From Scenedesmus sp. PABB004 (lineage: Eukaryota), in NCBI GenBank assembly GCA_014905635.1, contig JABVCE010000012.1, forward strand, positions 310,001 to 374,000: a DNA stretch of 64,000 nucleotides. The letters run 5' to 3'. This document shows positions 1 through 64,000 of the stretch, one piece after another; position 1 is the first letter of the stretch; the number at the start of each line of letters is the position of its first letter. The notes under the pieces are model-generated. The model worked only from the letters and a program-made list of their open reading frames with translations. It did no database searches and was not told where the DNA came from. The position numbers were made by a program, and so were the translations under genes.

Positions 1-231
1 GGGAGCACCACCCTGACCCAACGACACAACCCCGACCCAACGCACGTGGGCGGCGGGGCAGCAGTAGGAGCCTAGGCGTGCCTGCGTGCTGCCGAGGCGC
101 TGCGCGGCTTTGTTGCGTGTGACGCGCGGAGATCGCGACGCCCCCCCCCCCTGACCGCATGCGCGCGTGCCGCCGGGCGCTGGCGGTGGCAGCGCGTCGC
201 CCAGCGCGCCGCCCGGCCGCTGCGCCACGCG

Positions 232-2330
232 GGCGGCGCGGTGCAGGGCCCAGGGCGCAGGCGCCGCCCGGCCGGCTGCCCGCGCCGCCGCCGAGGAGGC
301 CCCCGCGCGCCGCCCCGCCACCCACAGCCGCCTCCCTCAGCGCCTCCCTGCCGCACACGCACACGCGCACGCGCCGGCCGCGCCCCTCACAGCGCCCGCA
401 CGCGCCGCGCCACTGTTCGAATCGCAGCCTGCCCCCACCCGCGCCGCGCCCCTGGCCAGGCGGGGCGAGGACCTGCGGGCGCCTGGTGACTAGGCCGTGC
501 CGCCCAGCGCAGCGCCAGGCGAGCCGCGCGCGCGGGCAGGCGGGGAGGGCAGCGGCGGGCGGGCGCGCCGCGCTGCGCGACGCTTGCTGCGGGCGGCGGG
601 GGCACCGGCACGGCGCGGCGGGCGGGCGTGTGGCGTGGGCCGCCGGGACTGCGCGCCTCGGGCGTCGCTGGCAGGCCCGCCGCCGCGCCGCCGCGCCGGG
701 GGCGGGGGGGGGGGGGGGCGGCGGGCGCCGCGCGCTGCTGCTGCTGCTGCTGCGCTCACGCCGCCCGCGCTCGCCCCCGCTGCTGCCGGTGCCCCGCCCG
801 CTGCTCCCTGGTCGACCGCAGGCTGTCAGGTGGCACCATGTCTGCTGCGCTGGCGGGCAAGCGGCACGCCAGGCCGACGACGAGCGTGCTGGCAGCGGCT
901 GCAGCTGCGGCGGGCGAGGCGCCTGGTGGCGCGGAGGCGGCGCCGAGGTGGGCGCGCTGCTGCTGCTGGTGCCCCCTGGCTGGTGCTGCCTGGAACGGCA
1001 CGCGCTGCCCTCCAGGCACCACCGCCCACAGCAGGCGCCGCCTGACGGCTTGCCGCCTGCCCCGCGCGCCCCGTCCTGCGCCGCCAGCAGCCCGTGAGCG
1101 GAGCTGTCCGACCCCCTCGTGCTCCACGTCCTGAGCTTCTGGTCGCTGGCCCTGCGGGCATGGACCGCCAGGCTGGTCTGCAAGGCGGCGCGCGAGCGCT
1201 TCCGCGGCGCCAGGCGCGTCTCGCTGCGCTGCCCGGAGCTGCCGCTGGCGGCGGTGCAGGAGGCGTGGCGGGTGGTGCCGGGTGACAAGGGGGGGAGAGG
1301 TGGCCAGCGCGCGCGCGGCGTGCGGCGACGTGGCGGGGCTGGCCTGGCTGTGCAGCGCCGGCTGCGACATGGATGACAGTGTGGGCTGGGCAGCAGCGGA
1401 GCACGGCCAGCTTGCCGTGCTGGAGTGGGCGCGCGGCGAGGGGCTGGACCCGGGGGGCGTGTGCAGCGGAGCAGCCGCGGGCGGGCAGTGGGCGGTGCTG
1501 CGCTGGGCGCGCGCGCAGACGCCGCCGGCGCCCTGGGGCAAGTACGTGTCCTCCTGGGCTGCGCTGCACGGCGACCTGGAGATGCTGCGCTGGGGTCGCG
1601 CCCAGGTGGAGCCCGCGCCGTGGGACGGCGAAGCGTGTAGGGTGGCGGCTCTGTCTGGGCAGCTTGAGGTGCTGCGCTGGCTGCGCGCCAACGGCTGCCC
1701 GTGGCAGCGCGCCGAGTGCGAGCGCTTGGCGGACCGGCGCCACGCGGCCGTGGTCGCGTGGATCCAGGCGCAGCCCGAGTGAGCTGTCGGGAGCAGCCTG
1801 CGTGAGCTCACTCGAGTGTGTCGGGAGGGCTGGCAAGCAGCGCGCGCCGGCCAGCTTGCCGTGCTGGAGCGGGCGCGCGGCGAGGGACGTTGACATGCGC
1901 GGCGTGTGTGCGTTCGGTGGGCAACTGTCGGCGCAGGCAGGCGCGAGTGGCGCACGGTCACGTGGTCAACGGCCGCCGATGAGTTTTTAGGAGGGGGGAC
2001 GCCGCTTGACTGCCGTTGTCTGCCGCGCCGGTGCGGCGCCCTGTTGCGCGCTGGTCGGGCTCGGCCGTGTGTTGCGCCGCCCCGTTGCAACCTCGACCGC
2101 GCAAGGACGGAGCCGCGCCTGGCCGGCAAGCGCGGCCAGGGTTTTGGGCTGCGGCGCAGGCTTGACGACCTGGCGGCCGCGGCAGCCGCAGCCGCTGTGC
2201 TGCACACCGCCGCTGTGCTGAGACACAGCCGGCACGCCGCCGCCCCATGCGCACCGCTGCATGCCCCGCCGCGCGCTGCCGCCGGCCGGAGCGCGCGCGC
2301 GCTGGCAACCGGCTGACCGCACGGAGCGCT
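232..2330 (+). repeat. F-box/ankyrin cassette copy U1 (leader + gene + 3' tail)
   Basis: Leader starts GGCGGCG(C)GGTGCAGGGCCCAGGGCGCAGGCGCCGCCCGG, as in the other copies. Tail 1783-~2290 is shared with U7 (36726-~37230). CTGGCAACCGG motif near 2303. Confidence 0.9.
838..1782 (+). pseudogene. F-box-like + ankyrin-like repeat gene, probably disrupted (U1)
   Basis: ATG 838; intron 948-1087 (AG|GTGGGC...CTGAC...CAG). In-frame TGA at 1095-1097 replaces the codon that is CTG in most copies. Frameshift near the G-run at ~1290. Repeats HGQLAVLEW...LRWLRANGCPW are otherwise intact. Confidence 0.75.
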
Positions 2331-2514
2331 CCCGGGCGGGCGGCCCGCCTCTCTCATTCACAACAGTCCCGGGCACCACTGCCGCCACCCGCGCCCGCCG
2401 CCGCGCGCCCCGTACAGCCCCTGGACAGCCTCTGCAGCTGGACAGGCGCGTCGGCACGCCATTCAACTCGACCTGCGTGCCCCAAGCTGCAGCCTCACCA
2501 CCCACCCCGCCTTC

Positions 2515-2575
2515 GCGCTGTGCGCTGTGCGCTGTGCGCTGTGCGCTGTGCGCTGTGCGCTGTGCGCTGTGCGCT
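2515..2575. repeat. (GCGCTGT)n heptamer tandem repeat, ~8 units, abutting the TLK stop codon
   Basis: Read directly from the sequence. Confidence 0.95.
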
Positions 2576-3666
2576 CAGCGCTTGAGCTGCAGGTAGGGGT
2601 CCGCCGCCGCGGTGAGCACGTCCCAACGCTCGCCCTGGTCGTACGCGAGGCAGCGCGCCAGGAAGGCGCGGCCCTCCGCCGACACCGCGGGCTTGGCCGG
2701 GAACTGGACCTGCGCGGCGCGCGGCGCGCGCGGCGCGCCGGCGGCGGGTGTGTGCGTGTGCGCGCGCTGGGACGCCCTCACCCGCCCGCACCCGCGCACA
2801 CACATCCACACTCTCCCACGCCCACGCCGCCACCCGCCCTCCCCCTGCCGCGCACCGTGCGGGCGTTGAGCATGACGCCGTCGCGGTAGATCTGCTCCTG
2901 GCTGAGCCCCTCGCCAAAGGGGCGGCGGCCGTAGAGCATCTGGTAGAGGATCACGCCAGCGCTCCACACGTCAACCTGCGGTTGTGCGCGGGCGGTTCAG
3001 GCGGCGGGCCAGGCGGCGGTCCAGGCGGCGGTTTAGGCGGTGGCGGTGTGTGTGTGCACGCGCGCGTGTGGCGGGCAGCAGCGCGTCGGGAGAGGGGGAG
3101 GGGCGCGCGGCGCGGGCGCTCGCGCTCGCGTCGCCCGGCGCGCGGCCGCGCCACACCTTGTTGGAGATGCGCGGCGGGCCGGCGGCGAGCGGCGCGGTGC
3201 CGCCGCCGCCGCCGCCCGCGCCGGCGCCGCCGAGCAGCCCCGCCGGCAGCAGCCCGCCCGCGCCGCCGCCGCCGCCGCCGCCGCCGCCGGGCGCGCGGCC
3301 CGCGGGCGCGGCGTGGCCGTGGCCGTGCCCGTGGCTCGAAGGCTGCGCGAAGCACTCTGGCGGCAGGTACCAGTAAGTCCCCGCGCCCTGGCTGGTCAGC
3401 TCCATGCCCATCGTCTGCCCCTCCTCCACCACCTGCGTCCCGCGCGGGCGCGGCAGCAGCAGCACGCGCAGGGCCGCGTGCGTGGTCGGGGGCCCGCGCG
3501 CCCGGCGGCGGCGGCCCGCCTGCGAAACCACCTGCAAAACCGCCCGCAAAACACTCAGCAGCGCCTGCGCCGCACCTTGCTGAGCCCAAAGTCGGTGATC
3601 TTGACCACGCCCAGGCTGTCAAACAGGATGTTGGCGGGCTTGAGGTCATAATGGATCACGCGCGGC

Positions 3667-3708
<42 letters not shown>

Positions 3709-6700
3709 TCGCCGCCGCGGTTGAGGTAGGCCAGGCCGGCAAAGACCTGCGCGATGAGCGCGCGCGCCTCGCGCTCGGGGAGCGTCTGCGTGGGCGCGCG
3801 CGGGTGGGCGGGTGGGCGGAGGGAGGGTGGGCGGGTGGAGGGAGGGCGCGGCGCAGGGCGCGGCGGCGCACGGCGCACGTGGTGCTGCGCGAGGTGCGCC
3901 TCCAGGTCGCCGCCCTCGCAGAGCTCCAGCACGGTCGCAAAGGTGGTGTTGTCGACCTGAGCGCGGGGGGCACGGACGCGTGAGGGCGCGGGCGCGGTCA
4001 GCTGCAGAAGGCCTTGCGCACGCGAGGTCAACGAGCAAAGCGGCCAGCCCGCTGGGCAGCACGCCGCGAGCGCTCTCTCCCACCCACCCACCCACTGGGT
4101 GTGTGACACCCCCCCCCCCCAAAGAACCTCTACGCCCCACCTCGAAGATGTCTGTGAGGCCCACGATGTTGGGGTGGCTCAGCGCCTTGTGAATGGTGTA
4201 CTCGCGCACCGCGTGCCGCACGTAGCTCGCCTTGCGGCTCTCGCTCCAGCTCGAGTTGAGCTGGTGCACCTGCGGAGAGGGCAGGGGGCACGTGGGCGCC
4301 GCGCCACCAACCTTCCCTCTGCCTCCCGCCCTCCCTCTGCCTCCCTCCCTCTCCCTCCCGCCCTCCCTCTCCCCCTCCCTCTGCCTCCCTCCTCCACCCT
4401 CCTCCGCACCCCCGCCCCCACCCAAACCCCCTCCCCTTGCGACGCGCCTTGACCGCCACAAACTTGAGCCCCGCCGTGTCGTAGCCGCGGTGCACCTCGC
4501 TGAACCCGCCGCGGCCGAGCAGCGACAGCAGCGCGTACCGCCCGTGCAGCAGCGGTGTGCCCTGGAAGCGGCTGCCCTCCTCGTCGCGCAGGCGCTTGAG
4601 CGCGCTGGCGGCCGCGCGCGCGCGGCGCGGCGGCGGTGAGGCGGCGGCGAGGCGGCGGTGAGCCTGGTGCGCGCCCGCGCGCTGCTGGCCCCTGCCGCGG
4701 CAGCGCCCCTAGCGCCGCCGCCGCCGCGGCCACCGCGCCGCCGCGCCGCGGCGGCGCACCGCAGGTGCCGCATCTTCTCGGCCCCCAGCCGCTCCTCCTC
4801 GCGCGCGAGCAGCTCCTCCTCGCGCCGCAGCACGCTCAGCCGCACCTGCGCGGCGTGGCGCAGGCGGGTGTGGCGCGCCGCGGCGGCTCGGCGGCCAGGC
4901 CCCGGCCAGGCGCGGGGCTCGCGCGCGTGCCCTGGGCCCGCCCGTGCAGGGAGGCGGCGGCGGCGGCGGCAGCGGCGGCAGCGGCGGCGCGCTTGCCTTG
5001 AGGATCTCGTCCTGCATGACATAATCCGCTGAGCTGAGGTACGGCGCGCCCGCCGCGTCGTGCGTGGGCGGCGCCGGCGGGCCGCCGGCGCCCGTGCTGC
5101 TGCCCGCGTCGGCCGCCGTCGCCTTGGGCGGCGGCGGGAGGCGCCGCTTGAGCGCCTGCGCGCGCGCGGGCGGGGCGGCGGCGCGTGGGCGCGTGCAGGA
5201 GCAGGGCTCCGCTGGAGCAGGGCCCGCCAGCGGCGCCGCGCGCAGCAGCGCCCGAGGCGTCCGTGCAGCCCCCCGGCACGCCCTGCCTCTCGCCTTGCGC
5301 GCCGCGTCGACCGCCTCGCGCGCTGCAGCCAGGCCCGCCTTGCGCGCCGCGGCCTCGCGCAGCGCGGGGCCGTCGTCCCAGACCTCGGCAAAGCCTAGCG
5401 CGCCGGCGCGGCTCACGCCGAGGCTGCCGAGGCGGCCGCCGTCGAGCGCGAGCTGCAGCCGCGTGAGGCTACCCTCCGCGGCTGCGAGCTTGCTCACGAG
5501 CCCCGACACCGCCGCCTGCACCGCGGCCTCGCGCGCCTCCTTGGACGCGCTGCGGCGGCGCGCGGCGGGCGACGCGATCAGCGCGGCGTGGCGAGCGCGG
5601 CGCGGCCGCGCGGCAAGGGCCGGCGGCGCGGCAGGCGGCAGCGCACCGTGCGGCGCCCAGCTCCTGCTGCAGCTGCGCCAGCATGCTCTGCAGCCCGTCT
5701 CCCGCGCGCTGGCTCGCGGCGAGCTGCTCGGCCAGCTGCGCTTCGCGCTGCCTGCGGGCACAGCCGGCGGCGGCGGCGGCGGCGGTCAGGGCGGGCCGCG
5801 GTGGGCCAGGGCGGCGCCGCGGCGCACAGCGGGCTGCGCCGCGCGCGTGCGGGGCCGCCGCGGCGCACCTCGCCTCCTGCCGCAGCTGCTCCAGCTCCTG
5901 CTGGTGCCTCTGCTGCAGCGAAGCCGCATGCTGCTGCTGCAACGTGCCTAAGTCTGCGCCGCCACCGCCGCCGCCGCTGCCCCTGCCGCCGCCCGCGCTG
6001 CCGCCCTGCTGCCGCCCGCCGCTGCCGCCGCCGCCGCCGCGTGCTCCGGCCTGCTCCGGCGCGCACTCGATCGGCGACGCGTGGAGCAGCGGCGCCGGCG
6101 GCTGCTGGCGCGGCTGCTGGTGCGGCTGCTGGTGCTGCGGCTGCTGGTGCTGCTGCGGCTGCTGGCGCGCGTGCTGCACCTGCTGGTGCGCGTGCGCGGC
6201 GTGGCCGTGGCCGTGGCCGAGCGCGAGCGAGGGCGTGTCGCTGTCGCGGCTGCTGCCGCCGTCGGCCAGGAGCGTGAAGAATTTGCTTATGTTGGTCTGA
6301 CCCCTGCTGTGGCCGCCGCCGCCGCCCGCCTTGCTGCCGGACCGCGGCGTGCGGGCGGCGGCGCCGCCGTGGCCGCCGCGCTCTGCGGGGCGGGGCGGCG
6401 GCGGCGGCGGCGGCGTTGGCGGCGCTGCGGCGACGAGCGCGCGCCCGCCCGCGCGCCGGGGCCCGAGCGAGAGCGAGAGCGACCGCGGCGCCGCCGACGA
6501 CGCACCGCCGACGACGGGCGACATCGGCGGGTTGCTGCCGCCCGGCTCGCCGCCGCCGCGCTTGGCGTCGCCGCGCGGCGAGGCGCGCGCGCGCGCCGGC
6601 TTGTCGCGCGGCGGCTGCTGGTCGCGCGTGCCGCCGCCCGGCGCGTGCGCGCCGCCGCCGCGACTGCCGCCGTCGCCGCCGCCGTCGGCGGGGCGGTGCT

Positions 6701-7163
6701 GCGGCTTGGCGGTCTTGCGCCGCTTCGCCGACGGCGCGCCCTGGTCGCCGCCGCCGGGCGGCGGCGGGCTCGTGCGGTCGGCGAGCGGCGCCGCCGGCGG
6801 CGCGCACGGCTGCGACGCGGGCGCCAGCTCGTCCTGCGTGCCGTCGATGACGACCACCTCGATCTCGGGACGCGGCGGCGCCGGCTGCTGCTGCTGCTGC
6901 TGCTGCTGCTGCGGCTGCTGCTGCGGCTGCTGCTGCGCCGGCGGCGCCGTCCGCGCGCCCGCCAGCCCCAGCTCCAGCATGCCCGCCTGCTGCGGCGGCT
7001 GCTGCGGCAGCTGCGCCGCGCCGCCGCCGAGGGGCTCTGCGGCCGGCGGGTTGGAGCCGGTCAGGCGGCGCTCCAGGAGCAGCAGCTTGGCCTTGGTGCC
7101 GGGCGAGGCGAGCACGAGCGGCGGCGCGCCGGAGCCGCTGTCGCCGAGGCTGCACAGCTGCAT
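2575..7163 (-). CDS. TSL: TOUSLED-like Ser/Thr kinase (multi-exon)
   Basis: Exon motifs LLGRGGFSEV, VAVKVHQLNSSWSESRKASYVRHAVREY, IHYDLKPANILF, KITDFGLSK, MELTSQGAGTYWYLPPECF, ISNKVDVWSAGVI are characteristic of TLK. ATG 7163, TGA 2575. Confidence 0.93.
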
Positions 7164-7489
7164 CCGCACTGCCGGCGCGCGTGGGAGGTCGGGGCTAGCC
7201 TCAGCGCATGAGGTTCGGGCGCGCGAGGCCCCAGGCGGCGCCAGGCGTGCAGGAGGAGCTTGGGTAATGGGTCGCGTTGGTCCAGCTGCCCGTAGAGCGC
7301 GCGCACGGTGCGATCGAGCCGTCTGGGGCGGTGGGAGCGCCGCGGGGGTGTGGCCAGGCCCCGGCCGGGCGGCGGCGAGGGCGCCGCCGGGAGTGACAAC
7401 TTTCGAAACGCCGCGTCGGCAGCGGCGGGCCGCCGGCGGGCTGGACGCTCACCGCCGCGGCGTGGGAGCTGGCCCGCCCAAGTGCAAAG

Positions 7490-9045
7490 CGTGCGCGGGT
7501 CGGCCGGTTGCCAGCACGCGGCACCGCCGCTCGCCCTTGGCCGCCGCCAACCCTCCTCGCGACGCGCGCACTCGACGAGCCTGCCCCCACCACCGCCACC
7601 GTGGCCGCGCTGCAGGCAGCACGACACGCTCCGCACACGCGCACTAGCCGCCAGCTGCGCCCGCACAGCCAGGCGCCAGCTGCGCGCGCGGCCGGCGCAG
7701 CTGGCTGCTCCCGACACCTCACGGTGCGGGCTCGGCCTGGGCGCGCGCCCAGCGCAGCATCTCCAGGTCGCCGCGCCGCGCAGCCCAGGAGCACACGTAC
7801 TTGCCCCAGGGCAGCGGCGGCGTTTGTGCACGCGCCCAGCGCAGCACACCCAGCTGCCCGCCCCTGGCTGCTTCGTCGCACACGTGACTCAGGTCGAGCC
7901 CCTGGTCGCGCGCCCACTCCAGCACGGCGACCTGGCCGGCGCGCACTGCTACCCAGCACACACTGTCAACCATGTCGCACCCGGCGCCGCGCAGCCAGGC
8001 CAGCACGGCCACGTCGCCACATCCCGCGCGTGCGCTGGCCAGCTGCCACTGGTCCAAACTCTGCACCGCCCGCCACGCCTCCTGCACCGCCGCCAGCGGC
8101 AGCTCGGGGCAGCGCAGCGAGACGAGCGTGGCATCGCGGAAGCGCTCGTGCGTCGCCGTGCAGATCAGCCTGGCAGTCCACGCCTGCAGGGCCGGCGGCA
8201 GGAAGCTCAGGACGTGGAGCACGAGGGGCATGGGCAGCTCCGGCAGCGGGCTGCTGGCGGCGCAGGCGGGCGCGCGGGTGCGGCGGTGAGGCAGCGCGCG
8301 GCGCCTGCTATCGTTGGCTGTGGCTCGCTGCTCAGCGCGCCACAGCACCAACAGCAGCGCGCCCACCTCGCCTCCACGTCCTCGCCGCTGGGCGCCTCGC
8401 CCACCGCCGCTGCCGTGGTCGGCCCGGCGCGCCGCGTGTCCGCCGGCGCAGCAGACATGGTGCCACCTGACAGCCTGCGGGCCAGCAGGGAGCAGCAGGC
8501 GGGGCACCGGCAGCAGCGGGCGCGTGCGCGGGCGGCGTGAGCGCAGCCGCAGCAGCGCGCGGCGCCCGCCCCCGCCCGGCGCGGCGGCGCGGCGGCGGGC
8601 CTGCCAGCGACGCCCAGGGCACGCAGGCCCGGCGGCCCACGCCACACGCCCGCCCGCCGCGCACCGCCGGTGCCCCCGCCGCCCGCAGCGGGCGCCGCGC
8701 AGCGCGGCCCGCCCGCTGCTGCCTGCTCCCCGCCTGCGCGCGCGCGCGGCTCGCCTGGCGCTGCGCTGGGCGGCACGGCCTAGTCACCAGGCGCCCGCAG
8801 GCCCGCGCCCCGCCTGGCCAGGGGCGCGCCGCGGGCAGGGGCGGGCGCTGCGCAGCGGCGGCGCGGCGCGTGCGGGAGCTGTGAGGGCCGCGGCCGGCGC
8901 TCGTGTGCGTGTGCGGCAGGGAGGCGCTGAGGGCGGCGGCTGTGGGCGGCGGGGCGGGTCGAGCGGGGGGCCTCCTCGGCGGCGGCGCGGGCAGCCGGCC
9001 AGGCGGCGCCTGCGCCCTGGGCCCTGCACCGCCGCCCGCGTGGCG
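7490..9045 (-). repeat. F-box/ankyrin cassette copy U2
   Basis: Leader ~9045-8459, gene, then CTGGCAACCGGCCGACC motif near 7500. Confidence 0.9.
7719..8458 (-). CDS. F-box-like + ankyrin-like protein, C-terminal repeat deleted (U2)
   Basis: ATG 8458, conserved intron, LPELPMPLVLHVLSFLPP...LICT. Ends AEPAP* joined directly to the TGAGGTGTCGGGAGCAGCC 3' flank also seen in U7. Confidence 0.75.
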
Positions 9046-9189
9046 CGGCTGCCGGGCGGGCGCGGCGTCGCGGCGCGGCTCGCGGCGCGGCGCGGTTACC
9101 GCCACCGCCGCGCGCGTCAACGGCAGCATGCGCGCGGCGCTCAACTCGCCCCCGCCGCACGCCTCCCCCCCCCCCGGCGTCGAGGGCGC

Positions 9190-9573
9190 TCAGGCGTCGC
9201 GCTCGGCCTCGACCTTCTCCTTGTTCGCCTGGCCGCCGGTGCGGCCCATCTCAGCGTACGCCTCGTGCACGTCGCCGCCATGCTCCTCCGCCATCTGGGC
9301 CTTGCGCGTCTCGCCGCCGATCGTGCCGCCCACGCTCTGGCGGTCCCGGCCGCTCAGCTCGTCAAAGTCCTTGCCGTACTTCTGCGAGGGAGGAAAATGA
9401 GGGGAAAGGGTGGGCGGGGGCAGGCGGAGGAGGCCATGAGCGTCCGGACGCTCACGCGCGCGCGAGCGCGGCGCGCGGCGGCGCGCGGCGGCGAGCGCGC
9501 GCGCGCGCGCGCGGCGGCGGGCACGCGCCTCCTGCGCGATCTCGTCGCGCTTCTCCTCGCGGGAGTCAGACAT
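9190..9573 (-). CDS. Small hydrophilic Em/LEA_5-like (KGG/GsiB-like) stress protein, 2 exons
   Basis: MSDSREEKRDEIAQE|KYGKDFDELSGRDRQSVGGTIGGETRKAQM...YAEMGRTGG. GC-AG intron 9528-9382. Confidence 0.75.
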   Translation of the reverse strand: MSDSREEKRDEIAQEARARRRARARALAAARRRAPRSRARERPDAHGLLRLPPPTLSPHFPPSQKYGKDFDELSGRDRQSVGGTIGGETRKAQMAEEHGGDVHEAYAEMGRTGGQANKEKVEAERDA

Positions 9574-10115
9574 GGCGGCGGCGGCGCGGCGGCGGCGGCG
9601 GCGCGGCGACGCGACGGCGCGTGCGGCGGGCGCGCGGGCTGGCTGTGGGCGTGTGGGGCTGTGCGTGGGCGAGGGGCGGGGGGGGGGGGGGGGCGAGCGC
9701 GGGAGAGTGCGGGGGGTGGCGCGGGGGCGGCCTTTGAGGCAGCAGCGGTGTGGCGGCCGCCGGCGTGACGCGCGACGCGTCGCCGCCGCGCGCCGCGCGC
9801 CAGCGAGATCTCGCCAGGCCACGCGCATCACGCCACTTCTCGCGCCTGCTGCGCGATGTGGGGCGCGCAGGGCGCTGCGTGGCCCGCCGGGTGCGGCCGG
9901 GCGCGCGCCGCGGGCCGCGCTCGCGCCGCGCCGCGCCGCCGCGGGCCCGCCGGGCTCCGCCCGCGTCCCAATCGGCGTGTGAACGCGCCAATGCACGCGC
10001 GGGCGTGGCGCGGAGGCGGCTGGGGCGGCCGAGCGCGGATGAAAAGCTGCGCCAGCGCTCGCGAGCGCTGCGGCGCGCTGTGGGGTCGCGCGGCGCTCGC
10101 GGCCCGGGCGGCGCG

Positions 10116-11185
10116 TCACACGCGCCCCGCGCGCGCGCCGTGGTTGCCCGGCAGCTCGCCCGGCGGCGCCGCGGGCAGCGTCGGCAGCGCGTCCCAGGGG
10201 TCGAACGCCACGAACCCGCCCGCCGCGGGGTCAGGGCGCAGGAAGGCGCGGCCGCCGCTCTCGCCGCCGCCGCTCCCCGCGCCGCCGCCACTGCCCGCGA
10301 GCGCGGCAGTGAAGGAGAGCGTGGAGTTGGAGGCGAGCATCACGTCGGCGGCGCTGCACACCCACCAGTCGGCCAGCAGCGCCGCGTCGGCGGGGTCGTC
10401 GGCCAGCCCGGGCGGCAGCCCGACGCGCGCCCACGACGCGAGGCGCGGCGGCGCGGCCGCGGCGACGCCCCCGGCGCGGCCGCGAGCAGCTGGCCGGGGT
10501 CGGCGGCCAGCGCGGCGTCGTCGGTCGCGACCCACAGCACGTCGCCCGCGCCGCCGTCCAGGGCGAGCGCGCCGAGCGCCGCGGCGAGCCAGGCCGCGGG
10601 CGCGCGCCAGGCGCAGCCGCCGGCGTCCCAGTCGGCGTCGGGCGCGGCGCCGTCAAACGGCGGCTCCGACCGCAGCGCGCCGCGCCGCCGCTGCTGCTCC
10701 TGCTGCTGCTGCTGCTCCTGCTGCTGCTGCTCCCGCTGCTGCTGCTCCCGCTGCTGCTGCTGCCGCGGCGCCTCGTGCCCTCGCAGCTCGCCAAAGTCGC
10801 CGCGCCGCACGTGCGCCACGACCAGCCGCCCCGCGCCGCTGCCGCCGCGCAGCGCGGCGAGCGCGGCGCGCAGCGCCGCCTCCAGCGCCGGCGCGGCGCG
10901 CAGGCGCAGCAGCTCGCGCACGCGCGCGCGCTGGCCGGCGTACGCCGAGGTGTGCCACTGGAACCAGCCCCACAGCCCCGCGCCCGCAAACCGGCAGCGC
11001 GCCCCGCCGCAGCGCGCGCCGGCCGCGACGTCGGCCGCGGTGGCCTGCGGCCAGTGCCTGCGCAGCTGCCGGCCCGACAGCGCGCCGCCGCAGCCGAGCG
11101 CCGACGCGAGCTCGGCGTGCTGGCGGCCGCGGCACAGCCACGCGCGCACGCCGGCGTGCGAGAGCACCACCCGGTCCGCTGCGGC

Positions 11186-11236
<51 letters not shown>

Positions 11237-11701
11237 GCGCGCGTTGGCGAGGGCCCGACGGCGGCGCGCCGCAGCCGCGTGCTGTCCGGCTCCAGCTGCG
11301 CCCGCCCGGGCCGCCGCCTGCGCGCCGGCGCAGCCACTCGCCCACGACCGGCGCCGCCCACGCCTCCGCGTCAGGGACCACGCCCCACTCGGCGCAGGCA
11401 GCCAGGTGCTGCCGCGCGCCCCAGCAGGCCGGCACCTGCGCCGCCGGCGCGCCGTCGGGGCTCGCGCAGCCGGCGCTGGCGCTGCCACGGCCGCCGCCGC
11501 CGCCGCCGCGCTGCAGCCGCCGCCGCCGCGCCCCCGCACCTGCAGCGCCAGGCCGTGCCGGTCGGCGAGGAGCTGGGCGGCGATCAGCTGCAGCAGGCTG
11601 TTGCCCCAGCGACCCAGCGAGCCCAGGCACGCCGCGCACACGGCGCCGTCCTCGACGCGCGCTGCTGCTGCTTGCGGCTCGTCGCCAACGCCGGCCGCCA
11701 T
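10116..11701 (-). CDS. GT11-like (alpha-1,2-fucosyltransferase-like) glycosyltransferase
   Basis: Motifs GRWGNSLLQ, GWFQ, HVRRGD, VATDD and SNSTLS match the GT11 pattern GRLGNQ/HVRRGD/NSTFS. Spliced; ends approximate. Confidence 0.7.
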
Positions 11702-12366
11702 CTCGACAGCCGAGCGGCTAGAGTGCGAGGCGTGGGCCACCGCACGGCTGGGCCAGGACCGGAGCCCGACACGCCAGCAGCAGCGGCGGTGCAGGGCGCA
11801 GCGAGCGCCGCCCGCCCGTCTGCCCGCGCCGTGCCGCCGAGGAGGCTCCCGCGCGCCGCCCACAGCCTCCGCCCTCAGCGCCCTGCCTCGCTCCTTGTCT
11901 CGCACCCACACAAGCGCCGGCCGCGGCCCTCTGTCTTGAAAGCCCGCCGCTGCCGTTCGAATCGCAGCCGCCCGCCCCCGCCCGCGGCGCGCCCCTGGCC
12001 AGGCGGGGCGCGGGCCTGCGGGCGCCTGACGGTCGGGCCGTGCCGCCCAGCGCAGCGCCAGGCGAGCCGCGCGCGCGTGCGGGCGGTGAGCAGGGCAGTG
12101 GCTGGCGGCGGGCAGTGCTGCTGCGCGGCGCCCGCTGCGGGCGGCGGGGGCTGCGGCGGTGCGCGGCGGGCGGGCGTGTGGCGTGGAACGCCGGGTCTGC
12201 GCGCCCCGGGTGCCGCTGGCAGGCCCGCCGCCGCGCCGCCGCGCCGGGGCGGCGGGGGCGGGCGCCGCGCGATGCTGCTGCTGCGCTCACGCCGCCCGCG
12301 CACTCGCGCCCGCTGCCGGTGCCCGCCTGCTGCTCCCTGCTGCCCCGCAGGGCCCCAGGCCGTGCC

Positions 12367-13305
12367 ATGTCTGCTGCGCTGTCAGGTGTCTCGCTCAGCG
12401 ACCTGGCGCTGGCGGTGGACGCGGCATCGAGGTGCGGGCGTGCTGCTGCCGCTGCCGCCCCGGGCCGGCACCCCTGGCCTTTCTATGCCTGGCGCGGCAC
12501 GCGCTGCCCACAAGCGACTGCTCCGGAAGCAGGCGGCGCCTCACCAGTCGCCCAACCGCCGCGCCCCACCCGCGCCGCCAGCAGCACCTGGCGGAACCTG
12601 CCGGAGCCGCTCGTGCTCCACGTCCTGAGCTTCCTCCCGCCGGCCCTGCAGCCGTGGGCCGCCAAGCTCGTCTGCAAGGCGGCGCGCGAGCGCTTCCGCG
12701 GCGCGACGGTCGTCGCGCTGCGCTGCCCCGAGCTGCCGCTGGCGGCAGTGCAGGAGGCGTGGCGGGATTTGCACGGTGGCTGGGTGCAGGAGAGCGTGCT
12801 GGCCGAGGCGCGCGCTGCGTGCGGCGACGTCGCGGGGCTGGCCTGGCTGCGCGTCGCCGGCTGCGACATGGATGACTCTGTGTTCAAAGCAGCAGCGGAG
12901 CACGGCCAGGTCGCCGTGCTGGAGTGGGCGCGCGGCAAGGGGCTGCGCATTCGGCGCTTGTGCGAGTTCGCAGCCGAGGGCGGGCAGCTTGCGGTGCTGC
13001 GCTGGGCGCGCGTGCAGACGCCACCGCTGCGCTGGGGCAACCATGTGTGCTCTGAAGCTGCGCTGCGCGGCGACCTGGAGATGCTGCGCTGGGCGCGCGC
13101 CCAGGCGAAGCCCGCGCCGTGGGACAAGGAGGTGTGCCGGATCACCGCTGTGCACGGGCACCTGGAGGCGCTGCGCTGGCTGCGCGCCAACGGCTGCCCG
13201 TGGCTGCGCGCCGAGTGCGAGAGCGACGCAGCGCGCGGCGGCCACGAAGCCGTGGTTGCGTGGATCCGGGCGCAGCCCGCGGCGGCGGACGATGGCTCTG
13301 ATTGA
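12367..13305 (+). CDS. F-box-like + ankyrin-like repeat protein (U3), apparently intact
   Basis: MSAALSGVSLSDLALAVDAA, intron (AG|GTGCGG), WRNLPEPLVLHVLSFLPP...LVCK, four core repeats, LRWLRANGCPW. Confidence 0.85.
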   Translation: MSAALSGVSLSDLALAVDAASRCGRAAAAAAPGRHPWPFYAWRGTRCPQATAPEAGGASPVAQPPRPTRAASSTWRNLPEPLVLHVLSFLPPALQPWAAKLVCKAARERFRGATVVALRCPELPLAAVQEAWRDLHGGWVQESVLAEARAACGDVAGLAWLRVAGCDMDDSVFKAAAEHGQVAVLEWARGKGLRIRRLCEFAAEGGQLAVLRWARVQTPPLRWGNHVCSEAALRGDLEMLRWARAQAKPAPWDKEVCRITAVHGHLEALRWLRANGCPWLRAECESDAARGGHEAVVAWIRAQPAAADDGSD

Positions 13306-14147
13306 CGTCGATCATCTACTTGGACGGGGACTAGGATTGGGGCGAGGCAGGCTCGAGGCTTGGTGCGTGCGCGGGGCGCTGCCTACAGCGTGTGGTGCGC
13401 GCGTGCGTGGCGAGGGAGAGGGAAAAGGGAAGCTGGCGGCGGCGAGGCGGCGCGTGCTGGCAACCGGCCGACCGCGCACGCAGCGCGCCTGGGCGGGTTG
13501 CCCTCTTGCGCGACCACCCGGCGCTGGCAGCGGTGGCACGTCGCCGCGCCGTGCCCCGCAGCGGCCGCACGCGGGCGGCGGTGCAGGCCCAGGGCGCAGG
13601 CGCCGCCCGGCCGGCTGCCCGCGCCGCCGCCGAGGAGGCCTCCCGCGCGCGCCGCCCCGCCGCCCACAGCCGCCGCCCTCTCAGCGCCCCTGCCGCACAC
13701 ACGCACACACGAGCGCCGGCCGCGGCCCTCACAGCTCCCGCACGCGCCGCGCCGCCGCTGCGCAGCGCCCGCCCCCGCCCGCGGCGCGCCCCTGGCCCGG
13801 CGGGGCGCGGCCGTGCGGGCGCCTGGTGACTGGATCGTGCCGCCCAGCGCAGCGCCAGGCGAGCCGGGCGCGCGGGCGGGGAGGGCGGCAGGCGGGCCGC
13901 GCTGCGCGGCGCCTGCTGCGGGCGGCGGGGGCACCGGCGGTGCGCGGCAGGCGGGCGTGTCGCGTGGACCGGCGGGTCTGCGCGCCTGGAGCGCCGCTTG
14001 CAGGCCTGCCGCCGCGCCGCCGCGCCGGGGCGGGGGCCGGGCGCCGCGCGCTGCTGCTGCTGCGCTCACGCCGCCCGCGCGCTCGCCCGCTGCTGCCGGT
14101 GCCCCGCCTGCTGCTCTCTGGTGACCCGCAGGCTGTCAGGTGGTACT

Positions 14148-15245
14148 ATGTCTGCTGCGCCGGCGGGCAAGCGGCACGCCGGGCCGACCACGCACGCGGG
14201 GGTGGGCGAGGCAGCGGCAGCAGGCGAGACACCGGCTGGGGCAGAGGCGGCGCCGTGGTGGGTCCGCTGGCTGCTGCTATTAGTGCACCCTGGCTGGTGC
14301 TGCCTGGCACGGCACGCGCTGCCCACAAGCCACCACCGCCGGCAGCGCGCGCCGCCTGACAGCTTGCCGCCTGCCCTGCGCGCCCCGCCCCGCGCCGCCA
14401 GCAGTCCGCTGCCAGAGCTGCCGCAGCCCCTCGTGCTCCACGTCCTGAGCCTCCGGCTGCCGGCCCTGCAGGCGTGGGCCGCCAGGCTGGTCTGCAAGGC
14501 GGCGCGCGAGCGCTTCCGCGGCGCCACGGACATCTCGGTGCGCTGCCCCGAGCTGCCGCTGGCGGCGGTGCGGGAGGCCTGGCGGGCGGCGCAGGGTGAA
14601 GGGTGGGAGCAGCAGCGGCGGCTGGCCAACGCGCGCGCGGCGAGCGGCGACGTGGCGGGGCTGGCCTGGCTACACAGCGCCGGCTGCGACATGGGCAGCG
14701 ATGTGGGTTACACAGCCGCATTACACGGCCAGCTCGCCGTGCTGAAGTGGGCGCGCGACGAGGAGCTCAACCTGCGGGGCGTGGGCCGGGCAGCGGCGGA
14801 GCACGGCCAGCTCGCTGTGCTGGAGTGGGCGCGCGGCGAGGGGCTGGACCTGGGGGGCGTGTGCCACGCAGCAGCCGCGAGCGGGCAGCTGGGCGTGCTG
14901 CGCTGGGCGCGCGCGCACACGCCGCCGCTGCCCTGGGGCGACCGGGTGTGCTTCTGCGCTGCGGCGCGCGGCGACCTGGAGGTGCTGCGCTGGGCGCGTG
15001 CCCAGGAGGAGCCCGCGCCGTGGGGCGAGCTCACGTGCGAGGCGGCGGCTCGCTCCGGGCAGCTGGAGGTGCTGCGCTGGCTGCGCGCCAACGGCTGCCC
15101 GTGGTGGCGCCGTGTGTGCGAGCGCGTGGCGGTATGCAATTGCCACGAGGCCGTGGTCGCGTGGATCCGGGCGCAGCCTGACTCGCCGGACGAGGGCGGC
15201 GGGGCGAATCGGCTGTGGTGGGTGGCGGCCTCTGTAGGCTGTTGA
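14148..15245 (+). CDS. F-box-like + ankyrin-like repeat protein (U4), five core repeats
   Basis: ATG 14148, conserved intron, LPELPQPLVLHVLS, extra HGQLAVL repeat. Confidence 0.85.
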   Translation: MSAAPAGKRHAGPTTHAGVGEAAAAGETPAGAEAAPWWVRWLLLLVHPGWCCLARHALPTSHHRRQRAPPDSLPPALRAPPRAASSPLPELPQPLVLHVLSLRLPALQAWAARLVCKAARERFRGATDISVRCPELPLAAVREAWRAAQGEGWEQQRRLANARAASGDVAGLAWLHSAGCDMGSDVGYTAALHGQLAVLKWARDEELNLRGVGRAAAEHGQLAVLEWARGEGLDLGGVCHAAAASGQLGVLRWARAHTPPLPWGDRVCFCAAARGDLEVLRWARAQEEPAPWGELTCEAAARSGQLEVLRWLRANGCPWWRRVCERVAVCNCHEAVVAWIRAQPDSPDEGGGANRLWWVAASVGC

Positions 15246-15559
15246 GTGCGCGCGGTGCGCGCAGAGTTGGCGGGGCGGGCGGCCAGGGAGCGCGCTGGCA
15301 ATCGGCTGACCGCGCGGGCCTCGAGGAGCTCCTCGCGGGGCACGGCCCTTACGCGGGGGGGGGGGGGGGGGCAGCGCAGCGCGCCTGGCAAGTTGCCGTC
15401 GCGCCACGCGCACGTGCCGCGGGCCGCCGCGCGCCGCGCGCCGCTAGCGCCCCACCGCGCCCGCCGCGCCCGCTGCGGCGCGCGCGGGCGCGCCGCCGCC
15501 GCGGCGCGGGCCCGCGCCGCCGGCGACCTGGCCCGGGCCCGGCCCGCGGCGCCGCCGCG

Positions 15560-17148
15560 CGGCGGCGGGGCGCGGTGGTAGGAGCTGCTCCACGCGCCGC
15601 CGTCGCGGGCGTAATAGTCCATTGGATAGTCAGTCGGGTGCTGGGGGCCAGCAGCAGCCGCGCCGGGATTGAGGCCGCCGCCGTCGCCGCGCCCGCCGCC
15701 GGCGTCGCCGGCTGCATCGCCGCCGCCGCCGCCAGCCCCGGGCGCGTCGCCGCTGCCGCCGCCGGCGGGCGCCGCCTCCCACCAGCCCGGCACGCGGCGC
15801 AGCGCGACAAGGGCCTCGTACGGCGTGAGCACGGGCGCGGCAAAGCCCTCGCCCCAGTCGATGGAGAGGCGCGGGCACGCGACCTGCACCCACGCCTCCA
15901 CGCTCGGCATGGCGCCGAGCTTGGCCTGCGTGACCTCACTCAGCAGCACCACCGTCACGCGCCCGCCGCCGCCGCCGCGCCGCTCGGCCAGCGCGGTGCG
16001 CAGCAGCTCAAGCGTGCGCGGGTTACCCTGCCGCCCGAGCGTGCCGAGCACGAGGCCCCAGCGCGACGCGCCCGCCGCGGCGGCGATCGCGGCGCGGCGC
16101 GCCGCGCGCATGCCGGCCTGGTCGTACGTCTCGCGCGTGAGGCGCCGCCCGTAGGGATCATACCTGCGCGCCGCACGACCCGCGGGCGGCGGCGGTGGTA
16201 TGTGTGTGTGCGTGGTGGGGCGGGGCGAGGGAGGGGCAAGGGAGCGCGGCGCGGGCGCTGCAGCCGCGGGGCGCGCGTGCGCGGGCACGCGGGGCCCCGT
16301 GAGTGCGCGCCGTGAGTGCGGGGGCGCGCCTGAAGGCGGGCAGGCGGGGGTTGGCAATCATCATCGCCTCCAGGTGGAACCGCCCGTCGGCGACAAACAC
16401 CAGCGCGTCGGCCGGCTGCGCGCGGCGCGTGCAGCGTCGGAGGTGCGCGCGGGGCGGTGAGGGCGGGGAGGGAGGGCGGGAGGAGGCACGCGGGCCGCGA
16501 GGCGGGCGCGCCGGGGACGCAGCGCGCGGCGCGCGCTGCGCGCCTGCGTGACGACCGGCGCAGTGCAGCCGAGCACCTCGCCCGGCGAGAGCGGGCGGCA
16601 CTTGGGCACGGACAGGCTGGGGTAGTCTGGCGCCAGCCGCGCCCGCGCGAGCTGCACGGCGCTCGAAAACTGGATCGTGCCCGCCAGCACCAGCGCCGGC
16701 GGCTGCTCCTGCGGCTGCTGCTCCTGCTGCTGCAGGTCCGCCGTCAGCAGCTGCTGCTGCTGGTCCGCACACTGCCCCTGTCCCTGCCCCTGCTGCTCCT
16801 GCTGCGCCTGCTGCTGCTCCTGCGCCTCCCCGCCGCCGCCGAGCGCGCCGCCGCCGGCGGCGCCGCCCGCGCGCGGCGGGAACGCGGCGCGCACGCTGTC
16901 CACGAGGTGGTCCACGTCGATCGCGATGTCAACGAAGACGTAGAGGCAGGGAATGACAGTCACGTCGAGCGGGACGAGGCAGGAGTGGCCGTAGTGGACC
17001 AGCAGGTCGGCGCCGAGCGCGGCCGCGGAGAGGTCGTCGACGCAGCACGCGCCAAACGTGACGTCGCCGAGGATGAGCGCGTGCGCCACACCTGGGGGTT
17101 GGTTCGGACACACGGGCATGGGGGAGGGGGGGGGGGCGCGGGTGAGTG

Positions 17149-17187
<39 letters not shown>

Positions 17188-17243
17188 GGGGGGGGGCATC
17201 AGCGCGCGGCGCCGTGCGCGCTGGTGCCGCGCTGGCGACCCCA

Positions 17244-17275
<32 letters not shown>

Positions 17276-17819
17276 GCCCCCGGCGCACCCGCGAAGCGCG
17301 TGAGTATGTCTGCGATGACGCACGCATACATGAGCAGGCCCTCGGGGAACTGCAGCGCGACGACGCGCGCGCCCGCGGAGCGCACGCGCCACACGGTCTT
17401 CGGGACCTCAAAGTTGTAGTTCCCTGGCAGCGCCGCCGCCGCGGCCGCGAGGCCGGGGTCTTGCAGGATGGAGTCGGGGACCTGCTGCTGCCGCACGACG
17501 CGGTGCGGCGGCGCCGGCGCCGGCGCCGCGGGCGCCGCGTGCGGCACGAGCGCGCCGCCGCCGCCTGCGCGCCGCAGGGGGTGGAAGGCGGGCGGGGCAC
17601 GGGCGGGCGGGCGCCGGTGGGCGGCGGCGGCCGGCGCGGGCCGTGCGCTCGCCGGGCGCGCAGCGGCTGCGCCGCGCCGCGCCGCGCCCGCCGGCCGCTG
17701 GCGGGGCGCCGCGGCGCGTCGTGTGCGGAGCCCGGGCGCCCGGCAGCCGGCCGCGCCGCACCAGCGGCCCTGGCGGAGCCCGAGAAGCGCTGCGGCGGCG
17801 CGTCGCCGTCGTCGGCCAT
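15560..17819 (-). CDS. DPH1: Diphthamide biosynthesis protein 1
   Basis: [92 protein letters not shown]. 3' end not resolved. Confidence 0.93.
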
Positions 17820-18525
17820 CTGCGCCTGCCCGCCGCCAGCGGCGGCGCGCACGGCGGGCTGCGCGCAGCAGGCACGGCTTGCAGCTCACTCTGGCGCTCG
17901 CGCGTGGGAGTGCGGCGGCGGTCGAGGAGCGAGCGGCTGGCAGCGGCGGCGGCAGCAGCAGACGCTGCGGCGGCTGCGGCGGCTGTGTGCAGTGTTGTGG
18001 CGCAGTGCGGTGGCGGCTACTGGCGGTCTGGGGAGGTGGACGCGCGGGCAGCGAGCAGCCGACACGCCGCGCGCGGCGCAAACCGCCCGCGGCGGCCGCC
18101 GCTGCTCTCGGCAGCGCACGTCGCGCGGCGGCGCCGCACGCTGCTGCTGCTGTTGCGCGGCGGCGCGCGCTGCCTGGAGCCGCGGCAGGCCGTCGTCGGC
18201 GGCGTCGTCGGCGAGCTCCGCGGGCGTGTCGGTGACCCGCGTCGTCGGCAGGCGCGGCCTCAGCGAGCCTGGTGCCGCCCCCGCCGCCAGGCGCCCGGCG
18301 CTCTCGGGTGACGGCTTGCGTCAGTGCGAGCTCGACTCACGCGACCAGAGCGGGCGTCGCGCAGGCGCAGCCAAAGCCCCACCTGACAGCGCCTGCTCAG
18401 TTGGCGCCGCCCCGGGCCCCGGGCGCCCGCCCCCGTGGTCCCGACGGAACACCCTCCCCGTACGACGCGGAGCAGCAGCAGCGCGGGGCCGCGCGAGAGA
18501 GAGGGTTGTTGCACGCCGCAGCAGC

Positions 18526-20292
18526 ATGGCGCACAGCAGCCTCGCCGGCCCGCTGGGCGGGCGGCTCGCCCCCGCGGCGCCGCGCCCGGGGCGCGCCCGG
18601 GTCGCCGCGCCCGGCGCCGCGCCGCCGCGGCGGCTGCTGTGGGCGGGGCGCCTGCCGGGGGCGCCGGGCCATCGATCCCGGCTCTCGGTGGCCGCCAGCG
18701 CCTCCGGCAACGGCAGCGTGCTGCCCTGGCAGGCGGCCATGGACGAGGTGAAGAAGCGGAAGGACCTCAAGTCCATCATGATCATCGGCGCGGGGCCCAT
18801 CGTCATCGGCCAGGCGCGCGCTGCTGAAGCGGCGCCGCCGCCGCGCGGCCCCCGCAGCAGCAGGCGGCGGGCCCCTGACGGCCGGCCGGGCCGCCCCGCC
18901 GCCGCGCTCGCAGGCGTGCGAGTTTGACTACTCCGGGACGCAGGCGTGCAAGTCGCTGAGGTGCGGCGGCGCGGCGGGCGCGGCGGCAGTCGTGCGGCGC
19001 GGCGGCTGCACGCCCGCCCTGCACCCCGCGCTCCTCTGCCCCTCCCGCGCACCCCGCGGCACGCCCACGCCCCTGCCTCTGCCCCCGCCCGCGCCCGCAC
19101 CTCCCCCCCTCCGCCCCCCAGGCAGGAGGGCTACCGCGTGATCCTGCTCAACTCCAACCCGGTGAGCGCGGGGGTTAGAGGGATGTGTGTGTGGGTGTGT
19201 GTGTGGGTGTGGGTGTGGGTGTGGGTATTGGGGGGGGGGCCCTTTGGGAGGGCAGCGGCGGCGGCGGCGGCGGCGGCGCGCGCGTCTGTGCATCTCGGCC
19301 GACTTCGCTGCCGGCGCGAGTGTGCACAGACGCGCGCGCCGCCGCTGCGTGCGGCGGGGGTGACCACAGGCGCGCGCCGCCGCCGCGGCGCTGCCCGCCG
19401 CTTGGGCGCACGCGCGCCGCTGCGGTTGCTGGCGTGCGTTTCCGACGCGCGCCACTCCTGCAGCGGCGCGCGCGCGTGCCTGCGCCGTCTCTGCACTCCA
19501 GCGGCCGCCGCCGCGCAGCGCAGCTCCACCCCCAACCTCGCTGGTGCACACAGACGCGCGCGCGCCGCCGCCGCCGCGGCGCTGCCAGCTTGAACGCGCG
19601 CACGCGCGCACGCGCGCCGCTGCAGTGAAGAAGGGGTCTTTGTCCTGTCGACGCGCACCGCTCCACTGCAGCGGCGCGCGCGCGTGCCTGCGCACTCTGT
19701 GCACTCACGCGGCCGCCGCCGCGCAGCGCAACCCGTAAACCTCCGCCCCCTCCCTAAACCTCCGCCCCCCTCTTCCTCCCCTAAACCCCGCCCCCACCCA
19801 GGCGACGATCATGACCGACCCGGGCATGGCGGACGCGACGTACGTGGGGCCGATGACGCCCGAGCTGGTGGAGCAGATCCTGGACAAGGTGCGGCACAGG
19901 GCTGCGCGCGGCGGGCGGGGCGCTGTGTGGGGCTGGGGCCTGTGGGCGGGCGGGGGCTGTGTGGGTGGGCCCAGCCCAGCCCCGTGGGACTGAGGGTGTG
20001 GGTGCGGGGTCGGGGGGGGGGGGGGCAGCGAGCGAGGGGGCAGTGAGCGAGTGCCGGCGCCCACGCCGCCGCGCCGCGGCCGCCGCCGCGTGTTCCCCCG
20101 CGTCGCCGCCCGCGCAGGAGCGCCCGGACGCCATCCTGCCGACCATGGGCGGCCAGACGGGGCTCAACCTCGCCAAGAACATGGTGCGCCTGGCGGTGCA
20201 GCAGCAGCAGCGCGCGGCGCCGCCCAGGCGCGGCGCCGCGCCTGCGCGGGGCCGCCAGGGCGCGGCGCGCGCCACAGCTGCCTGCGCGCGCT

Positions 20293-20342
<50 letters not shown>

Positions 20343-23300
20343 TCTCCCTCTCTCTCCTGCCGCGCCCCCCTGCCCTAAACCCCGCGCCCGCCCTCAACCC
20401 TGCACCCCAAACCCTGCCAGGCCGAGAGCGGCATGCTGGCCAAGTACGGCGTTGAGCTCATCGGCGCCAAGCTGCCCTCCATCGACCGCGCGGAGGACCG
20501 GGAGCTCTTCAAGCAGGCGATGACGCGCATCGGCCTCAAGACGCCGCCCAGGTGGGGCCGCGCGGGGGGGGGGGGGGTGTGGCAGGGGTTTAGCAGGGGT
20601 TCAGGGGGCGCGCGGGGGGCTAGGCAGGGGCTGAGGGCGCAGGGCCGCGCGCCGTGCAGACGGGGCGCGCGCCGCCGCGCCGGCCGGTCACCGGGAGCGC
20701 GCGTGACCGGCCCGGCTCCTCGTGACCGGCCGGCGCGGCGGCGCGCCCCGCCGCGCGCGCCGCCGCCCTGCGCCTCGCCTTCCCCTCCCGCGCGCCTCCA
20801 CCCACCCACCCACCCGCCCACTCACCCACGCCCCCCGCAACCCTCGCTGCACCCGCCCCCGCGACAGCGGCACCGCGGCGACGATCGAGGAGGCGCTGGC
20901 CATCGCGGCGGAGATCGGGACGTTCCCCCTCATCATCAGGCCCGCCTTCACGGTGAGCGCCGGGGCGGGGGCTGTTAGTCTGTTATTTTGTTAGTTTGGT
21001 AACGCCTGCGGAAGGGAGGGCGGGAGGGCGCGGGGGCACGGCCGCGCGCAGCAGGCGGGGAGAGGGCGCCCTGCGCTCACACCCACCTACCCGCCCACCC
21101 ACCCACGCACCCACCCACCCACCCACACACCCACGCACACTCACACACGCGCACACTCACACACACGCGCAGCTCGGCGGCACGGGCGGCGGCATCAGCT
21201 ACAACATGGAGGAGTTCAAGGAGCAGGTCAAGGCCGGCATCGACGCCTCCATGACCGACCAGGCGCGCGCGCAGAGCGGCGGCGGGCGTTGCGTTGTGCG
21301 TGGTGTTTGTCTCTTTTGACGAGCGAGCGCGCTGCGCACTGCCGCGCGCCGCGCGGCGGCTGCAGCCCTCCCTTCCAACTCCTCCCCTGCTCCCCCAAAC
21401 CTTCCCGCGCGCCCCCCGCTACACCCCCCCCCCCCCCCACACACACACACACACGCACACACACGCACGCGCGCAGGTGCTGGTGGAGCAGTCGCTGATC
21501 GGGTGGAAGGAGTTTGAGCTGGAGGTGATGCGTGACCTCAAGGACAACGTCATGATCGTGTGCTCCATAGAAAACGTGGACCCCATGGGCGTGCACACCG
21601 GTGCGCCGTGTGGCGCGGCGCAGCGGCGGCGGCGCGGCGGGGCTGAGGGTTCAGGGTTGAGGGGGCGCGGGGTCGGACAGGGCTGAGGGGGGCTCGGGGG
21701 CGCCGCGCTGCGGCCTGCGGTGGTGCTGCTCGCGCTCAGCTGTCCCCCCCCCCCCACACACACACCCTCCTCACGCACCGCCACCCACACACCGACCCAC
21801 CCACGGCGGGGCCCTGCAGGCGACTCCATCACCGTCGCGCCCGCCCAGGTGCGCCGCGCCCGCCTCCCTCCCGCCGCCTCCACTCTACCCCGCGGGCGCG
21901 GCGCCGGCGCCCCCCCCGCGCTCCCGAGCCCGCCCCTGCTAAACCACTCCTAAACCCCTCCTAAACCCTCCCCGCCCAGACGCTGACAGACAAGGAGTAC
22001 CAGCGCCTGCGCGACGCCTCGCTCGCGATCATCCGCGAGATGGGCGTCGAGTGCGGCGGCAGCAACGTGCAGATGGCAATCAACCCCAAGGACGGTGCGC
22101 GGCACGCGGCCGCAGCCGCAGCCGCAGCTGCGTCGCCGCCGACGCGGCCGCGGCGGGCGGTCTGCGGCGCGCCGCCCTCCCCCGCGCGCGCTCCTCTTTC
22201 CCCCACGCGCGCCCGGACGCCCTGGACCCTGGCCCCCCGCCCGCCCCCTGCTTAACCCTGACACTCCCCTGTTAAACCCCTAAACCCTGCCGCCGCCGCC
22301 TGCCAGGCGAGGTGATGATCATCGAGATGAACCCCCGCGTGAGCCGGTCGTCTGCGCTCGCGTCCAAGGCGACAGGCTTCCCCATTGCCAAGATGGCCGC
22401 CAAGCTCGCGGTGGGCTACTCCCTCGACCAGGTGCGCCGCCGTGTGTGCGTGCGCGTATGTGCTGTGCCTCTCACCCCCGTGCGTGGGAGGGGTGACCCG
22501 TGCGTGGGTGTGTGGGCCACCCCTCCCTCCCTGAACCCCTGCATCCCTCACCCCTCCCGCCCTCCACCCCTCCCCCTCCCTCCCTACACCCCTGCACCTC
22601 CCTAAACCCCGCACCCCTGCACCTCCCTAAACCCCGCACCCCCAAACCCTGGCGCCGCCGCCGCGTCCGCCCGCCCGCGCGCCGCGCCAGATCGCCAACG
22701 ACATCACGCGCGCCACGCCCGCGTCGTTTGAGCCGAGCATCGACTACATCGTGACCAAGATCCCCAAGTTTGCGTTTGAAAAGTTCAAGGGCACCAAGGC
22801 AGAGCTCACCACGCAGGCGCGCTGTGTGTGTGCGTGTGTGCGTGTGTGTGTGTGTGGGGGGGGGGGGGTGGTGCTGGCGCGGGGCACGGGGCGGGCGCGG
22901 CGAGGGGTCGGCGAGGCGCCGACCGCCGCGGCCGCCGCGCGCGCCTCTCTCTCTCTCCCTCGCGCCGCCGACTGCCTGCCTCGCTCTGAACCCTGACCCC
23001 CCCCCCCCCCCCAAACCGCGCAGATGAAGAGCGTGGGCGAGGTCATGGCGATCGGGCGGACGTGGCAGGAGTCGCTGCAGAAGGCGCTGCGCGGCATGGA
23101 GTCGGGGCTCGACGGCTGGTCGCTGCCGCCGGGGTGGAAGCACCTGCCGGCCGACCAGCTCGCATACAAGCTGCGCGTGCCAAACCCCGACCGCATGATC
23201 ATCATGAAGCAGGCGCGCGGCCCGCGCGGGGTTCAGGGGTTTAGGGGGGTTGAGGGGCACAGGGCTTAAGGGTTTTGCGGCGGGCGCTCGTGGCGGTTTC

Positions 23301-26300
23301 AACAGGGTTCAAGGGGGCGGCGGGGACGCGGCGGCGGGGGCGGCGGACGCGGCTCTGGCGCCGCCCCGGCGCCCGCCGCCCGCCGCCCGAGCCCCCCTCA
23401 ACCCTGAACCCCGCGCGCCCCGCCCCGCCCCGCACACCCTCAACCCTGAACCCTACACCCCCCGGCCGCCACACCCCGCCAGGCGTTTGAGGACGGCATG
23501 ACCAAGGAGGAGCTGTTTGAGCTGACCGCGATCGACCCCTGGTGGCTCGCGCAGCTCGCCGAGCTGCACGCGACCGAGGTGCGGCGCCCGCCCGCCCTGA
23601 ACCCGCCCGCCCGCCCGCGCGCGACGAGGGGCGGGGGCGCGGAGGGGAGGGGACGGGAGGGAGGGCAGGGCTTAGGAGGCAGGGAGGGAGGGGGGAGGGG
23701 CCCGCCGCCGCCGCCGCGCGCATGGGGGCGCTCCGTTTGGGTGGCCACAGGTAGACGGGCACGCGGTCTGTGATGTGCGGCGTGCCCGTCCACCTGTGGC
23801 CACCCAAACGGAGCGCCTGCACGCGCGCCGCGCGCGGCAGCAGGCAGGCCGCACAGCCGGCAGCCCCCCTCTCCCCGGACCTCCCCGCACCTCCCCAAAC
23901 CCTGGCCCACCCCGCACTGCTCCGCGCCACACGCCACCCTCCACGCCCTCCGCGCCGCCGCGCCCCGTCGCCGCAGATGTGGCTGCGCGAGCAGACGCTG
24001 CACGGCCTCGGCGAGGAGGAGATGCGCGAGCTCAAGTCGCGGGGCTTCAGCGACGCCCAGATCGGCCGCCTCACCGGCAGCACCATGCTCGCCGCGCGCG
24101 CGCACCGCCGCGCGCTCGGCGTCACGCCGTCGTTCAAGCGCGTCGACACGTGCGCCGCCGAGTTCCAGGCGCGTGCGGGGTTTTTTTAGTTAGTTTGTCA
24201 GGGGGCTGCGGGGCTGAGGGGCGCTGCTGCTGCGGCGGGGCGGCAGGCCTCTGCTGCACGGCGGCGGCCCAGCGCGGCGGCGCTCCGCCGCGGGCTCCCC
24301 CTCCCGCCCTTAACCCTGCCGCCCCCGCGCCCCCTAAACCCCGCCAGGCCAACACGCCGTACATGTACTCCACCTACGACGGCCCCTGCGAGAGCGAGCC
24401 CACGACCGGCCGCAAGGCACGCCGCCGCGGCGCGCGACGCCACCGCGCCCGCCCTCGCCGCGGCGCCGGGAGAGAGCCCTGAGCCGCCGCCGCCCTCCCC
24501 GCATGCACACACACCCGCACAGGTGCTCATCCTGGGCGGCGGCCCCAACCGCATCGGGCAGGGCATCGAGTTTGACTACTGCTGCTGCCACGCCTCCTTC
24601 GCGCTGCGGTGCGCGCGGCACAGCGCGGCGCGGCGCGGCGTGGGGGCTGCCGCGCGCAGCAGCGGCCCGAGCCCTGCCTGCTCCCTCTCCCCGCCTCCGC
24701 CGCCCTGCCCCGCTTCCCTCTAAAACCCTTGCCCCCGCCCCGCTAAACCCTGACCCCCCAACCAAAACCCAAAACCCCGCCGCGCAGCGCCGAGGGCTTT
24801 GAGACGATCATGATGAACTGCAACCCCGAGACCGTGTCGACCGACTACGACACCAGCAGCCGCCTCTACTTTGAGCCCATCACGCTCGAGGACGTGCTCA
24901 ACGTCATTGAGGTGAGTTACAACTGTTATTTTTTTTGTTACTTTTGTTGTTACTTTTGATTTTTGACGGCCCGAGCGCGTGGCGTTCGGGGGCGGTGCCC
25001 GCGCCCCGCCTGCGCGCCCGCCGCCGCTCAGCGCAGCCCCGCCCGCCCCGCCCGCCCCGCCCGCGCAAACGCCGCGCGCGCAGGTGGAGCGGCCGGAGGG
25101 CGTGGTCGTGCAGTTTGGCGGGCAGACGCCGCTCAAGATCAGCACCGCGCTGCAGCTCGCGCTCGACGAGAACCCCATCCCCACGGGTGAGGGCGCGGGG
25201 GTTCAGAGTTTGGTGGCGCGGGGCGCACACGCGCGCGCGCTGCACAGCTGCCTTGAGGAGCCCCGCGCCGGGGGCTGCCCCGCCGTCGCGCCGCCGCCGC
25301 CGCCGCTGCGTCGGCCCCGGCCCCCGTCTTTCTCACCCCCGCGTCGTGCCCCGCGCCGCGCAGCGAGCGGCAACGGCAACGTGCGCGTGTGGGGCACGCA
25401 GCCGGACGCGATCGACGAGGCTGAGGACCGCGACCGGTGCGGCGGCGCGCTGCGCTGAGCCGCGCGGCGCGGCGCGGCGCGGCGCGGGGCCGCGGGCGTT
25501 GTCCATGCGCCCGCGCCCGCGCGGCCGGCGCCCGCGCCCCTCCTCACCTCCACTCGTCTCTCCCCGTTCGATCCCCCGAGACCTCGCCCCTAAACCCCGC
25601 CCCGCGCGCCCGCGCGCCCGCTAAACCCAGGTGGATGGCGCTGCTGACGCGGCTCAACATCAAGCAGCCCGCGGGCGGCATGGCGCGCAGCGAGGGCGAG
25701 GCGTTTGACAAGGCCCATGCGCTCGGCTACCCCGTGATGGTGCGCCCCAGCTACGTGCTCGGCGGGCGCGCGATGGAGATCGTGTACAGCGACGACGAGC
25801 TCAAGACGTGAGCCGCCGCGGGGGGCTGGCGGCGGCGCGAGGTTTTGAGGGTTTTGCAGGGTTTTGGGGGGCTGCGCGGCGGGGGCGTTGCGGGGCGTTG
25901 CAGAGCTGCGCGCTCCGCCGTGGACCCGCGCCGCGCCTGCCGCCCGCCCTCCCTCGCGCTCGCGCGCCCGCCCTCTCCCCCCCCCCCCCGCCCGCCCCGA
26001 CAACCACCCACACAACCCCGCCCGCTCACAAAACCCCCCGCCAACCCCCGCACCACCCCGCGCCACCCCGTGCCGCCGCCCCGCAGCTACATCACGACCG
26101 CTGTCGAGGTTGACCCCGACAAGCCGGTGCTGGTGGACAAGTACCTGGACCGCGCGGTGGAGCTCGACGTCGACGCGCTCGCCGACAAGGACGGCAACGT
26201 GGTCATCTGCGGCATCATGGAGCACATCGAGCAGGTGGGGCTGGCGGGCGGTTTAGCAGGGATGTGGCTGGCGTTTAGGGGGGGGGGCACGGGGGCGGGG

Positions 26301-28709
26301 TTTAGTAGGGAGCGGGGCTCGGGCTTTGGGGCATCTGCCGGATCATGGGGGTTAAGGGGGGCAGGGGGGGGGGGGCAGCGGCTGTGCGCGCGCCGCTCGG
26401 GCCGGGCTGTGGGAGGCGTTGAGAAGTACTGGACGGCTTCTGCGGGCCGAGCAGTTCTCCTCAACGCCGCCCACAGCCCGGCCGGGCGGCGCTGCAGCAG
26501 CAGCAAGGCCCCCACCGCGTCGTCGGGCGGCCGGCGGCGGCCCCGCGCCGCCGCGCTGCGCATGCCAGCATCCTGGCAGCCCGCCGGAGGGGCGGCGGCG
26601 GCGCGCGGGGTTTGTTTGACTGGCGCACGCGCGGCGGCGCGCCCCCGCTGACGCCTGCCCTCCCTCCCTGCCCCCCGCTCCCCCTGCCCCCCGCACGCGC
26701 GCGCGCCCCCGCGCAGGCGGGCGTGCACAGCGGGGACAGCGCGTGCGCGCTGCCGACGCAGAGCATTCCCACGACCACGCTCAACACCATCCGCGAGTGG
26801 ACGGTGCAGGTGGCCAAGGCGCTCAAGGTGGTGGGGCTCATCAACATCCAGTACGCCATACAGGTGCGGCGGCTGGGGGCGTGTGTGTGTGGGGGCGTGT
26901 GCGTGTGTGCGTGTGCACGTGCGTGTGTGGGGGCGTGTGCGTGTGTGGGGGCGTGTGCGTGGGTGGATGTGTGGGGAGGGTGTGTGCGTGTGTGGGGGGT
27001 GAAGGGTGGTTCGTGCGGGGCGAAGAGGCGGCTGCGCTCCTCCCCGCCGCCGCGGGCCGCGCCGCGCCGCGGGCCCTTCTTACCCCCCCCCCCCTGAACC
27101 GCTGCCCCCCCCCCCAAACCCCGCGTTTAACCCCCGCAGGACGAGCAGCCGTACATCATCGAGGCCAACCCCCGCGCCTCGCGCACCGTGCCCTTCGTCG
27201 CCAAGGCGGTGCGGCGCGGCGGCGCGCGGGCGCGGCGCGCGGGCGCGCGGGGCGGGCGCAGGCGTGAGAGCGGCGTGCGTGTGCGAGTTCGCCTCGAACA
27301 GCTCTGCTCAGCGGCGGAACTCGCACACGCACGCCCCTCTCACGCACGCGCCTCCCTCCGGCAGCGCTCGCGCTCCCCCCAGCTCAGCTAGACCCCCGAC
27401 ACCCGCACACGCACGCACGTCTCACGCCTCCCTCCCATCATCACACCTCCCCCATCATCACCCCAACCCCACCCACCCACACCCACACACCCACACCCAC
27501 ACACTCACCCCCCCCCCCCCCCCAAACCCCCCCCCCCACCAACCTCCCCCCCAGGTGGGTCACCCCATCGCCAAGTACGCGAGCCTGCTCATGAGCGGCA
27601 AGACCCTGGCCGACATCGGCTTCACCAAGGCGCGCGCCTGCCTTAGGGTTTAGGGTTTAGGGCTCAGGGCTCAGGGCTCAGGGGAGACGTTGTTGACCCT
27701 CCCCTTTCTCTCAAACCCCCCCCCCCCCCAGCACCACCACCACACGCAACACACACCCATCTGCCCGCACCCACCCGCACCCACACACACCCACCTGCCC
27801 ACACACACGCCCACACACCCACCCACCCCCACACACCCGCCCACGCGCGCGCAGGAGCCCACGCCCGCGCACGTGGCGGTGAAGGAGGTGGTGCTGCCCT
27901 TCAGCAAGTTCCCGGGCGCCGACACGCTGCTCGGCCCAGAGATGCGCTCCACCGGCGAGGTGCGACGCGCGTGGGGGGGGGGGGCAGGGAGGGGCGCGGC
28001 GCAGGGGCGGGGGCGCTGGCGGGGGCGCGCGCCGGGCGGGAGGGGCCCGGCCGCGCCGCGCTCCCCGGGCTCGCGCCCGCTGGCCGCCGAGCCCCGCTGG
28101 GCCCCGCCGCTGGGCCCCGCCGCCGAGCCCCGCTAAACCCCGCCGCTGCCGCGGCCCCCCAAAACCCTCGCCGCCAGGTGATGGGCATCGACTACGACTT
28201 TGCCTCCAGCTACGCCAAGGCCCAGATCGCGGCCGGCCAGAAGCTGCCCACCGGCGGTGCGCGCGCGCGCGCCTGCACGCGCCGCGCGCCGCGCGCGGCG
28301 GCACCCCTCTCGGCTCGCGCGCGCGCGCCCCACCAAACCGCGCTCCACCTGCCCCCCTCCTAAACCCTGCACCCCCGCAGGCAAGGTGTTCATCAGCATG
28401 GCCGACAAGTACAAGGCCGACGCGGTGGGCATCGCAAAGGCGCTCGTGGACATGGGCTTTGGCGTCGTCGCGACGCGCGGCACCGCCGCGACGATCATGA
28501 GCGCGGGTGGGTGGGCCCCGCGCAGCGGGGCGCGCCGCGCGCTGGCGGGGCTGCGGCGGGGCGCGCCGCGGCGGCTGCGTGCACGGACCACGCGGGCCGC
28601 GCGCTCGCTGCGTGGCTGCGCGGGGCTGGCCGTGCCGCCGCGCCCTCTCTCCCTCTCCCTCCCTCTCCCTCCCACTCCCTCCCACTGCTTCTCAATCCCT
28701 CCCTCCCGC

Positions 28710-28743
<34 letters not shown>

Positions 28744-28939
28744 CCCACACCCTCCCACCCCCCCCCAGGCATCAAGTGTGAGAGCATCTTCAAGATCAGC
28801 GAGGGCCGGCCCAACCCCGCCGACCTGCTGAAGAACGGCGACATGGGCATGATGATGATCACCAGCGGCGGCGACGAGCCGGACCTGCGCGACGGCAAGG
28901 ACCTGCGCCGCCTCGCGCTCACGCTGCAGGTGCGACGCC

Positions 28940-28976
<37 letters not shown>

Positions 28977-29446
28977 GGGGCGCGCGGCGCGGCGTGCGCG
29001 GCCGCACGCGGCCGCGGCTGGCGGCGCGCGCGCCGCGGCCGGCGCGGGCGGGCGTTGAGGGCAGCCGCACCCACACCCACACCCACACCCTCACACCCAC
29101 ACCCGCACACGCACGCCCACCCACACCCACACACACGCCCACACACACGCGCCCACACACACGCGCCCACACCCGCCCATCCCCCCCCCCCCTCTCACCC
29201 CCCAGGTGCCGATCATCACGACCATTGCGGGCGCGCGCGCGACGGTGCAGGCGCTGCGCGCGGTGCGCGCGGGCCCGCTGCAGCAGGTGCCCCTGCAGCA
29301 CTACTTCCCTGATTACAGGTGAGCGGACATACGGGGCGGCGGCGCGGTGGCGCAGCGCCTGCGGGGTGTAGGGGGTGGCTGGGCGGGGCGCAGGCGTGCG
29401 GGGCGGGCGCGCGCTGCTCTCCCTCGCCCCGCCCCGCTCCCTCCCT

Positions 29447-29477
<31 letters not shown>

Positions 29478-29595
29478 CCTACCTCTCTCTCTCCCCCTCT
29501 CTCACTATCTCACTCCCTCTCCCCCCCCCCCCACCCCCCACAGGGATGACAGCAACTACCTCATGACCGGCATTCCCGAGCCCACGCGGCAGTGA
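18526..29595 (+). CDS. carB: Carbamoyl-phosphate synthase large subunit, probable plastid transit peptide, ~31 introns
   Basis: [113 protein letters not shown] domain ATRGT. N-terminus is Ala/Arg-rich. Confidence 0.97.
27642..27683 (+). repeat. Interstitial telomere-like tract TTAGGG(TTTAGGG)2(CTCAGGG)3 in a carB intron
   Basis: Read directly from the sequence. Confidence 0.85.
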
Positions 29596-30071
29596 AGTGG
29601 CTCGAGGCAGAGGGCTCAACAGGGCTCAACAACAGGGCTCAACAGGGTTCAAGGGTTCGAGGGCGCGCGCGCGGGGAGAAGGAAAGGTCCTGGGAGGGGG
29701 CGCTGGCAGCGGCGGCGGCGAGGGGCACTGGGCAGGGCGCTGCGGCGGCCAGCGGGGCAGGGGGGGGAGCAGCGGCCGGCCGGCGGGGCAGGGCCGCGAC
29801 GCGGCGCGGAGGGAGCGAGGGGCGGAGCGAGGGAGCTGGGGGCGCGCTGCGCGGCACGGGCGCCCGGCGCGGGCGCTGCTGGACTGAACCCCACACGGCG
29901 GCCGGGCGCAGGGGCGCGTCGCTTTTTCTGGCTCGGGAGCCTCCCGGCCGGCGCGCGCGCGGCGCGCGCTGAGTAAAAACGCTCGCGGAGGGTCCATGTC
30001 ATGGCGCCGTTGCTGGGTGCTGGCGGCGGCGGCACGTCGCCGCGCCGCGCCCACCCGGCAGCGGCGCCACG

Positions 30072-32380
30072 CGGGCGGCGGTGCAGGGCCCAGGGCGCAG
30101 GCGCCGCCCGGCCGGCTGCCTGCGCCGTCGCCGAGGAGGCCCCCCGCGCGCGCCGCCCCGCTGCCCACAGTCGCCGCCCTCTCAGCGCCCCTGCCGCACA
30201 CACGCACACACGAGCGCCGGCCGCGGCCCTCACAGCTCCCGCACGCACCGCGCCGCCGCCGCGCAGCGCCCGCCCCCGCCCGCGGCGCGCCCCTGGCCCG
30301 GCGGGGCGCGGCCGTGCGGGCGCCTGGTGACTGGATCGTGCCGCCCAGCGCAGCGCCAGGCGAGCCGGGCGCGCGGGCGGGGAGGGCGGCAGGCGGGCCG
30401 CGCTGCGCGGCGCCTGCTGCGGGCGGCGGGGGCACCGGCGGTGCGCGGCAGGCGGGCGTGTCGCGTGGACCGGCGGGTCTGCGCGCCTGGAGCGCCGCTT
30501 GCAGGCCTGCCGCCGCGCCGCCGCGCCGGGGCGGGGGCGGGCGCCGCGCGCTGCTGCTGCCGCGCTCACGCCGCCCGCGCGCTCGCGCCCGCTGCTGCCG
30601 GTGCCCCGCCTGCTGCTCACTGGTGGCCCGCAGGCTGTTAGGTGGCACCATGGCGTCTGCGCCGGAGGGCAAGCGGCGCGCCGGGCCGACCACGGGCGCG
30701 CGGGCGGCAGCAGCAGCGGCCGCGGGCGAGGCGCCGTGCAGCGCAGACGCGGCGGCGAGGTGGGTCCGCTGCTGCTGCTGCTGCTGCTGGCGCTCCCTGG
30801 CTGGTGTTGCCTGGCGCGGCACGCGCTGCCCACAAGCCACCACCGCCGGCAGCAGGCGCCGCCTGACCGCCCGCCGCCCGCCCGCCCGCCCCACCGCACC
30901 GCGCCGCGCCGCCAGCAGCCCGCTGCCGGAGCTGCCTGAGCCCCTCGTGCTTCACGTCCTGAGCCTCTGGCCGCCGGCCCTGCAGGCGTGGGCTGCCAAG
31001 CTGGTCTGCAAGGCTGCGTGCGAGCGCTTCCGCGGCGCCACGGTCGTCTCGCTGCGCTGCCCCGAGCTGCCGCTGGCGGCGGTGCAGGAGGCGTGGCGGG
31101 CGGTGCAGGGTGACAAGCGGGTGCAGCAGGGGCAGCGGTGGCAGCTGGCAGGGGCGCGCGCGGCGTGCGGCGACATGGCGGCGCTGGCCTGGCTGCGGGG
31201 CGCCGGCTGCAACATGGGCGGCGTGGGCCGGGCAGCAGCGGAGCACGGCCAGCTCGCCGTGCTGGAGTGCGCGCGCGGCGAGGGGCTGGACCTGGAGTAC
31301 GTGGCCTGGGAAGCAGCATTCGCCGGCCAGCTCGCCGTGCTGGAGTGGGCGCGCGGCGAGGGGCTCGACCCGCAGCTCGTGTGCGAGGGCGCAGCCGAGG
31401 GCGGGCACATGGCGGCGCTGCGCTGGGCGCGCGATCGGACGCCGCCGCTGCCGTGGGCTGGGAAATGGGTGTGCAGGTACGCTGCGCAGCGCGGCGACCT
31501 GGAGATGCTGCGCTGGGCGCGCGCCCAGGACGAGCCCGCGCCGTGGGACGAGGGGGCGTGCGGGGCGGCGGCTCTGCACGGGCAGCTGGAGGCGCTGCGC
31601 TGGCTGCGCGCCAACGGCTGCCCGTGGGAGCGCAGCAACTGCGAGGTCTGCGCAGCACACAACGGCGACCAGTCGGTGGTCGCGTGGATCCGGGCGCAGC
31701 CCGCGTCGCCAGACGACGGCTCTGATTCTGAAGGTTCCGATGATCTAAACTCGGACGCCGACTGAGATCAGGGCGCGGCATGTGGTGTGCGCGTGGCGAG
31801 GGAGAGGGAAGGGAAGTTGGCGGCGGCGAGGCGGCGCGTGCTGGCAACCGGCCGACCGCGCACGCAGCGCACCTCGGCAGTCGCGGTCCTGCGCCGGGCG
31901 CTGGTAGCGGCGGCACGTCGACGCACCGTGCCGTCCCGGCAGCCACGGCACGCAGGCGGCGGTGCAGGGCCAAGGGCCCAGGCGCCGCCCGGCCAGCTGC
32001 CCGCGCCGCCGCCGAGGAGGCCCCCGCGCCGCCCCGCCGCCACACGCAGCTGCCGCCTCAGCGCCCCTGCCACGCACACACACTCGAGCGCCGGCCGCGG
32101 CCCGCAGCGCCCGCACGCACCGCGCCGCCGCCGCGCAGCGCCCGCCCCCGCCCGCGGCGCGCCCCTGGCCAGGCTGGGGTAGACCTGCGGGCGCCTGACG
32201 GCTGGTCTGACCCGCCCAGTGCAGTGCCAGGCGAGCCGGTCGCGCGGGCAGGCGGGAGGGCAGCGGCGGGCGGGCAGCGCTGCGCGGCGCCCGCTGCAGG
32301 CGGCGGGGGCACCGGCGGTGCGCGGCGTAGTGTGTTGGGTGATCACCCGGTCCTGCGCGCCTCGGGCGCCGCTGGCAGGC
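30072..32380 (+). repeat. Head-to-tail pair U5 + leader-only U6
   Basis: Leader ~30072, gene, spacer ~31770-31954, then a second leader that diverges near 32380. Confidence 0.9.
30650..31765 (+). CDS. F-box-like + ankyrin-like repeat protein (U5), five core repeats, ~319 aa spliced
   Basis: ATG 30650, intron 30760-30915, LPELPEPLVLHVLS...LVCK, short acidic tail. Confidence 0.87.
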   Translation: MASAPEGKRRAGPTTGARAAAAAAAGEAPCSADAAARWVRCCCCCCWRSLAGVAWRGTRCPQATTAGSRRRLTARRPPARPTAPRRAASSPLPELPEPLVLHVLSLWPPALQAWAAKLVCKAACERFRGATVVSLRCPELPLAAVQEAWRAVQGDKRVQQGQRWQLAGARAACGDMAALAWLRGAGCNMGGVGRAAAEHGQLAVLECARGEGLDLEYVAWEAAFAGQLAVLEWARGEGLDPQLVCEGAAEGGHMAALRWARDRTPPLPWAGKWVCRYAAQRGDLEMLRWARAQDEPAPWDEGACGAAALHGQLEALRWLRANGCPWERSNCEVCAAHNGDQSVVAWIRAQPASPDDGSDSEGSDDLNSDAD

Positions 32381-32488
32381 TCAGGCCGCCGCTGCTGCCG
32401 CTGCCGGCGGCCGGCCGCCGCTGCTGCCGCTGCCGCCGGGGCGCCGACGCCCGCCGCCCTGCTGCTCGCGCGTGGCCAGGGCCGCGCG

Positions 32489-34917
32489 ATGTTCAAGGTC
32501 ACCGCGCAGGACGGGCTGGCGCGGTGCGGGCAGCTCGCGCTGCGCGGCGGCGGCGCGGCGACGCCGGCGAGCCTGCTCTACACGCGCCGCGGAGGCTGCC
32601 TCTTCCTCTCGCCCGACCTCATGGAGCGCCTGCGCCCCGAGGCGGCGCTGGTGCAGGTCAACGCCATGCAGTTGTGCGCGCGCGGCCCGCGCCGCCGCGG
32701 CACAGCGCGCGCGCGGGGCTCGGCGCGCTGCGCCGCCGCGGCCGGCCGGCCCCCTCCCCTCTCCCTACCTCAGCCCCGCCCGCCGCCGCCCGCGCGGCGC
32801 GGCGCCGCCGTGCAGCATGGCGATGCCCGCGCCGGACGTGCTCGCGGCCGTCGCGGGGGCGCGCGGCGCGGCCGGCTACCTGGGCCTGGCCGGCTGGCCG
32901 CTGCTGCTGACCAACCGCGACGCGACGCTGGCCGAGTACTTTGCCGCCAAGCCCTCCAACAGCGCCGCAGCGGCGGTCACGGTCTCGACCGGCGGCATGA
33001 TGGTGCGGGCGGCGACGGCGCCCCCGGCGCGCGGCGCGGGGCGCGGGGCGGGCGGGACGCGGGAGGACGCGCGGGCGCGTGAGGCGCGGCGCCGGCGGCT
33101 GCGCCGGCACCCCGCGGGCCGGCGGGCGGGCTGAGCCCGCTGCGGGCGGGCGTCCCGGCCGCGGCGCCAGGTGTCGCCCGAGCGCTACATGGCGGCCGTC
33201 GCCGCGCTGGCGCCCGACGTGTACGTCGCGCTCGCTGACGAGGTGCCCGGCGACGCGAGCGCGAAGCGCGTCGCGCAGAGCGTCGACCGCACGGCGCGGG
33301 TGTGCAGCGGCGCGCCGCGCCGCGCGCTGCACGGGGCCGCACCTCGCGTTGGGCGCCGCGCGCGCGCGCGCGCACGCCGAGCGCGCCCCGCCCCGCCCCG
33401 AGCGCAGTGGCTCGACGAGTGCATTCAGCGGCACACGGCCATCCAGCAGCAGGAGCAGCAGGCGCAGCAGGCGCAGCAGGCGCAGCAGGCGCAGCTGGCG
33501 CAGCAGCAGGAGCAGCAGCAGGAGCAGCAGGCGGGCCAGCAGCGGGCGTGCGGCGGCGCCATGTGGGATGGCCCGGAGGCGCAGCTGCTTGCGCCCGTCG
33601 TGGGCGGCGCGCTGCTCGAGGAGCGCGCGCGCTCGGCCAAGGCGGCGGCGGAGCGCGACGTCGCCGGTGCGCGCGCATCGCGCGCGCGTCGCACGCCAGC
33701 AGCAGCAGCAGCGGCGGCGACCCTCTCACGCCCGCGCGCCCGCCCCTAAACCCCAGGCTTTGCTCTGTGCGGCCTCGGCATGGGCGAGGCCGCGTCGGCG
33801 CGGCCGGGCCTCATCCGCGCGGCGTTGCAGCACCTGCCCGACGCCAAGCCCCGCCTCGCCAACGGCCTGGTGCGCGCTGCCCCGCCCCGCGCGCGCTCCT
33901 CGCCGCGCCGCGTCGCCGCCGCCGCCGACCGTCCGGCGACGCTGCGTCCGCTGCGTCCCTGCATCCGCCGACCCTGCATCCGCTGCCGCCCCCGCCGCCG
34001 CCGCCCCCGCCGCCGCCCCCGCCGCCGCCCCGCCCCGGCAGGCGTCGCCGGACGAGGTGCTCGACGCCGTGGCGGCGGGCGTGGACCTTTTTGATGCCAC
34101 ATACCCAACCCACGCCACCGCCAACGGCTACGCGCTCTCGTTCGCCCTCGCCCCGCCGCCCCGCGGCGCCGGCGGCGCGGACGGCGGCGGAGGCGGCGGC
34201 GCGGCGCGGGCGCGGGCGGCGGCGAGCGGCGGCGAGGGCGGCGCCGAGGTGGGCGGCGCCGAGGACGGCGGCGATGACACCAAAATCAACCTGTGGTCGC
34301 TCAAGTACAGGTGCGTGTTTGTGTGTGTGTGTGTGTGGGGGGGGGGGGGGTGCGTGGCTGCGCATGCGCGCGCGTGCGTGAGCGCGCAGCGCGGGCCGCG
34401 CCGCGCCGCCACGACCGCGGCCTAAGCCCTAAATCCTAAATCGCTCGCAGGATGGACAAGGGCCCGCTCGTGCCGGGGTGCCGCTGCTTCACGTGCCGCG
34501 CGCACAGCCGCGCGTACGTGCACCACCTGCTGCAGACGCACGAGATGCTCGGCGGCGTGCTGCTCGAGCTGCACAACACCCACTGGTGGCTCGCCTTTTT
34601 CGCGGCGCTGCGGCAGGCGATCCAGGTGTGTGATCTGCGTGCGTGCATGTGCGTGTGGCGAGGCGCAGGCTGCGCCCGCGCGTCCGGCGAGGTCGAGCTG
34701 TGCGCGCCGCCGCCGGCGCCGACGCGCCGCCGCCGCACCGCCGCCGCCGCGCGCGCAGGAGGGGCGGCTGGGCGAGTATTCCGAGTGGTTCCGGCGGCGC
34801 CGCGCGGCGGCGCAGCAGTGGGAGGCGGCGGCGGCGGCGGAGCCGAACCAGCGGGCCGCCGCGCAGCAGCAGCCGTGGACGCCGCGCGGCGCGCAGGCTG
34901 CCGCCGACAAGGCCTGA
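32489..34917 (+). CDS. QTRT2: Queuine tRNA-ribosyltransferase accessory subunit-like (TGT family)
   Basis: ARCGQL, TPASLLYTRRG, KRVAQSVDRT..WLDEC, GVDLFDATYP, and Zn site CRCFTC...RAYVHHLL...HEML...HN. Confidence 0.85.
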
Positions 34918-35009
34918 CGTGTCGTCCGGCCATGTGCGCCGGCGGTGCTGGGCGGTGCAACGTGCTGTCATCACAGCGAGAGCGCGACCACGCACCCGCC
35001 CGGCGGGCG

Positions 35010-37230
35010 GGGCGGCGGTGCAGGGCCCAGGGCCCAGGCGCCGCCCGGCCGGCTGCCCGCGCCGCCGCCGAGGAGGCCCCCGCGCGCACCGCCCCGCCGC
35101 CCACAGCCGCCGCCCTCTCAGCACCCCTGCCACACGCACACACACGCACGAGCGCCGGCCGCGGCCCTCGCAGTTCCCGCACGCACCGCGCCGCCGCCGC
35201 CCAGCACCCGCCCCCGCCCGCGGCGCGCCCCTGGCCAGGCGGGGCGCGGACCTGCGGGCACCTGGTGACTGGATCGTGCCGCCCAGCGCAGCGCCAGGCG
35301 AGCCGGGCGCGCGGGCGGGGAGGGCGGCGTGCGGGCGGGCGCGCTGCGCGGCGCCCGCTGCGGGCGGCGGGGGCACTGGCGGTGCGCGGTGGGCGGGCGT
35401 GTAGCGTGGATCGGCGGGTATGCGCGCCCCGGGCGCCGCTGGCAGGCCCGCCGCCGCGCCGGGGCGGGGGCGGGCGCGGCGCGCTGCTGCTGCCGCGCTC
35501 ACGCCGCCTGCGCGCTCGCCCGCTGCTGCCGCCGCTCCGCCTGCTGCCCCCTGGTGGTCCGCAGGCTGTGAGGTGGCACCATGGCGTCTGCGCCGGCGGG
35601 CAAGCGGCACGCCGGGCCGACCACGAGCGCGCACGCGGCCGCAGCGGCGGCAGGCGAGGCACTGGCGGGGGCCGAGGCGGCGCCGAGGTGGGCGCGCTGC
35701 TGCTGCTGCTGCTGCTGGTGCCCCCTGGCTGATGCTGCCTGGCGCGGCACGCGCTGCCCACGAGCCACCACCGCCGGCAGCAGGCGCCGCCTGACCGCCC
35801 GCCGCCCGCCCCGCTCGCCCTCGCTCCGCGCCGCCAGCAGCCTGTGGGCGGAGCTGCCTGAGCCCCTCGTGCTTCACGTCCTGAGCTTCCTGCCGCCGGC
35901 CCTGCAGGCGTGGGCAGCCAAGCTGGTCTGCAAGGTGGCGTGCGAGCGCTTCCGCGGCGCCACGGTCGTCTCCCTGCGCTGCCCCGGCCTGCCGCTGGCG
36001 GCGGTGCAGGAGGCCTGGCGGGCGGTGCTTGCTGCCAAGCAGGGTGACAAGTGGCTGAAGCGGCAGCGGGTGACCAAGCGGCAGGAGCAGTGGCAGCGGC
36101 GGGCGGTGAAGCATCACAAGCGGCAGCAGTGGCGGCTGGCCAACGCGCGCGCGGTGTGCGGCGACGTGGCGGGGCTGGTCTGGCTGCGCGGCGCCGGCTG
36201 CGACATGGATGACATGTCTTTGAACGACGGCGTGCGCTACACAGCAGCGCGCGCCGGCCAGATCGCCGTGCTGGAGTGGGCGCGCGGCGAGGGGCTGGAC
36301 CTGCGGTATGTGTGCTACGAAGCAGCGCGCGCCGGCCAGGTCGCCGTGCTGGAGTGGGCGCGCCGCAAGGGGCTGTACCTGGGGCACGTGTGCTGCCATG
36401 GAGCAGCCTCTGGCGGGCAGCTGCATGTGCTGCGCTGGGCGCGCGCGCAGACTCCGCCGGCGCCCTGGGGCGATCGGGTGTGCTCCTGCGCTGCGCAGCG
36501 CGGCGACCTGGAGATGCTGCGCTGGGCGCGCGCGCCCAGGCTGAGCCCGCGCCGTGGGACGAGGAGGCGTGCGAGGCGGCGGCCGGAAACGGGCAGCTGG
36601 AGGCGCTGCGCTGGCTGCGCGCCAACGACTGCCCGTGGGACCGCGCCGCGTGCGAGCGCACGGCGGCCAGGCCGTGGCGTCGCGACGAGGCCATGCTCGC
36701 GTGGATCCAGGCGCAGCCCGAGTGAGGTGTCGGGAGCAGCCTGCGTAAGCTCACTCGAGTGTGTCGGGAGGGCTGGCAAGGAAGCAGGAAGCATCGCGCA
36801 CCGGCCAGCTTGCCGTGCTGGAGCGGGCGCGCGGCAAGGGACGTTGACGTGCGCGGCGTGTGTGCGTTCGGTGGGCAGCTGTCGGCGCAGGCAGGCGCGA
36901 GTGGCGCACGGTCGCGTGGGTCCATGGCCGCCGATGAGTTTTAGGAGGGGGGACGCCGCTTGACTGCCGCTGTCTGCCGCGCCGGTGCGGCGCCCTGTTG
37001 CGCGCTGGTCGGGCTCGGCCGCGTTGGGCCGCCCCGTTGCAACCTCGACCGCGCAAGGACAGAGCCGCGCCCGGCGGCCGTCGAGGCTAGTGTTTTGTCG
37101 CTGCGGCGGAGGCTTGAACGACCTGGCCGCCGCCGCCGCTGTGCTGCACACCGCTGCTCTGCTGCAGACACAGCCGGCTCGCCGCCGCCCCACGCGCACC
37201 GCTGCATGCCCCGCCGCGCGCTGCCGCCGA
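35010..37230 (+). repeat. F-box/ankyrin cassette copy U7 with 3' tail shared with U1
   Basis: Leader starts ~95 bp after the QTRT2 stop. Tail 36726-~37230 matches 1783-~2290. Confidence 0.9.
35581..36725 (+). pseudogene. F-box-like + ankyrin-like gene (U7) with +2 frameshift near 36530
   Basis: Extra CG in a GCGCGC run shifts the last repeat into another frame (real mutation or assembly error). Expanded basic linker KQGDKWLKRQRVTKRQEQW... Confidence 0.7.
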
Positions 37231-37260
37231 CCGCCCGCCGCTCCTTCATGGCCGGCGACC

Positions 37261-37810
37261 ATGGCGGGCGCGGCCGGTAACTGGAAGAGCAAGCTCGCGG
37301 TGCGCAGCGCTCGCTACCGCCGCGGCGGCGGCGGCAGCGAGGGTCGAGCAGCGGAAGGCGGCGACGCCCCGCGCCGCCGTCGGCCCGCAGGTCGCGGGCG
37401 TGGTGGGCCTCATCTGCGCGGGCGTCTACCCCGTGGTGGTGGTGCCGCTGCAGATCGCGCACGGCACCGCGGAGCGGCCGGTGCGCCGCGGCGCTGCTGC
37501 CGCTGCTGCCGCTGCTGCCGCTGCTGCCGCCGCGGCCCGGCGCCGCCAGCCGTGCTCTCACGGCCGCCTTGCGCGCGACGGCGCAGGCGCGGGAGCCGGG
37601 GCTGGCGCCGGGCTTCAAGAAGAGCGGTGCGCCGCGCTGCCGCTGCCCGCTGCCCGCCGCTGCCGCGTGCCCCACGCTGCGGTGGCGGGCGCGCCCGGAG
37701 CCCACGCCGCACCGCCCGCCTGCCGGCGCCCGCCAGGCATGTGGAAGCACATTGACGCAGCCAGCAAGGCGTCCTCAGCGCCCCCGGGGGCCGGTGACGA
37801 CGCGCAGTGA
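37261..37810 (+). CDS. Small ~80 aa single-TM protein (SMIM20-like?), 4 exons
   Basis: Exons 37261-37299, 37391-37480, ~37587-37627 and 37737-37810 splice in frame with GT-AG sites: MAGAAGNWKSKLAVAGVVGLICAGVYPVVVVPLQIAHG...GFKKSGMWKHIDAA. Confidence 0.65.
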
Positions 37811-37882
37811 GCAGCAGCAGTGCGCGCTCGAGTCACGCCCGGCGACCGCCGTCGGACCAACAGCAGCGGCGGCGCCGTGTCT

Positions 37883-37920
<38 letters not shown>

Positions 37921-37940
37921 TCCGCACGCGCGCGCGCCCC

Positions 37941-39357
37941 ATGAGCCTCCCCCGCCTGCTGGCGGGCCTGTCGCGCGCAGCCGGCGGCGCCGGCGGCCGG
38001 CCCGCGCTCAAGTGTGAGCCTCGCGCGCCGCGCCAACCGGCGGCGCGCGCCGCGTCCCCCCCCCCCCCCACCCACCCACCCACCCGCTCGCCCGGCGCCC
38101 GCGCGCCGCAGCGGTGGCGGAGCTCGACCCCGCCCTGCTCGCCAAGGCGCGGCGCCTCGCGCTGCTCGTCGGCGGCGGCGCGGGCGCGTTTGGCGCGCTC
38201 GTTGGAGTTGGGGGCGGGGTGCTGATCGGCCCGGTTATCCTTGCGGCATGCCCAGCGGTGCCGCAGCGCGTCATCGCCGGTACGTCCCTCGCCGCCGTGG
38301 CGACGACGGGCCTGACCGCGGGCGCGGTCTACGCCGGCAGCGGCTGCGTCGAGCCGCGCAGCGCGGCGCTGCTCGCCGCGGGCGCGGTGCTGACCGCGCC
38401 GCTCGGCGCGCGGCTCACGCACCGACTCGACTGCCAGGTGCGGCCGCGACCGCGCGCGGCGCCGCGGGCCCGGGGGCGCAGGGGCGCGCGGCGCGCGCGC
38501 GCCACTCACGCGTGCGCCGCCCACACGGTCGACCCACGCGCGCACCGCCACGCCGCGCCGCTCACGCGCGCACCGCCGTGCAGGCGCTGCGCAAGGGGCT
38601 CGGGTTGTGGCTCTACGCCGTCGCCCCTCTGGTGCCGCTTAAGGCCCTGCTGTTCGCCCAGGACGCCGGCGGCGGCCCCGGCGGCGAGCCCACGGCACCG
38701 GCCGGCGCGGCGCCCGCCGCCGCTCTCGCCAGCGCCGCGGCGCCCGCCGCGCAGGGCGCGGCCGGCGGCACGCCCCGGCCGGCGACGCCCCGCCCGCGCG
38801 CGGCGTCGCGGCGTGGCTGCGCGAGCAGTGGCGGCAGCCGCTCGCCGCGCGCGACGCGGCGATCGCGGCGACGGGGTGCCTCGCGGGCTTTGCCTCGGGC
38901 GCGCTCGGCATCGGTGCGCCGCCCGCCGCGCGCCGGCCCCAGCGCGCGCGCGACGGCCCCAGCGGAGCGCACGACCCTCGCGCCACGCCCCCGCGCTCAG
39001 CCGCCCCGCCCCCTCCGCCCGCGCGCCGGGCGCCGTGCAGGCGGCGGCACCGTGGTGACGCCGCTGCTCGCGCTCGCGGGCGGCGGGGCGCAGCAGGTCG
39101 TGCTGGGGACGAGCCTCGCGGCGATGGTGCTGCCGTCGCTGGTCGGGCTCGGGCAGCACGCGCGCCTGGGCAACGTCGACTGGCGCATGGCCGCCGGCCT
39201 CGCGGCGGGGACGACCCTCGGCAGCTACGCCGGCTCACGCCTCGCGCTCACCGCGCCGCCGGGCGTGCTGGAGGGGCTCTTTGCCGCCGGCATGCTGCTG
39301 CTCGGCCGCCGCACGCTCGCGGCCGCGGCGCGGGGCGTGCCCGCGGCCGCGCGGTGA
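37941..39357 (+). CDS. TauE/SafE (TSUP) family membrane transporter
   Basis: Two-fold repeat GxxGxGGGxxxxP...GTSLAA: GALVGVGGGVLIGP..GTSLAAV and GGGTVVTPLL..GTSLAAM; also GNVDW. Confidence 0.88.
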
Positions 39358-39481
39358 CTCGTGCGTGTGGGGTGGCCCCTCGGGCGGCTCGGGCGGCCCC
39401 GCGTGCGCGGGCCGATCACGGGCGGCACGCAAAAGCGCGTGAGTGGAAGTGACAACTCACTCAGGCTGTGGAAGTGACACC

Positions 39482-39648
39482 TCACTCGGGCTGCGCCGTG
39501 ATCCACGCGACCACCGCCTCATGGCCCTTGCGCGCCACCTCGTGCTCGCACGCGCCGCGCTCCCACAGGCAGCCGTTGGCGCGCGGCCAGCGCAGCGCCT
39601 CCAGCTGCCCGGGCGGCGCCTGCGCCCTGGGCCCTGCACCGCCGCCCC
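39482..39648 (-). repeat. Internally deleted cassette U8 (leader start fused to last repeat and stop)
   Basis: Junction ...CTCCAGCTGCCCGG|GCGGCGCCTGCGCCCTGGGCCCTGCACC; spacer motif (GTTGCCAG) at ~39730. Confidence 0.85.
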
Positions 39649-39878
39649 GCGTGGCGCTGCTGCCGGGCGGGCGCCGAAGCGTGTGCGCGCACCACCCAGG
39701 CCGCGTCGGTGCCGTGCGCGTTCAGCCGGTTGCCAGCACCGACGGCCGCTCGCCAGGTCAGATCAGCTTGAACACGGTGCTTTCAAAACACCGGTGCTTC
39801 CAAAACACTGCAGTGATCTCCGGAAGGCGGCTGCCCGTTCAGCTGCAGGCGCCAGCTCCCCCCCCCCCGGCCGTGCGC

Positions 39879-42558
39879 TCACTGCAGCTCGCCCAGGCGG
39901 CCCCGCACAAACGCCTGCACCAGCTGCAGCGTCCGCGCGGGCGCCGAGCGTGTCGTCAGGTGGCCGCCCCAGCGCACCTGCGAAGCGTGGCGGCAGCGGC
40001 GGCGGCGGCGGCGGCGGTGGCGGCCTCGGCCGGCGCCGCGCGTCGCGGCCGCCCCCGCCCCCGCGCCGCGCGCCTGCCTGCGCCCGCGCCGCCCCAGGTC
40101 GGCCCCGGCCTGAACACCCTCCTAAACCCTGCGCCCGCACCGTGGCCCAGGTGAGGCCCTTGTAGTGAATGAGGTGCCCCGCCGTCTGGTTGGTCGCAGC
40201 ATCAGTCCACATGTCGATTGGCCGCGCCGCGTCGGCGAGCGGCAGGCCGAGGCCCTTGATCCAGCGCCGCGTGCCCAGCGGGGAGATGTAGGTGTCTGCG
40301 CGAAGGGGGGGGGGCGCAGGGCGTGAAGCGTGGGGCGTGGGCTAAGCTCGTGTCTTGCCAGGCAGCCAGCTGCGCGGCAGGGACGGGGCGCTGGCGAGGG
40401 CTCGGTCCGCGCAGGCGGCGCAGCGCGTGCGTGCGGCACGGCGCGCGCGTGGCGGTGGCGACGGCGGGGCCCACCCTGGTCGCCGTTGTACACGAGGATT
40501 GGCAGCCCTGACCGGGGCGGCGGCGCGGCGAGGCGTGAGCGGCCGGCGGCGCGCGAGCGCGCGCGTGGCGCGGCGGCGGCCGCAAGGCGGCTTCCGCTGC
40601 GCGCGCGGCCCCCAAAGCGCGGCGCGCGCGGCGCAACCCACCCGCGGCGAGGAGCTTTTTGTACACCGGGATCATCGGTGTCAGCAGGCTCTCCAGCGCG
40701 TAGGTGATGTTGCGCCCCGCGCAGCTCGCAAAGTGGCGCGGCGAGGCGCCCGGGCGGATCGCGCCGAGGTCGGCCTGCACGCCGCCGCGGCTGAGGTACG
40801 GCTCCGCGTCCTCGCACGGGTCGGTGGTGCCCGGGCCCCACCACAGCGGGTCTGCGCGCGCACGGGGGCGCAGGTGTGCGCGCGCGAGGGCAGCGCAGCG
40901 CCCGAGCGGCGCGCCCAGAGGGGCGGGCCGCCGGCCGCCGCCGGGCTGCGCCGCCTCACGCCGCACCGGGGCGGGGGTAGCGGGCGGTGGCGTTGGTGCA
41001 GACGGGCTCGTTGAGTCCGTAGAGCAACACCCGCTGCGGGTCGCCGTTGCCCGCATGCTCGTACGCCGCGTCGCGCAGCGCGGCGCACGCGGGCGTGAGG
41101 CCGTTGGCGCCGTGCGTGCGCCACAGCACGCCGCGCGAGAGGTCGCAGGAGGTGGTGAGGCCCTCGTAGGTCGCCTCGGCGATGAGCCCCGCGGCGTACC
41201 AGGTGTCCAGCGAGGCGCGGTTGTCGGTCGCGGGGTCGGTCCAGCCTGTGGCCGGCGTGCGGCGCGTGCGTGTGCGTCGTGTGCGTCGTGTGCGTCGTGT
41301 GCGTTTGTGCGCGTGTGCGCGTCGTGTGTGGGTGTGCGTGCGCGTGCGTGTGCTTTTGGGAGAGGATGGGGCTTGCGAGGCAGGCGGGCGCGCGCCCGAG
41401 CGCAGGGCGGCGGCGGCGGCGACGGCGGCGCGGGCGGCCGCGCGCGCGCTCGCACCGTTTTGCACGGCGATGCCGGCGAGGGGGATGCGGTTGGGGCGGG
41501 GCGCGCGGGCGTTGTAGCTCAGCAGCGCCTCGCCCAGCAGCGGGACGTAGTGCCCTGCGGACGCCCGCGTGCGTTGATGTGTGTGTTTGGGGGGGGGGTG
41601 CTGTCAGCCCGGCCGCGGTCGCGTGGCGCCCGGCCCGCCCTCCGCTGCGCACGCCCGCGCGTGGCCGCACCTCCGTAGCTGACGCCGATGGCGTAGAGCT
41701 GGTTTCCTGCAAAGCGCGGGTGCGCCGCGTAGAAGCCGCGCAGGAAGGCCACCAAGTCACCCACCGCCTTGGCGTCGTCTGGCCGCCGTGCACGCGGGCG
41801 GGCGGCGTGGTGCAAGGAAGCCGGGCGGGCGCGCGCGGCAGGGCACAGGCCCCCGGCTGCAGCGGCGGCGGCGGCCGCGCGCACCCGTGCTGCGGTCGGC
41901 CTCGTCGGCGCTGGTGCTGAACCCCGTGAACGCGGGCTGGTCGAGGTAGATCACGTTTGCCGCCGTCGTCCAGCTGTGCGGGTTGCGGGCGAGCTCGCCG
42001 CTGCTCGCCGAGGTCCAGGGGCCGTTGCCGTCGCTCATGTAGCCGCTGGCGACGCCGGAGCAGCCGGGGCCGCTGCGGCGGCGCGCGGCGGCGGCGGCGG
42101 CGGCGTGGGGCGGGCGCCGTGCCACCTGGCCGCGCCAGCCCGCGTCGACCGCACCCCTGCAGCCACAGGATGACCGGCGCGCTGGCCGGATCGGTCTCGG
42201 CCTCGGCGAAGACGTAGAAAAGCTTGCGCTTGCCGCCCACCGGGATGTAGCTGGGCGAGCAGCAGCGGCGGGCGGGCGGCAGCAGCGGCGGCACCGGCGG
42301 CGGCAGGTGAGCCGCGCCCGCGCCGCCGCGCCGCGCTGTGCAGGTGCGGCGGCTTGGGCAGCTGCTGGCGAGCTCCCCGCGGCTGCGCTCGCACCCGCTG
42401 GACGTGGGCGAGCGGACACTCTTGCCCGCCACGCGCGTGATGTTCCACACGGCGCTGCTGGCCAGCTCACGGGCTGCCCCGCAGGCCGCCCAGCTCATCG
42501 CGACGACGGCCAGCAGCAGCGCGCCGCTGCTGCGGGCGCGCGCCGCTGAGCGCGGCAT
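39879..42558 (-). CDS. Serine carboxypeptidase (peptidase S10), with signal peptide
   Basis: LFYVFAEAETDPASAPVILWLQG|GPGCSG, NPHSWTTAANVIYLDQP, GVSYG|GHYVP, LVYNGD, LTWATVRWGGH. Confidence 0.92.
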
Positions 42559-42821
42559 GCTGCGAGTTCCGGAGCTAGCTCCGGAACTCGCCAGGGCAGC
42601 GCTGCCCTGGCGACGCGCCTCCGCACCCGAGGCCTCGCGTGCAACTCCCAAAACGAGGCACTGAGCTTACCAGCGCAATGACCCCCTCGGGAGGTCACTC
42701 GCTGGGAGTACGGGCGTGCACCGCCGCTGCTGCGCCGACAGTGACGCCAAGCGGCCCCGGCCGCCGCGCTCGCGCCGCCACCGCCGTCACACACGCCCGG
42801 TCCGTCAGCGCCGCCTCGTCG

Positions 42822-44311
42822 TCACGCGCCGGGCAGGCGGAGCCGCGCGCGCTGCAGCGCGTCGAGCAGCCAGCGCGGCGCAAAGCAGCCCAGCAGCACG
42901 ATGACCCACCCCAGCCACGCGTCCACGACGACCGGCGGCGGCCGCGGGCGCAGCAGCTGCGGCACCAGGCGGCGTGCGATGGCGGCGGGGTCGCTTGCGC
43001 CCACGCCGCCCAGGCCGTCGCGGCCGTCGTCCTGCAGCAGCTGCCGGTTGGCCTGCGGCGCCGGCCGGCCGCAGCGCCCGCCCGCTGCGGCGTGAGCGCC
43101 GGCCGGCGCTACCCCCCGCGCGGCGTGCGTCGCGGCGCGCAGGCAGAGACGCGCGCGTGAGCGCGCGCACATAGTCGAAGCGCGCGTAGGGCCCGCCCGG
43201 CGCGGCCGGCACGACCACGCCAGCTTTGCTGAACAACGCAGTGCGCATGAACCCTGCAGCGCGCGCGGGGCCCCAGCGCTCGCACGCGGCCGCCGGCGCG
43301 CGCCGCGCGCGCCGCCCCCGCCCCCACCGTGCTGCGCGGCGCGGGGCGGCCGCCGCACCCGGCGCGACGTGCATGACGCGAACACCAAAGGGCGCGACCT
43401 CGACGCGCAGCGCCTCGCCGTAGGCGCGCAGCGCGTGCTTGCTCGCAGCATACGCCGCGGCGAGCGGCGCCGCCGCGTACCTGCGCGCGCGCGCGCGCGG
43501 CGGCGGCCGCGAGCGCGCGCGGGCGTGGGAGGGCCCGCGGGCGCGGCCCGTGCGTGCGTGCGGCGGGCCGCGGCGCGGGCGCCGCGGGCGCGGCGGGCTC
43601 ACGCGGTCGCGCTGCTGATGTGGACGATGAGCCCCCGGCGCGCCGCGACCATGTGCGGTGCGACCGCGCGGTCGAGGGCCAGCACGGCAAAGAAGTTGAC
43701 CTGCGCCCGCGCGCGCGGCCAGGCGGCGGCGGCCCCCTTACCACAGGCCGCCGCCGCCGCCGCGGCTCGGCCGCGCGGCCCCCCGCTGCCACCGCTCGGC
43801 CGCGTGGCCGGCCGCCGCGGGCGCCGCCGCGGGCGCGGGCGCGGTCCGCCGCGGACCGCCGCACTTCCAATAGCTGGCGCGTCGCTTCGAGCGGGCACTC
43901 GAGCGTCCAGGCCTTTAGCAGCGCGCCGGCGTTGTTCACGACTGGCGGACCGGCGCGGGCGCGGGCGCGGGCGCGGGCGTGGGCGAGGGCGTGGGCGCGC
44001 GCCACGGCGCGCTGCCGGCGCGGCGTCCGGCTGTGGCGGGAGTGGCAGGAGCGCAGCGGCTGCGGCAGCGGGCGCGCACGTATGTCGATGCGCCCCTCGG
44101 CCGCGAGCACGCGCGCGACGACTGCGTCACGCTGCGCGGCGCACGTCACGTCGAGCTCGAGCTCCGTGCAGCCGTGCTGCGCAAGCGCGAGCGCGTCCAC
44201 GCTGCGCCCGGTGGCGTAGACGCAGCAGCCGCGCGCGGCGGCCTCGCGGCAGATGTGGTGCCCCAGCCCGCCGGCCGACGCTCCCGTCACGAGCACCACG
44301 GGCGGAGACAT
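42822..44311 (-). CDS. Short-chain dehydrogenase/reductase
   Basis: VLVTGASAGGLG, ELDVT, NNAG, VNFF, YAASK, VAPG. Confidence 0.92.
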
Positions 44312-45201
44312 GCTCCCCGCCGGCGCCTGGGCCCGCGCCGTGGCGACGGCCCACCCTGTAGGCGCTCACCAGCAGCGCTCGTCGCAGACAGGCTGACGGC
44401 GGGGGCAGTCGCGGGCGGGCGGCGTGAGCGCAGCAGCAGCAGCAGCGGCGCGCCGCGCCCGCCCCCGCCCCGGCGCGGCGGCGCGGCGGCAGGCCTGCCA
44501 GCGGCGCCCGGGGCGCGCAAGCCCAGCATTCCACGCCACACGCCCACCCGCCGCGCACCGCCGGTGCCCCCGCCGCCCGCAGCGGGCGCCGAGCAGCGGC
44601 GCGGCCCGCCCGCCGCCGCTGCCTGCTCACCGCCTGCCCGCGCGCCCGGCTCGCCTGGCGCTGCGCTGGGCGGCACGTGCTAGTCACCAGGCGCCCGCAG
44701 GCCCGCGTCCCGCCTGGCCAGGGGCGCGCCACGGGCGGGGGGCGGGCGCTGGGTGCGGCGCGGTGCGTGCGGGCGCTGTGTGGGCCGCGGCCGGCGCTCG
44801 TGTGTGCGCGTGGCAGGGGGGGGGGGGGGGGGGCTGAGAGCGGCGGCTGTGGGCGGCGGGGCGGCGCGCGCGGGGGCCGTCCTCTGCGGCGGCGAGGGCA
44901 GCCGGCCGGGCGGCGCCTGCGCCCTGGGCCCTGCACCGCCGCCCGCGTGCCGCCGCTGCCGGGCGGGCGCGACGTGCTGCCGTCAGCACAGTGACGGCGC
45001 GGGAGTGCGACCCGCCCAGGTGCACTGCGTGCGCGGTCGGCCGGTTGCCAGCACGCACCGCCTCGCCGCTGCCAGCTTCCCTCTCCCTCTCCCTCGCCAC
45101 GCACGCGCACCATGCCGCAAGCAGCGCCCGCACGCACGCGCGCCCAGCCACGGGCCTGCCTCACCTCGCCCTGATCGTAGTCCGCGTCCGAGCTGTGAAG
45201 G

Positions 45202-46132
45202 TCAGAAATCGCGAGAGTCGTCGTCCAGCGACGCGGGCTGCGCCCGGATCCACGCGACCACGGCCTCGTGGCCACGCATGGCCGCCCAGTTCTCGCACTC
45301 GCGACGCCACCACGGGCAGCCGTTGGCGCGCAGCCAGCGCAGCACCTCCAGGTGCCCGTTCGCGGCCGCCATGCAGCACGCCCTGCAGTCCCACGGCGCG
45401 GGCTCGGCCTGGGCGCGCAGCCAGCGCAGCAGCTCCAGGCCGGGGCAGTGCGCAGCGAAAACACACTCCAGGCCGCCCCAGGGCAGCGGCGGCGTCTGCG
45501 CGCGCGCCCAGCGCAGCACACCCAGCTGCCCGCCCGTGACTGCGTTGGTGCACGCGTCCCACAGGTCCAGCCCGTTGTCGCGCGCCCACTCCAGCACGGC
45601 GACCTGGCCGAGCGCCGCTGCTGCTTCGCACACAGAGTCATCCATGTCGCAGCCGGTGCCGCGCAGCCAGGCCAGCCCCGCCACGTCGCCGCACGCCGCG
45701 CGCGCCTCTGTCAGCCGCCTCTGCTGCTCCCACCCTTCACCCTGCAACGCCCGCCAGGCCTCCTGCACCGCCGCCAGCGGCAGCTCGGGGCAGCGCAGCG
45801 AGACGTCCGTGGCGCCGCGGAAGCGCTCGTACGCTGCCTTGCAGACCAGCTTGGCGGCCCACGCCTGCAGGGCCGGCGGCAGGAAGCTCAGGACGTGGAG
45901 CACGAGCGGCTCGGGCAGCTCTGGCAGCGGGCTGCTGGCAGCGCGGGCGGTGAGCGGCCGGGCGGCATGGGTGGCGTGGCGGGCCGAGGTGCGCGCAGCA
46001 GCCGCTGGTTCATTCGCAGCGCCCCCTGGCCAGGCAGCACCGGCCATGAGACGCCTCGCCACACGCGCACCTCGCCTCTGCGACCTCCGCCAGCATCAGA
46101 CCGCTGAGCGAATGCTCTACCAGCGAGGCCAT
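45202..46132 (-). CDS. F-box-like + ankyrin-like repeat protein (U10), apparently intact
   Basis: MASLVEHSLSGLMLAEVAEA, phase-2 intron (AG|GTGCGC), LPELPEPLVLHVLSFLPP, four core repeats. Confidence 0.85.
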
Positions 46133-46764
46133 GGCGCCACCTGGGGGCCATGCAGGCCACCAGGGAGCAGCAGGCGGGGCGCCGGCCACAGCGGGGCGAG
46201 CGCGCGGGCGGCGTGAGCGCGGCAGCCGCAGCAGCGCGCGGCGCCCGCCCCGGCGCGGCGGCGCGGCAGCGGGCCTGCCAGCGGCGCCAGGGGCGCGCAG
46301 GCCCGGCGTTACACGCGACATGCCCGCCCGCCGCGCACCGCCGGTGCCCCCGCCGCCGCCAGCGGGCGCCGCGCAGTGCTGACCGGCCTCCGCTGCCCTC
46401 CCCGCCTGCCCGCGCGCCCGGCTCGCCTGGCGCTGTGCTGGGCAGCACGACCTAGTCACCAGGCGCCCGCAGGACCGCACTCCGCCTGGCCAGGGGCGCG
46501 CCGCGGGCGGGGGCGGGCGCGGGGCGGCGGCGGTGTGTGCGGGCGGGCGCTGTGAGGGCCGCGGCCGGCGCTTGTGCGTGTGCGTGTGTGTGGCAGGGGC
46601 GATGAGGGCAGCGGCTGTGGGCGGCGGGGCGGCGCGCGCGGGAGGCCTCCTCGGCGGCGGCGCGGGCAGCCGGGCGGCGCCTGCGCCCTGGGCCCTGCAC
46701 CGCCGCTCACCCACCGAGGTCGCTGCAAGCGCCGGCAACGATAGGAGGTTCAACCCCTCCCAGC

Positions 46765-48053
46765 TCACTCGGGCTGATCCCAAATCCACAAAAACACGGC
46801 CCCGTGGCGACCTGCCGATGCTTCCATCATGCAGTCGCCGCGCCGCCAGGGGCAGCCGTTGGCACGCGCCCAGCGCAGCACGTCCAGGTGCCCGAAGCGA
46901 GCCGCGCGCCAGCACACCCACTTGTCCCACGGCGCGGGATCGGCCTGGGCGCGCGCCCAGCGCAGCATCTCCACGTCGCCGCGCGCCGCAGCCTCCCAGC
47001 ACATGCCGCCCCAGGGCAGCGGCGGCGTCTGCGCGCGCGCCCAGCGCAGCACATCCCAGTGCCCACCGTAGGCTGCTCCGCTGCACACGTGCTCCAGGTC
47101 CAGCCCCTGATCTCGCGCCCACTCCAGCACGGCGAGGTGGCCGCGCCGCGCTGCTGCGGAGCCCACACCGCCCATCCAACAGCCGGTGCCGTGCAGCCAG
47201 GCCAGCCCCGCCACGTCGCCGGCCGCCGCGCGCGCCCCCGGCAGCTGCAGCTGCCACCATGCTGGCCAGAACTGTGCCGCCAGCCGCGCCTCCAGGACCG
47301 CCGCCAGCGGCAGCTCGGGGCACCACAGCATGTCATATGACATGGCGCCGCGGAAGCGCTCGCGCGCCGCCTTGCAGACCAGCTTGGCAGTCCACGCCTG
47401 CAGGGACGACGGCAGGAAGCTCAGGACGTGGAGCACGAGCGGCTGTGGCAGCTCTGGCAGCAGGGTGCTGGCGGCACGGGCGGGGCGCGGGCAAGCGGGC
47501 GGGCGGCGGGCGGTCAGGCGGCGCCTGCTGCCGGCGGTGGCGGCTCGTGGGCAGCGCGTGCCGCGCCAGGCAGCACCAGCCAGGGGGCTCCAGCAGCAGC
47601 AGCTGCCCCACGGCAGCACCAGCCAGGGGGCTCCAGCAGCAGCAGCTGCCCCACCTCGGCGCCGCCTCTGCCCCCGCCGGTGCCTCGCCTGCTGCCGCTG
47701 CGGCCGCCGCCCGCGCGCTCGTGGTCGGCCCGGCGTGCCGCTTGCCCCCCGGCGCAGCAGACAAGGCACGGCCTGGGCGCCTGCGGGGCAGCAGGGAGCA
47801 GCGGGCGGGGCATCGGCAGCAGCGGGCGTGAGCGCGCGGGCGGCGTGAGCGCAGCAGCAGCGGTGGCGCCCATCCGACAGCGCGTGCCGCGCCAGGCAGC
47901 ACCGGCCAGGGGTCACCAGCGGCAGCAGCAGCGGACCCACCTCGACGCCGCCTCTGCCCCAGCCGGTGCCTTGTCCGCCGCCACCGCTGCGGCAGCCGCC
48001 CGCGCGCGCGTGGTCGGCCCGGCGTGCCGCTTGACCGCCGGCGCAGCAGACAT
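46765..48053 (-). CDS. F-box-like + ankyrin-like repeat protein (U11), with duplicated exon-1 region
   Basis: ATG 48053. A second exon-1-like segment (ATG changed to TTG) lies at ~47860-47650. Acceptor near 47466; ends WIWDQPE*. Confidence 0.75.
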
Positions 48054-48740
48054 GGCGCCACCTGACAGCCTGCAGGCCACCAGGGAGCAGCAGGCGGGGC
48101 GCCGGCAGCAGCGTGCGAGCGCGCGGGCGGCGTGAGCGCAGCAGCAGCAGCGCGCGGCGCCCGCCCCCGCCCCGGCGCGGCGGCGCGGCGGCGGGCCTGC
48201 CAGCGGGGCCCGAGGCGCGCAGACCCGGCGGCCCACGCCACACGCCCGCCCGCCGCGCATCGCCGCAGCCCCCGCCGCCCCGCAGCGGGCGCCGCGCAGC
48301 GCGGCCCGCCCGCCGTCGCTGCCCTCCCCGCCCGCCCGCGCGCCCGGCTCGCCTGGCGCCGCGCTGGGCGACACGATTTAGACACCAGGCGCCCGCAGGC
48401 CCGCGCCCCGCCTGGCCAGGGGCGCGCCGCAGGCGGGGGCGGGCGCTGGGCGGCGGCGCGGCGCGTGCGGGCGCTGTGAGGGCCGCGGCCGGCGCTCGTG
48501 TGTGTGCGTGTGTGGCAGGGGTGCTGACGGCGGCGGCTGTGGGCGGCGGGGCGGCGCGCGCACAGGGGGCCTCCTCGGCGGCGGCGGGGGCAGCCGGCTG
48601 GGCGGCGCCTGCGCCCTGGGCCTGCACCGCCGCCTGGTGCGGCCGCTGCCGGGCGGGCGCGGCGCCTGGGCCTGGCGGCAGCACGGATGCGTGTGCGCGC
48701 GCACGGCCCACCAAGGCGCTTGCTCGCGGCATGCGCGTCC

Positions 48741-51700
48741 CTATGCCGCCTCGCTGTCGCCGCCCTCGCGCGCGCCGCCCGCCGCGCCGCCGGCCCCCGG
48801 CGCGCCGCCCGCCTCGCGAGGATCACCGCCGCCGCCGGCCGGTGGCGCCGCCGCCGGCAGCACCTTTGCGCTGACGGTCAGCAGCGCGACGCTCGCCTCG
48901 CTGAGCAGGCTGACCGCGCCGACGAAGTCCCCCGCCGCCTCGGCGACCAGCTCGATCGTGAACGCAGCAGCCATGCCCGGCGCGAGCGGCGCGGGCTTGG
49001 CCAGCACCCTGCGGGCGGCGGCGCGCCGCGGGCCGCCGCGTCGAGCGCGGCGGGGCCAAGCGCGGCGGCGCCGGGCGCAGGCCGGGCTCGCGCGCAGCGC
49101 CCCGTCCCCCTGCCCCCTGCCCCCTGCCCCCGCGCCTGAGCGGCAGCTCGGGGCGCCGGATGGTGATGCGCAGCACGTCTGCGCAGCAGCAGGCGGCACG
49201 GTGCGGCGCGTGAGGCCGGGGCAGCGCGCCCCGGCCGGGGCCGCCGCGGCCGCGGCCGCCGGCGCGCACCGGCGGAGCAGTTGAGCACGCGCGCGGTGCG
49301 GTGCACGACCGCGCCCTGCGGCACTGTGCCAAAGTGCAGGTGCGCGGGGCTCAGCGCCAGCTGGCCACCTGCGGCGCACGACGCGCGGTCGGGCGGTGTG
49401 GTGCGAGCCGGGGCGGCCGCGCCGCGCCGCCACGGCGCGGCCCGGCACTCGTTCGTGCCGCCCCCGCGCGGTGCGGCGCGCGCACCCGCTTTGCCGGCGC
49501 GCGCGATCATGCAGGCGCTGGCGGTCTTGGTGGTGCGCAGCGCGGCGCCCTCGCGCGCCAGGTGCGCCTCGTTCGGCGAGACGGGCGCCTGGCTCTGTCG
49601 CGGCGGCGTACGGCGCGCGAGCGGCTCTCGGGCGGCTCGGGCCGCGCTGCGGCGCCGGGGCGTGCGAGCTCGGGCCGGGCGCGCCGCGCCGCGCCGCACC
49701 CTGAGGTACGCCGCCGGCAGGCGCGGCGGCGAGGTGCGGCGCTGGCCGCGCACGTCGAGAGCGCCACGCGCCCGCGCCGGCGCGCCGTCCATGGAGCCAG
49801 CAGCCTCCGCATCCGCCACCTGCGCCTCGCCCGCCTCCTGCGCCTCCCGCGCCGCCTGCAGCCCGGGGCCCTCAGGCTGCGGGCCCTGCGGCGCTGCCGC
49901 GACCGCGGCCGCCGCCGCGGCCGCGCCGGGGCCGCCGAGGCTGGCGGGCCGGCCCGCGTGCATGAGCGGCGCCGGCGCGCAGTGCGGCGAGCCGGCTCGC
50001 CGCGCCGCGCCGCGACGAGGCCGCGCGGGGCTGCCACCGTCGCTCAGCGGCGCGGCGCCGGGCGGCGGGCCCTGCCGCGCGGCGCAGGCGGCGCCGCCGT
50101 CGCCGTCGCCGTCGCCGTTGGCGGCGCGCGCCAGGTAGACCCCGGGCCGCTGCTGCGCGCCTGCGGGGGGCGGCGCGGCGGTGGTGAGGGCGCGGCGGCG
50201 CGTGGCGCTTTGGCGCGTGCGCGGGGCTGCCAGCCCCGCGCGGCCGCGCGTGCACCTCCCCACGCCCGCGGCCGCGGCCGCGGCCGCACCCGGCGACGCG
50301 GGCGCCGGCGGCACCGCGGGCGGCAGCCGCGTGCGCGTGAGGGGTGCGCCGCGGCCGCTGAGCAGCGGGTCGCTCCGCGACGCGGCCAGGCCCTCCTCGG
50401 CGGCAAAGTAGGGCAGCGTGCGCCCCGGCGTGGGGCGCCGCGGTGTGTGGTCGTACGGGCCCACCGCCCGCACCCAGGGCCTGGCGGGGGGAGTGGGGGG
50501 GGGGGGGGAAGTGGCGGCGGAGCGGCGGGGGAGTCGTCAGGCAGCCGAGGGGCGGCCAGGCCCGGCGCCAGCGGCGCGCGACCGCGCTCACTTGCGCGGC
50601 TTGCGCCAGGCCGCCGCGGCCGCGGCCGCCGCGGCTGCCGCCGCCTCCTCGGCCGCGCGCTCCGCGGCAGCGGCCGCGTCCTGCTCCGTGAGCAGCTGCT
50701 CGCGCAGCTCCGCCATCCGGTCAGCTCCGGGGGGTGCCTGGTGGCGCGCCGCCGCTGTGTCGGGGTCCCACCCGCCCTGCTGCTCGCCGGCGCCAGCATC
50801 GCCAGCGGCGGCAGCCGCGGCGAGCAAGCCCGACACCTCGTCCGCGTCCGCGCGCAGCGCCGCGCCGCGCGGGTCCGCCGGCGGCAGCCGCGCCTCCGCC
50901 GCCGCGTCGCGCGCGGCGGCCCAGCTCGCCCAGGCCTCCAGCGCGGCGGCCGCCCGCGCGCGCAGCTCGGGCGTCAGCGCCGGCAGCTCCAGCAGCTCGC
51001 GCACGACCAGCACCTGCGCCGCCGCGCCGCCGCCGCCACCCGGCGGCAGCCGCGTCGCGAACAGGCCCGCGCCGCCCGGCGCGCGCTGCGCTGAGCCCTG
51101 CGGGTCGCTGCAGCAATATGCCGGGCTCAGCGCCGCCACGCGCGGCAGGCGCAGCCCCTGCGCCGCGCTGTGAGCGTGCGGCGTTGCGGGCGCAAACACG
51201 TCGGTGCGGCGCAGGCAGACCAGGCTCGCCGCGCCGTCCACGGCCGCCGGCGCCGCGCCGGTCGGCTCGGCCAGCAGCAGCGGCGCCAGCAACGCGCCGC
51301 GCAGCGTGTGCGCGGCCAGCAGGCAGTGCAGCAGCGCGCCGGGCTCCGCCGCGGCGCCGCCCGGCGCGGGCTGGCGCAGGTGGCGGCGCGCCGGCACCTG
51401 GCCGGGCTCGGCCTCGCCGCCGCCGCCGGGGTCGGCCCCGGCGGCGCGGCAAACGCGGCCAGGCAGGCCGCCACGGCCGCGCCGTCCAGCAGCTCGTACC
51501 CGCCCCCGCCGCTCCCCGGCCGCACCACAAACAGCCGCGGCGCCAGCCCGGGCGCCACGGGCGGCGGCGGACGCGCGGCGGCCGCTGCTGCGGCCGCCGC
51601 CTCGGCGGCCGCGGCCGCGGCCGCCGCCTCGGCAGCCGCAGCCGCCGCCGCCGCGGCCGCCACGGCCTCCCGAGCCGCACGCTCCTCGTCCAGCTTGTCG

Positions 51701-54700
51701 CCAAACGGGTCGGCGCCACGCGGTGTTGCAGGGCCCGCCGCGCCGGCCGCAGGCGCCGCCGCACCCGCCTGCTGGGCGCCTGCTGGCGTCGCGCCGCCGC
51801 CGCCGCCGCCCGCGCCGGGCGCGTGCTCGGCCGCCGCTGCCCCGTCCATGGCAGCAGCCACTGCCGGCTCGCCGCCGGGCGCGTCCTGCTCCGCCGCGGC
51901 GACGTGGTCGTTGCGCCAGACGGTCGGGCCGCCGCGGGCGCGAGGTGCAGCCGGCAGCCGCCCGCCTCTGCCATCACGGCCTCGCCGGTGGCCAGGTCCA
52001 TGCCCAGCAGGCCGAGGCACTCTGGGAGACCGCACACGTCCGCCAGCGGCAGCCGCGCCGCCGGTGCTGCCGCAGCCGGCTCAGCAGGCGGCGCCGCGCC
52101 GCCTGCTGGAGCCGCCTCTCCGCCGGCCGCGCCCGCGCCTGCATCCACCTCGCCGCCGGCGCCGTCCGGGCGGGGCGCTGCTGACGCCGTGAGGTCGGCA
52201 AAGCGCGCCAGCGCCGCGCCCGCGCCCGCGCCAGCGCCCGTGCCAAACGCGAGCCGCCCGCACGGCGCCACGAGCAGCGCCGCGCCGGCGTCCGGCGCAC
52301 GCAGCTCAACGCAGCGCGTGCGCGCGCTCCAGCGCAGCTCCGCGCCGCCGCCGAGCGCGAGGCGCACGCCGAGCGCGTCGCCGCGCACGGTCGGCGCGCC
52401 GGCCGCCTCAAAGCTCCAGCCGCCGCTGGCAAAGAAGCTGCGCCGCCCGCCGCTCGCGTCCTGCGCGTCACGCGGCGCGGCGAGCGGGGCCGCGGAGCCT
52501 CGGCGCGCGCGCGTCTGCGCACCGCCCAACACGGCGCCGCGCGCGGGCCACGGCCCCCCGCCCACCTGCTGCAGGCGGCTGCCGTCGGCGTAGGTCACGC
52601 ACATGTGCCCGTCCTCCCGGCACACCACCACCGCCTGCGTGTCCGGGTCGGTCAGCGTCGCCACGCGCACGCCGGGGCGCGGCGCGGGCGGGAGCGCCTC
52701 CAGCGCCGCCAGCGCCGCCTCGACCGCGGCCTGCTGCTCGGCAGCGCCAGCGCGGGCGCCCGGCGCGCCGTCCGCCGCGGCCGCGTTGCCGCCGGCGAGC
52801 AGAGCCGGCGCTGGCGGCGCCGCCTCGCCCGCCATGGCGGGCCTGGCCGGGGCCCGGCCGCCGCCCCGGCCGCCCTTCCTGGCCGCCGCCTCTGCCGCCG
52901 CCGCCGCCGCGGCTGCCTCGGCGGCTGCCGCGGCCGCGGCCGCCTCCGCGGCGGCCGCCGCGTCGGCCGCGGCGCGCGCGGCGGCGGCGCGCGCCGCCTG
53001 CACCGCGCCCGCGACGACGACCCAGCTGGCCGTGCCGTCGCTCGCGGTGCGCAGCCAGCCGTCCACCTCCAGCGCCGCGCCGCCGCCGCACGGCAGCTCC
53101 GCGCAGCCGCGCTGCTGCTCGCTGGTGCTGCCGTCCGGGTGCAGCACGGTCAGGCGCCCACCGCCGCCGCCCGTCGTCGCCGCCGCCGCCAGGGTCAGCG
53201 TGCCGTCCGGCAGCAGCGCGCGCCAGGCAAAGGGCCCCGCCGCGCTGCCAGCGTGGAGCAGGCCCGCCGCGAGCGGCGCGCCCAGCACGGCCACGCCGGA
53301 CGCCGCGAGGGCCTGCGCGGCGGCGTCGCGCAACGGGGCGGGCAGGCGGCAGCTCGGCCACTGCGCAGCGCGGCCGCTGATCACAAGCCGCGCGCGCACG
53401 CGGTGCCCCGCCGCTGCAGCCTGTGCCCGCGCGCTCACCTTGGCCTCCGGCGGCTCGGTGTGCTCCAGCAGCACGCGGCCGTCCGTGTCAAGCTCCACCG
53501 TCAGACCCTGGGGCATGCACACGCGCAGCGCCGCGCGCGCGGCCCCGCCGCCGCTGCCTCGGCCAGCTGCCTCGTCGCCGTCCCCGCCGGCTGGTCCCTC
53601 GTCGCCGCTCGCTGTGCAGCAGCTGGCAGAGACGACCAGGTCGCCGCGCAGCGTCGCCACGAGCCGGTGCCGCCCGCCGCCGAGCGCGTCCGGCAGCAGG
53701 CGCAGCGCCGTGCCGCCCTGGCGCAGCGCGAGCCCGCCGCCGCTGCCGGCGCTCGCCACGCCGCCAGTGCCGGTGAAGAGCAGGCGGCGCCGCCAGGCGG
53801 GCCGCGCCACGGCGGCGCTCGCCTCGTACGCCTGCGCGGCCGGGCGTGTTGTGTGAGGTGCTGGCGCGGCCGAGCCCGCACGCGCCCGCGCCTGCCCCCT
53901 CCCCGCCCGGGCGCGCCTGGAGCGGCAGCGCCGGCGGCACGCAGCCGGCGGCGAGCATCGCGGCCCAGTGCTGCGCGAGCGTGGTGGCGTGCGGCAGCGC
54001 GCGTGCGCCGCCGCGCTCAACGTCGGCGCCGGCGTAAAACAGCACCAGGCGCTTGCCGCTGGGGCCGTGCTCCGCCACCGCGACGTCCGGGTACTGCTGC
54101 GCCGCGCCAAGCATGACCTGCGCGGTGCGCGGCTGGGGTCAGCCAGCACGTCGCAGGCGACACGGCCCCCGCGGCGGCAGCGGCAGCCTTGCCCCCCACC
54201 TGGCCCAGAACGTGCGGCTGGAAGCGCTCCACGTGGCTGCGAGTCAGCAGCGCCTCGGCGTGTGCCGTCGCCGCGCCGCCCGGCAGCAGCGCAGCAGCCG
54301 CCTCCAGCAGCTCGCAGCGCTGCACCGTGGCGACCGCCAGCCCGTCGCCGCACTGCGCCTGGCGGCCAAGGCGGCGGCAGCGCGGCGTTGGCCGCCGCCG
54401 GCAGCTGCGGCTGCAGCCGCGCGGCCCGCCGCTGGCCCGGCCTCGCCTGCGCAGCCCGGCCCGGGCGCCGTGCGGGCGCACCTCGAGCTCCGCGCGCCGC
54501 AGCTCCCGCGCCAGCTCCGCACTCCCCTCCTCCGGCGCGCGCCCGTCGCCGCCCGCGCCGTCGCAGCCCTCGGCGCGCCCCAGGCCCGGCAGCGGCAGCA
54601 GCTGCAGCATGCGCGCTTCAATCGCATCCACCTCCCAGTCCGCCAGGGACAGACCGCGCGCGCCGCGCAGCGCCGGCGCGAAGCCGGTGGTCAGCCCGTG

Positions 54701-56817
54701 CGCGGCGGCCGCCGCGTCGTCGCCCTGCTCGCCGCGGGCGACGGCGGGCGCGCCCCTGAGCGCCCGCAGCGCTCTGCGGCCGCAGCCGGCACGCTGGCGC
54801 GCCGCTCTTCTTCGCCGCACCTCATACACCAGCGCCGGGTCGCGCGGCCGCGGTGCCTCTCCGCGCAGCAGCTCGCCGCCGCCGTCCGGATCCAGCAGCC
54901 GGGCGAGCGCGGCGTCGACGCCCGCGCCGGCCTCTGCCGCCGCCGCTGCCGCCGCCGCCGCCTCGCCCCCGCAGACCCCTCCGCCGCGCAGTCGGCCGCC
55001 GCCTGCTCCAGCAGCGCGTGCAGCAGCAGCGGCACGCCCACGCGCTCCGGCGGCACGCCCGACAGCAGCGCGGCGTAGCGCCGCGCGCGCGCGGGCGCGG
55101 CCGGCGGCGGCGGCATGCGCAGCACGCGCGCCGCGCCGCGCCACGCGTCGTGCGCCGCCGCGCGGTCCCGCAGCGTCAGCAGCACACGCGCCAGCTCCTT
55201 GGCGCCTTCCACCTCGCTCGGCGGTGCGGGCGGGCCCGGCCGAGCGGCCGGGGCGCCGGCAGGCGGGGCGGCGCCGGGGCCGCCGGGTGCGCCGCCGCCG
55301 CTGCTCGTGCCGGCCGGCCGCACGGCCGAGCCGGGCTTGGCGCCGCTGGCAGGCGCCCCCCGTGCGGCGTCGGGCGCCGCGCGCGGGCCGCCGCGGCTGC
55401 GACCGCGGCCGCAGCTGCGGCCGCGCTCGACGCGGCCGCCCAGGCCGGGTCGGCCACGCAGCCGCCCGGCGGCGGCGCGGTCCACGGGCTGCCCGCGTCG
55501 CCCACGGGCACGTCGAGAACCACCAGCCCCGCCAGCGGCGAGTCCCACGCCGCCGCCGCGACGTCGGCCGCGAGCGCCGCGAGCTCCGCCGGCATCGCGC
55601 CGCCGCCGCCGCCGCCGGGCGCACCCAGCGCGGCGGGCCCCCCGCCGGCGCCGCCGAGCCGGGCCGCTGTGGCGGCGGCGGCGCCGCGGCCGAGCCGAGG
55701 CGCGGCGGCGCCGATGCCGCCGCAGCGGGGCGCAGCCACAGCACGCCGCGCAGCGGGAGACCCGCGTCGGCGACGCAGGCGGCGAGGCCATCGCGCGTGT
55801 GCGGCAGGCCGTCCACGATGTATGGCGCGTAGTGCCGCCACGGGGCGCCCAGCGCCGACCGCGCCGCGGCGGCGCCCGCGTCTGCGCGCGCGCCGCGGGG
55901 GCGGGCGCGGCGGGTCGTTGTCAGCGCCGCACGGCCTGCGCCGGCGCGCCGGCCCCCTGGCCGCCCCCGGCGGCGGCACGCGCACGCACCCGCGGCCTCC
56001 GCCGCGCGCGCCAGCTCTGCCGCGCGCTCGTCGGCGCCTGCCAGCGCCGCCTCGGCCTGCGCCAGGCGCCGCCGCTGCTCCCGAGACAGCTCCGGCTGCG
56101 CGTCCTGCGCGTTCGGCGGCGCGCCCGGCTCGCCCCCCGGGTCGGACGCAGCACCACCTCCGTCGTCCGCGCCGGCGTCGGCGCCTGCGTCGTCGCCCAC
56201 CGGGCCCGCCGGCTCGGCCAGCCGCGGCAGGCTCGCCTGCACGGCCGCGAGCGCGGCGGCCGCGCCGGCCCGGGCCTCGTCGGCCGCCGCGGCGCCCCGC
56301 GCGCCGCCGTGGCCTCGGCCTCGGCCCGCGCGAGCGCCTCGCGCCGGCGCACGAGCTCAAAGCGCCAAGCCAGGCCCTGGTCGTGCGCGAACCGCGCCTG
56401 CAGCAGCCGCGCCGCCAGCTGCGGCGGCACGCTGCGGGCGCGGGCGCGGGCGGGCGTCGGCGGGCGGGCGCCGGTGGGCGCAGGCGCGCGCGTGCACGAG
56501 CCGGCGGCGGTCAGCGCGCCGGATCTGCAGGTGCTCTAGGGCGCACGTGAACGGCTCGCTCGGCGGCGCCGCGGCCGCGTGCGCCGCCTCGGCGGCGGTG
56601 AGCTCGGCCGCGAGCGGGTCGCCCGGGTCCACGCGCGCGGCGAGGTCGGCGACGCCCAGCGGCTGCGCGACCGCGAGCTGCCGCAGCGCGTCGCGCAGCG
56701 CGGGCGCGCTCAGGCCGTCGGCGGCGTGCACGACCGCCGCGAGCGGCCGCCAGTCGGCCGCGAAGGGGCAGTCGGCCGGCAGGTCGGGCGGGAGCTGCGG
56801 CGGCGTGCGGCGGCAGG

Positions 56818-56857
<40 letters not shown>

Positions 56858-56983
56858 TGGGCTCGGCGGCGGTGCACGCTCGGCGGCGGTGCCCGCTCGG
56901 CGTCGCCGCACCTGGGCCGCGGGGTCGGGCTCCGCCGGCGGCGCGGGGCCGCGCGCCGCCGCGCGCGCGGCGCGCGGCGGCAT
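48741..56983 (-). CDS. PF6: PF6/SPAG17-like axonemal central-pair protein (multi-exon)
   Basis: Recalled SPAG17-like segments YAALLSGVPPERVGVPLLLHALLEQ and TDPDTQAVVVCREDGHMCVTYADG. C-terminal PapD-like domain LSPAHLHFGTV...LAPGMAAAFTIEL. Large, Ala-rich. Confidence 0.72.
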
Positions 56984-57392
56984 CGCTGCGGCTGGCGCCG
57001 CGCTAGGGCGCCGCGTGCGCGGGGCGTGGCAGGCCTCGTGCCATGGGCCTTGGCGGCTCGGCTCGCGAGTGCAGGTGGCGGCGCTCGGTCAACGCTCGGC
57101 GCGACTGCGTAGCTGGCCGCGCGTTTCCGCGGTGTACGTGGGATGCAGCGGGGCGGCCCAACCGCTGAACGGAGCCGGTGCGGCGCGGCGGCGTTGGAAG
57201 CGTCGCGGCGCGGCGCGTTCTTTGTTGTTCTGCGCCCGCCGCAGGCGTGGCCTGGTCCCTGCGTCCGGCCGCCGCTCTCCTTCACTTGACGAGCGCACGC
57301 TCGCCGCTGGCCGCTCCCGACCTGCCGCCGCTTCAAACGCGCGCCGCTGCTGCCGCTGCTCCGCTGCTGCGCTGGTGCGCCCCGCCGCGGCC

Positions 57393-60287
57393 ATGGCACC
57401 CAAGAAGCGCAAGGCGGATGGCGTCAAGCAGCAGGGGGTGCGGTGGCGCTCGGAGCGGCGCGGGCGCGGGAGCAGCGCGGCAGCGGCGCGCGTTCGAAGC
57501 AGCTGGCGAGGCCGCCGCCGCCGCCCCTTCCCCCCGCCCCCCCCCACACACACACACAGATCTCGGCGGCGTTCGCCAAGGCGGCGCGCGACGGCGCGGC
57601 CGCGGCCGGCGGGCAGCGCCTGCCCGCGCTCGAGCGCGCCGCGCCGCCCGGGGACGTCGCCGTGCCCGACGCCTGCGTCGAGGAGGCGGCGCGGCAGTAC
57701 GAGCAGTACGAGGCAGACGCGGCGGGCAAGCTCGCGCCGCTCCTCGCGCGCTACGCCGAGGCGCGCGCGTCGGCGCTCGCGGCGGCGCGCGGCGCCGGCG
57801 CCGGCACGCCGCGCGCGGGCACGCCGCGCGCCGGCACGCCGCGCGCCGGCACGCCGCGCGCCGGCGGTCGGCGCCGCACCCCGCCGCAGTCGGGCGCGGC
57901 CGACGACGAGTGGGAGGGGCAGGCGGAGGACGGGGACGGGGCGGAGGACTCGCCCGCGGCGCTCGAGGCGGCCGTCGCGCGCTGGGCGGCGCGCGGGCGC
58001 TACGTCGTGCGCGCGCACGCGCTCTGGGCCGGCGGCGGCGCCGCGCTGCCGCCGGCGGCGCAGGAGCAGCTCGCGGTGGTGGTGCTGCACCACGGCCGCC
58101 ACCCCGCGGGCGACCCGCTGCTCTCGGTCGCGGCGTACCGCCTGCTGCTGGCCAACCTCGCGGCGCACCCGCCGACGCGCCTGGTCGAGCTCGAGGGCGG
58201 CGCCGCGCCGGCGGCCCTGCAGGTCGACGGCGCGACGTGGCACCCGCTGCTGCGCAGCGCGGCGCCCGCCGGCGACGGCGAGCCGCCGGCCGGCGCCGGC
58301 CGCGGCGGCGGCGGCGGCGGCGCAGGCGCGCCAGCGGCGGGCGGCGGCGGCGGCGGCGGGCGCGGCGGGCGCGCCGCGCGGGGTCGCGGCGCTCGCGGGC
58401 GCGCGCTTCGGCCTGCTGCAGCGCCTCGTGCGCAACGCGGTGCACGCGGTCGCGGGCGACGCCGACGCGGCGGTCGTGGGCGAGCGCGGCGCCGAGCGCG
58501 GCGCGGCGCGGCGGCCGAGCGGCGCGCCGTGCCAGGGCCAGGGCCTGCTGCTGCTCTACCTGGTGCAGCTGCTCGCGTCCGACGCGGGCCCGCGCCTCGC
58601 GCTCGCGGCGCGCAGCCTCGCCGCGGCGGCGGCCGCGGGCGACGCCGACGTCGCGGCCGCGCTGCGCCGCCGCGCCGGCGTGGCGCTGCAGCAGAGCCTG
58701 CTGCACCGCCTGATGGAGGTGCGGCGCAGCGCGATGAGTGGGAGGGAAGTGCGGGGCGCGGGTGCGGCTGATTGGAGCTGGGCGGCCGGCCACGGACTGT
58801 GTGCGCGCGCGCACCGCCCCGGGCGCGGCTCACGCACGCCGCCGACGCCGCCGCCGCCCGCGCTCGGCGCAGTCCGACCCCGGCTGGTCGCCCAGCCCCG
58901 ACGAGGCGCGCGGGCGGCACCGCCTGGTGCGGGACCTGGCGGCGATCATCGCGGCGGGCGCCGACGCGCCCGCGCTCACGCCCGCGCTCGCGCTGCCGCC
59001 GGCGGCGGCTGGCGCCGCCGGTGGCGCCGGCGGCGCCGACGGCGAGGCGGCGGCGGCCGCCGAGGCGGCCGCGGCGGCGGCCGCCGTCGCGTGCGCGGCC
59101 GCGGAGCCCGCGCCGCGGTGCGCGCTCGCCGCCGCGGCGCGCACGCTGCTGTCGCTGCTGCTGCGCATATACTCGGTGGCCGAGGCGGCCGGCGTGTACG
59201 GCGGCGGCGGCGCCGGCGGCGGCGCGCACCACCACGCGGCGCGCGGCGCGAGCGGCCAGGCCAACGACCGCTTCTGGCTCGACTGCGCCCTGCTCAAGGC
59301 GGCCGGCGGCCTCGGGGGCGCGCGCGCGCTGCCCGCGGTGCGCGCCGCGGCGGCGCCCGACGCGCCGCCCGCCGCGCGCCGCCGCGGCGGCCGCGCTGCA
59401 GCGCCTGCTCGCCGCGCTCCCGGGCGAGCACCGCGTGCGGCTCGCGGCGCTCGCGGTGGCCGAGGCGGTCAGCGCGCGGTGCGCGCGCCCACGCGCGCGC
59501 GGGGCCGCCGCGCCGCGGCGGGGGAGGTGGGGGCGAGCGCGGCGGGGGAGGGCGCAGAGCGCCGAGCGCCCGCGCACGCAGCGCGCGCGCGCGCGCGCTG
59601 CCGCCGACGCGGTCGGCCCGCGCCCGCCGGCGCCGCGCAGCTCGTACGACGCGCCCGGCGCGGCGGCCAGTGCGCACCTGGCGGAGCTCCATGCCTATTT
59701 CACGGACCAGGTGGGTGGGCCCCCAGCAGCGGCGGCCGCGCGGCAGCGCTGCGGCAGCTCGCCTCGCCCCGCGGGCGGCGCGGCGAGCGGCGCGGGCGAG
59801 GGGCCCGCTGCGGCCGCACCGCGCCGCGCAGGGCAAGGGGCACGGCGAGTTCAGGGCCGGCGACGCGCTGGAGGTGATGCGGTGAGGCAGGGCGCTGCGC
59901 GGGGGGAAGCGGGGCCCTCCGGGCTGGGCTGCCAGCGCCCCCGCACGCCAGGCGGTCCTCGCTCGGCAGCATCGGCCGCCGACGCGTCGCCGCGCGCGGC
60001 GGCGCCGCAGGGCGCTGTCGGACCGGCTCGACTGGGCGGCCCGCGACGTGCTCGGCGGGCGCGACGCGCACGCGCTGCTGGTCGCGGCGCTCGCGTCGGC
60101 GGGGCTGCGCGGCGGGCAGGTCCCGCCCGGCGCGCGGGCCGAGTTCGTGGCGCTCTCGCGGCGCGTGCTGGGCCACGCGGTTGCGGCGAGCAAGGCGCGG
60201 CTGGCGGGCGAGGCCGAGGGCGGCGGCGGCGCGCCGCCCGAGGCGCTGCTCGCGCTGGGGCTCGCGCTGGAGCAGGCGGCCGCGTGA
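57393..60287 (+). CDS. Nuclear helical protein, possible Nse5/SIMC1-like SMC5/6 cofactor
   Basis: MAPKKRK NLS; spliced coding exons; AYRLLLANLAAHP, LLLLYLVQLLASD, LQQSLLHRLM. Confidence 0.55.
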
Positions 60288-60328
60288 GGCGCGGGCGTGC
60301 GCGGTTGCAACTGGCGCGCGCCTGTCCC

Positions 60329-61272
60329 TCACTCGGGCTGCGCCCGGATCCACGCGGCCACGGCCTCGTGGCCACGGCCCGCCGCAGACTCGCACCAGTC
60401 GCGCCGCCAGGGGCAGCCGTTGGCGCGCAGCCAGCGCAGCGCCTCCAGGTGCCCGCGGTCAGCCGCCGCCCAGCACACCCACTCGTCCCACAGAAAGCCG
60501 TTGGCGCGCAGCCAGCGCAGCATCTCCAGGTCGCCAAGCCGCGCAGCGTCGTAGCACACGTGCGTGCCCCACGGCAGCGGCGGCGTCTGCGCGCGCGCCC
60601 AGCGCAGCACCGCCAGCTGCCCGCCCTCGGCTGCTGCGTTGCACACGCCCCCCAGGGCCAGCCCCTCGCCGCGCGCCCACTCCAGCACGGCGAGCTGGCC
60701 GTGCTCCGCTGCTGCCCAGCACACGCTGTCCATGTCGCAGCCGGCGCCGCGCAGCCAGGCCAGCCCCGCCACGTCGCCGCACGCCGCGCGCGCCCCTGCC
60801 AGCTCCCTCTGCTTCTCGTCACCCTGCACCGCCCGCCAGGCCTCCCGCATCGCCGCCAGCGGCAGCTCGGGGCAGCGCAGCGCGACGACCGTCGCGCCGC
60901 GGAAGCGCTCGCGCGACGCCTTGCAGACCAGCTTGGCGGCCCACGCCTGCAGGGCCAGCGGCAGGAAGCTCAGGACGTGGAGCACGAGCGGCTCGGGCAG
61001 CTCCGGCAGCGGGCTGCTGGCGGCGCGGCGCGGTGCGGTGGGGCGGGCGGGCGGGCGGCGGGCGGTCAGGCGGCGCCTGCTGCCGGCGCCAGGCAGCACT
61101 AGCCGGGGGTGCCGCGCCGGGCAGCACTAGCCGGGGGTTGCCAGCAGCAGCAGCAGACCCACCTCTGCGCCGCCTCCGCCCCAGCCGGCGCCTCGCCCGC
61201 CACCGCTGCGGCCGCCCCGCGTGCGCTCGTGGTCGGCCCGGCGCGCCGCTTGACCGCCGGCGCAGCAGACAT
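60329..61272 (-). CDS. F-box-like + ankyrin-like repeat protein (U12), apparently intact
   Basis: ATG 61272, intron AG|GTGGGT. Two terminal-type modules: LRWLRANGFLW and LRWLRANGCPW. Confidence 0.85.
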
Positions 61273-62102
61273 GGTGCCGCCTGACAGTCTGCGGGCCACC
61301 AGGGAGCAGCAGGCAGAGAGCCGCCAGCAGTGGGCGAGCGCGTGGGCAGCGTGAGCGGCAGCAGCAGCGCGCGGCGCCGCGCCCGCCCCGGCGCGGTGGC
61401 GCGGCGGCGGGCCTGCCAGCGACGCCCGGGGCGCGCAGGCCCGGTGGACCACGCGACATGACCGCCCGCCACGCACCGCCGGTGCCCCCGCCGCCCGCGG
61501 TGGGCGCCGCGCAGCGCGGCGCGCTGCTGCTGCCCTCCCCCGCGCGCGCGGCTCGCCTGGCGCTGCGCTGGGCGGCACGGCCTAGTCACCAAGAGCCCGC
61601 AGCGCGTCGCCCCGCCTGGCCAGGGGCGCGCCACGGGCGGGGCCGGGCGCGGGGCGGCGCGGCGCGTGCGTGCGGCGATGTGCGGGCCGCGGCCGGCGCT
61701 CGAGTGTGTGTGCGTGTGGCAGAGGCGCTGAGGGCGGCGGCAGTGTGGGGCGGCGGGGCGGCGCGCATAGGGGGCCTCCTCGGCGGCGGCGCGGGCAGCC
61801 GGCCAGGCGGCGCTCGCTGCGCCCTGGGCCCTGCACCGCCGCCCCCGCGCCGCCGCTGCCGGGACGGCGCGGCGCGTCGACGTGCTGCCGCCGCCAGCGC
61901 CCAGCGACGGCGCGGGAGTGCGACCCGCCCAGGTGCACTGCGCGCGCGGTCGGCCGGTTGCCAGCGCTTGCCGCCCTCGCCGTCGCCAACTTCCCTCCCC
62001 TCTCCCTCGCCACGCACGCGCGCACCACCACGACGCTGGCAGCGCCCCCCGCACACGCACGCGCGCCCAGCCACGGGCCTGCCTCGCCTCGCCCTGGCCG
62101 CG

Positions 62103-63325
62103 CTAGGCGGCGCGCTGCGCGTCGCCCTCGAGGGCGACGTCCGAGTCCCCCTCCCCCACCCCGTCCTCGTCCTCCTCCCAATCGTCCGAGTCCTCCCCCA
62201 CCCCGTCCTCGTCCGCCTCCCCATCGCCCGAGCCCCCCTCCCCCTCCCCTCCTCCCCCTCCCCCTCCCCCTCCCCCTCGTCCTCGTCCTCCCCCTCGTCC
62301 TCGTCCTCATCATCCGCGAACAAGCTGAGGAAGGCAAGGAAACGGGCAATCTCAGGGTGGTCGTCCGCCGACACGGGCTGCGCTCGGATCCACGCGACCA
62401 CGGCCTCGTGGCCAAGGACAAACGCCCCGTCCTCGCACTGCATGCGCTGCCACGGGCAGCCGTTGGCACGCAGCCAGCGCAGCGCCTCCAGGTGCCCGTG
62501 CGCAGCCGCCAGCCTGCACACCTCCTTGTTCCACGGCGCGGGCTCGTCCTGGGCGCGCACCCAGCGCAGCATCTCCAGGTCGCCGCGCTCCGCAGCGAAC
62601 CTGCACACCCAGTCCCCGTCCCACGGCACCGGCGGCATCTGCGCGCGCGCCCAGCGCAGCACATCCAGCTGCCCGCCCGCGGCAGCTCCGCAACAAGCGT
62701 TCCACAGGTCCAGCCCCTCGCCGCGCGCCCACTCCAGCACGGCGAGCTGGCCGGCGCGTGCTGCCTTGTGGACCCCGCCGTGCACGTTGCAGCCGGCGCC
62801 GCGCAGCCAGGCCAGCCCCGCCACGTCCCCGCACGCAGCGCGCGCCCCGGCCAGCCGCGACTGCTGCCGCCCATCACCCTGCAACGCCCGCCACGCCTCC
62901 TGCACCGCCGCCAGCGGCAGCTCGGGGCAGCGCAGCGAGACGACCGTGGCGCCACGGAAGCGCTCGTGCGCCGCCTTGCAGACCAGCTTGGGGCACCACG
63001 CCTGCAGGGCCAGCGGCAGGAGGTCCAGGACATGGAGCACGAGCGGCTCGGGCAGCTCCGGCAGCGGGCTGCTGGCGGCGCGGCGGGGCGAGGGCGAGCG
63101 GGGCGGGCGGAGGGCGGTCAGGCGCGCCTGCTGCCGGCGGTGGTGGTTCGTGGGCAGCGCGTGCCGCTCCAGGCAGCATCAGCCAGGGGGGCCCCAGCAG
63201 CAGCAGCAGCGGCCCCAACTCGGCGCCGCCTCGGCCCCCGCCGGTGCCTCGCCTGCTGCCGCTGCGGCCGCGCATGCGCTCGTGGTCGGCGCGGCGTGCC
63301 GCTTGCCCGCTGGCGCAGCAGACAT
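62103..63325 (-). pseudogene. F-box-like + ankyrin-like gene (U13) with mutated splice donor and acidic tail
   Basis: Donor is AG|TT at 63218 instead of AG|GT, and the unspliced frame stops within the intron. Long D/E/G tail with frameshifts in G-runs. Confidence 0.6.
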
Positions 63326-64000
63326 GGTTCCACCTGACAGCCTGCGGGCCACCAGGGAGCAGCAGGCGGGGCGCCGGCAGCAGCGTGCGAGCGCGCGGGC
63401 GGCGTGAGCGCGGCAACAGCAGCGCGCGGCGCCCGCCCCCGCCGCCCCGGCGCGGCGGCGCGACGGCGGGCCTACCAGCGGCGCCCGGAGCGCGCAGAAC
63501 TAGCGGCGCACGCCACACGCCCGCCCGCCGCGCACCGCCGGTGCCCCCGCCGCCCGCAGCGGGCGCCGCGCAGCGCGCCCCGCCCGCCCGCCGCTGCCCT
63601 CCCCGCCTGCCCGCGCGCGCGGCTCGCCTGGCGCTGCGCTGGGCGGCACGGCCTAGTCACCACGCGCCCGCGGGTCCGCGCGCCCCGCCTGGCCAGGGGC
63701 GCGCCGCGGCGGCAGCGGGCGCTGCGATTCGAACGGCAGCGCGCGTGCGAGCGGGAGCTGCGAGGGCACTTCCACCGCTGTGTGCGTTTGCGTGTGGCAT
63801 GGGGCTGTGGGCGGCGGCTGTGGGCGGCGCGCGCGGGGGGGCTCCTCGATGGCGGCGCGGGCAGACAGCCGGGCGGCGCCGCCGCCCTGCGCCGCCGCCC
63901 TGCGAGCGCCGCGTGGTGTTTCAAGCGGCGGCGCCGCAGCAACGCCGCGCCTCCAATGCGCGCACACCAGACACACGCCAGCCAGCCAGCCAAGCGCGCC

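Follow-up and report, generated by a model that had tools for sequence, protein, structure and literature searches.

A dispersed F-box-like and ankyrin-repeat gene family in Scenedesmus sp. PABB004, probably spread by local segmental duplication

Introduction

How does one gene come to lie, copy after copy, in the spacers between unrelated housekeeping genes? The question is raised by a 64,000-bp stretch of Scenedesmus sp. PABB004 DNA (hereinafter the window), in which a first-pass annotation described 13 copies of a gene-carrying unit and read them as a locally spreading, non-autonomous unit building a repertoire of SCF substrate receptors, possibly for defence. Repeats make up 1.31% of the 39.8-Mb genome of the host, a unicellular green alga (PMC12571836, in part).

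Results

Thirteen copies in eight blocks

BLASTN searches of the window with positions 232-1800 and two extended copies as queries recovered the unit at all 13 places where it had been described, with 74-87% identity in the long matches among copies. Together the copies form eight blocks that occupy 20,256 of the 64,000 bp (Table 1). All 13 are present, although the description "gene-carrying" applies to only 10, the remaining three being fragments; by coding status there are seven open reading frames, one truncated copy, two pseudogenes and three fragments. The copies occur in both orientations, plus copies prevailing in the window's left half and minus copies in its right half, and their flanks are unrelated to each other (mean pairwise identity 0.53 upstream and 0.43 downstream, versus 0.74-0.875 within the unit). 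A domain scan of 111 ORFs showed that the genes separating the copies are unrelated to the family; these code for a protein kinase, diphthamide synthesis, the carbamoyl-phosphate synthase large chain, queuine tRNA-ribosyltransferase (TGT), TauE, peptidase S10 and a short-chain dehydrogenase (SDR). With eight blocks, both orientations and unrelated genes in between, the arrangement is, as originally proposed, not a simple tandem array. The GC content of the copies (78-82%) is the extreme GC content of the host.

Table 1. Copies of the unit in the window (window coordinates; M and E are the motifs described under Unit ends)
Copy	Extent	Strand	Parts	Status and remarks
c1 (block B1)	copy 171-1788; block 171..2346	+	leader 238-837; ATG 838; exon 2 from ~1088; stop 1780-1782; M 2301-2346	pseudogene, given an in-frame stop after the splice acceptor and a frameshift; 3′ flank to ~2290 common to c7 only
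c2 (block B2)	copy 9110-7720; block 7450..9110	-	ATG 8458; exon 2 in frame 8252-7722; M fragment 7535-7450	cut off after third-from-last repeat (208 aa)
c3	11770..13305	+	ATG 12367; exon 2 12583-13302	intact 262-aa ORF; annotated protein HT031_004001 (P0003); short type-2 exon 1; acidic C-terminal tail
c4	copy 13578-15245; with spacer and M 13319..15340	+	upstream M/E spacer 13319-13577; ATG 14148; exon 2 14403-15242; degenerate M 15294-15340	317-aa ORF; internal 78-nt repeat duplication at 14724-14913
c5	30004..31765	+	ATG 30650; exon 2 30917-31762	intact ORF; protein P0001 is most of c5
c6	31775..32436	+	M/E spacer and first ~480 bp of leader only	stops 54 bp upstream of TGT gene ATG (32490), same orientation
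c7 (block B5)	copy 34974-36743; block 34974..37233	+	ATG 35581; stop ~36741	pseudogene, unless a sequencing error, given one frameshift (2-nt insertion) in the last quarter
c8	39754-39476	-	M; first ~35 nt of leader; last ~150 nt of CDS with stop	scrap; internally deleted copy, flanked on both sides by gene 3′ ends (TauE and peptidase S10)
c9	45118-44399	-	M/E spacer and ~540 bp of leader only	stops 88 bp upstream of SDR gene ATG (44311), same orientation
c10	46706-45202	-	ATG 46132; exon 2 45933-45205	intact 264-aa ORF; type-2 exon 1; acidic tail
c11	48665-46765	-	ATG 48053; exon 2 47466-46768	271-aa ORF, open only with a 473-nt intron; 289-bp internal duplication of leader end and exon 1 at 47612-48148; many odd substitutions
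c12	62096-60329	-	M/E spacer 62096-61840; ATG 61272; exon 2 61015-60332	intact 265-aa ORF; homology stops at the stop codon
c13	63916-~62330	-	ATG 63325; exon 2 from 63070	3′ end approximate, since the frame stays open beyond the acidic tail to 61589

Anatomy of the unit and its leader

A 10-copy alignment bears out the described order of parts: a ~640-bp non-coding leader, a short exon 1 beginning with ATG (62-113 nt), a ~140-bp GT..AG intron kept in every copy (113-156 nt; 473 nt in c11), and an exon 2 that encodes LPELPxPLVLHVLSFLP...LVCK followed by ankyrin-like repeats ending in ...NGCPW. Mean pairwise identity is 0.875 in the leader, as against 0.754 in the intron and 0.737 in exon 1. 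The leader has stop codons in all frames, its variation shows no 3-base periodicity, and none of the segments with coding-like GC3 overlaps a leader. It is probably a promoter plus a 5′UTR that contains a 5′UTR intron; the bare leaders c6 and c9 may now serve as promoters of the adjoining TGT and SDR genes.

A predicted SCF substrate receptor

In the family protein (~260-320 aa) an F-box-like motif at the N-terminus is followed by a conserved helical linker and then by four to six short ankyrin repeats of 26-30 aa each. The ankyrin fold is firmly established: Pfam Ank_4 matches the ORFs of 10 copies (eight at 24-38 bits, with a cut-off of 22.7, and two below it at 20.1 and 21.3), the AlphaFold model of the c3 protein has a pLDDT of 88 and exceeds 94 across the repeats, and Foldseek gave seven PDB matches at E≤1e-3, every one an ankyrin-repeat protein. 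For the F-box, sequence profiles give support at the level of the family, the window copies lying below the Pfam cut-off. Of 13 relatives and copies, nine align LPEPLVLHVLSFLP to positions 1-30 of the Pfam F-box-like profile, scoring 15.5-20.2 bits; this profile also finds 16 of 32 family members with E≤0.01 (the best at 2.3e-5), PF00646 matches 9 of the 32, and the Acanthamoeba relative P0007 lies above the PF00646 cut-off (21.5 versus 20.5); however, no window copy reaches the Pfam gathering score (best 19.2 versus 24.3). A profile of the N-terminus run against the PDB returned 15 sequences at E≤10, of which 11, including the top nine, are F-box proteins matched within their F-box (FBXO2 at E 0.019, then FBXL2, FBH1, MAX2/D3, FBXW7 and FBXO42), each match being marginal when taken singly (E 0.019-2.1). 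The protein is most likely a substrate-receptor subunit of an SCF ubiquitin ligase, whose F-box would dock on SKP1 while the concave face of the ankyrin stack would pick the target.

The distribution of variation fits the proposed receptor repertoire. Among eight copies, 23 alignment columns carry at least five residue types, and 22 of these lie in the ankyrin region. There, each repeat has hypervariable positions at the same points of its loop and helix A: immediately before (V/L)C, immediately after the C, and after AA. Helix B hardly varies. By the Nei-Gojobori method pN/pS is 0.77 in the F-box part and 1.11 in the ankyrin region, with 19 of 28 pairs above 1, a codon-bootstrap interval (0.91-1.41) that includes 1, and synonymous sites that are themselves constrained at about 80% GC. 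Partitioned after inspection of the data, the framework columns have pN 0.053 and pS 0.141 (pN/pS about 0.4) and the hypervariable columns pN 0.65 and pS 0.36. The family may have a role in defence, as the first-pass annotation suggested.

A lineage-specific cluster on one contig

Beyond the window, the same 1.24-Mb contig holds at least 29 more copies, most of which the annotation joins to unrelated neighbouring genes. Local clustering, too, is borne out: 23 of the 27 annotated PABB004 models that contain the family map to this contig of 1,235,393 bp (locus tags HT031_003954-004038). Sixteen long models on it, none encoded in the window, carry 25 F-box cores fused to unrelated genes, among them an HDAC-like gene, aspartyl aminopeptidase, beta-glucosidase, fbiC, chorismate mutase, FZR2 and others. 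In a quick tree, five sequences provisionally assigned to other algae and one PABB004 protein (P0005) form one starred clade, and the remaining 37 PABB004 copies radiate as a star with little resolution (median end branch 0.41; 22 of 40 inner branches open), in which P0004, encoded on another contig, groups with c10. The leader tree is star-like too, with six of nine inner branches open. A burst of transposition would likewise give a star-like tree, which tells against segmental copying to that extent. The N-terminal module by itself retrieves 49 representative clusters at E≤1e-3 from a library of 1.84 billion proteins. The family is a large, lineage-specific paralogue cluster in Scenedesmus sp. 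PABB004, as far as its sequences tell, and the window is part of that cluster.

Unit ends

Neither end of the unit is fixed. Upstream, homology extends past the leader by 0 (c3, c10), ~12 (c13), ~25 (c7) or ~35 bp (c11, c8), and elsewhere by ~70-80 or 180-260 bp; downstream, it ends at the stop codon (c11, c12), just before a motif M (c7) or beyond M. Motif M begins with GCTGGCAACCGGCYGACC, which occurs eight times in the window, always oriented as the neighbouring copy, versus 0.06 occurrences expected by chance. At four head-to-tail junctions M is followed by a segment E and then by the leader. Copies c1 and c2 have E at their start and M at their end, c5 starts with E and c4 finishes with M, and the starts of c1, c2 and c5 and the ends of c1, c2 and c4 all lie no more than about 10 nt from one M|E point; in this respect they resemble a defined unit, against a reading as segmental duplication.

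Five head-to-tail junctions survive (c3>c4, c5>c6, c11>c10, c10>c9 and c13>c12), and the two-unit blocks c3-c4 and c10-c9 have a common spacer (76.7% identity over 322 aligned columns). The ~520-bp 3′ flanks of c7 and c1, private to these two copies, are 92.8% identical (461 of 497 aligned bases). The leaders of c4 and c5 are 97.7% identical, with 277 identical bases in a row, beside an adjoining exon 1 at 77%. A PHI-like recombination test gave no significant signal in the leader, where 50 of 500 permutations were as low, or in exon 2 (104 of 500); on the whole unit it gave 0 of 500, a value confounded by differences between regions.

The reported absence of mobile-element hallmarks holds: no terminal inverted repeats stand out above GC-rich noise, none of the eight blocks has a flanking direct repeat, as a target-site duplication would be, beyond chance expectation, there are no poly(A) tails, with no run of A or T longer than 8 anywhere in the window, and none of the 111 scanned ORFs has a transposase, reverse transcriptase or integrase domain. 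A "non-autonomous unit" would be a mobile element bounded by fixed termini, a reading that the variable 5′ and 3′ ends do not support.

Discussion

How the copies spread

We consider it reasonably probable that the copies arose by local, DNA-level segmental duplication, with birth and death, of a gene family resembling SCF receptors. The family would have grown by repeated copying of gene-sized segments of 1.6-3.6 kb, each carrying the gene's own ~640-bp upstream leader, and the copies would have landed in nearby intergenic spacers in either orientation. Birth and death would have followed: residues on the loop and helix-A face would diversify over a conserved framework, ankyrin repeat units would be duplicated inside genes, copies would occasionally convert one another (the c4-c5 leader), and others would decay (c1, c7), be truncated (c2) or suffer a large deletion (c6, c8, c9). 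Two deletions, or truncated insertions, would have left a bare leader just upstream of two housekeeping start codons. We favour segmental duplication over transposition because the ends vary, two-unit blocks have been copied, and so has the private 520-bp 3′ flank.

That the unit is instead a true non-autonomous mobile cassette, running from E (…GCGCCGTCGCTGGGCGCTGG…) to M (GCTGGCAACCGGCYGACC…CTCCC), seems to us unlikely. A recombinase or a replicative mechanism, encoded elsewhere, would then have filled linked intergenic sites, perhaps by way of an intermediate, circular or tandem, with an M|E junction, deviant ends being truncated or later eroded. Such a cassette would suit the number and orientation of the M motifs, the M-E-leader junctions, the agreement of the E and M breakpoints, the star-like phylogenies, the dense, local placement of copies in both orientations within tens of bases of neighbouring genes, and the relative of a window copy on another contig. 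It sits badly with the different 5′ (0 to ~35 bp) and 3′ (stop codon, or before M) ends of other copies, with the lack of TIRs, TSDs, a terminal hairpin and, among the 111 ORFs, any element-encoded protein, and with a divergence of 13-25% between copies, which gives no sign of recent movement; a single duplicated progenitor could have passed on the shared E…M ends. Quite improbable, in our judgement, is an old static family, in which inversions, translocations and incoming genes split up what had been a single contiguous tandem array while gene conversion kept leader and F-box alike. The surviving head-to-tail junctions, the one clear conversion tract in the c4-c5 leader, the plus-left, minus-right orientation expected from a large inversion, and the age of the N-terminal module implied by its 49 clusters agree with this account. 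Yet to produce eight blocks in 64 kb, and interleaving over about 85 gene models of the contig, a great many rearrangements would have had to occur, all of them leaving the compact housekeeping genes unharmed; moreover, all PABB004 copies except P0005 fall on one side of the provisionally other-algal sequences, and the recombination tests within regions were not significant.

An integrated giant virus, of a kind with large F-box and ankyrin families, is a very remote source for the copies. Genes like that for P0007 do occur on two viral contigs (L023 and L024; 745 kb and 2.47 Mb) and are 38-44% identical to the window's ankyrin region, and in pandoraviruses ankyrin, MORN and F-box proteins have been duplicated in tandem (PMC5995976, in part). 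Against a viral origin, every copy has a spliceosomal GT..AG intron, GC is 78-82% versus 58% at the viral loci, the copies alternate with intron-bearing host housekeeping genes, no viral hallmark domains were found among the 111 ORFs, and the closer relatives, which share the N-terminal module, come from databases and metagenomes and are provisionally taken as algal.

Comparison with known systems

The first-pass annotation had placed the GCPW-type class in green algae and amoebal giant viruses, and the class is found in Acanthamoeba and on giant-virus contigs: Acanthamoeba castellanii ACA1_351310 (P0007) and the proteins of L023 and L024 likewise have an N-terminal F-box followed by short repeats ending in ...NGCPW, with the identity over the repeats given above, recalling the ankyrin, MORN and F-box families duplicated in tandem in pandoraviruses (PMC5995976, in part). 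Unlike these proteins, the algal ones have introns, host GC and a ~100-aa N-terminal module (LPEPLVLHVLSFLP..LVCKAA..LPLAA..ARAACGD); with this module as query, no relatives on viral contigs were confirmed. Poxviral ANK/F-box (PRANC) proteins and chlorovirus ankyrin proteins, described in excerpts of PMC9414399 and PMC7019647 as binding Skp1 and acting as SCF substrate adapters, also combine ankyrin repeats with an F-box-type motif. Their motif is C-terminal, unlike that of the Scenedesmus family, and they are viral hijackers of host ligases rather than a host repertoire.

In Pack-MULEs and Helitron captures, a host gene segment is multiplied and scattered with no enzyme in the copy. The Scenedesmus copies are similarly scattered without an enzyme of their own; in contrast to those elements they have no TIRs, no TSDs and no 5′-TC/3′-CTRR ends with a hairpin, their ends vary, and the cargo is a whole gene with its putative promoter region and intron rather than a fragment.

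Expanded, fast-evolving F-box families were reportedly described by Thomas in Genome Research in 2006. The F-box families of land plants and Caenorhabditis are, according to excerpts of three reports (PMC8120010, PMC8665587, PMC3030570), large, lineage-specific, clustered and subject to birth and death, with positive selection in the target-binding part and a proposed immune role. Like them, the Scenedesmus family joins an N-terminal F-box to a variable C-terminal protein-binding domain. It differs in that this domain is built of stacked short ankyrin repeats and the host is single-celled, a green alga; its copies alternate, nearly one for one, with housekeeping genes, and each carries a conserved non-coding leader of ~640 bp.

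Architecture and coding state of the family copies

The first-pass annotation had placed one recurring F-box/ankyrin gene unit at thirteen places in the window, and a BLASTN search with nucleotides 232-1800 as query returned long matches at all of them (74-87% identity); we designate these copies c1-c13. When the ten long copies were aligned with MAFFT, a single common architecture emerged, in which a leader of ~640 bp starting with GCGGTGCAGGG is followed by an ATG start codon in the context GGTGGCACCATG, a first exon that measures 62-113 nt, an intron with GT..AG borders and a length of 113-156 nt (473 nt in c11, a copy that also carries a 289-bp internal duplication), and a second exon. This last exon starts with ...LPELPEPLVLHVLSFLP..LVCKAA.., proceeds through short repeats of the form ..VCxxAAxxGxLxVLxWAR.. 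and ends in ..NGCPW....WIRAQP. Downstream of it, some copies lose similarity no more than a few bases from the stop codon, and others stay similar farther on. Coding states range from open frames to leader-only remnants (see the table of features below). Searches with the c5 exon 2 product (P0001) retrieved hypothetical proteins of Scenedesmus sp. PABB004 as best database matches, and the annotated protein HT031_004001 (P0003) was identified by eye as c3, from which it differs at one splice-site residue. The eight separate blocks formed by the copies take up 20,256 of the 64,000 bp (31.6%), at a G+C content of 74-85% throughout the window. An assembly artefact as the source of this multiplicity is ruled out because the copies are 13-26% divergent and differ in their coding states. 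Two leaders contain long homopolymer runs (~19 G in that of c1, a run of C in that of c9) where the other copies have 4-5 bases; these could be slippage-prone sites or assembly-sensitive spots.

We selected ORFs by GC3 periodicity and scanned 111 of them against Pfam. The genes lying between the copies thus identified encode a protein kinase, a diphthamide-synthesis protein, the large chain of carbamoyl-phosphate synthase (CPS), a queuine tRNA-ribosyltransferase (TGT), a TauE-type exporter, a serine carboxypeptidase and a short-chain dehydrogenase (SDR). Across the window, Rfam gave no matches at gathering thresholds and ARAGORN no tRNA genes. Two further elements, a GC-rich interval in which none of the scanned ORFs matched Pfam and a perfect microsatellite, are included in the table.

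Features of the family copies and of the surrounding sequence (window coordinates)
Feature	Position	Description
c1 coding region		in-frame stop and frameshift
c1 leader homopolymer	697-715	~19 G
c2 coding region		shortened, 208 aa
c3 coding region	12367-13302 (tblastn placement of P0003)	open ORF, 262-319 aa class
c4 leader	13578-14147	
c4 coding region		open ORF, 262-319 aa class
c4 repeat-unit duplication	14724-14913	78 nt, in frame
c5 leader	30078-30649	
c5 coding region		open ORF, 262-319 aa class
c6	31775-32490 (region)	leader only; ends 54 bp upstream of the TGT ATG (MFKVTAQDG...), same orientation
c7 coding region		single frameshift
c7 repeat-unit duplication	36231-36394	78 nt, in frame
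c8		first ~35 nt of leader fused to last ~150 nt of CDS
c9	44311-45118 (region)	leader only; ends 88 bp upstream of the SDR ATG (MSPPVVLVTGAS...), same orientation
c9 leader homopolymer	~44790-44810	C run
c10 coding region		open ORF, 262-319 aa class
c11 coding region		open solely if the long intron is used
c12 coding region		open ORF, 262-319 aa class
c13 coding region		open; 494 codons without a stop
c13 repeat-unit duplication	62469-62686	90 nt, in frame
GC-rich interval	48700-60300	~11.6 kb, 83-85% G+C; frames open over long stretches of both strands, GC3 periodicity resembling that of coding sequence, numerous short GC-rich tandem repeats
(GCGCTGT) microsatellite	2515-2575	8.7 perfect units, directly 3' of the protein kinase stop codon (minus strand)

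Ankyrin repeats and the F-box-like N-terminus

The assignment of the C-terminal part to ankyrin repeats, proposed in the first-pass annotation, is solid. The Pfam Ank_4 profile scores above its gathering cut-off of 22.7 bits in eight of the ten matching copy ORFs (24.1-38 bits, with 28.5 for P0001; the other two reach 20.1 and 21.3). An AlphaFold2 model of P0003 (pLDDT 88, and >94 over residues 90-250) displays paired helices in each repeat, and all seven PDB matches recovered with it by Foldseek at E<=1e-3 are ankyrin proteins (DARPins, Espin, AnkB and the E3 ligase 6xkc). The repeats of the family are 26-30 aa long, short relative to the usual 33. In-frame duplications of a repeat unit inside c4, c7 and c13 are recent, and repeat number therefore differs among the copies; an extra repeat is found in c4, c5 and c7.

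The F-box assignment of the N-terminus is weaker than that of the ankyrin repeats and rests on profiles. Positions 1-30 of the Pfam F-box-like model align to LPEPLVLHVLSFLP... in nine of thirteen sequences, copies and relatives taken together, with 15.5-20.2 bits (15.5-19.2 for the window copies), against a cut-off of 24.3. In a 32-member family of N-termini, 16 members match F-box-like and nine match F-box at E<=0.01, and the relative from Acanthamoeba castellanii (P0007, ACA1_351310) exceeds the PF00646 cut-off (21.5 vs 20.5). When the N-terminal profile was searched against the PDB, 11 of the 15 matches at E<=10, including the top nine, were F-box proteins aligned within their F-box; a single-sequence PDB search with P0001 gave no meaningful match. 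An isolated 62-aa model (pLDDT 78) has helices at 8-15, 20-37 and 53-61. With this model, Foldseek recovered nothing at E<=1e-3 (D3/MAX2, 5hyw_C, appeared at E 9.7), and a wide VIA search with the isolated F-box part reached a best Z of 3.9, with F-box proteins absent from its listing. P0003 has its F-box-like motif at ~27-60 and a separate ankyrin stack at ~88-250.

The N-terminal module is uncommon; a library of 1.84 billion proteins yielded 49 representative clusters at E<=1e-3. Its algal form was not found on viral contigs. Two giant-virus contigs (L023, 745 kb; L024, 2.47 Mb) encode proteins ~40% identical to the Acanthamoeba relative; the match on L023 spans nearly all of that protein, its N-terminal F-box included. 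Metagenome searches returned 22 short loci with P0009 as query, mostly matching the ankyrin part and useless for synteny, and no loci with alignment A4.

Protein variation is concentrated in the ankyrin region

Pairwise identities of the long copies and Nei-Gojobori estimates are given by region in the table of variation below. In an eight-copy comparison, five or more residue types are present at 23 columns, 22 of which belong to the ankyrin region. There the pattern returns with every repeat: two residues ahead of the (V/L)C in the loop, two beyond the C in helix A, and one or two beyond AA, where helix A ends. Helix B is nearly invariant across the copies. The loop and the helix-A face constitute the target-binding face of ankyrin repeats; the variable positions of the family proteins thus correspond to that face, a correspondence drawn from general structural knowledge.

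Identity and substitution estimates by region (identities are means over 45 pairs of long copies; intervals are from codon bootstrap)
Region	Mean identity	pN	pS	pN/pS	Remark
Leader	0.875				
Exon 1	0.737				
Intron	0.754				
F-box part	0.875	0.109	0.142	0.77	0.48-1.21
Ankyrin region	0.777	0.212	0.190	1.11	0.91-1.41; >1 in 19/28 pairs
Framework columns		0.053	0.141	~0.4	
Hypervariable columns		0.65	0.36	~1.8	set chosen after the fact
Flanks	0.43-0.53				

The leader and its bare copies

Variation in the leader lacks 3-base periodicity, stops occur in all frames in some copy and there is no coding-like GC3 signal; these observations rule out a coding sequence. A structured RNA is likewise without covariation support, the RNAalifold covariation term being +7.28 with compensatory change in just 7 of 165 pairs, and Rfam has no match in the leader. 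Accordingly, we regard the leader as non-coding; its conservation is about that of the synonymous sites of the F-box part. A conserved CCCGCAG/G located ~16-18 nt upstream of the family ATG resembles a splice acceptor, and a CTCAC is found ~60 nt further upstream. The annotated fusion models P0002 and P0011 read ...PGGAMS across CCCGCAG/G. From these features we infer a 5'UTR intron in the family, the donor of which would be near CCTG/GTGACT.

In c6 and c9, the bare leaders occupy the promoter and 5'UTR position of the unrelated TGT and SDR genes. They might have arisen by deletion of the F-box CDS, which would have joined the leader to the gene that follows, or by truncation during copying; the position is the same with either origin. 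They form a natural setting in which promoter donation by a duplicated gene can be examined.

Between c4 and c5, which are separated by 16.5 kb and two genes, leader identity reaches 97.7%, with an unbroken stretch of 277 identical bases; the adjoining exon 1 sequences are just 77% identical. The c4-c5 leader is clearly a tract of conversion or recombination. That gene conversion in general accounts for the conserved leader is not shown: a PHI-like recombination test gave no significant signal for the leader or for exon 2, and c4-c5 is the sole clear tract.

Unit edges and the mode of copying

Four head-to-tail junctions (c3>c4, c5>c6, c10>c9 and c13>c12) share a common spacer upstream of the leader. 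It comprises two parts: M, whose starting motif GCTGGCAACCGGCYGACC has eight sites in the window against 0.06 expected, and E, of ~70-80 bp, which is continuous into the leader. Breakpoints agree within ~10 nt: c1 and c2 have both the E start and the M end, c5 the E start and c4 a degenerate M end. Other copies have other edges: on the 5' side, c3 and c10 lack any extension, c13 is extended by ~12 bp, c7 by ~25 bp, and both c11 and c8 by ~35 bp; on the 3' side, c11 and c12 end at the stop codon and c7 immediately before M. Two pairs of copies have more in common. The private 3' flank of c1 and c7 is identical at 461 of 497 bases, the cores of the two being 81-89% alike region by region; c3 and c10 share a short exon 1 of a distinct type, an acidic tail and the spacer that comes next, which suggests that a two-unit block was copied whole.

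These edges bear on the explanations for the repeated unit. A simple tandem array would account for the five head-to-tail junctions, yet there are eight blocks in two orientations with unrelated genes between them, and it is rejected, in keeping with the first-pass annotation. That reading had also reported no transposase, reverse transcriptase, terminal inverted repeat (TIR), target-site duplication or poly(A), and our checks agree on every point. Transposase, reverse transcriptase and integrase domains are absent from the 111 ORFs scanned with Pfam; inverted repeats around c5-c6 are just GC-rich matches of 70-89% away from the ends; and none of the eight blocks is bounded by a target-site duplication, the best direct repeat at an edge being 4-8 nt, which random pairs equal in 9-95% of trials. 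TIR DNA transposons, MITEs and Pack-MULEs do not fit these results on TIRs (c5-c6) and target-site duplications (eight blocks). Retrocopies, LINE/SINE-mediated copies and LTR elements do not fit the intron, kept in all ten coding copies, the lack of poly(A) (the longest A/T run in the window is 8, inside the CPS gene) or the lack of long terminal direct repeats, M and E being different in sequence. The 5'-TC and 3'-CTRR ends of Helitrons are not matched by the edge sequences: the conserved 5' edge is GCGGTGCAGGG or lies farther upstream in E, and the 3' edges vary among the copies.

The reading with the best support is that an F-box/ankyrin receptor gene has expanded in this lineage, in a local cluster. 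DNA-level copying would have multiplied the gene along with its upstream region, the copies would then have diversified on the binding face, and decay and deletion would have pruned them. A defined mobile cassette is less likely, though M/E breakpoints recur, the trees are star-like and placement is, remarkably, one per gap, all of which speak for it; none of the hallmarks of known mobile-element classes is present at the family copies. A more specific version, which we consider improbable, combines several proposals: an undescribed, locally amplifying cassette (E-leader-gene-3'UTR-M) would be copied by recombination or replication into linked intergenic spacers without TIRs or target duplications, would bring its own promoter, able to drive housekeeping neighbours, and would supply a hypervariable repertoire of SCF receptors, perhaps against giant viruses with F-box/ankyrin proteins of this very class.

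The family beyond the window

Counts outside the window come from annotated proteins of two length classes, near and longer, with F-box cores counted by a regular expression derived from the window copies. The family is held by 27 PABB004 models, 23 of them on the same 1,235,393-bp contig, with stated locus tags from HT031_003954 to HT031_004038. Sixteen long models, none of them encoded in the window (best identity <=80%), carry 25 F-box cores fused to unrelated genes, among them an HDAC-like amidohydrolase, aspartyl aminopeptidase, beta-glucosidase, fbiC, chorismate mutase, FZR2, a WD40 protein and a lipase; together with P0002, P0006 and P0011 they bring the copies on this contig outside the window to at least 29. 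Fused annotation models outside the window comprise proteins P0024-P0030, P0068-P0077 and P0080, and a 1,966-aa model named histone deacetylase-like amidohydrolase holds four F-box cores. Of the ten coding copies in the window, c3 alone was recovered as a separate protein from these two length classes. With one window copy annotated separately and at least 16 models fused, the gene counts and names of the region are therefore unreliable.

A quick tree was built from 38 PABB004 segments and five library sequences, provisionally from other algae, leaving out models without a regular-expression core and segments of <120 aa. The five outgroup sequences cluster with the PABB004 copy P0005 (support 97), and the other PABB004 copies radiate as a star, whose end branches are long and in which window and outside copies are intermixed. 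The leader tree is likewise star-like.

For the genome of this alga, a published table gives 39.8 Mb in 77 contigs, with 7,092 genes, 78.5% GC and 1.31% repeats (PMC12571836), and the words 'ankyrin' and 'F-box' are absent from that paper. The presence of the family in nearly every gap between housekeeping genes over ~85 gene models, despite the compact genome, is an unusual arrangement. A full-text literature search of limited coverage found no paper joining F-box, ankyrin and Scenedesmus, and the titles and abstracts of literature naming strain PABB004, again with limited coverage, hold nothing on an F-box/ankyrin family.

Relationship to known F-box receptor families

Fast-evolving F-box receptor families are thought to serve as innate recognition repertoires in plants and nematodes. 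An F-box repertoire in a unicellular green alga, if true, would extend this idea to microalgae and their viruses or parasites. The PABB004 family is built on an ankyrin scaffold and varies at periodic loop and helix-A positions of each repeat.

Follow-up and report, generated by a model that had tools for sequence, protein, structure and literature searches.

A clustered family of F-box-like ankyrin proteins in Scenedesmus sp. PABB004: probable diversifying selection on putative SCF substrate receptors

The 64-kb window of the Scenedesmus sp. PABB004 genome considered here (by which we mean the whole stretch of DNA that was analysed) contains ten paralogous units of roughly 1.7-1.9 kb each, distributed over both strands. 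Each opens with conserved 5' non-coding sequence of about 650 nt and a short exon 1. The intron that follows measures about 113-156 nt, except in one copy, where it reaches 473 nt. Exon 2 encodes an F-box-like motif followed by 6-8 short ankyrin repeats of 26-29 amino acids. When the units are aligned, the ATG is conserved, the intron has the form GT...CAG, and exon 2 lies in a single frame. Ten copies had been counted in an earlier, sequence-only reading of this DNA, and a tblastn search with one copy as query indeed returned exactly ten, plus one fragment at 39485-39625. That reading had passed over the repetition of the whole gene with its ~650 nt of upstream DNA (units spanning 172-63912), and also the F-box-like motif at the protein start, the lesions in four of the ten copies and the gene conversion described below. 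GC content is 74-84% in the window, in agreement with the 78.5% given for this genome as a whole (PMC12571836), and GC3 for the genome is 92%.

Six of the copies appear intact. On the plus strand, u03 (11783-13494; 261-262 aa) has its ATG at 12367, exon 1 to 12431 and exon 2 at 12582-13305, and its spliced product is identical to the annotated NCBI protein HT031_004001 of Scenedesmus sp. PABB004. Arranged head-to-tail with it is u04 (13520-15245; 317 aa; ATG 14148, exon 1 to 14257, exon 2 from 14402), which has one additional 26-aa repeat. One additional repeat is also present in u05 (30012-31765, plus strand; 319 aa; ATG 30650, exon 1 to 30759, exon 2 30916-31765). The other three lie on the minus strand: u08 (44995-46706; 264 aa; ATG 46132, exon 1 to 46071, exon 2 45934-45202), u09 (46765-48665; an intact ORF of 271 aa; ATG 48053, exon 1 to 47941, exon 2 47467-46765) and u10 (60329-61913; 265 aa; ATG 61272, exon 1 to 61163, exon 2 61016-60329), the last being the copy chosen for structural modelling. 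The most divergent of all the copies is u09, and its intron reaches 473 nt because of an internal duplication.

The lesions in the remaining four copies are of several kinds. The pseudogene u01 (172-1886, plus strand; ATG 838, exon 1 to 947, exon 2 from 1088, end of the ankyrin frame at 1782) has an in-frame TGA just upstream of 1098 and a frameshift near 1290. The truncated u02 (7720-9075, minus strand; ATG 8458, exon 1 to 8367, exon 2 from 8253) meets a premature stop at 7719-7721 after ...AQAEPAP, leaving a spliced ORF of 208 aa without the last two repeats. In u06 (35010-36840, plus strand; ATG 35581, exon 1 to 35687, exon 2 from 35838), a 2-nt insertion near 36535, after LRWARA, shifts the frame, and the ankyrin frame is back on at 36537-36722. 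Exon 2 of u11 (62352-63912, minus strand; ATG 63325) is intact and its reading frame continues beyond WIRAQP into an acidic low-complexity tail; an in-frame spliced model was not found for this copy because the conserved splice donor is TT rather than GT. Partial units are present as well. Two consist of the conserved 5' non-coding part only, one directly 3' of u05 (31893-32436, plus strand) and the other directly after u08 (44411-44974, minus strand), and a further fragment (39484-39674, minus strand) joins the start of the 5' region to the last ankyrin repeat and tail.

The N-terminal motif of exon 2, which in u10 occupies residues 1-50 of the exon (PLPELPEPLVLHVLSFLP...KLVCK...; 60863-61012, minus strand), is nearly invariant among the copies, with 28 of 64 columns invariant and the general form LPxE..L..IL..L....L.....VCK over about 45 aa. 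Several comparisons point to an F-box. The F-box of FBXO2 is the top PDB sequence match (E 8.6e-4), and when the N-terminal profile was compared with the PDB, the best five matches were all F-box proteins, at their F-box (E 0.009-0.03). Pfam models PF12937 and PF00646 match 8 and 6 of nine copies, respectively, at E<=0.1, all under the curated cut-off; the best score for the Pfam F-box and F-box-like models is 19.2 bits, short of the gathering score of 24.3. Precomputed F-box Pfam matches exist for paralogues P0122 and P0124 and for many distant homologues. The AlphaFold2 (AF2) model of u10 places helices at 7-14, 19-29 and 31-36, with a pLDDT of 69-75 there and 54-75 over the F-box part overall.

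The repeats that follow belong to the ankyrin superfamily. Pfam Ank_4 scores above its cut-off in all three copies tested (28.7-38.1 bits against 22.7), and the ankyrin domain of u10 (60332-60799, minus strand) is modelled as a solenoid of six stacked helix-turn-helix repeats of 26-29 aa, with a mean pLDDT of 87.9 for the model and values of 92-98 over the repeats. The best Foldseek matches are ankyrin domains, namely Espin, FEM1C (a CRL2 receptor), DARPins and AnkB, at TM scores of about 0.5-0.56 for a query that included the F-box. The repeats depart from the canonical type in length, with a period of 26-29 aa (78-87 nt of DNA) in place of 33 residues, and in sequence, with xVCx replacing the TPLH motif in the alignment to Espin. 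The u10 model has no strands where a beta-hairpin finger would be expected. This short-loop subtype is common to many protist homologues. Neighbouring repeats within a protein share 61-67% of their DNA sequence (families D10 and D18).

The window is part of a larger expansion. The domain occurs in at least 27 annotated proteins of the genome (53 domain matches), of which 23 map to the 1.235-Mb contig that contains the window, and the best match outside the genome, in Raphidocelis, has 41% identity. With ten copies in 64 kb, four of them lesioned, this is a lineage-specific, clustered expansion with pseudogenes. The copies evidently exchange segments by gene conversion, and their mosaic structure is plain in u04 and u05, whose 5' regions match at 97-100% along some 500 nt but whose exon 2 sequences are 87% identical.

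The differences between copies are concentrated at a few positions. The sequence-only reading had listed ten peptides from a hypervariable junction, and each occurs exactly once in the window: at 1450-1482, 12949-12981, 14850-14882, 31370-31402 and 36379-36414 on the plus strand, and at 7860-7892, 45532-45564, 47065-47097, 60623-60655 and 62675-62707 on the minus strand. In the protein alignment of the ten copies, the x positions of this motif (xxVCxxAAxxG) have 4-7 residue types and the scaffold columns 1-2, in keeping with the description of the scaffold strings as nearly fixed; exact copies of GQLAVLEWARGEGL, GDLEMLRWARAQ and LRWLRANGCPW number five, three and seven. The same x-position variability extends beyond the listed junction to every one of repeats R2-R6. 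Site models (M1a/M2a) flag 28 codons with a posterior above 0.9 for omega>1, 27 of which are in the ankyrin domain and none among the 60 F-box columns. Canonical positions 6, 9, 10, 13 and 14 account for most of these (21 of 25 columns: 8 of 10 at positions 13 and 14, 13 of 15 at 6, 9 and 10), against 3 of 29 columns at the other helix-1 positions and 1 of 36 in helix 2; position 5 is flagged in only 1 of 5 repeats. The concentration on these positions relative to the rest of helix 1 is not a matter of chance (Fisher p 4e-8). In u10 the hypervariable positions fall on a single face of each first (inner) helix of R2-R6, their surface exposure being argued from helix periodicity rather than from model coordinates. 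The flagged sites share the face that carries the two DARPin-randomised helix positions, 13 and 14, which speaks against their being buried or off the binding face. Genome-wide, all 25 near-full copies compared have distinct 20-residue signatures, and the mean entropy across them is 2.69 bits for the variable face, 0.46 for the buried face and 0.53 for the F-box.

Does this variation reflect selection? A uniform spread with dN/dS near 1 is refuted: omega is 0.30 in the F-box (p 1e-7 for omega<1) and 0.49 in the ankyrin scaffold, likewise significantly below 1, and the fast class comprises only about 15-19% of codons, with an omega of 6.7-8.4 under M2a and M8. The standard site tests are strongly positive, with 2dlnL of 181.9 for M1a/M2a, 202 for M7/M8 and 166 for M8a/M8. 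The M7/M8 comparison that the sequence-only reading had proposed as a check thus gives the predicted outcome, but alone it cannot separate selection from site-specific rate elevation. Simulations show that the standard tests also respond to pure rate heterogeneity: neutral fast sites evolving at six times the basal rate gave M1a/M2a values of 80-154 in ten of ten replicates, against 174-182 observed. In addition, gene conversion and a star-like tree inflate such tests; gene conversion is pervasive here and the tree is star-like (bootstraps 27-62), which counts against selection. A rate-aware likelihood ratio test (LRT) gives the fast class its own synonymous rate and then tests it for omega>1. 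This test still favours omega>1 in all five settings, with p values of 0.0018 and, on three partition trees, only 0.044 for the ten copies, 9e-8 for the seven copies with an intact exon 2, 3e-4 for six copies, and 9e-4 for the seven copies with partition trees. Three of the five fits put the fast-class omega at 1.6-2.4, whereas the two single-tree fits on intact copies put it at about 27-30, values that are unreliable because of saturation; all of these omega values are poorly bounded, the fast sites being near saturation. Other results also run counter to selection. With a separate synonymous rate for the 29 motif-defined x codons, omega comes to 1.35, a value that is not significant (p 0.32), pairs with the same residue use different codons in 27.8% of cases in fast codons and 9.7% elsewhere, and third-position A/T is 20% in fast codons against 5.6%.

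Perhaps constraint is simply relaxed, with the fold residues kept by purifying selection and the exposed positions drifting at omega of about 1 in a family that is decaying or weakly needed; the apparent excess would then come from low, constrained synonymous rates at high GC3 together with model artefacts. The lesions in four copies agree with such a history, as do an overall M0 omega of 0.59, pooled NG86 ratios of 0.8 even in the F-box, the non-significant result for the 29 x codons, the ability of simulated neutral fast sites to reproduce the standard LRT, and the general occurrence of hypervariation at ankyrin ligand contacts (PMC1261162). Neutral sites cannot exceed the mutation rate, however, yet dN at the x positions is 0.91, compared with 0.29 in the intron (about 3-fold), 0.17 at synonymous sites of the scaffold (about 5-fold) and 0.13 in the 5' flank (about 7-fold). 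Fast codons show raw differences of 0.59 at position 1 and 0.68 at position 2, whereas the figure for slow codons only 1-3 codons away is 0.10. Moreover, dropping the lesioned copies strengthens the rate-aware signal rather than weakening it, and the observed statistic of 9.78 lies above all ten null simulations (0-5.5). We consider relaxed constraint unlikely.

A decidedly unlikely account, in our judgment, is that the excess is a recombination artefact preserving ancient diversity, in which conversion homogenises scaffold, intron and flanks while old x-codon differences are kept and reassorted, through the loss of converted variants or through the shuffling of modules out of a much larger and older pool of paralogues. 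The nearest neighbour does shift along the unit (as in the 5' region and exon 2 of u04 and u05), three partitions give different trees, pairs such as u01/u02 share x codons in one repeat and not the next (R4 versus R3), many further genomic copies are available as donors, and a raised synonymous rate at x codons is what older coalescence would produce. Variable codons are interleaved with invariant ones at intervals of 1-3 codons, though, and conversion tracts cannot skip single codons. The alanine spellings of the scaffold are repeat-specific (GCT GCG in 10 of 10 copies in R4, GCA in 9 of 10 in R3), which argues that no tracts from other repeats have passed through, and the tests remain significant on partition trees, both for M1a/M2a (109 and 101.5) and in the rate-aware form given above. 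This account, furthermore, itself requires selection for diversity at the x codons. Finally, mutation at the x codons might be raised by a mechanism of the diversity-generating-retroelement or hypermutation type, as the elevated synonymous change in the fast class (relative rate 3.2-6) and the surplus of A/T-ending codons would allow. We regard this as very improbable: neither a reverse transcriptase nor a transposase domain was detected (E<=1e-5) in the 137 ORFs beyond the units that reach 200 aa or more, all bases and all three codon positions vary rather than a single template base, adjacent scaffold codons are untouched, and the synonymous-rate rise falls to 1.5-2.4 when only intact copies are used. 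No system of codon-precise targeted mutagenesis is known to operate in eukaryotic germlines. A diversity-generating retroelement target was rejected as a class, reverse transcriptase being absent among the 137 ORFs and the changes not being adenine-specific.

We think it probable, then, that diversifying selection acts on a probable SCF substrate-receptor family of Scenedesmus sp. PABB004, as the sequence-only reading had proposed in outline when it suggested diversifying selection on target recognition. The combination of an F-box under purifying selection with omega>1 sites in the recognition domain is that of adaptive F-box families. The window holds ten members of a large, lineage-specific green-algal family, whose products start with a short variable N-terminus and the F-box-like motif and continue into 6-8 shortened ankyrin repeats. 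Most likely they would serve as substrate receptors in a ubiquitin ligase of the SCF (SKP1-cullin-F-box) type, with the conserved F-box predicted to bind SKP1, while the ankyrin solenoid would grip the protein to be ubiquitinated, presumably with the variable face as its binding face. In this account tandem duplication enlarges the family, pseudogenisation removes members, and gene conversion moves segments between them. Amino-acid change would be favoured at canonical positions 6, 9, 10, 13 and 14 of each repeat, which together make up a single face of the inner helix, and the constant scaffold would therefore carry a recognition surface that differs from copy to copy. The selective agent may be a set of targets that is diverse or that changes.

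A more speculative reading, which we hold only tentatively and consider doubtful, is that the family forms a germline recognition repertoire of a unicellular alga, with dozens of SCF receptors directed against foreign or selfish proteins. Diversified by point change and module exchange, the receptors would catch viral, parasitic or transposon-derived proteins and send them to the proteasome. If so, this alga would possess an equivalent of two known systems, the nematode F-box/MATH 'intracellular pathogen response' and the NLR repeat repertoires of fungi, and the contig region where at least 23 gene models are clustered would be an immune-type locus.

Among the closest parallels are the expanded F-box receptor families, a subject on which Thomas (2006, Genome Res 16:1017) has reportedly written. 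In nematodes and land plants, two papers describe families with FBA, FTH, Kelch or LRR domains, in which an N-terminal F-box under purifying selection is joined to a positively selected C-terminal recruiting domain, with lineage-specific tandem expansion and many pseudogenes (PMC8665587, PMC3719486). The algal family has the same conserved F-box, positively selected target domain, tandem expansion and pseudogenes, but its recognition domain is a shortened ankyrin solenoid rather than FBA, FTH, Kelch or LRR, its selected sites are in strict repeat register, five per repeat, and it occurs in a single-celled green alga whose genome is 39.8 Mb. FBA genes are described as almost absent from green algae (PMC3719486). 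Fungal NOD-like receptors (Podospora HNWD and relatives) have hypervariable ANK, TPR and WD repeats that recombine between repeats and family members, with few selected positions per repeat, which in ANK map to the concave face, in its inner helices and its loop (PMC4986451). A constant scaffold, few positively selected positions per repeat and recombination are common to both. The algal partner domain, however, is an F-box, with no NACHT or NB-ARC domain in the Pfam search; adjacent algal repeats are 61-67% identical in DNA, whereas fungal repeats exceed 85% amino-acid identity; and the algal diversity is seen between paralogues, the only comparison made, and not between alleles.

The ASB and PRANC proteins are ankyrin receptors of cullin-RING ligases. 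In these, as in FEM1 of CRL2 and Legionella AnkB, and putatively in the algal family, ankyrin repeats are the substrate-binding module; those proteins, though, come from single genes or from small families that lack library-like variation, PRANC is C-terminal in the poxvirus ANK/PRANC proteins, and no sequence relationship to the algal family beyond the shared domains was found. AnkB is likewise an F-box plus ANK protein (PMC5506055). As for the likeness to a DARPin library, on which the sequence-only reading had drawn, it holds for the fixed consensus scaffold, the small number of variable surface positions and the variability of positions 13 and 14, where helix 1 ends. DARPins are randomised at positions 2, 3, 5, 13, 14 and 33 (PMC1261162), and the algal variation is not confined to that set. 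The algal loop, which is conserved and contains much Pro and Trp (TPPLPW, EPAPW, GCPW), is shorter by 4-7 residues and has no beta-turn counterpart of positions 2, 3 and 33. Variation is found instead at positions 6, 9 and 10, where DARPins keep the T, H and L of TPLHL fixed.

Self-comparison of the window, eukaryotic DNA with a GC content of 74-84%, uncovers ten paralogous units of ~1.7-1.9 kb each, along with unit fragments at 31893-32436, 39484-39674 and 44411-44974. The ten variable peptides quoted in the sequence-only reading are indeed all present, each found once in the window and five on each strand. Alignment of the units gives a common layout: a 5' part of conserved non-coding DNA, in which indels are not multiples of three, is followed by a conserved start codon (ATG) and by exon 1, which is short and Ala-rich, then by an intron of 113-156 nt (473 nt in copy u09) with borders G/GTGGG and CAGCAG/, and finally by exon 2. 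The spliced product of copy u03 is the NCBI protein HT031_004001 of Scenedesmus sp. PABB004, encoded on a 1.235-Mb contig. In most copies the splice acceptor is a tandem CAGCAG (NAGNAG), as at 12576-12584 and 61016-61024; of its two AGs, the second is the one chosen in the public model of u03, and use of the first would add one extra Ser.

The ~650 nt 5' of the start codon (172-838, 8459-9075, 11783-12366, 13520-14147, 30012-30649, 35010-35580 and the equivalents in other units) form the best-conserved part of the unit, with a mean pairwise identity of 85-89%. The JC divergence of this region is 0.13, versus 0.29 for the intron, which is non-coding DNA of the same units. Such conservation suggests either that the units have in common a promoter or 5' UTR that is under constraint, or that the region is a gene-conversion hotspot. 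Three pairs of units lie head to tail (u03-u04, u08-u09 and u10-u11), and this arrangement, together with a common junction sequence, points to tandem duplication as their origin. Carriage of the units as transposon cargo was considered and rejected, no transposase or reverse transcriptase having been found in the window. A stray ankyrin-repeat piece (AGQLAVLERARGEG...) lies just 3' of u01 (1827-1886) and of u06 (36787-36840); the 3' flanks of these two units are ~91% identical, which indicates a longer duplicated segment common to both.

The beginning of exon 2 (PLPELPEPLVLHVLSFLPPALQAWAAKLVCKAARERFRG) is near-invariant across the copies, with 28 of 64 columns invariant, and several searches relate it to the F-box. 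Pfam F-box-like is matched in 8 of 9 copies and F-box in 6 of 9 at E<=0.1, all of these matches being under the curated cut-off (best 19.2 versus 24.3 bits). In a sequence search of the whole PDB, the F-box of FBXO2 ranks first (E 8.6e-4), and the five best matches to a profile of the N-terminus are F-box proteins (FBXO2, MAX2/D3), each aligned at its F-box with E 0.009-0.03. In addition, precomputed F-box Pfam matches exist for two paralogues of Scenedesmus sp. PABB004 and for many distant homologues, and UniRef labels the relatives in Raphidocelis and Chloropicon 'F-box domain-containing'.

The remainder of exon 2 consists of six to eight repeats of 26-29 residues with the form xxVCxxAAxxGxLxxLxWxRxxxxPxPW, and Pfam Ank_4 is found above cut-off in three of three copies. 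The AlphaFold2 model of copy u10 (mean pLDDT 87.9, with 92-98 in the repeats and 54-75 in the F-box part) contains six helix pairs, and its best structural matches are ankyrin domains, namely those of Espin, FEM1C (a CRL2 receptor), DARPins and ankyrin-B. In an alignment with Espin, the conserved Cys falls on canonical position 8, the L of TPLH. Canonical repeats have a loop that makes up the beta-hairpin finger; its counterpart in the window copies has 4-7 residues fewer, and is conserved. At the C-terminus, the frame of u11 runs past WIRAQP into an acidic D/E/G-rich tail (62150-62350, minus strand), and shorter acidic tails end u03, u05 and u08, as well as the retrieved proteins P0004 and P0005; other copies stop straight after WIRAQPE, so that the family has two C-terminal forms.

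Six copies (u03, u04, u05, u08, u09 and u10) are predicted to have intact spliced reading frames of 262-319 aa. The remaining four carry apparent lesions: a stop codon in frame where exon 2 begins plus a frameshift in u01, a premature stop and the loss of two repeats in u02, an insertion of 2 nt in u06, and a splice donor TT in place of the GT conserved elsewhere in u11. These calls are computational readings of the DNA, with splicing backed by a public gene model in u03 only.

Variation among the ten copies is concentrated in particular places. In all of repeats 2 to 6 (R2-R6), the x positions of the motif xxVCxxAAxxG carry 4-7 residue types versus 1-2 in the scaffold columns; the capping repeat at the N-terminus is conserved across the ten copies, as is the F-box. 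Under model M2a, 28 of 228 codon columns have a posterior above 0.9 for omega>1; 27 of these fall in the ankyrin domain, one in the linker and none among the 60 columns of the F-box. Numbered canonically, the flagged columns concentrate at positions 6, 9, 10, 13 and 14, where they make up 21 of 25, versus 3 of 29 at positions 5, 7, 8, 11, 12 and 15 (Fisher p 4e-8); helix 2 has 1 of 36. The five positions follow the spacing i, i+3, i+4, i+7, i+8 and thus lie on one face of helix 1, at a mean wheel angle of 170 degrees, with the conserved V, C, A, A and G on the opposite face. Helix 1 is the inner helix in the u10 model, and the concave ligand face of ankyrin domains is described as made of the inner helices and the loop (PMC1261162, PMC4986451). 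We infer that the variable face is exposed to solvent.

The exon-2 tree is star-like, with internal branches making up 7% of its length and bootstraps of 27-62, and the nearest neighbour of each copy shifts along the unit. Copies u04 and u05 lie 16.5 kb from each other; their identity is 97-100% across ~500 nt of the 5' region but 87% in exon 2. Gene conversion is thus at work in the family. Because gene conversion can inflate site tests, the tests described below were repeated with partition trees. Conversion between repeats as a source of the variation was also considered, and was rejected because the Ala codons that separate the variable pairs have retained synonymous spellings specific to the repeat (GCT GCG in R4 of 10 of 10 copies, GCA in R3 of 9 of 10).

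Is the variable face under diversifying selection, as the sequence-only reading proposed, or does it merely change fast? By simple counting, dN/dS comes out at 0.80 in the F-box and 0.84 in the scaffold, and at 1.74 over 30 motif-defined x positions (dN 0.91, dS 0.52). Since third positions are 92% GC, values from counting are unreliable, and a likelihood program of the GY94 type, using F61 frequencies, was written for this reason; it behaved correctly on 12 replicates simulated from M1a (LRT 0-3.6). For the ten copies, the M0 omega is 0.59, the comparison of M1a with M2a gives 2dlnL 181.9 with 15% of sites at omega 8.4, and M8a versus M8 gives 2dlnL 166. M7 versus M8, the comparison put forward with that proposal, is overwhelmingly positive as well (2dlnL 202). 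The fast codons, however, also show raised synonymous change: pairs that agree in residue differ in codon in 27.8% of cases versus 9.7% elsewhere, and third positions are A/T in 20% versus 5.6%. Moreover, when a neutral class at a six-fold rate is simulated, the M1a/M2a statistic lies at 80-154 in all 10 replicates. The standard tests therefore cannot separate selection from rate heterogeneity, and tests of the M7/M8 type overstate selection where substitution rates differ among sites.

A rate-aware test was built from two three-class mixtures with class-specific synonymous rates, in which omega of the fast class is either fixed at 1 or free; in null simulations its statistic was 0-5.5, exceeding 3.84 in 1 of 10 replicates. 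With a single tree for the ten copies, 2dlnL is 9.78 (p 0.0018), the fast class comprising 19% of sites with a synonymous rate of 3.2x and omega 2.35; with three partition-specific trees, 2dlnL is 4.07 (p 0.044). The seven copies with exon 2 intact give 28.6 (p 9e-8) with a single tree and 11.1 (p 9e-4) with partition trees, and the six fully intact copies give 13.1 (p 3e-4) with a single tree, although the omega of 27-37 obtained for intact copies is not trusted because the sites are saturated. One result points against omega>1: the 29 motif-defined x codons, taken as a block with its own synonymous rate, give omega 1.35 (p 0.32), the motif-defined offsets, used for the counts above as well, being slightly out of register in R3 and R6 (indel columns). 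A corrected set of 32 columns was picked after inspection of the data and is circular, and the mixture tests were relied on instead. A comparison with local non-coding DNA bears on the same question. Non-synonymous divergence at the x positions is 0.91, versus 0.29 in the intron and 0.13 in the 5' region, and raw differences at positions 1 and 2 of the flagged codons are 0.59 and 0.68, versus 0.10 in codons 1-3 away. Since neutral change cannot beat the local mutation rate three- to seven-fold, two explanations are left for these codons: selection in favour of amino-acid change, or mutation directed at them. Outside the units, 137 ORFs scanned against Pfam yielded no reverse transcriptase or transposase, and changes at the variable codons hit all bases and all codon positions; nothing was found in support of mutation targeting.

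According to the same Pfam scan, the genes between the copies are ordinary ones: a protein kinase, a diphthamide synthesis protein, a queuine tRNA-ribosyltransferase, a TauE-type exporter, a serine carboxypeptidase and a short-chain dehydrogenase; no tRNA genes were found in the 64-kb window. The region 48700-60300 has 83-84% GC, open frames of up to ~1,300 codons on both strands and Ala/Gly-rich triplet repeats, and its ORFs of at least 200 aa have no Pfam match at E<=1e-5. The intergenic or intronic DNA at 20-30 kb is rich in C-rich low-complexity runs (CCCTCC, CACCCA, poly-C and CT repeats; 20260-20400, 21040-21480, 25920-26080, 27410-27880 and 28620-29560), coinciding with the lowest GC (74-75%) and negative GC skew.

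The family extends beyond the window. Counted on annotated proteins, the domain occurs in 27 proteins of Scenedesmus sp. PABB004, 23 of them on the same 1.235-Mb contig, with numbered locus tags from HT031_003954 to HT031_004038. Searching these proteins with an HMM built from the window copies gives 53 domain matches, 33 of which begin at the F-box; 19 cover at least 75% of the model, and one of the 19 is identical to a window copy. Comparing 25 copies (the seven from the window with exon 2 intact and 18 others), we find that the residues at 20 variable-face positions of R2-R5 differ among all 25, and that even single-repeat patches are nearly all unique (23 of 24, 24 of 25, 22 of 22 and 23 of 23). 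Mean entropy over these copies is 2.69 bits for the variable face, 0.46 for the buried face and 0.53 for the F-box. The best match beyond this alga, in Raphidocelis, is 41% identical; proteins with an F-box and short ankyrin repeats are present in Chloropicon, Balamuthia and many environmental eukaryotes, and no relative turned up when viral contigs were scanned with u10.

As a search of longer proteins shows, public annotation fuses many copies to adjoining housekeeping genes, producing chimeric models of up to 1,966 aa with up to four copies each. The models concerned are P0122-P0136, P0141, P0142, P0144, P0151, P0170, P0171, P0180 and P0185, and fused models bear names such as histone deacetylase-like amidohydrolase, aspartyl aminopeptidase, BGL1A and fbiC; only one of the ten window copies (u03) is recovered as its own annotated protein. 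The genome is reported to have 39.8 Mb, 78.5% GC and 7,092 genes (PMC12571836), and this merging of copies with their neighbours at such a GC content leaves the family invisible to gene-family surveys.

The best reading of these predicted proteins is that they are lineage-specific SCF substrate receptors. The predicted F-box would be held constant for docking to SKP1, the ankyrin inner-helix face would be driven to differ among copies, and the family turns over by duplication, conversion and decay. Two well-understood parts are joined in it: a predicted F-box, a module through which bound proteins reach the ubiquitin system, and an ankyrin solenoid. Recognition of viruses and other intracellular parasites usually shows in a genome as receptor families that are large and evolve fast; to our knowledge, very little is known of how green microalgae recognize viruses or intracellular parasites. 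With scaffold and variable face so strictly set apart, the family can be tested directly, by swapping the face and asking what is bound and degraded. A full-text literature search, mostly at the level of result lists, found no description of an F-box-ankyrin family in green algae.

The comparison with a natural DARPin library, also made in the sequence-only reading, holds in part. The DARPin library positions are given as 2, 3, 5, 13, 14 and 33 (PMC1261162); 13 and 14 are common to both, and the other varied positions differ. The window family presents a natural alternative to the DARPin design, with the helix-1 face varied rather than the beta-turn tips, and as such could inform binder engineering. 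Its pattern matches that of the expanded F-box families of nematodes and plants, described as combining a conserved F-box with a positively selected target-recruiting domain (PMC8665587, PMC3719486), although the window family differs from them in having an ankyrin domain and another host. It also resembles the fungal NOD-like receptors in the hypervariable repeats described for these (ANK, TPR and WD; PMC4986451), but has neither their NOD domain nor their high internal repeat identity.

What the first reader, a model, noticed from the sequence alone, without database searches (positions are those of the whole stretch)
838..63325. Copies are patchwork mosaics, suggesting segmental gene conversion
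Seen: shared variants give conflicting groupings. U4 and U10 share the linker QGEGWEQQRRL; U1 and U2 share PWGKYV; U4 and U7 share PWGDRVC; U3 and U10 share an atypical exon 1 (SLSxLxLA); U4, U5 and U7 share the leader variant GACTGGATCG; U1 and U7 share a 3' tail of about 500 bp. Inference: ectopic exchange shuffles modules, and broken copies (U1, U7, U8, U13) might act as sequence donors.
Basis: partly seen in the sequence, partly recalled or inferred. Interest (0 to 1): 0.7.

Follow-up and report, generated by a model that had tools for sequence, protein, structure and literature searches.

The report
Algal F-box/ankyrin gene cluster, patchwork copies
A very GC-rich green-alga region holds about ten fast-evolving copies of a small ankyrin-repeat gene that have swapped stretches of sequence with one another, which is a well-known behaviour of clustered gene families rather than a new mechanism.

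Summary
The window (about 79% GC) matches Scenedesmus sp. PABB004: a public protein equals the spliced product of one copy. It holds 10 gene units, two solo upstream modules and one 3' fragment. Each unit has a conserved ~600-bp upstream module (UP) and a two-exon F-box-like/ankyrin gene.

Four of them fit one tree. Only two conflict: the A4/A10 linker, probably an ancestral state, and the A1/A7 tail.

Formal tests still show mosaicism:
- A4 and A5 have a near-identical UP (8/528 mismatches, 278 bp exact), against 156/987 in the rest of the unit.
- A5 and A13, which are inverted relative to each other, share an exact 93-bp patch.
- A1 and A7 are 91-96% identical in the 3' tail, against 82-87% elsewhere.
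- Triplet tests give 11 of 120 triples at p<0.001; no-recombination simulations give at most 2.

Segment-tree conflict is only moderate, and PHI within exon 2 is not significant.

My reading is short-tract ectopic gene conversion on top of birth-and-death duplication. The idea that pseudogenes act as donors is untested. This is a new member of a known kind, of modest interest.

The parts
170..2290 (+). UP module about 170-800; ATG 838; donor 948; exon 2 from 1088; AQPE* stop at 1780-1782; 3' tail to 2290. Pseudogene: in-frame TGA at the third codon of exon 2 and a frameshift in the linker.
7710..9110 (-). Unit A2 (U2). ATG 8458; exon 2 from 8253. The last ankyrin repeat is missing, and the reading frame ends after 177 exon-2 codons.
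11764..13305 (+). Unit A3 (U3). Type-II short exon 1 (SLSDLALA); ATG 12367; intact. Its spliced product equals public protein P0002 (261 aa).
13514..15245 (+). Unit A4 (U4). ATG 14148; exon 2 14402-15245; extra 78-bp ankyrin unit (array 14724-14913); looks intact.
13557..14115 (+). A4 side of the A4/A5 near-identical tract. Partner is 30058-30617. The longest exact run is 278 bp, from 13760.
30004..31765 (+). Unit A5 (U5). ATG 30650; exon 2 from 30916; looks intact. Carries the 93-bp patch 30844-30936 that is identical to A13.
31875..32466 (+). Solo UP module A6f (U6). It lies 23 bp upstream of the ATG (32489) of a queuine tRNA-ribosyltransferase-like gene on the same strand.
34983..37233 (+). 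Unit A7 (U7). ATG 35581; long lysine/glutamine-rich linker insert; frameshift near 36540; AQPE* stop at 36723-36725; 3' tail shared with A1.
39440..39660 (-). Fragment A8f (U8). Only the last repeat plus the AQPE* stop context.
44384..44985 (-). Solo UP module A9f (U9). It ends about 75-100 bp upstream of the ATG (44311) of a short-chain dehydrogenase gene on the same strand.
45202..46707 (-). Unit A10 (U10). Type-II short exon 1 (SLSGLMLA); ATG 46132; looks intact.
46765..48665 (-). Unit A11 plus A12f (U11), read as one unit. UP 48665-48150. A 289-bp tandem duplication of exon 1 and part of the intron spans 47612-48148: the first exon-1 copy starts with ATG at 48053, the second with TTG at 47764. 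Exon 2 runs from 47467.
60329..61913 (-). Unit A13 (U12). ATG 61272; looks intact; AQPE* stop. 'LRWLRAN' occurs twice (60419 and 60500), which suggests exchange between repeats inside the gene.
62352..63916 (-). Unit A14 (U13). ATG 63325. The splice-donor position reads TT instead of GT at 63218. The reading frame has no stop before 61589.

Best explanation
This is a lineage-specific, locally expanded family of small genes. Each encodes an F-box-like N-terminus plus 4-6 ankyrin repeats, probably a substrate receptor for an SCF ubiquitin ligase. The copies are scattered in both orientations among housekeeping genes.

The copies arose by repeated local duplication (birth-and-death, with pseudogenes and fragments). 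Since then they have exchanged short stretches, about 90-550 bp, by ectopic homologous recombination, mostly non-crossover gene conversion.

The ~600-bp upstream module and the 3' tail behave as exchangeable end modules. The coding body evolves fast (dN about equal to dS) and also changes by gain and loss of 78-bp ankyrin units.

Shown: the copies, the tracts and the statistical mosaic signal. Inferred: conversion as the mechanism, F-box function, and any benefit of the shuffling.
For: - A4/A5 upstream module versus the rest: 8/528 mismatches against 156/987. The ratio is 0.10 against a pooled 0.71 (binomial p 1e-13; 28 pairs tested, next best p 0.007).
- The same tract has 1 mismatch in 163 polymorphic sites (global permutation p 0/1000) and a 278-bp exact run, against a median longest run of 44 bp over 66 unit pairs.
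- The A4/A5 intron region is about 83% identical and exon-2 dS is 0.16. The gene bodies are therefore old and the UP identity is recent.
- A5/A13 share an exact 93-bp patch that includes a shared 7-bp insertion. It is flanked on both sides by sequence where A5 groups with A7 instead. The two copies are inverted and about 30 kb apart. That fits non-crossover conversion.
- A1/A7 tail is 95.6% and 91.2% identical, against 82-87% upstream (Fisher p 1e-4 against UP).
- Triplet tests on six type-I copies: 11/120 at p<0.001, and 9 pass Bonferroni.
- On the re-aligned concatenation: 16/120, against a maximum of 2 in 40 no-recombination simulations.
- The signal persists without UP (10/120 against a maximum of 1) and in exon 2 alone (5/120 against 0).
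- Segment trees reject each other in 9 of 12 AU comparisons.
Against: - PHI is not significant within exon 2 (346/2000), within UP (377/2000) or over ATG-to-ankyrin (607/2000). Its whole-unit significance (0/2000) could come from regional rate differences.
- No conflicting clade pair is rejected reciprocally. A4+A5 is never rejected (p-AU 0.12-0.37).
- The concatenated tree is rejected only by UP (0.020), not by the other three segments (0.057-0.165).
- Many tract-scan hits in exon 1 and the intron are inflated by the very divergent A3, A10 and A2.
- The 5' edge of the A4/A5 tract coincides with the end of homology, so only its 3' edge is a true internal boundary.
- Donors may lie outside the window.
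- No reads were available to exclude assembly or polishing homogenisation.
Confidence: 0.7

Rival explanations
1. The chimeras were made at birth. Unequal crossing-over between misaligned copies created each new copy as a single-breakpoint hybrid, with no later conversion.
For: - Several copies stand in tandem (A3>A4, A14>A13, A11>A10). Spacer-plus-UP blocks are shared between arrays.
- A7 looks like one 5' part joined to one 3' part: UP and an extra repeat like A4/A5, stop and tail like A1.
Against: - The A5/A13 93-bp patch is bounded on both sides and joins inverted copies.
- The A4/A5 UP identity would need a crossover 16.5 kb apart without loss of the genes in between.
- Adjacent tandem copies are not the most similar ones.
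Confidence: 0.12
2. There was no exchange. A rapid, star-like radiation with much homoplasy at 79% GC, retained ancestral states and convergent ankyrin consensus residues gives the look of mosaics.
For: - Segment trees are poorly resolved (many bootstraps below 60).
- PHI within regions is not significant.
- The GWEQQ linker occurs in outside paralogs.
Against: - Simulations on one tree with site-rate heterogeneity never approach the observed triplet counts.
- A 278-bp exact run and a ten-fold drop in divergence confined to one pair and one module cannot be homoplasy.
Confidence: 0.08
3. Assembly or polishing artefact: reads from paralogs were mixed, which homogenised parts of copies in the published contig.
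For: - The repeats are 80-90% identical over 1.5 kb, the range where short-read polishing can mis-assign reads (general knowledge).
- No read set of the source could be laid.
Against: - The A4/A5 tract still carries 8 differences and ends sharply at a module boundary that the solo UP copies also share.
- The mosaic signal is spread over many copies.
- A few small metagenome contigs match parts of A3 and A4 with 0-1 differences, but none spans a junction.
Confidence: 0.05

Closest known systems
Interlocus (ectopic) gene conversion and birth-and-death evolution in clustered multigene families, such as plant F-box and S-locus F-box genes or resistance-gene clusters (recalled from general knowledge, not from a call)
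   Same: Clustered paralogs include pseudogenes and fragments. Short tracts of raised identity occur between non-adjacent copies. Segment histories disagree. The coding surface evolves fast.
   Different: The host is a chlorophyte alga with a 78.5% GC, 39.8-Mb genome (PMC12571836, table passage). The clearest tracts are the non-coding end modules rather than the coding body. No population or cross-species data exist.
F-box plus ankyrin-repeat substrate receptors of SCF ubiquitin ligases
   Same: The domain order is an N-terminal F-box-like motif (LPEPLVLHVLSFL...) followed by an ankyrin solenoid. Homologues score for F-box-like in 8 of 25 and for F-box in 4 of 25.
   Different: The window copies score below Pfam's cut-off for F-box-like (18 bits against 24.3; seen in 2 of 5 copies). 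The N-terminal region of the model is of low confidence (pLDDT 58-72). Skp1 binding is untested.
Lineage-specific ankyrin-repeat gene families in green algae (Chloropicon; PMC12301720, passage read)
   Same: Large species-specific ankyrin-repeat families are reported there. Chloropicon proteins appear among the homologues here.
   Different: That paper lists the families only. In the passages I read it makes no analysis of mosaic structure or exchange.

Membership tests
Ankyrin-repeat proteins | Tandem 33-residue helix-turn-helix repeats recognised by ankyrin profiles | tested here: met
   Ank_4 scores above its cut-off in 5 of 5 window copies scanned and in 25 of 25 alignment members.
Ankyrin-repeat proteins | Ankyrin solenoid fold | tested here: met
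   AlphaFold2 model of A10 exon 2: mean pLDDT 83.8, at least 90 in the repeat region. The best Foldseek matches are ankyrin-repeat domains and DARPins, TM 0.45-0.54.
F-box proteins (SCF substrate receptors) | F-box motif recognised by a curated profile | tested here: inconclusive
   F-box-like E 0.002, 18 bits against a cut-off of 24.3, in 2 of 5 window copies. Among 25 aligned homologues, 8 match F-box-like and 4 match F-box.
F-box proteins (SCF substrate receptors) | Binding to Skp1 | not testable with these tools
Interlocus gene conversion in a multigene family | Pair-specific tracts of raised identity with internal boundaries, significant against permutation | tested here: met
   A4/A5, A5/A13 and A1/A7. 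A5/A13 is bounded on both sides. A4/A5 has only a 3' internal boundary.
Interlocus gene conversion in a multigene family | Different segments support different trees | tested here: inconclusive
   9 of 12 cross-segment AU tests reject, but constraint tests are one-directional. The concatenated tree is rejected by 1 of 4 segments.
Interlocus gene conversion in a multigene family | Mosaic signal beyond a no-recombination null with rate heterogeneity | tested here: met
   16/120 triples at p<0.001 against at most 2 in 40 simulations. The signal persists without UP and in exon 2 alone.
Interlocus gene conversion in a multigene family | Non-reciprocal copying with an identifiable donor and acceptor | not testable with these tools
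   This needs outgroup orthologues or other strains. None was found.
Templated diversification from silent pseudogene donors (chicken immunoglobulin or trypanosome VSG type) | One-way transfer from silent copies into an expressed acceptor | not testable with these tools
   No RNA run was listed, and direction cannot be read. At least five copies look intact, so no single acceptor is evident.

The most novel reading that the evidence does not exclude
The cluster works as a diversity generator for a receptor repertoire. Intact F-box-like/ankyrin genes are under diversifying pressure (dN/dS about 1.2). They are repeatedly re-patterned by short templated conversion from neighbouring copies, pseudogenes and fragments included. 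The ~600-bp upstream module is a portable promoter/leader cassette that is swapped as a unit and has also come to sit directly in front of two housekeeping genes.
Probability: 0.08. Interest if true: 0.75.

Novelty: new member of a known kind. Interest (0 to 1): 0.35.

Why it matters
This is a concrete, testable example of ectopic exchange inside one of the most GC-rich eukaryote genomes known. GC-biased gene conversion is a leading explanation for such base composition (general knowledge, not tested here).

The cluster also flags a fast-evolving, largely unannotated receptor-like family. Only one of the copies was returned as a public protein. The family sits in a compact genome otherwise noted for few repeats and many family contractions (PMC12571836, passages read).

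The solo upstream modules in front of unrelated genes offer a simple test of promoter capture.

Tried and rejected
- Whole genome of the window: none is held, so paralogs outside the window could be seen only as proteins.
- Sequencing runs: no RNA holder was listed, and there were only three DNA metagenome runs with small shares.
- Laying those runs gave mostly short GC-rich matches from other organisms. Five small contigs (151-227 bp) matched parts of A3 and A4 with 0-1 differences. None spans a tract boundary.
- Metagenome scan with a conserved 26-base UP block: 0 matches.
- Rfam over the whole window: 0 families. tRNA scan: 0. UP is therefore no known RNA.
- Earlier notes of this scan: nothing by place or by sequence.
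- Literature. A search for 'PABB004' found 15 papers, and I saw the listing of 10. A search for F-box + ankyrin repeat + gene conversion + tandem found 6 papers (listing seen). A search for green alga, ankyrin repeat, F-box and gene family expansion (papers holding at least 3 of these 4 terms) found 96 papers, and I saw the listing of 10. No listed title or abstract describes this family or its mosaicism.
- First triplet run on all ten copies: set aside, because the very divergent exon 1 and intron of A3, A10 and A2 make almost any triple look significant.
- Selection alone as the cause of the A4/A5 contrast: rejected, because the intron is as diverged as the exons.
- A3/A10 'shared exon 1': exon 1 is about 68% identical, but the intron is no better than random (20-23 matches per 50 columns). 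It is an old shared type, and the 99% bootstrap may be partly long-branch attraction.
Full report
WHAT IS THERE

The window is 73-85% GC throughout. Self-BLAST (112 HSP pairs of at least 150 bp) and a multiple alignment define a repeated unit of about 1.6-2.1 kb. Each unit has four parts:
- a conserved upstream module of roughly 600 bp (UP);
- an ATG and a short exon 1;
- an intron of about 113-190 bp (GT...CAG);
- an exon 2 that encodes an F-box-like motif, a variable linker and 4-6 ankyrin repeats.

I count 10 gene units, here A1, A2, A3, A4, A5, A7, A10, A11/12f, A13 and A14. There are also two solo UP modules (A6f, A9f) and one 3' fragment (A8f).

A11 and A12f are best read as one unit. 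It carries an internal 289-bp tandem duplication of exon 1 and part of the intron (47612-48148).

Housekeeping genes lie between the units:
- a protein kinase;
- a diphthamide-synthesis gene;
- carbamoyl-phosphate synthase;
- a TGT-like gene;
- a TauE-like exporter;
- a serine carboxypeptidase;
- a short-chain dehydrogenase.

ORGANISM AND FAMILY

The best protein homologues are from Scenedesmus sp. PABB004. P0002 (261 aa) equals the spliced product of A3: all 261 residues align to 12367-13302, with the intron as the only gap. A table passage in PMC12571836 gives that genome as 39.8 Mb, 78.5% GC and 1.3% repeats.

Evidence for the domains:
- Ank_4 scores above its cut-off in 5 of 5 copies scanned.
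- F-box-like is below its cut-off (18 bits against 24.3) and is seen in 2 of 5 copies.
- Among 25 aligned homologues, 8 match F-box-like and 4 match F-box.
- An AlphaFold2 model of A10 exon 2 (pLDDT 83.8) is an ankyrin solenoid, with a less confident helical N-terminus.

State of the copies:
- A3, A4, A5, A10, A13 and probably A11/12f look intact.
- A1 has an in-frame stop and a frameshift.
- A7 has a frameshift.
- A2 lacks its last repeat.
- A14 reads TT at the splice-donor position.

Exon-2 dN/dS by Nei-Gojobori has a median of 1.20 and a range of 0.89-1.74 over 21 pairs of 7 copies. Extreme GC3 may depress dS, so I read this only as fast protein evolution.

The A1/A7 tail is confirmed.

Taken as splits, four of them fit one tree: {A1,A2}, {A4,A7}, {A4,A5,A7} and {A3,A10}. 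All 6 incompatible pairs, out of 15, involve either the A4/A10 linker or the A1/A7 tail.

The linker state 'GWEQQ' is also present in two paralogs outside the window (P0045, P0001). It is therefore most simply an ancestral state lost elsewhere.

A3 and A10 share a short exon-1 type at about 68% identity. Their introns are unalignable.

One more conflicting character turned up. There are two C-terminal types: AQPE* in A1, A7, A8f and A13 (and, from the alignment, A11), and AQPxxxD with an acidic tail in A3, A4, A5, A10 and A14. This splits A7 from A4 and A5, with which it shares UP.

FORMAL TESTS

Tracts:
- A4 and A5 are 97.8% identical in UP, against 78-91% in the other segments.
- The 50-column profile shows 46-50 matches per window from 13557 to about 14104, then 35-46 in most windows (two gap-affected windows fall to 29 and 34).
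- Mismatches are 8/528 in UP against 156/987 in the rest. The ratio is 0.10 against a pooled 0.71 (binomial p 1e-13). Among the other 27 pairs the smallest p is 0.007.
- A GENECONV-like scan of 8 copies (587 polymorphic sites) gives A4/A5 one mismatch in 163 polymorphic sites, global p 0/1000.
- The same scan gives A5/A13 no mismatch in 45 polymorphic sites over 93 bp, global p 0/1000. In the ten-copy run this is 0 in 49, p 0.021.
- The longest exact runs are 278 bp for A4/A5 and 93 bp for A5/A13. All other pairs are 82 bp or less, with a median of 44 over 66 pairs.
- A1/A7 are 95.6% and 91.2% identical in two tail blocks, against 82-87% upstream.
- Other scan hits in exon 1 and the intron (A7/A14, A7/A11, A11/A14, A1/A7) are inflated. 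Most polymorphic sites there come from the divergent A3, A10 and A2.

PHI:
- 0/2000 for the whole unit (8 or 9 copies).
- 607/2000 for ATG-to-ankyrin, 377/2000 for UP alone and 346/2000 for exon 2 alone.
- The whole-unit result may partly reflect cleaner sites in UP.

Trees:
- Segment trees are star-like. The firm clades are A4+A5 (100) and +A7 (89) in UP, A3+A10 (99) in exon 1/intron, and A5+A14 (84) in the ankyrin part.
- Cross-segment AU tests reject in 9 of 12 comparisons; the F-box/linker segment rejects none.
- Constraint tests (10 clades by 4 segments) reject, for example, A5+A14 in UP (5e-5) and A4+A10 in UP (2e-4). A4+A5 is never rejected (0.12-0.37), so no conflict is reciprocal.
- The concatenated tree is rejected by UP only (0.020). 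The other three segments give 0.057, 0.10 and 0.165. The summed gain from separate trees is 41.5 lnL.

Triplets (a permutation test on the 3SEQ idea):
- Six type-I copies, 120 ordered triples, 20,000 permutations: 11 at p<0.001, 54 at p<0.05, and 9 pass Bonferroni.
- On the re-aligned concatenation: 16 and 61 of 120. In 40 AliSim alignments that mimic the data on one tree with site rates, the maxima are 2 and 12.
- Without UP: 10 and 49 of 120, against maxima of 1 and 11 (25 simulations).
- Exon 2 alone: 5 and 39, against 0 and 9.
- UP alone: 2 and 22 of 112, against 1 and 15.
- Eight copies, exon 2: 14 and 106 of 336, against 0 and 20 (12 simulations).
- Some exon-2 signal comes from a local oddity of A13, where 'LRWLRAN' stands in two consecutive repeats. 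This looks like exchange between repeats inside one gene.

MECHANISM

The A4/A5 gene bodies are old (dS 0.16; intron about 83% identical), while UP differs by 1.5%. One module was therefore overwritten recently.

The A5/A13 patch has diverged sequence on both sides and joins inverted copies 30 kb apart. A crossover there would invert the interval, so non-crossover conversion is the simple reading.

Adjacent tandem copies are not the most alike: A3/A4 UP is 84% identical and A13/A14 is 83%. Exchange is therefore not simply between neighbours.

Birth-and-death duplication is evident from the pseudogenes and fragments, and from spacer-plus-UP blocks shared between arrays. 78-bp ankyrin units have been gained in A4, A5 and A7.

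THE UPSTREAM MODULE

UP is less diverged than the rest (pooled 13.4% against 18.8%). It alternates 30-bp blocks of 6-9% and 20-25% diversity. That points to constraint on specific elements as well as to homogenisation.

Both solo modules end just before the ATG of an unrelated gene on the same strand:
- A6f ends at 32466, and a TGT-like gene starts at 32489.
- A9f ends at about 44384-44411, and a short-chain dehydrogenase starts at 44311.

Their 3' ends correspond to A4 positions 14082-14094. This is within about 30 bp of the 3' edge of the A4/A5 tract (14104-14115) and about 35-65 bp before the A4 ATG.

I infer that UP is a discrete promoter/leader module. No RNA data could be found to test this.

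WHAT STAYS OPEN
- Direction of transfer, and so the pseudogene-donor idea.
- The role of paralogs outside the window.
- Assembly or polishing error.
- Expression.
- F-box function.

Supplements of the papers were not consulted.

VERDICT

This is an ordinary kind of multigene-family evolution in an unusual genome: a new member of a known kind.

Noticed in passing
31875-32489 and 44311-44985: Two solo copies of the upstream module lie directly 5' of unrelated genes on the same strand. One is a TGT-like gene (ATG 32489); the other is a short-chain dehydrogenase (ATG 44311). This may be promoter capture, or loss of the ankyrin gene body.
   Followed up: partly
47612-48148: A 289-bp tandem duplication of exon 1 plus part of the intron makes A12f and A11 one unit. 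The first exon-1 copy keeps ATG; the second reads TTG. The two repeat copies are less alike (about 86%) than the second is to A14 or A7 (about 90%).
   Followed up: partly
60419-60520: In A13 the motif LRWLRAN stands in two consecutive ankyrin repeats. Other copies have LRWARAQ in the first of the two. This suggests a short exchange between repeats within the gene.
   Followed up: partly
61589-63178 (minus strand): The A14 reading frame has no stop codon after its acidic tail. It runs on through the spacer into the upstream module of A13. Its splice-donor position reads TT.
   Followed up: no
7650-7730: The premature stop of A2 sits in about 20 bases that resemble the family's normal stop context (as in A1, A7 and A8f). 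A2 may therefore have lost its last repeat by an internal deletion, not by a point mutation.
   Followed up: partly
14724-14913, 36231-36394, 31250-31330: 78-bp ankyrin-unit duplications sit at different places. A4 has an extra unit early in the array. A5 and A7 share an extra unit at a second position.
   Followed up: partly
whole window: Of the intact-looking copies, only A3 was returned as a public protein in the length range searched (154-490 aa). Outside paralogs include gene models fused to a second copy (P0001) or to an rRNA-processing protein (P0045). The family seems poorly annotated.
   Followed up: partly
48700-60270: This stretch is 83-85% GC and has very long open frames on both strands (for example 50724-54617 minus, 1298 aa; 55833-59882 plus, 1350 aa). 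None has a Pfam match at E 1e-4.
   Followed up: no
2517-2575; 700-716; 44817-44835: There is a 7-base microsatellite (GCGCTGT-type) downstream of A1. Long G or C homopolymer runs lie inside the upstream modules of A1 and A9f.
   Followed up: no

Follow-up and report, generated by a model that had tools for sequence, protein, structure and literature searches.

The window, i.e., the whole 64,000-nt stretch of Scenedesmus sp. PABB004 DNA that was analysed, contains 13 paralogous copies (U1 to U13) of one lineage-specific gene in a compact green alga with ~79% GC. Ten copies have a coding body, two consist of a head only, and one is internally deleted. The copies lie in eight arrays among about seven unrelated, ordinary genes (kinase, diphthamide synthesis, CPSase, TGT, TauE, peptidase S10, and SDR) and make up 31.8% of the window. 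In a full unit, a non-coding head of ~0.6 kb is followed by a body of ~1.1 kb, coding for an F-box-like motif and then ankyrin repeats, and by a 3' flank. Where units are joined by a spacer, this spacer runs from the 3' flank S (type B gene, long C-terminal form) through an element of ~65 nt, here referred to as element C, to the next head. The units, spacers, and copies of a 22-nt core are as follows.

168..2346, + strand: U1, solo; head and frameshifted F-box/ankyrin body, stop at ~1780
1783-2288, + strand: 0.5-kb 3' extension of U1, common to U7; followed by element C, core 2301-2322
7460..9090, - strand: U2, solo; head and a body with diverged 3' part, trailed by a partial spacer and core
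7573-7460, - strand: trail of U2; spacer profile positions 177-290, CTGGCAACCGG at 7504-7514, core with one extra base
11770..13305, + strand: U3, intact gene; encodes P0006 if a 51-codon in-frame piece is omitted
13306..13505, + strand: spacer U3>U4; 3' flank S with polypurine block 13407-13433
about 13440-13505, + strand: element C of the U3>U4 spacer; core 13456-13477
13506..15345, + strand: U4; head to ~14143, ATG at ~14148, intact body, stop codon 15243-15245
15294-15315, + strand: core in the short, diverged trail of U4, which faces the 3' end of the diphthamide-synthesis gene
29988..31765, + strand: U5, intact gene; head positions 30261-30538 are 278 bp identical to U4 head positions 13760-14037
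31766..31885, + strand: spacer U5>U6, lacking about 54 nt of S; core 31840-31861
31886..32466, + strand: U6, head only; homology ends at reference position 14094
34952..37236, + strand: U7, solo; frameshifted 3' part and 0.5-kb extension, TauE-like gene directly downstream
39484..39753, - strand: U8, remnant; core 39716-39737
44411..44985, - strand: U9, head only; homology ends at reference position 14082
44986..45201, - strand: spacer U10>U9; core 45031-45052
45202..46764, - strand: U10, intact gene; head directly after the U11 stop codon
46765..48770, - strand: U11, intact gene; a degenerate element C (profile from 215, at 48760; core lost) lies before it
60329..61915, - strand: U12, intact gene; ends at its own stop codon
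61916..62146, - strand: spacer U13>U12; core 61944-61965
62147..63915, - strand: U13, intact gene; long acidic low-complexity tail at about 62150-62360

Judged from their predicted products, the units are protein-coding paralogues that share a single domain architecture, and open reading frames are intact in seven of the ten bodies. The U3 product matches the Scenedesmus sp. PABB004 protein P0006 over 261 of 261 residues, given the 51-codon in-frame gap. Ank_4 is found in all nine unit proteins (above the Pfam cut-off in seven), and five of the nine carry F-box-like matches that coincide in their N-terminal position but score 15.7-18.1 bits, short of the 24.3-bit cut-off; PF12937 or PF00646 is precomputed on several relatives of these proteins. 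There are 323 sequence relatives at E<=0.001, among them proteins of Pandoravirus, Balamuthia, and Capsaspora, as well as a Raphidocelis protein that combines F-box-like and Ank_4 domains. On the same 1.24-Mb contig, relatives are annotated as fusions with DUF1295, chorismate mutase, and RRP36 genes. Among units, dS is 0.11-0.30 and dN/dS is ~1 (median 1.16), so that selection on the unit proteins is not demonstrated by this ratio. The head was also considered as a coding exon, which was ruled out by indels that are not multiples of three and by stops in varying frames; it may instead represent a putative promoter plus 5'UTR. No description of this F-box/ankyrin family or of its spacer was found in the literature, supplements aside, on the strain, on Chlorophyceae F-box/ankyrin expansions, on Helitron tandem arrays, or on Sphaeropleales/Scenedesmaceae genomes.

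A shared spacer and its core

A preliminary description of this DNA had proposed that one spacer joins U3>U4, U5>U6, U10>U9, and U13>U12, and this is borne out: the four spacers are homologous end to end and 74-86% identical. The sequence GTGGCGAGGGAGAGGG has an exact match in each (13407+, 31793+, 45085-, and 61998-), with 17 matches in total, including the four exact ones, at up to three mismatches vs 2.37 expected. A 37-mer around the core is present with at most one mismatch at 13441+, 31825+, and 45031- (0 expected), and its copy in U13>U12 is more diverged. Homologous intergenic DNA is thus common to four of the five same-strand head-to-tail junctions; the fifth, U11>U10 (about 46765), has neither spacer nor core.

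With at most one mismatch, CTGGCAACCGG is found at 2302+, 7504-, 13457+, 15295+, 31841+, 39726-, 45041-, and 61954-, as well as at an unrelated site (51985-), i.e., nine matches vs 3.62 expected. The longer 22-nt core, GCTGGCAAYCGGCYGANCGCGC, has seven matches vs 0.21 expected, a count that none of 100 shuffles equalled. The core had also been reported beside U1, U2, U4, and U8, and all copies of the core indeed lie on the strand of the adjoining unit, with a one-base insertion in the case of U2. The short form in which it had been written, CTGGCAACCGG(C/T)GACC, lacks one base, however, and gives no match with up to two mismatches. In an alignment of eight copies, 20 of the 25 invariant columns fall in one 27-nt stretch, and the seven gap-free copies show six substitutions in 154 core positions. 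The core is partly palindromic and lies 3' of seven of the ten bodies, ~50 to 520 nt past the stop codon; U7 ends ~10 nt short of the point at which U1 carries it. A possible shortened variant was seen, by eye only, 14 nt behind U12.

As to its nature, Rfam and tRNA scans of the window returned no matches, and the eight folds of the core region gave z scores of -0.86 to +1.14 vs shuffles, with no shared stem. The motif TGTAA, the poly(A) signal of Chlamydomonas, occurs at five sites in the window vs 2.6 expected, none of them in a unit spacer or trailing 3' flank; the sites at 14708 and 14721 are antisense within the U4 coding body, and that at 46309 lies in the U10 head, in unit orientation. 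Matches to the core in metagenomes (seven loci, 51-65% GC) were taken as chance, since none was accompanied by a family member in tblastn; one 26-nt blastn match among these loci is the core itself. Separately, two freshwater-metagenome runs contained 5-9% of the window words, with contigs of 150-230 nt (near-)identical to, e.g., 12520-12746 and 13173-13395, and also gave low-complexity joints with sides of 21-23 nt, which are uninformative on structure or circles.

Array ends

The preliminary description held that arrays start and stop at variable points, as slices of a permuted repeat unit. This is correct for the stops, as 3' ends vary and fall into three classes. It does not apply to the starts: all eight array starts lie within 142 nt, or 7.5%, of the ~1.9-kb period (p about 1e-7), and the interior of a coding body is never an array start, which contradicts permuted slices. 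The breakpoints flank element C, with left edges at profile positions 215, 221, and 229 and right edges at 272-291. One point of the tandem junction is where the solo units U1 and U2 trail off (281 and 290) and where solo copies start at the earliest (272 in U5 and 291 in U1), which gives the unit the look of a discrete element with defined ends. Further, the ends of U6 and U9 differ by no more than 12 nt on the reference unit. U6 ends at least 23 bp upstream of the ATG (32489) of a same-strand queuine tRNA-ribosyltransferase-like gene, and for U9 the distance to the ATG (44311) of a same-strand short-chain dehydrogenase gene is 100 bp. Both head fragments thereby sit at the expected promoter positions of unrelated genes. 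In U8, the head start (reference 13553-13617) is fused to the body end (15055-15181), corresponding to an internal deletion of ~1.4 kb. No consistent target-site duplication was found, the longest flank words averaging 7.6 nt within the same array vs 7.3 nt across arrays. Homopolymer runs near array edges (about 4 vs about 2 expected, by our own count) were not taken as a signal.

These ends bear directly on amplification via circles, which the earlier work had suggested and for which a search of the genome for Rep/helicase genes had been recommended. Within the window, a scan that covered 213 of the 325 ORFs of at least 130 aa found no transposase, reverse transcriptase, or Rep/helicase. In favour of circles that recombination between units released from a tandem array, and that then reinserted nearby, are the same junction at four loci, solo units of ~one period with element C at the 3' end (U1, U2), and an element C ahead of the head in U8 and U11. 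Random opening of such circles, however, predicts permuted starts, and eight of eight fall within 7.5% of the period with no array start inside a coding body, rendering this route improbable. Of the earlier amplification proposal, the spread of one junction from a tandem donor stands, whereas slicing by a rolling circle or eccDNA does not agree with the clustered starts, and remains a weak reading.

The clustering of breakpoints on both sides of element C, together with a core that is nearly invariant and partly palindromic, would also fit a site for a site-specific recombinase, in which case the units would be integron-type gene cassettes with the site at their 3' end. We regard this as very improbable: the breakpoints are few and not base-precise, the window contains no recombinase gene among the 213 scanned ORFs, and no integron-type recombinase cassette system is known in eukaryotic nuclear genomes. 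Even less credible is a resemblance to an LTR element, with the head as long terminal repeat and the polypurine block as primer tract. Two arrays (U5>U6 and U10>U9) do carry a head at either end, and the second head is preceded by a conserved polypurine block. About 80 nt separate this block from the head, however, gag/pol/RT genes are absent among the 213 scanned ORFs, and what lies inside is an ordinary gene of the F-box/ankyrin type. The LTR-like reading is contradicted by solo units without a 3' head, which is lacking in U1, U2, U4, and U7.

Origin of the dispersed copies

Identity between units is 76-98% for heads and 70-85% for bodies, with conservation higher in the non-coding head than in the coding part, and the spacers are as diverged as the units. 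Pairs within an array are no closer than pairs between arrays, and the trees are star-like, with inner branches lacking support in 6 of 9 and 6 of 7 cases. Gene conversion took place between the heads of U4 and U5, which share the 278-bp identical tract while their bodies are 82.8% identical; conversion between heads is recent. A clade of downstream heads is rejected at p 4e-6, but solely through the conversion of the U4 head by U5, as p rises to 0.19 without U4; a clade of upstream bodies gives p 0.118. Blurred by gene conversion, the trees favour neither the presence nor the absence of a single ancestral pair.

The homology of the four spacers along their full length indicates that the junction formed once and later spread to four loci, and the structure of U5>U6 and U10>U9, each a unit plus spacer plus about 0.58 kb of the next head, indicates that the donor was already tandem. 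Our main reading, to which we assign a probability of roughly 0.55, is that one ancestral tandem junction was spread together with its genes in an old burst of DNA-level duplication, followed by gene conversion and trimming. The junction would have arisen once via ordinary unequal exchange, after which pieces of one to two units of a chromosomal array may have been copied into nearby intergenic sites in one old burst. Gene conversion between heads, frameshifts, and deletions, each of which is shown in the copies, would have come afterwards, and in this compact genome DNA without function may have been trimmed away, which would put the array ends at the borders of functional modules. The U6 and U9 ends near ATGs and the 1.4-kb deletion in U8 are counted in favour of such trimming. 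Element C, possibly a terminator, insulator, or 3'UTR signal, would have been kept beside solo genes because it is a putative cis element within the 3' flank of the gene itself. An extrachromosomal circle is superfluous here, since a chromosomal tandem array is as good a donor as a circle or a rolling-circle concatemer. Several observations remain awkward for the duplication reading. Dispersal in eight arrays among unrelated genes counts against simple unequal crossing-over, and the clustered starts, without any partial upstream body, count against random segmental copying; trimming is brought in ad hoc. Also on this side are the single point at which solo ends and starts meet, the close agreement of the U6 and U9 ends, the dN/dS of ~1, and trees that do not demonstrate one ancestral pair.

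In a rival reading, the unit is a non-autonomous, gene-carrying mobile cassette that was copied directionally, by a Helitron-like rolling circle or similar. Copying would then proceed from a fixed 5' edge at the head start and normally stop at element C, and read-through of C on a tandem donor would move pieces of 1.3 to 2 units. Fixed array starts with variable 3' ends, U1 and U2 solo ends that abut solo starts at one tandem-junction point, a conserved motif near the 3' end, dispersal among unrelated genes, and relatives annotated as gene fusions all agree with this. Helitrons behave likewise, as a passage of PMC5876387 describes that the left end must be intact, that loss of the right end is tolerated, and that head-to-tail junctions and tandem arrays form. 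The array edges are too ragged for an A|T target to be read from the flanking bases. On the other side, alignments of the four junctions and of the solo edges revealed no 5'-TC/3'-CTRR Helitron termini, and no hairpin is more stable than in shuffled sequence. The starts are spread over 142 nt rather than base-precise, flank repeats do not exceed controls (means of 7.6 nt vs 7.3 nt), the 213 scanned ORFs include no Rep/helicase or transposase, and the U11>U10 junction lacks C. Moreover, the copies are 15-25% diverged and therefore give no sign of recent activity. Taken together, a mobile cassette is unlikely, though its probability is not negligible. About as unlikely is its extended form, a new kind of directional cassette without canonical Helitron ends, with a fixed 5' edge and a leaky stop at the ~65-nt element C, in which the head would be a portable promoter co-opted by the TGT-like and SDR genes.

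Under the duplication reading, the locus would illustrate clearly how an F-box/ankyrin family evolves by birth-and-death and in concert. The family occupies about a third of the window, in an algal genome that ranks among the richest in GC and the poorest in repeats; a passage of PMC12571836 gives 39.8 Mb and 1.31% repeats for Scenedesmus sp. PABB004. If the unit is a mobile cassette, it would represent a gene-moving mechanism without known termini, for which the 22-nt core offers an experimental handle. In either case, head and core are short candidate cis elements that may be useful in algal engineering.

Comparison with known systems

Amplification via eccDNA resembles the present case in having one-period units whose two ends join in tandem copies, but the ends here are not permuted and the copies are old and diverged. 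Helitrons share head-to-tail junctions, gene-carrying units, a fixed 5' and a leaky 3' end, and the lack of a consistent target duplication, as far as these features are given in a passage of PMC5876387, whereas the window contains no TC/CTRR termini, stable 3' hairpin, readable A|T target, or Rep/Hel gene. The ankyrin/F-box families of giant viruses and amoebae are sequence relatives and likewise form large paralogous families; unlike these, the copies described here have host-like GC, host gene neighbours, and no viral hallmark gene among the scanned ORFs. Lastly, the F-box substrate-receptor families of plants and nematodes, which evolve by birth-and-death, similarly combine an F-box-like N-terminus with a repeat domain, are expanded in a lineage-specific manner, and occur as clustered same-strand copies with pseudogenes among intact genes and a dN/dS near or above 1. 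The Scenedesmus family differs from them in that the partner is an ankyrin domain of the Ank_4 type, the copies are interspersed among housekeeping genes, the head is more conserved than the body, and all arrays share a start edge.

The gene family and its arrays

The self-similarity of the window stems from a single gene family. Comparison of the window with itself gave 123 pairs with a length of 200 bp or more (73-90% identity), which are accounted for by 13 copies, U1-U13, of one F-box-like/ankyrin gene unit. These copies lie in eight arrays that together occupy 20,352 bases, i.e., 31.8% of the window (">" denotes a head-to-tail junction).

Arrays of the family, with the start of the first unit in a profile that was built from the four spacer junctions and searched against the window to map array ends
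168-2346, + strand: U1, solo array; start at profile 291
9090-7460, - strand: U2, solo array; start at profile 326
11770-15345, + strand: U3>U4, array of two; start of U3 at profile 357
29988-32466, + strand: U5>U6, array of two; start of U5 at profile 272
34952-37236, + strand: U7, solo array; start at profile 320
39753-39484, - strand: U8, solo remnant; start at profile 221
48770-44411, - strand: U11>U10>U9, array of three; start of U11 at profile 215
63915-60329, - strand: U13>U12, array of two; start of U13 at profile 356

Genes for a protein kinase, diphthamide synthesis, carbamoyl-phosphate synthase, a TGT-like protein, TauE, peptidase S10, and a short-chain dehydrogenase lie between the arrays; Rfam and tRNA scans of the window gave no matches. 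The GC content is 73-85% in each 2-kb bin, and this composition agrees with the figures excerpted from the comparative paper PMC12571836 for Scenedesmus sp. PABB004 (39.8 Mb, 78.5% GC, 1.31% repeats). From 48700 to 60300, 11 kb at 83-85% GC contain stop-free frames of ~1,300 codons on both strands without a Pfam match.

A full unit consists of a ~0.6-kb head, a body with a ~1.1-kb open reading frame, and a 3' flank. The head is non-coding, as its indel sizes are not multiples of three and stops occur in varying frames. Ank_4 was matched by all nine unit proteins (seven above the Pfam cut-off), and an F-box-like match was found in five of the nine, each N-terminal and each under the cut-off. 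The open reading frame is intact in seven of ten bodies (U3, U4, U5, and U10-U13), frameshifted in U1 and U7, and has a diverged 3' part in U2; U6 and U9 are heads without a body. In the 270-bp remnant U8 (39484-39753), the core described below, ~65 nt from the head start, and ~127 nt from the body end remain; the ~1.4 kb between these head and body pieces is deleted. Two types of body end occur, namely, type A, which stops at '...QPE*' (U1, U7, U11, U12, and, at the DNA level, U8), and type B, in which '...IRAQP' is followed by an acidic tail (U3, U4, U5, U10, and U13). U1 (1783-2288) and U7 (36723-37233) have a 0.5-kb 3' extension in common (86% identical), past which U1 carries the core and U7 stops ~10 nt short of that point; the extension also holds a fragment of one further ankyrin repeat.

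A database search returned 323 relatives at E<=0.001, the top ones being proteins named Scenedesmus sp. PABB004 by their source, with the majority on one 1.24-Mb contig. Several of these are annotated as fusions with adjoining DUF1295, chorismate mutase, or RRP36 genes. U3 encodes one relative, P0006, exactly (tblastn, 261/261 residues at 12367-13302, with a single 51-codon gap). Literature searches and term look-ups in Sphaeropleales/Scenedesmaceae genome papers yielded no description of the family or the spacer.

Individual units also vary internally. A 78-bp tandem period (2.4 copies) at 14724-14913 in U4 marks an extra ankyrin repeat, and the distance from the F-box motif to '...QP' is 254-257 residues in U4 and U5 versus 222-228 in the five other intact units compared. 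Ahead of its spacer, U13 (62150-62360) has an inserted C-terminal tail that is long, acidic, and of low complexity (Asp/Glu/Gly runs); the relatives P0004 and P0011 have similar tails. U11 has an internal duplication between head and body (47546-47861 versus 47827-48148, 82% identical).

The spacer and its core

As the preliminary description proposed, one spacer is common to U3>U4, U5>U6, U10>U9, and U13>U12: the four copies are homologous, can be aligned over their full length (74-86% identity), and all contain GTGGCGAGGGAGAGGG exactly. It is the intergenic junction of family genes, and the gene upstream of it is of type B in all four cases. Part S (~135 nt), which includes a conserved polypurine block, is followed by part C (~65 nt, with the core) and then by the next head start. 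At U11>U10, the fifth head-to-tail junction, spacer and core are both absent, and the U10 head directly follows the U11 stop codon.

The core is a conserved island of 22 nt. It occurs as GCTGGCAAYCGGCYGANCGCGC seven times in the window (0.21 expected; equalled in none of 100 shuffles), and a further copy, longer by one base, lies behind U2; the short string first given for it lacks one base. All eight copies adjoin a unit on the same strand, confirming the claimed orientation, and the sole further near-match of an 11-mer, at 51985, is unrelated. Copies of C with its core were likewise found where the core had been described, behind U1 (after the 0.5-kb extension), U2, and U4 and ahead of the U8 head; a degenerate C precedes the U11 head. 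In an alignment of the eight copies, 20 of 25 invariant columns were confined to a single 27-nt stretch; the solo copies had flanks that could not be aligned. The seven gap-free cores differ by 6 substitutions in 154 positions, and a 37-mer around the core is matched with at most one mismatch in three of the four spacer junctions. The metagenome collection searched contained no core in association with a family member. At 60290-60328, CCAGTTGCAACCGCGCACGC, 14 nt past the U12 stop codon, resembles by eye a core with 8 nt missing.

Array edges and head-only copies

Arrays had been thought to start and stop at variable points, which holds for their 3' ends and not for their starts. The eight starts span 142 nt of a ~1.76-2.06-kb period, none lying inside a body; under random starts, such clustering has a probability of 6e-8 to 2e-7 (0 of 200,000 simulations were as tight). 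Three classes of 3' end can be distinguished. Those of U1 (profile 281), U2 (profile 290), and U4 lie past C; those of U7, U8, and U12 lie at the stop codon, close to it, or a short way ahead of C; and those of U6 (reference position 14094) and U9 (14082) lie at the head/body edge. Together, this indicates a unit whose 5' edge is fairly fixed and whose 3' end varies. On the tandem junction, the ends of solo units (profile 281-290) and the earliest solo starts (272-291) meet at a single point. With clustered starts, the pattern is unlike that of a randomly opened circle, and the arrays do not behave as slices of a permuted unit. An origin from eccDNA, which predicts permuted ends, is therefore the least favoured explanation. 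Directional copying would give the pattern seen, as would trimming to functional edges.

Both head-only copies lie beside unrelated same-strand genes. U6 (head from 31886) stops at least 23 bp before the ATG at 32489, whose frame begins with a weak match to TGT profile positions 2-48 (E 0.027), with a further TGT match downstream. Between the end of U9 (44985 to 44411) and the ATG (44311) of a short-chain dehydrogenase gene (adh_short positions 2-71, E 2.4e-7) lie 100 bp. The ATG of the family genes themselves is situated 55-65 nt past the equivalent head point; U6 and U9 hence occupy the expected promoter/5'UTR place of unrelated genes. Judging from this arrangement, it looks as if the family head may serve as promoter and 5'UTR of the TGT-like and short-chain dehydrogenase genes.

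Divergence and the origin of the junction

Units are 76-98% identical in heads, 70-85% in bodies, and 74-86% in spacers; the non-coding head (reference 13590-14080) is more conserved than the coding body (14300-15180). Bodies differ by dS 0.11-0.30, with a median dN/dS of 1.16 (range 0.84-1.71). Same-array neighbours are not closer in identity than units from different arrays, and the head and body trees are star-like (unsupported inner branches 6/9 and 6/7, respectively). Gene conversion is active between heads. U4 and U5, 16.5 kb apart, share an identical 278-bp head tract (13760-14037 = 30261-30538) and have bodies of 82.8% identity, which points to recent conversion limited to the non-coding head. 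This event explains why a clade of the four downstream heads, expected if one ancestral pair had been copied as a block, was rejected (p 4e-6); without U4 it was not (p 0.19), nor was a clade of the four upstream bodies (p 0.118).

The reading we favour, at a probability of roughly 0.55, is that one tandem junction spread with the family genes in an old burst. The junction would have formed once, within a chromosomal tandem array, and pieces of one to two units would then have been copied into nearby intergenic sites. C would have been kept because it is a cis element in the 3' flank of the gene, and the edges of arrays would coincide with those of modules because a compact genome sheds non-functional DNA fast.

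Clustered starts, abutting solo ends, and dispersal among unrelated genes are poorly predicted by such a spread of one junction and keep alive the idea that a mobile cassette moved the units. We consider this improbable, and even jointly with all circle-based or site-specific variants it remains unlikely. No mobile-element hallmark was found in the window, nor any such enzyme in the ORFs scanned. Of the 325 stop-to-stop ORFs with 130 aa or more, 213 were scanned (all 150 in the first ~28 kb and, of the 175 others, 63 chosen as the long ones outside units), and no Rep/helicase, transposase, integrase, or reverse transcriptase was detected at E<=1e-4. The longest words common to both flanks of an array averaged 7.6 nt, versus 7.3 nt between arrays, giving no sign of consistent target duplication; exceptions were 12 nt at U7 and 10 nt at U2, against a maximum of 10 in 56 cross-array controls. 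The U7 direct repeat, GCTGCCGCCGAC, lies upstream at about 34897-34908 and at the 3' end at about 37222-37233. Eight folds of the core region (z -0.86 to +1.14) had no common stem, and the junction and edge alignments of the units contained no Helitron TC/CTRR ends. In Helitrons, as outlined in PMC5876387, a conserved dinucleotide forms the left end and a tetranucleotide after a hairpin the right end, and insertion takes place between A and T without target duplication.

What the first reader, a model, noticed from the sequence alone, without database searches (positions are those of the whole stretch)
13572..30600. Non-coding leader is more conserved than the coding exon between U4 and U5
Seen: leaders 13572-~14100 and 30072-~30600 are near-identical. 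A stretch of about 200 bp from GGTGACTGGATCGTG to GCCGGGGCGGGGG looks identical by eye, yet their ankyrin exons differ at many amino acids. This inverts the usual pattern. Inference: strong positive selection on the exon, or recent conversion of the leader or exon swapping.
Basis: seen in the sequence. Interest (0 to 1): 0.7.

Follow-up and report, generated by a model that had tools for sequence, protein, structure and literature searches.

The report
Gene-converted leader in F-box–ankyrin gene cluster
Two members of a large family of fast-evolving F-box–ankyrin genes in a green alga share a recently copied piece of their non-coding front end, which is ordinary gene conversion, but the family itself looks like a shuffled recognition repertoire placed non-randomly among housekeeping genes.

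Summary
Observation confirmed. U4/U5 leaders match at 364 of 366 bases (13671-14036 / 30172-30537, a 277-base identical run), while exon 2 differs at 19 of 125 fourfold sites and 80 of 255 residues. The leader is not a conversion hotspot: 11 exact runs of 178-354 bases among 69 units fall in leader (4), exon 1/intron (3), F-box (2) and ankyrin (2) parts, 8 of 9 pairs within 30 kb. The units belong to about 74 F-box-like/ankyrin genes strewn over ~585 kb of one contig of a GC-rich green alga. Separately, ankyrin surface codons are under diversifying selection (second-position diversity 0.59 against fourfold 0.12-0.15), repeats are swapped blockwise, and the N-terminus docks on the genome's SKP1 in a model. 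Unexpected: 47 of 53 blocks lie just downstream of a same-strand host gene, and all 11 trailing leader copies run into a same-strand neighbour, suggesting the leader is a promoter captured by housekeeping genes. No RNA evidence was available.

The parts
13671..14036 (+). U4 conversion tract (core); inferred 5'UTR exon and 5' part of intron 1
   Evidence: 364/366 identical to 30172-30537; 19 alignment columns with alleles found in <15% of the other 67 units shared with U5 between 13677 and 14007
30172..30537 (+). U5 conversion tract (core)
   Evidence: next best copy in the genome is 92% over 13671-13870 (40 of 103 candidates scored)
13520..14147 (+). U4 non-coding leader: inferred core promoter (~13540-13676), 5'UTR, intron 1 (candidate donors CAG|GCGAG ~13859 or GTGCGC 13940; branch CTCAC ~14065; acceptor CCCGCAG 14131)
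   Evidence: indels 132 of 721 multiples of 3 vs 64 of 91 in F-box exon; signals conserved in 58, 45, 64, 41 of 69 units; no Rfam match near threshold; promoter role inferred
14148..14257 (+). U4 coding exon 1 (MSAAPAGKR...)
   Evidence: sequence; GCC/ACC-ATG context conserved; public models of paralogues use the same exon (P0001, P0005, P0057)
14258..14404 (+). U4 intron 2 (predicted; GTGGGT...CTGAC...GCAG)
   Evidence: absent from 3 public paralogue models, retained in P0003
14405..15245 (+). U4 exon 2: F-box-like domain, linker, ankyrin-like repeats
   Evidence: Ank_4 E=5e-10; AF2 pLDDT 88.7; ankyrin folds; SKP1 model 0.70 vs control 0.01
30016..30649 (+). U5 leader
30650..31765 (+). U5 gene (exon 1, predicted intron ~30760-30918, exon 2)
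31897..32488 (+). Trailing leader copy with no ankyrin gene; runs through an acceptor-like GGCCAG into the ATG (32489) of a TGT/queuine tRNA-ribosyltransferase-like host gene
   Evidence: 81% to U4 leader; TGT profile positions 2-48, E=0.031, weak
44411..44974 (-). Trailing leader copy ahead of a short-chain dehydrogenase host gene (ATG 44311)
   Evidence: adh_short E=1e-8, profile 2-79
11783..13306 (+). U3, tandem unit directly upstream of U4
176..1778 (+). Family unit (frame broken in exon 2)
7717..9088 (-). Family unit (3'-truncated)
35010..36721 (+). Family unit; nearest outside relative of the U4/U5 tract
45224..48664 (-). Array of family units (one intact, one broken, one partial)
60333..63893 (-). 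Two tandem intact family units
15581..17500 (-). Diphthamide-synthesis host gene convergent with U4 (start of the host-gene stretch between U4 and U5)
   Evidence: Diphthamide_syn E=6e-36 on the last exon; strand calls

Best explanation
A recent non-allelic (ectopic) gene conversion copied about 370 bases of the non-coding leader between U4 and U5, two otherwise averagely related members, 16.5 kb apart, of a ~74-member F-box-like/ankyrin family. Mechanism (inferred from established recombination biology): a break in one copy was repaired on a nearby paralogue. Such patchwork exchange acts on every part of the unit and reshuffles ankyrin repeats, while diversifying selection on the repeats' binding-face codons keeps the proteins different; the proteins most likely are SCF (SKP1) substrate adaptors. 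Shown: tract, mosaicism, site-specific nonsynonymous excess. Modelled: SKP1 binding. Inferred: direction and age of the conversion, promoter role of the leader, expression, biological targets.
For: Tract 364/366 vs fourfold sites 106/125 (p=1e-8). Trees: U4+U5 form a pair in the tract (support 0.99, distance 0.013; next relative 0.22) but are 0.536 apart in exon 2 (family median 0.531). 19 shared rare-allele columns in the tract vs 2 in exon 2. No third copy above 92%. 11 exact runs of 178-354 bases in 9 pairs, in all regions, 5 of 9 pairs on opposite strands, 8 of 9 within 30 kb vs 9.8% of all pairs (p=7e-8). None of 2346 pairs is >=95% in all five regions; regional identities correlate weakly, rho 0.00-0.43. 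Blockwise repeat sharing with sharp edges. Surface codons: second-position diversity 0.585 (CI 0.51-0.65) vs fourfold 0.122 at the same codons and 0.148 in framework; split-half pN 0.54 vs 0.10. SKP1 model: 0.70 against best control 0.01, runs agree in >=86% of contacts, partner pLDDT >=81; mark reached by 51 of 78 solved and 2 of 108 mismatched pairs; a textbook pair, so the pass may rest on likeness to solved complexes.
Against: No reads span leader-exon junctions, so the assembly is not checked there. Conversion cannot be told from duplication followed by exon replacement on one genome. Tract lengths resemble short-read fragment sizes. The family-wide leader (median 0.86-0.885) is somewhat more conserved than intron 2 (0.70-0.80) and fourfold sites (0.855), so some constraint adds to it. 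U4 itself has no Pfam F-box hit at E<=1 and its first 50 residues fold at pLDDT 54-61 alone. Surface positions were named from the ankyrin motif after I had seen the variability profile; the split-half test is the unbiased control.
Confidence: 0.82

Rival explanations
1. Exon swapping: U5 (or U4) arose as a recent whole-unit duplicate and then took everything 3' of ~14040-14140 from other paralogues by crossover or long conversion.
For: Sharp 3' edge near the intron-1 acceptor; chimeric units are common; U5 intron 2 is 139/153 to unit 345839.
Against: The tract also has a 5' edge: 13575-13670 shows 5 differences in 96, four of them U5-private. No donor exists for either exon 2: nearest tree distances 0.33 (U4) and 0.42 (U5). 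Upstream flanks differ.
Confidence: 0.1
2. Assembly or polishing artefact: the two leaders were homogenised in the consensus.
For: Leader ~86% GC; tract sizes 180-350 bases; 27 of 74 units fail the intact-frame test, some at G runs, so the consensus may hold errors.
Against: Two internal mismatches and unique flanks; contig of 1.24 Mb; tracts cluster by physical distance (8 of 9 pairs <30 kb), which read mapping ignores; paralogues at ~86% would not normally cross-map; two 151-base contigs of run X1 match U4 exon 2 without a difference (depth 2, no junction bridged).
Confidence: 0.05
3. Recent whole duplication with strong positive selection on the exon alone, or strong purifying selection on a functional leader RNA/element.
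For: Surface residues differ at 21 of 24 positions vs 47 of 205 elsewhere; conserved blocks in the leader.
Against: Synonymous and intron-2 divergence are 13-16%, the family average; the shared tract carries alleles rare in the family, which constraint would not give; no Rfam family; off-cluster copies have more diverged leaders.
Confidence: 0.02
4. The unit is a non-autonomous transposon (Helitron/Replitron-like) whose leader is a conserved terminus.
For: Dispersed, both strands, local clustering, trailing direct copies of the leader.
Against: No fixed ends and no target duplication: longest shared word at own ends 6.69 vs 6.76+/-0.18 shuffled, 54 blocks; leader starts and ends vary; splice signals explain the invariant blocks. 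It would not explain a pair-specific tract.
Confidence: 0.05

Closest known systems
Ectopic gene conversion between clustered paralogues (review PMC3924832; passages read)
   Same: Patchwork homogenisation of non-coding and synonymous sites, stronger at short distance (here leader identity vs distance rho -0.36).
   Different: Here the paralogues are not a tandem array but interleaved with host genes in both orientations over ~585 kb.
Expanded F-box families of nematodes and plants (PMC8120010; passages read)
   Same: Clustered, conserved F-box plus positively selected substrate-binding domain, many broken copies.
   Different: Substrate domain is an ankyrin-like repeat of the W-x-x-x-x-C-x-x-A-A type; green alga; shared leader and blockwise repeat exchange.
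Podospora HNWD non-self recognition genes (PMC1805685; abstract read)
   Same: Repeat units exchanged between family members, repeat number varies (3-7 motif counts in 47 intact units), selection on a few surface residues per repeat.
   Different: No NACHT/HET domains; ankyrin not WD40; repeats within one protein are not homogenised; function untested.
Chlamydomonas NCL cluster on chromosome 15 (PMC8226300; passages read)
   Same: Species-level expansion of a helical-repeat family into one chromosomal cluster in a green alga.
   Different: NCL are RNA-binding proteins; at least 32 genes; this family is F-box/ankyrin with about 74.
F-box/ankyrin proteins of protists, giant viruses and Chlamydiae (recalled; PMC4209131 seen as search listing only)
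   Same: Domain order and repeat type; homologues at 30-45% identity in Raphidocelis, Balamuthia and unnamed contigs, 2 of 120 listed with a precomputed F-box.
   Different: Here intron-containing nuclear genes among housekeeping genes; no viral context was seen in the genes checked.

Membership tests
Ectopic gene-conversion tract | Bounded tract far more similar than flanks and synonymous sites | tested here: met
   364/366 vs 91/96, 104/110 and 106/125
Ectopic gene-conversion tract | Tree incongruence and shared rare alleles | tested here: met
Ectopic gene-conversion tract | Non-reciprocal transfer with known donor | not testable with these tools
   needs orthologues from other strains; comparison with unit 345839 (325/357 vs 327/357) does not give direction
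F-box protein (SCF adaptor) | N-terminal F-box motif | tested here: inconclusive
   F-box-like in 40 of 62 alignment members at E<=1 (best 3e-6), U4 not among them; three helices at pLDDT 54-61
F-box protein (SCF adaptor) | Binds SKP1 through that motif | tested here: inconclusive
   Model passes: 0.70 vs best control 0.01, interface on SKP1 113-155; supports, does not show; like complexes are solved
F-box protein (SCF adaptor) | Targets substrates for ubiquitination | not testable with these tools
   no substrate known
Ankyrin repeat | Helix-turn-helix repeats matching ankyrin profiles and folds | tested here: met
   Ank_4 in 62 of 62; DARPin/Espin hits (TM 0.46-0.54); repeats are shorter (26-29 residues) than canonical
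Diversifying-selection repertoire (HNWD/F-box type) | Nonsynonymous excess at binding-face codons with background synonymous rate | tested here: met
   no codon-model likelihood test was run
Diversifying-selection repertoire (HNWD/F-box type) | Role in non-self or pathogen recognition | not testable with these tools
   inference by analogy only
Diversity-generating retroelement / targeted hypermutation | Adenine-specific or locally raised mutation including synonymous sites | tested here: not met
   fourfold difference 0.158 at surface vs 0.154 framework; all four bases vary. Reverse transcriptase not searched.
DNA transposon / Helitron-like element | Fixed termini or target-site duplication | tested here: not met
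Known structured RNA | Rfam match in the leader | tested here: not met
   one match at E=0.37, 19 bits vs gathering 42.7, outside the tract

The most novel reading that the evidence does not exclude
The cluster is an SCF-based recognition repertoire of a green alga: about 74 F-box/ankyrin genes diversified by repeat shuffling plus selection on the binding face, which spreads by inserting ragged fragments of its own tandem arrays just behind host genes' 3' ends, in the same direction, and hands its leader to downstream housekeeping genes (TGT, SDR, EAF, BRE-like) as their promoter, so that leader conversion also rewires host-gene regulation.
Probability: 0.3. Interest if true: 0.75.

Novelty: new variant of a known kind. 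Interest (0 to 1): 0.45.

Why it matters
The flagged contrast is an ordinary conversion tract and a useful warning: in such families non-coding identity between two copies does not date the genes. The context matters more. Green algae have few described variable recognition repertoires; this one has the hallmarks (conserved adaptor domain, about sevenfold nonsynonymous excess at binding-face codons, repeat shuffling, many broken copies) and seems largely missing from protein databases (5 named paralogue models among 120 listed hits). Its placement bias and the apparent capture of its leader by housekeeping genes give a testable model of how a family spreads through a compact genome without breaking its neighbours.

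Tried and rejected
No RNA holder listed, so transcription, start sites and introns are unverified. Contigs of four metagenome runs laid on 13000-32600 gave no piece bridging a leader-exon junction. GCAAC as polyadenylation signal: common upstream of leaders (60 of 81 vs 13 reverse) but not enriched after 30 predicted host stops or clearly in 12 family-free convergent junctions: not claimed. The 18/30 vs 1/28 junction count reuses the orientation data and is not independent: not used. A run-length conversion test gave 313 hits because it ignores uneven conservation: only exact runs >=150 bases and rare alleles were used. The motif GCCAGGCGAGCCG occurs 106 times genome-wide; the off-cluster count is near a rough compositional expectation, so it does not support a GC donor. 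Coding leader rejected. Direction of conversion unresolved. IQ-TREE run failed; FastTree used. Five of 74 units were dropped from the DNA alignment for lacking a leader or end, 27 of 74 from codon tests, 4 of 58 blocks from orientation counts. Earlier findings: three look-ups, nothing.
Full report
OBSERVATION. The window is 79% GC and is G000:C5:310001-374000 of a 40-Mb, 80-contig genome; a SKP1 exon 97-98% identical to Sphaeropleales records makes it a green alga. U4 and U5 align from 13520/30016. Identity by segment: 91/96 (13575-13670), 364/366 (13671-14036), 104/110 (to the ATG at 14148), 85/110 (exon 1), 128/147 (intron), 248/286 (F-box/linker); the ankyrin C-part is 80.9%. A 277-base run is identical. 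Exon 2 differs at 80 of 255 residues.

THE FAMILY. In C5:1-664000 there are 87 leader hits and 75 F-box-exon hits, 74 units, between about 44 and 630 kb, on both strands, singly or in short arrays between other genes. The 40 scored leader candidates of 269 were all on C5; a protein search found a few copies on C10, C25, C77, C6, C7, C3, five of which still carry a leader, more diverged (medians 0.81-0.85) than within the cluster (0.885). 47 of 74 units have an intact exon 2; some breaks lie in G runs and may be consensus errors. The leader is non-coding: 132 of 721 indels are multiples of three against 64 of 91 in the F-box exon; Rfam gives nothing. Its invariant blocks read as splice signals (CAG|GCGAG 58/69, GTGCGC 45/69, CTCAC 64/69, CCCGCAG 41/69), matching the GTGCG donors and CGCAG acceptors visible in this genome's SKP1 gene. 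Intron 2 is absent from three public paralogue models and retained in one. All gene structure is predicted.

CONVERSION, NOT SELECTION, EXPLAINS THE CONTRAST. U4/U5 exon 2 has pS 0.159 (dS 0.18), pN 0.190, and 19 of 125 fourfold sites differ, the family median; the leader differs at 10 of 557 (Fisher p=1e-8). Among 2346 pairs of 69 units the leader ranks 1 (rank 2 by pairwise alignment), the F-box part 897, the ankyrin part 939. U4 and U5 share 19 columns with alleles in <15% of other units between 13677 and 14007 (fewer independent events, as some are adjacent) against 2 in exon 2. Trees pair them in the tract (support 0.99, distance 0.013) but not in exon 1/intron (0.43) or exon 2 (0.536; median 0.531). 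No third copy exceeds 92%. With 2 differences in 366 bases the event is roughly thirty times younger than the exon split (inference). Direction is unresolved.

THE LEADER IS NOT SPECIAL IN THIS. Eleven exact runs of 178-354 bases join 9 pairs: 4 in leaders, 3 in exon 1/intron 2, 2 in F-box/linker, 2 in ankyrin repeats; the leader is 35% of the unit. Five pairs are on opposite strands; 8 of 9 lie within 30 kb against 9.8% of all pairs (p=7e-8). The longest joins copies 195 kb apart. No pair reaches 95% in all five regions, and identity falls with distance most in non-coding parts (rho -0.36 leader, -0.12 ankyrin), as described for ectopic conversion (PMC3924832, passages). Pairs share whole repeats with sharp edges. 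Family-wide the leader (0.86-0.885) is a little more conserved than fourfold sites (0.855) and clearly more than intron 2 (0.70-0.80): modest constraint, more conversion, or both.

SELECTION IS REAL BUT SEPARATE. At 24 codons placed by the ankyrin motif (xx-V-C-xx-A-A-xx-G; that these face the ligand, as in DARPin libraries, is recalled, and I chose them after seeing the variability profile) pN is 0.56 against 0.14 in the framework, with fourfold difference 0.158 against 0.154. Without the poorly aligned first repeat, second-position diversity is 0.585 (0.51-0.65) against fourfold 0.122 (about sevenfold after correction). A split-half control gives pN 0.54 for columns picked in the other half against 0.10. 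A normal synonymous rate argues against local hypermutation. U4 and U5 differ at 21 of 24 such residues and 47 of 205 others.

THE PROTEIN. Ank_4 in 62 of 62 aligned members; F-box-like in 40 of 62 at E<=1, not in U4. The model (pLDDT 88.7) is a helical solenoid with a low-confidence three-helix N-terminus; best folds are ankyrins. U4 residues 1-95 of exon 2 with this genome's SKP1 scored 0.70 against a best control of 0.01; runs agree in at least 86% of contacts, partner pLDDT at least 81; the mark was reached by 51 of 78 solved and 2 of 108 mismatched pairs (eukaryotes: 39 of 65, 2 of 126). F-box-SKP1 is a solved textbook pair, so this shows likeness, not binding. The likely role is SCF substrate adaptor, as in nematode and plant F-box expansions with selection on the substrate domain (PMC8120010, passages); the exchange-plus-selection pattern resembles fungal HNWD genes (PMC1805685, abstract).

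UNEXPECTED PLACEMENT. With a self-trained coding model (two control genes called correctly), 47 of 53 classifiable blocks (54 examined, 4 of 58 skipped) have a same-strand host gene upstream; sites are convergent 23 against divergent 3 (p=9e-5), and in tandem sites the block is co-oriented 21 against 3 (p=3e-4). All 11 blocks ending in a partial leader face a same-strand gene, against 13 of 40 without (p=5e-5). Such copies abut the apparent starts of TGT-like (E=0.031, weak), short-chain dehydrogenase, EAF and BRE-like genes (the BRE match starts at profile position 48, so that gene may be cut). For the TGT-like gene nothing but the family 3' end and leader lies between the U5 stop and its ATG. 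Inference: the leader's 5' part is a promoter, and ragged array fragments survive where they leave or supply a terminator and promoter to neighbours. Ends are not fixed and there is no target duplication. Neighbouring blocks with duplicated flanks are not fully independent, and strand calls are statistical.

ARTEFACT. Not excluded without reads, but internal mismatches, unique flanks and distance dependence argue against it; two 151-base contigs from run X1 match U4 exon 2 exactly.

NOVELTY. Searches listed no description of such a family in green algae; term searches in the main texts of PMC13315243 and PMC12571836 found no F-box mention; their supplements were not read and may list it. The nearest algal parallel seen is the NCL cluster (PMC8226300, passages). 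Verdict: the flagged feature is a conversion tract of a known kind; the family around it is a new variant of known adaptor repertoires with an unexplained placement rule. Interest 0.45.

Noticed in passing
G000:C5 44k-630k; window 31897-32489 and 44974-44311: Partial leader copies after the last unit of 11 blocks run into same-strand neighbours, several of them conserved host genes (TGT-like, SDR, EAF, BRE-like): possible promoter capture.
   Followed up: partly
G000:C5 54 family blocks: 47 of 53 blocks sit just downstream of a same-strand host gene; convergent sites 23 vs divergent 3; co-oriented 21 vs 3 in tandem sites.
   Followed up: partly
L036 (G000:C5:57651-58269, minus): A leader plus the family's exon 1 appears fused to an unrelated reading frame: a possible chimeric gene.
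   Followed up: no
G000:C5:181.9-182.3k vs 378.0-378.4k: The longest exact run (354 bases, leader) joins copies 195 kb apart on opposite strands.
   Followed up: no
G000:C5:209469-211729 and 219573-221325: Two blocks share upstream and downstream flanks, suggesting a segmental duplication that includes host DNA.
   Followed up: no
L048:8219-8467 (G000:C5:178219): BRE-like exon after a trailing leader matches the profile only from position 48; the block may have landed inside the gene.
   Followed up: no
G000:C5:108078-111540: A block with pieces on both strands, an inversion breakpoint inside a unit; a public model joins two units across it (P0001).
   Followed up: no
family exon 2, 27 of 74 units: Frame breaks, several at G runs; true pseudogenes and consensus errors cannot be told apart.
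   Followed up: partly
upstream of leaders and after unit stops: GCAAC/GCAAT lies within 150 bases upstream of 60 of 81 leaders; looks like a 3'-end signal but tests on host genes did not support it.
   Followed up: partly
L091-L094, L098 (C10, C25, C77, C5:721k): Off-cluster copies keep leader and exons, with leaders more diverged than inside the cluster.
   Followed up: partly
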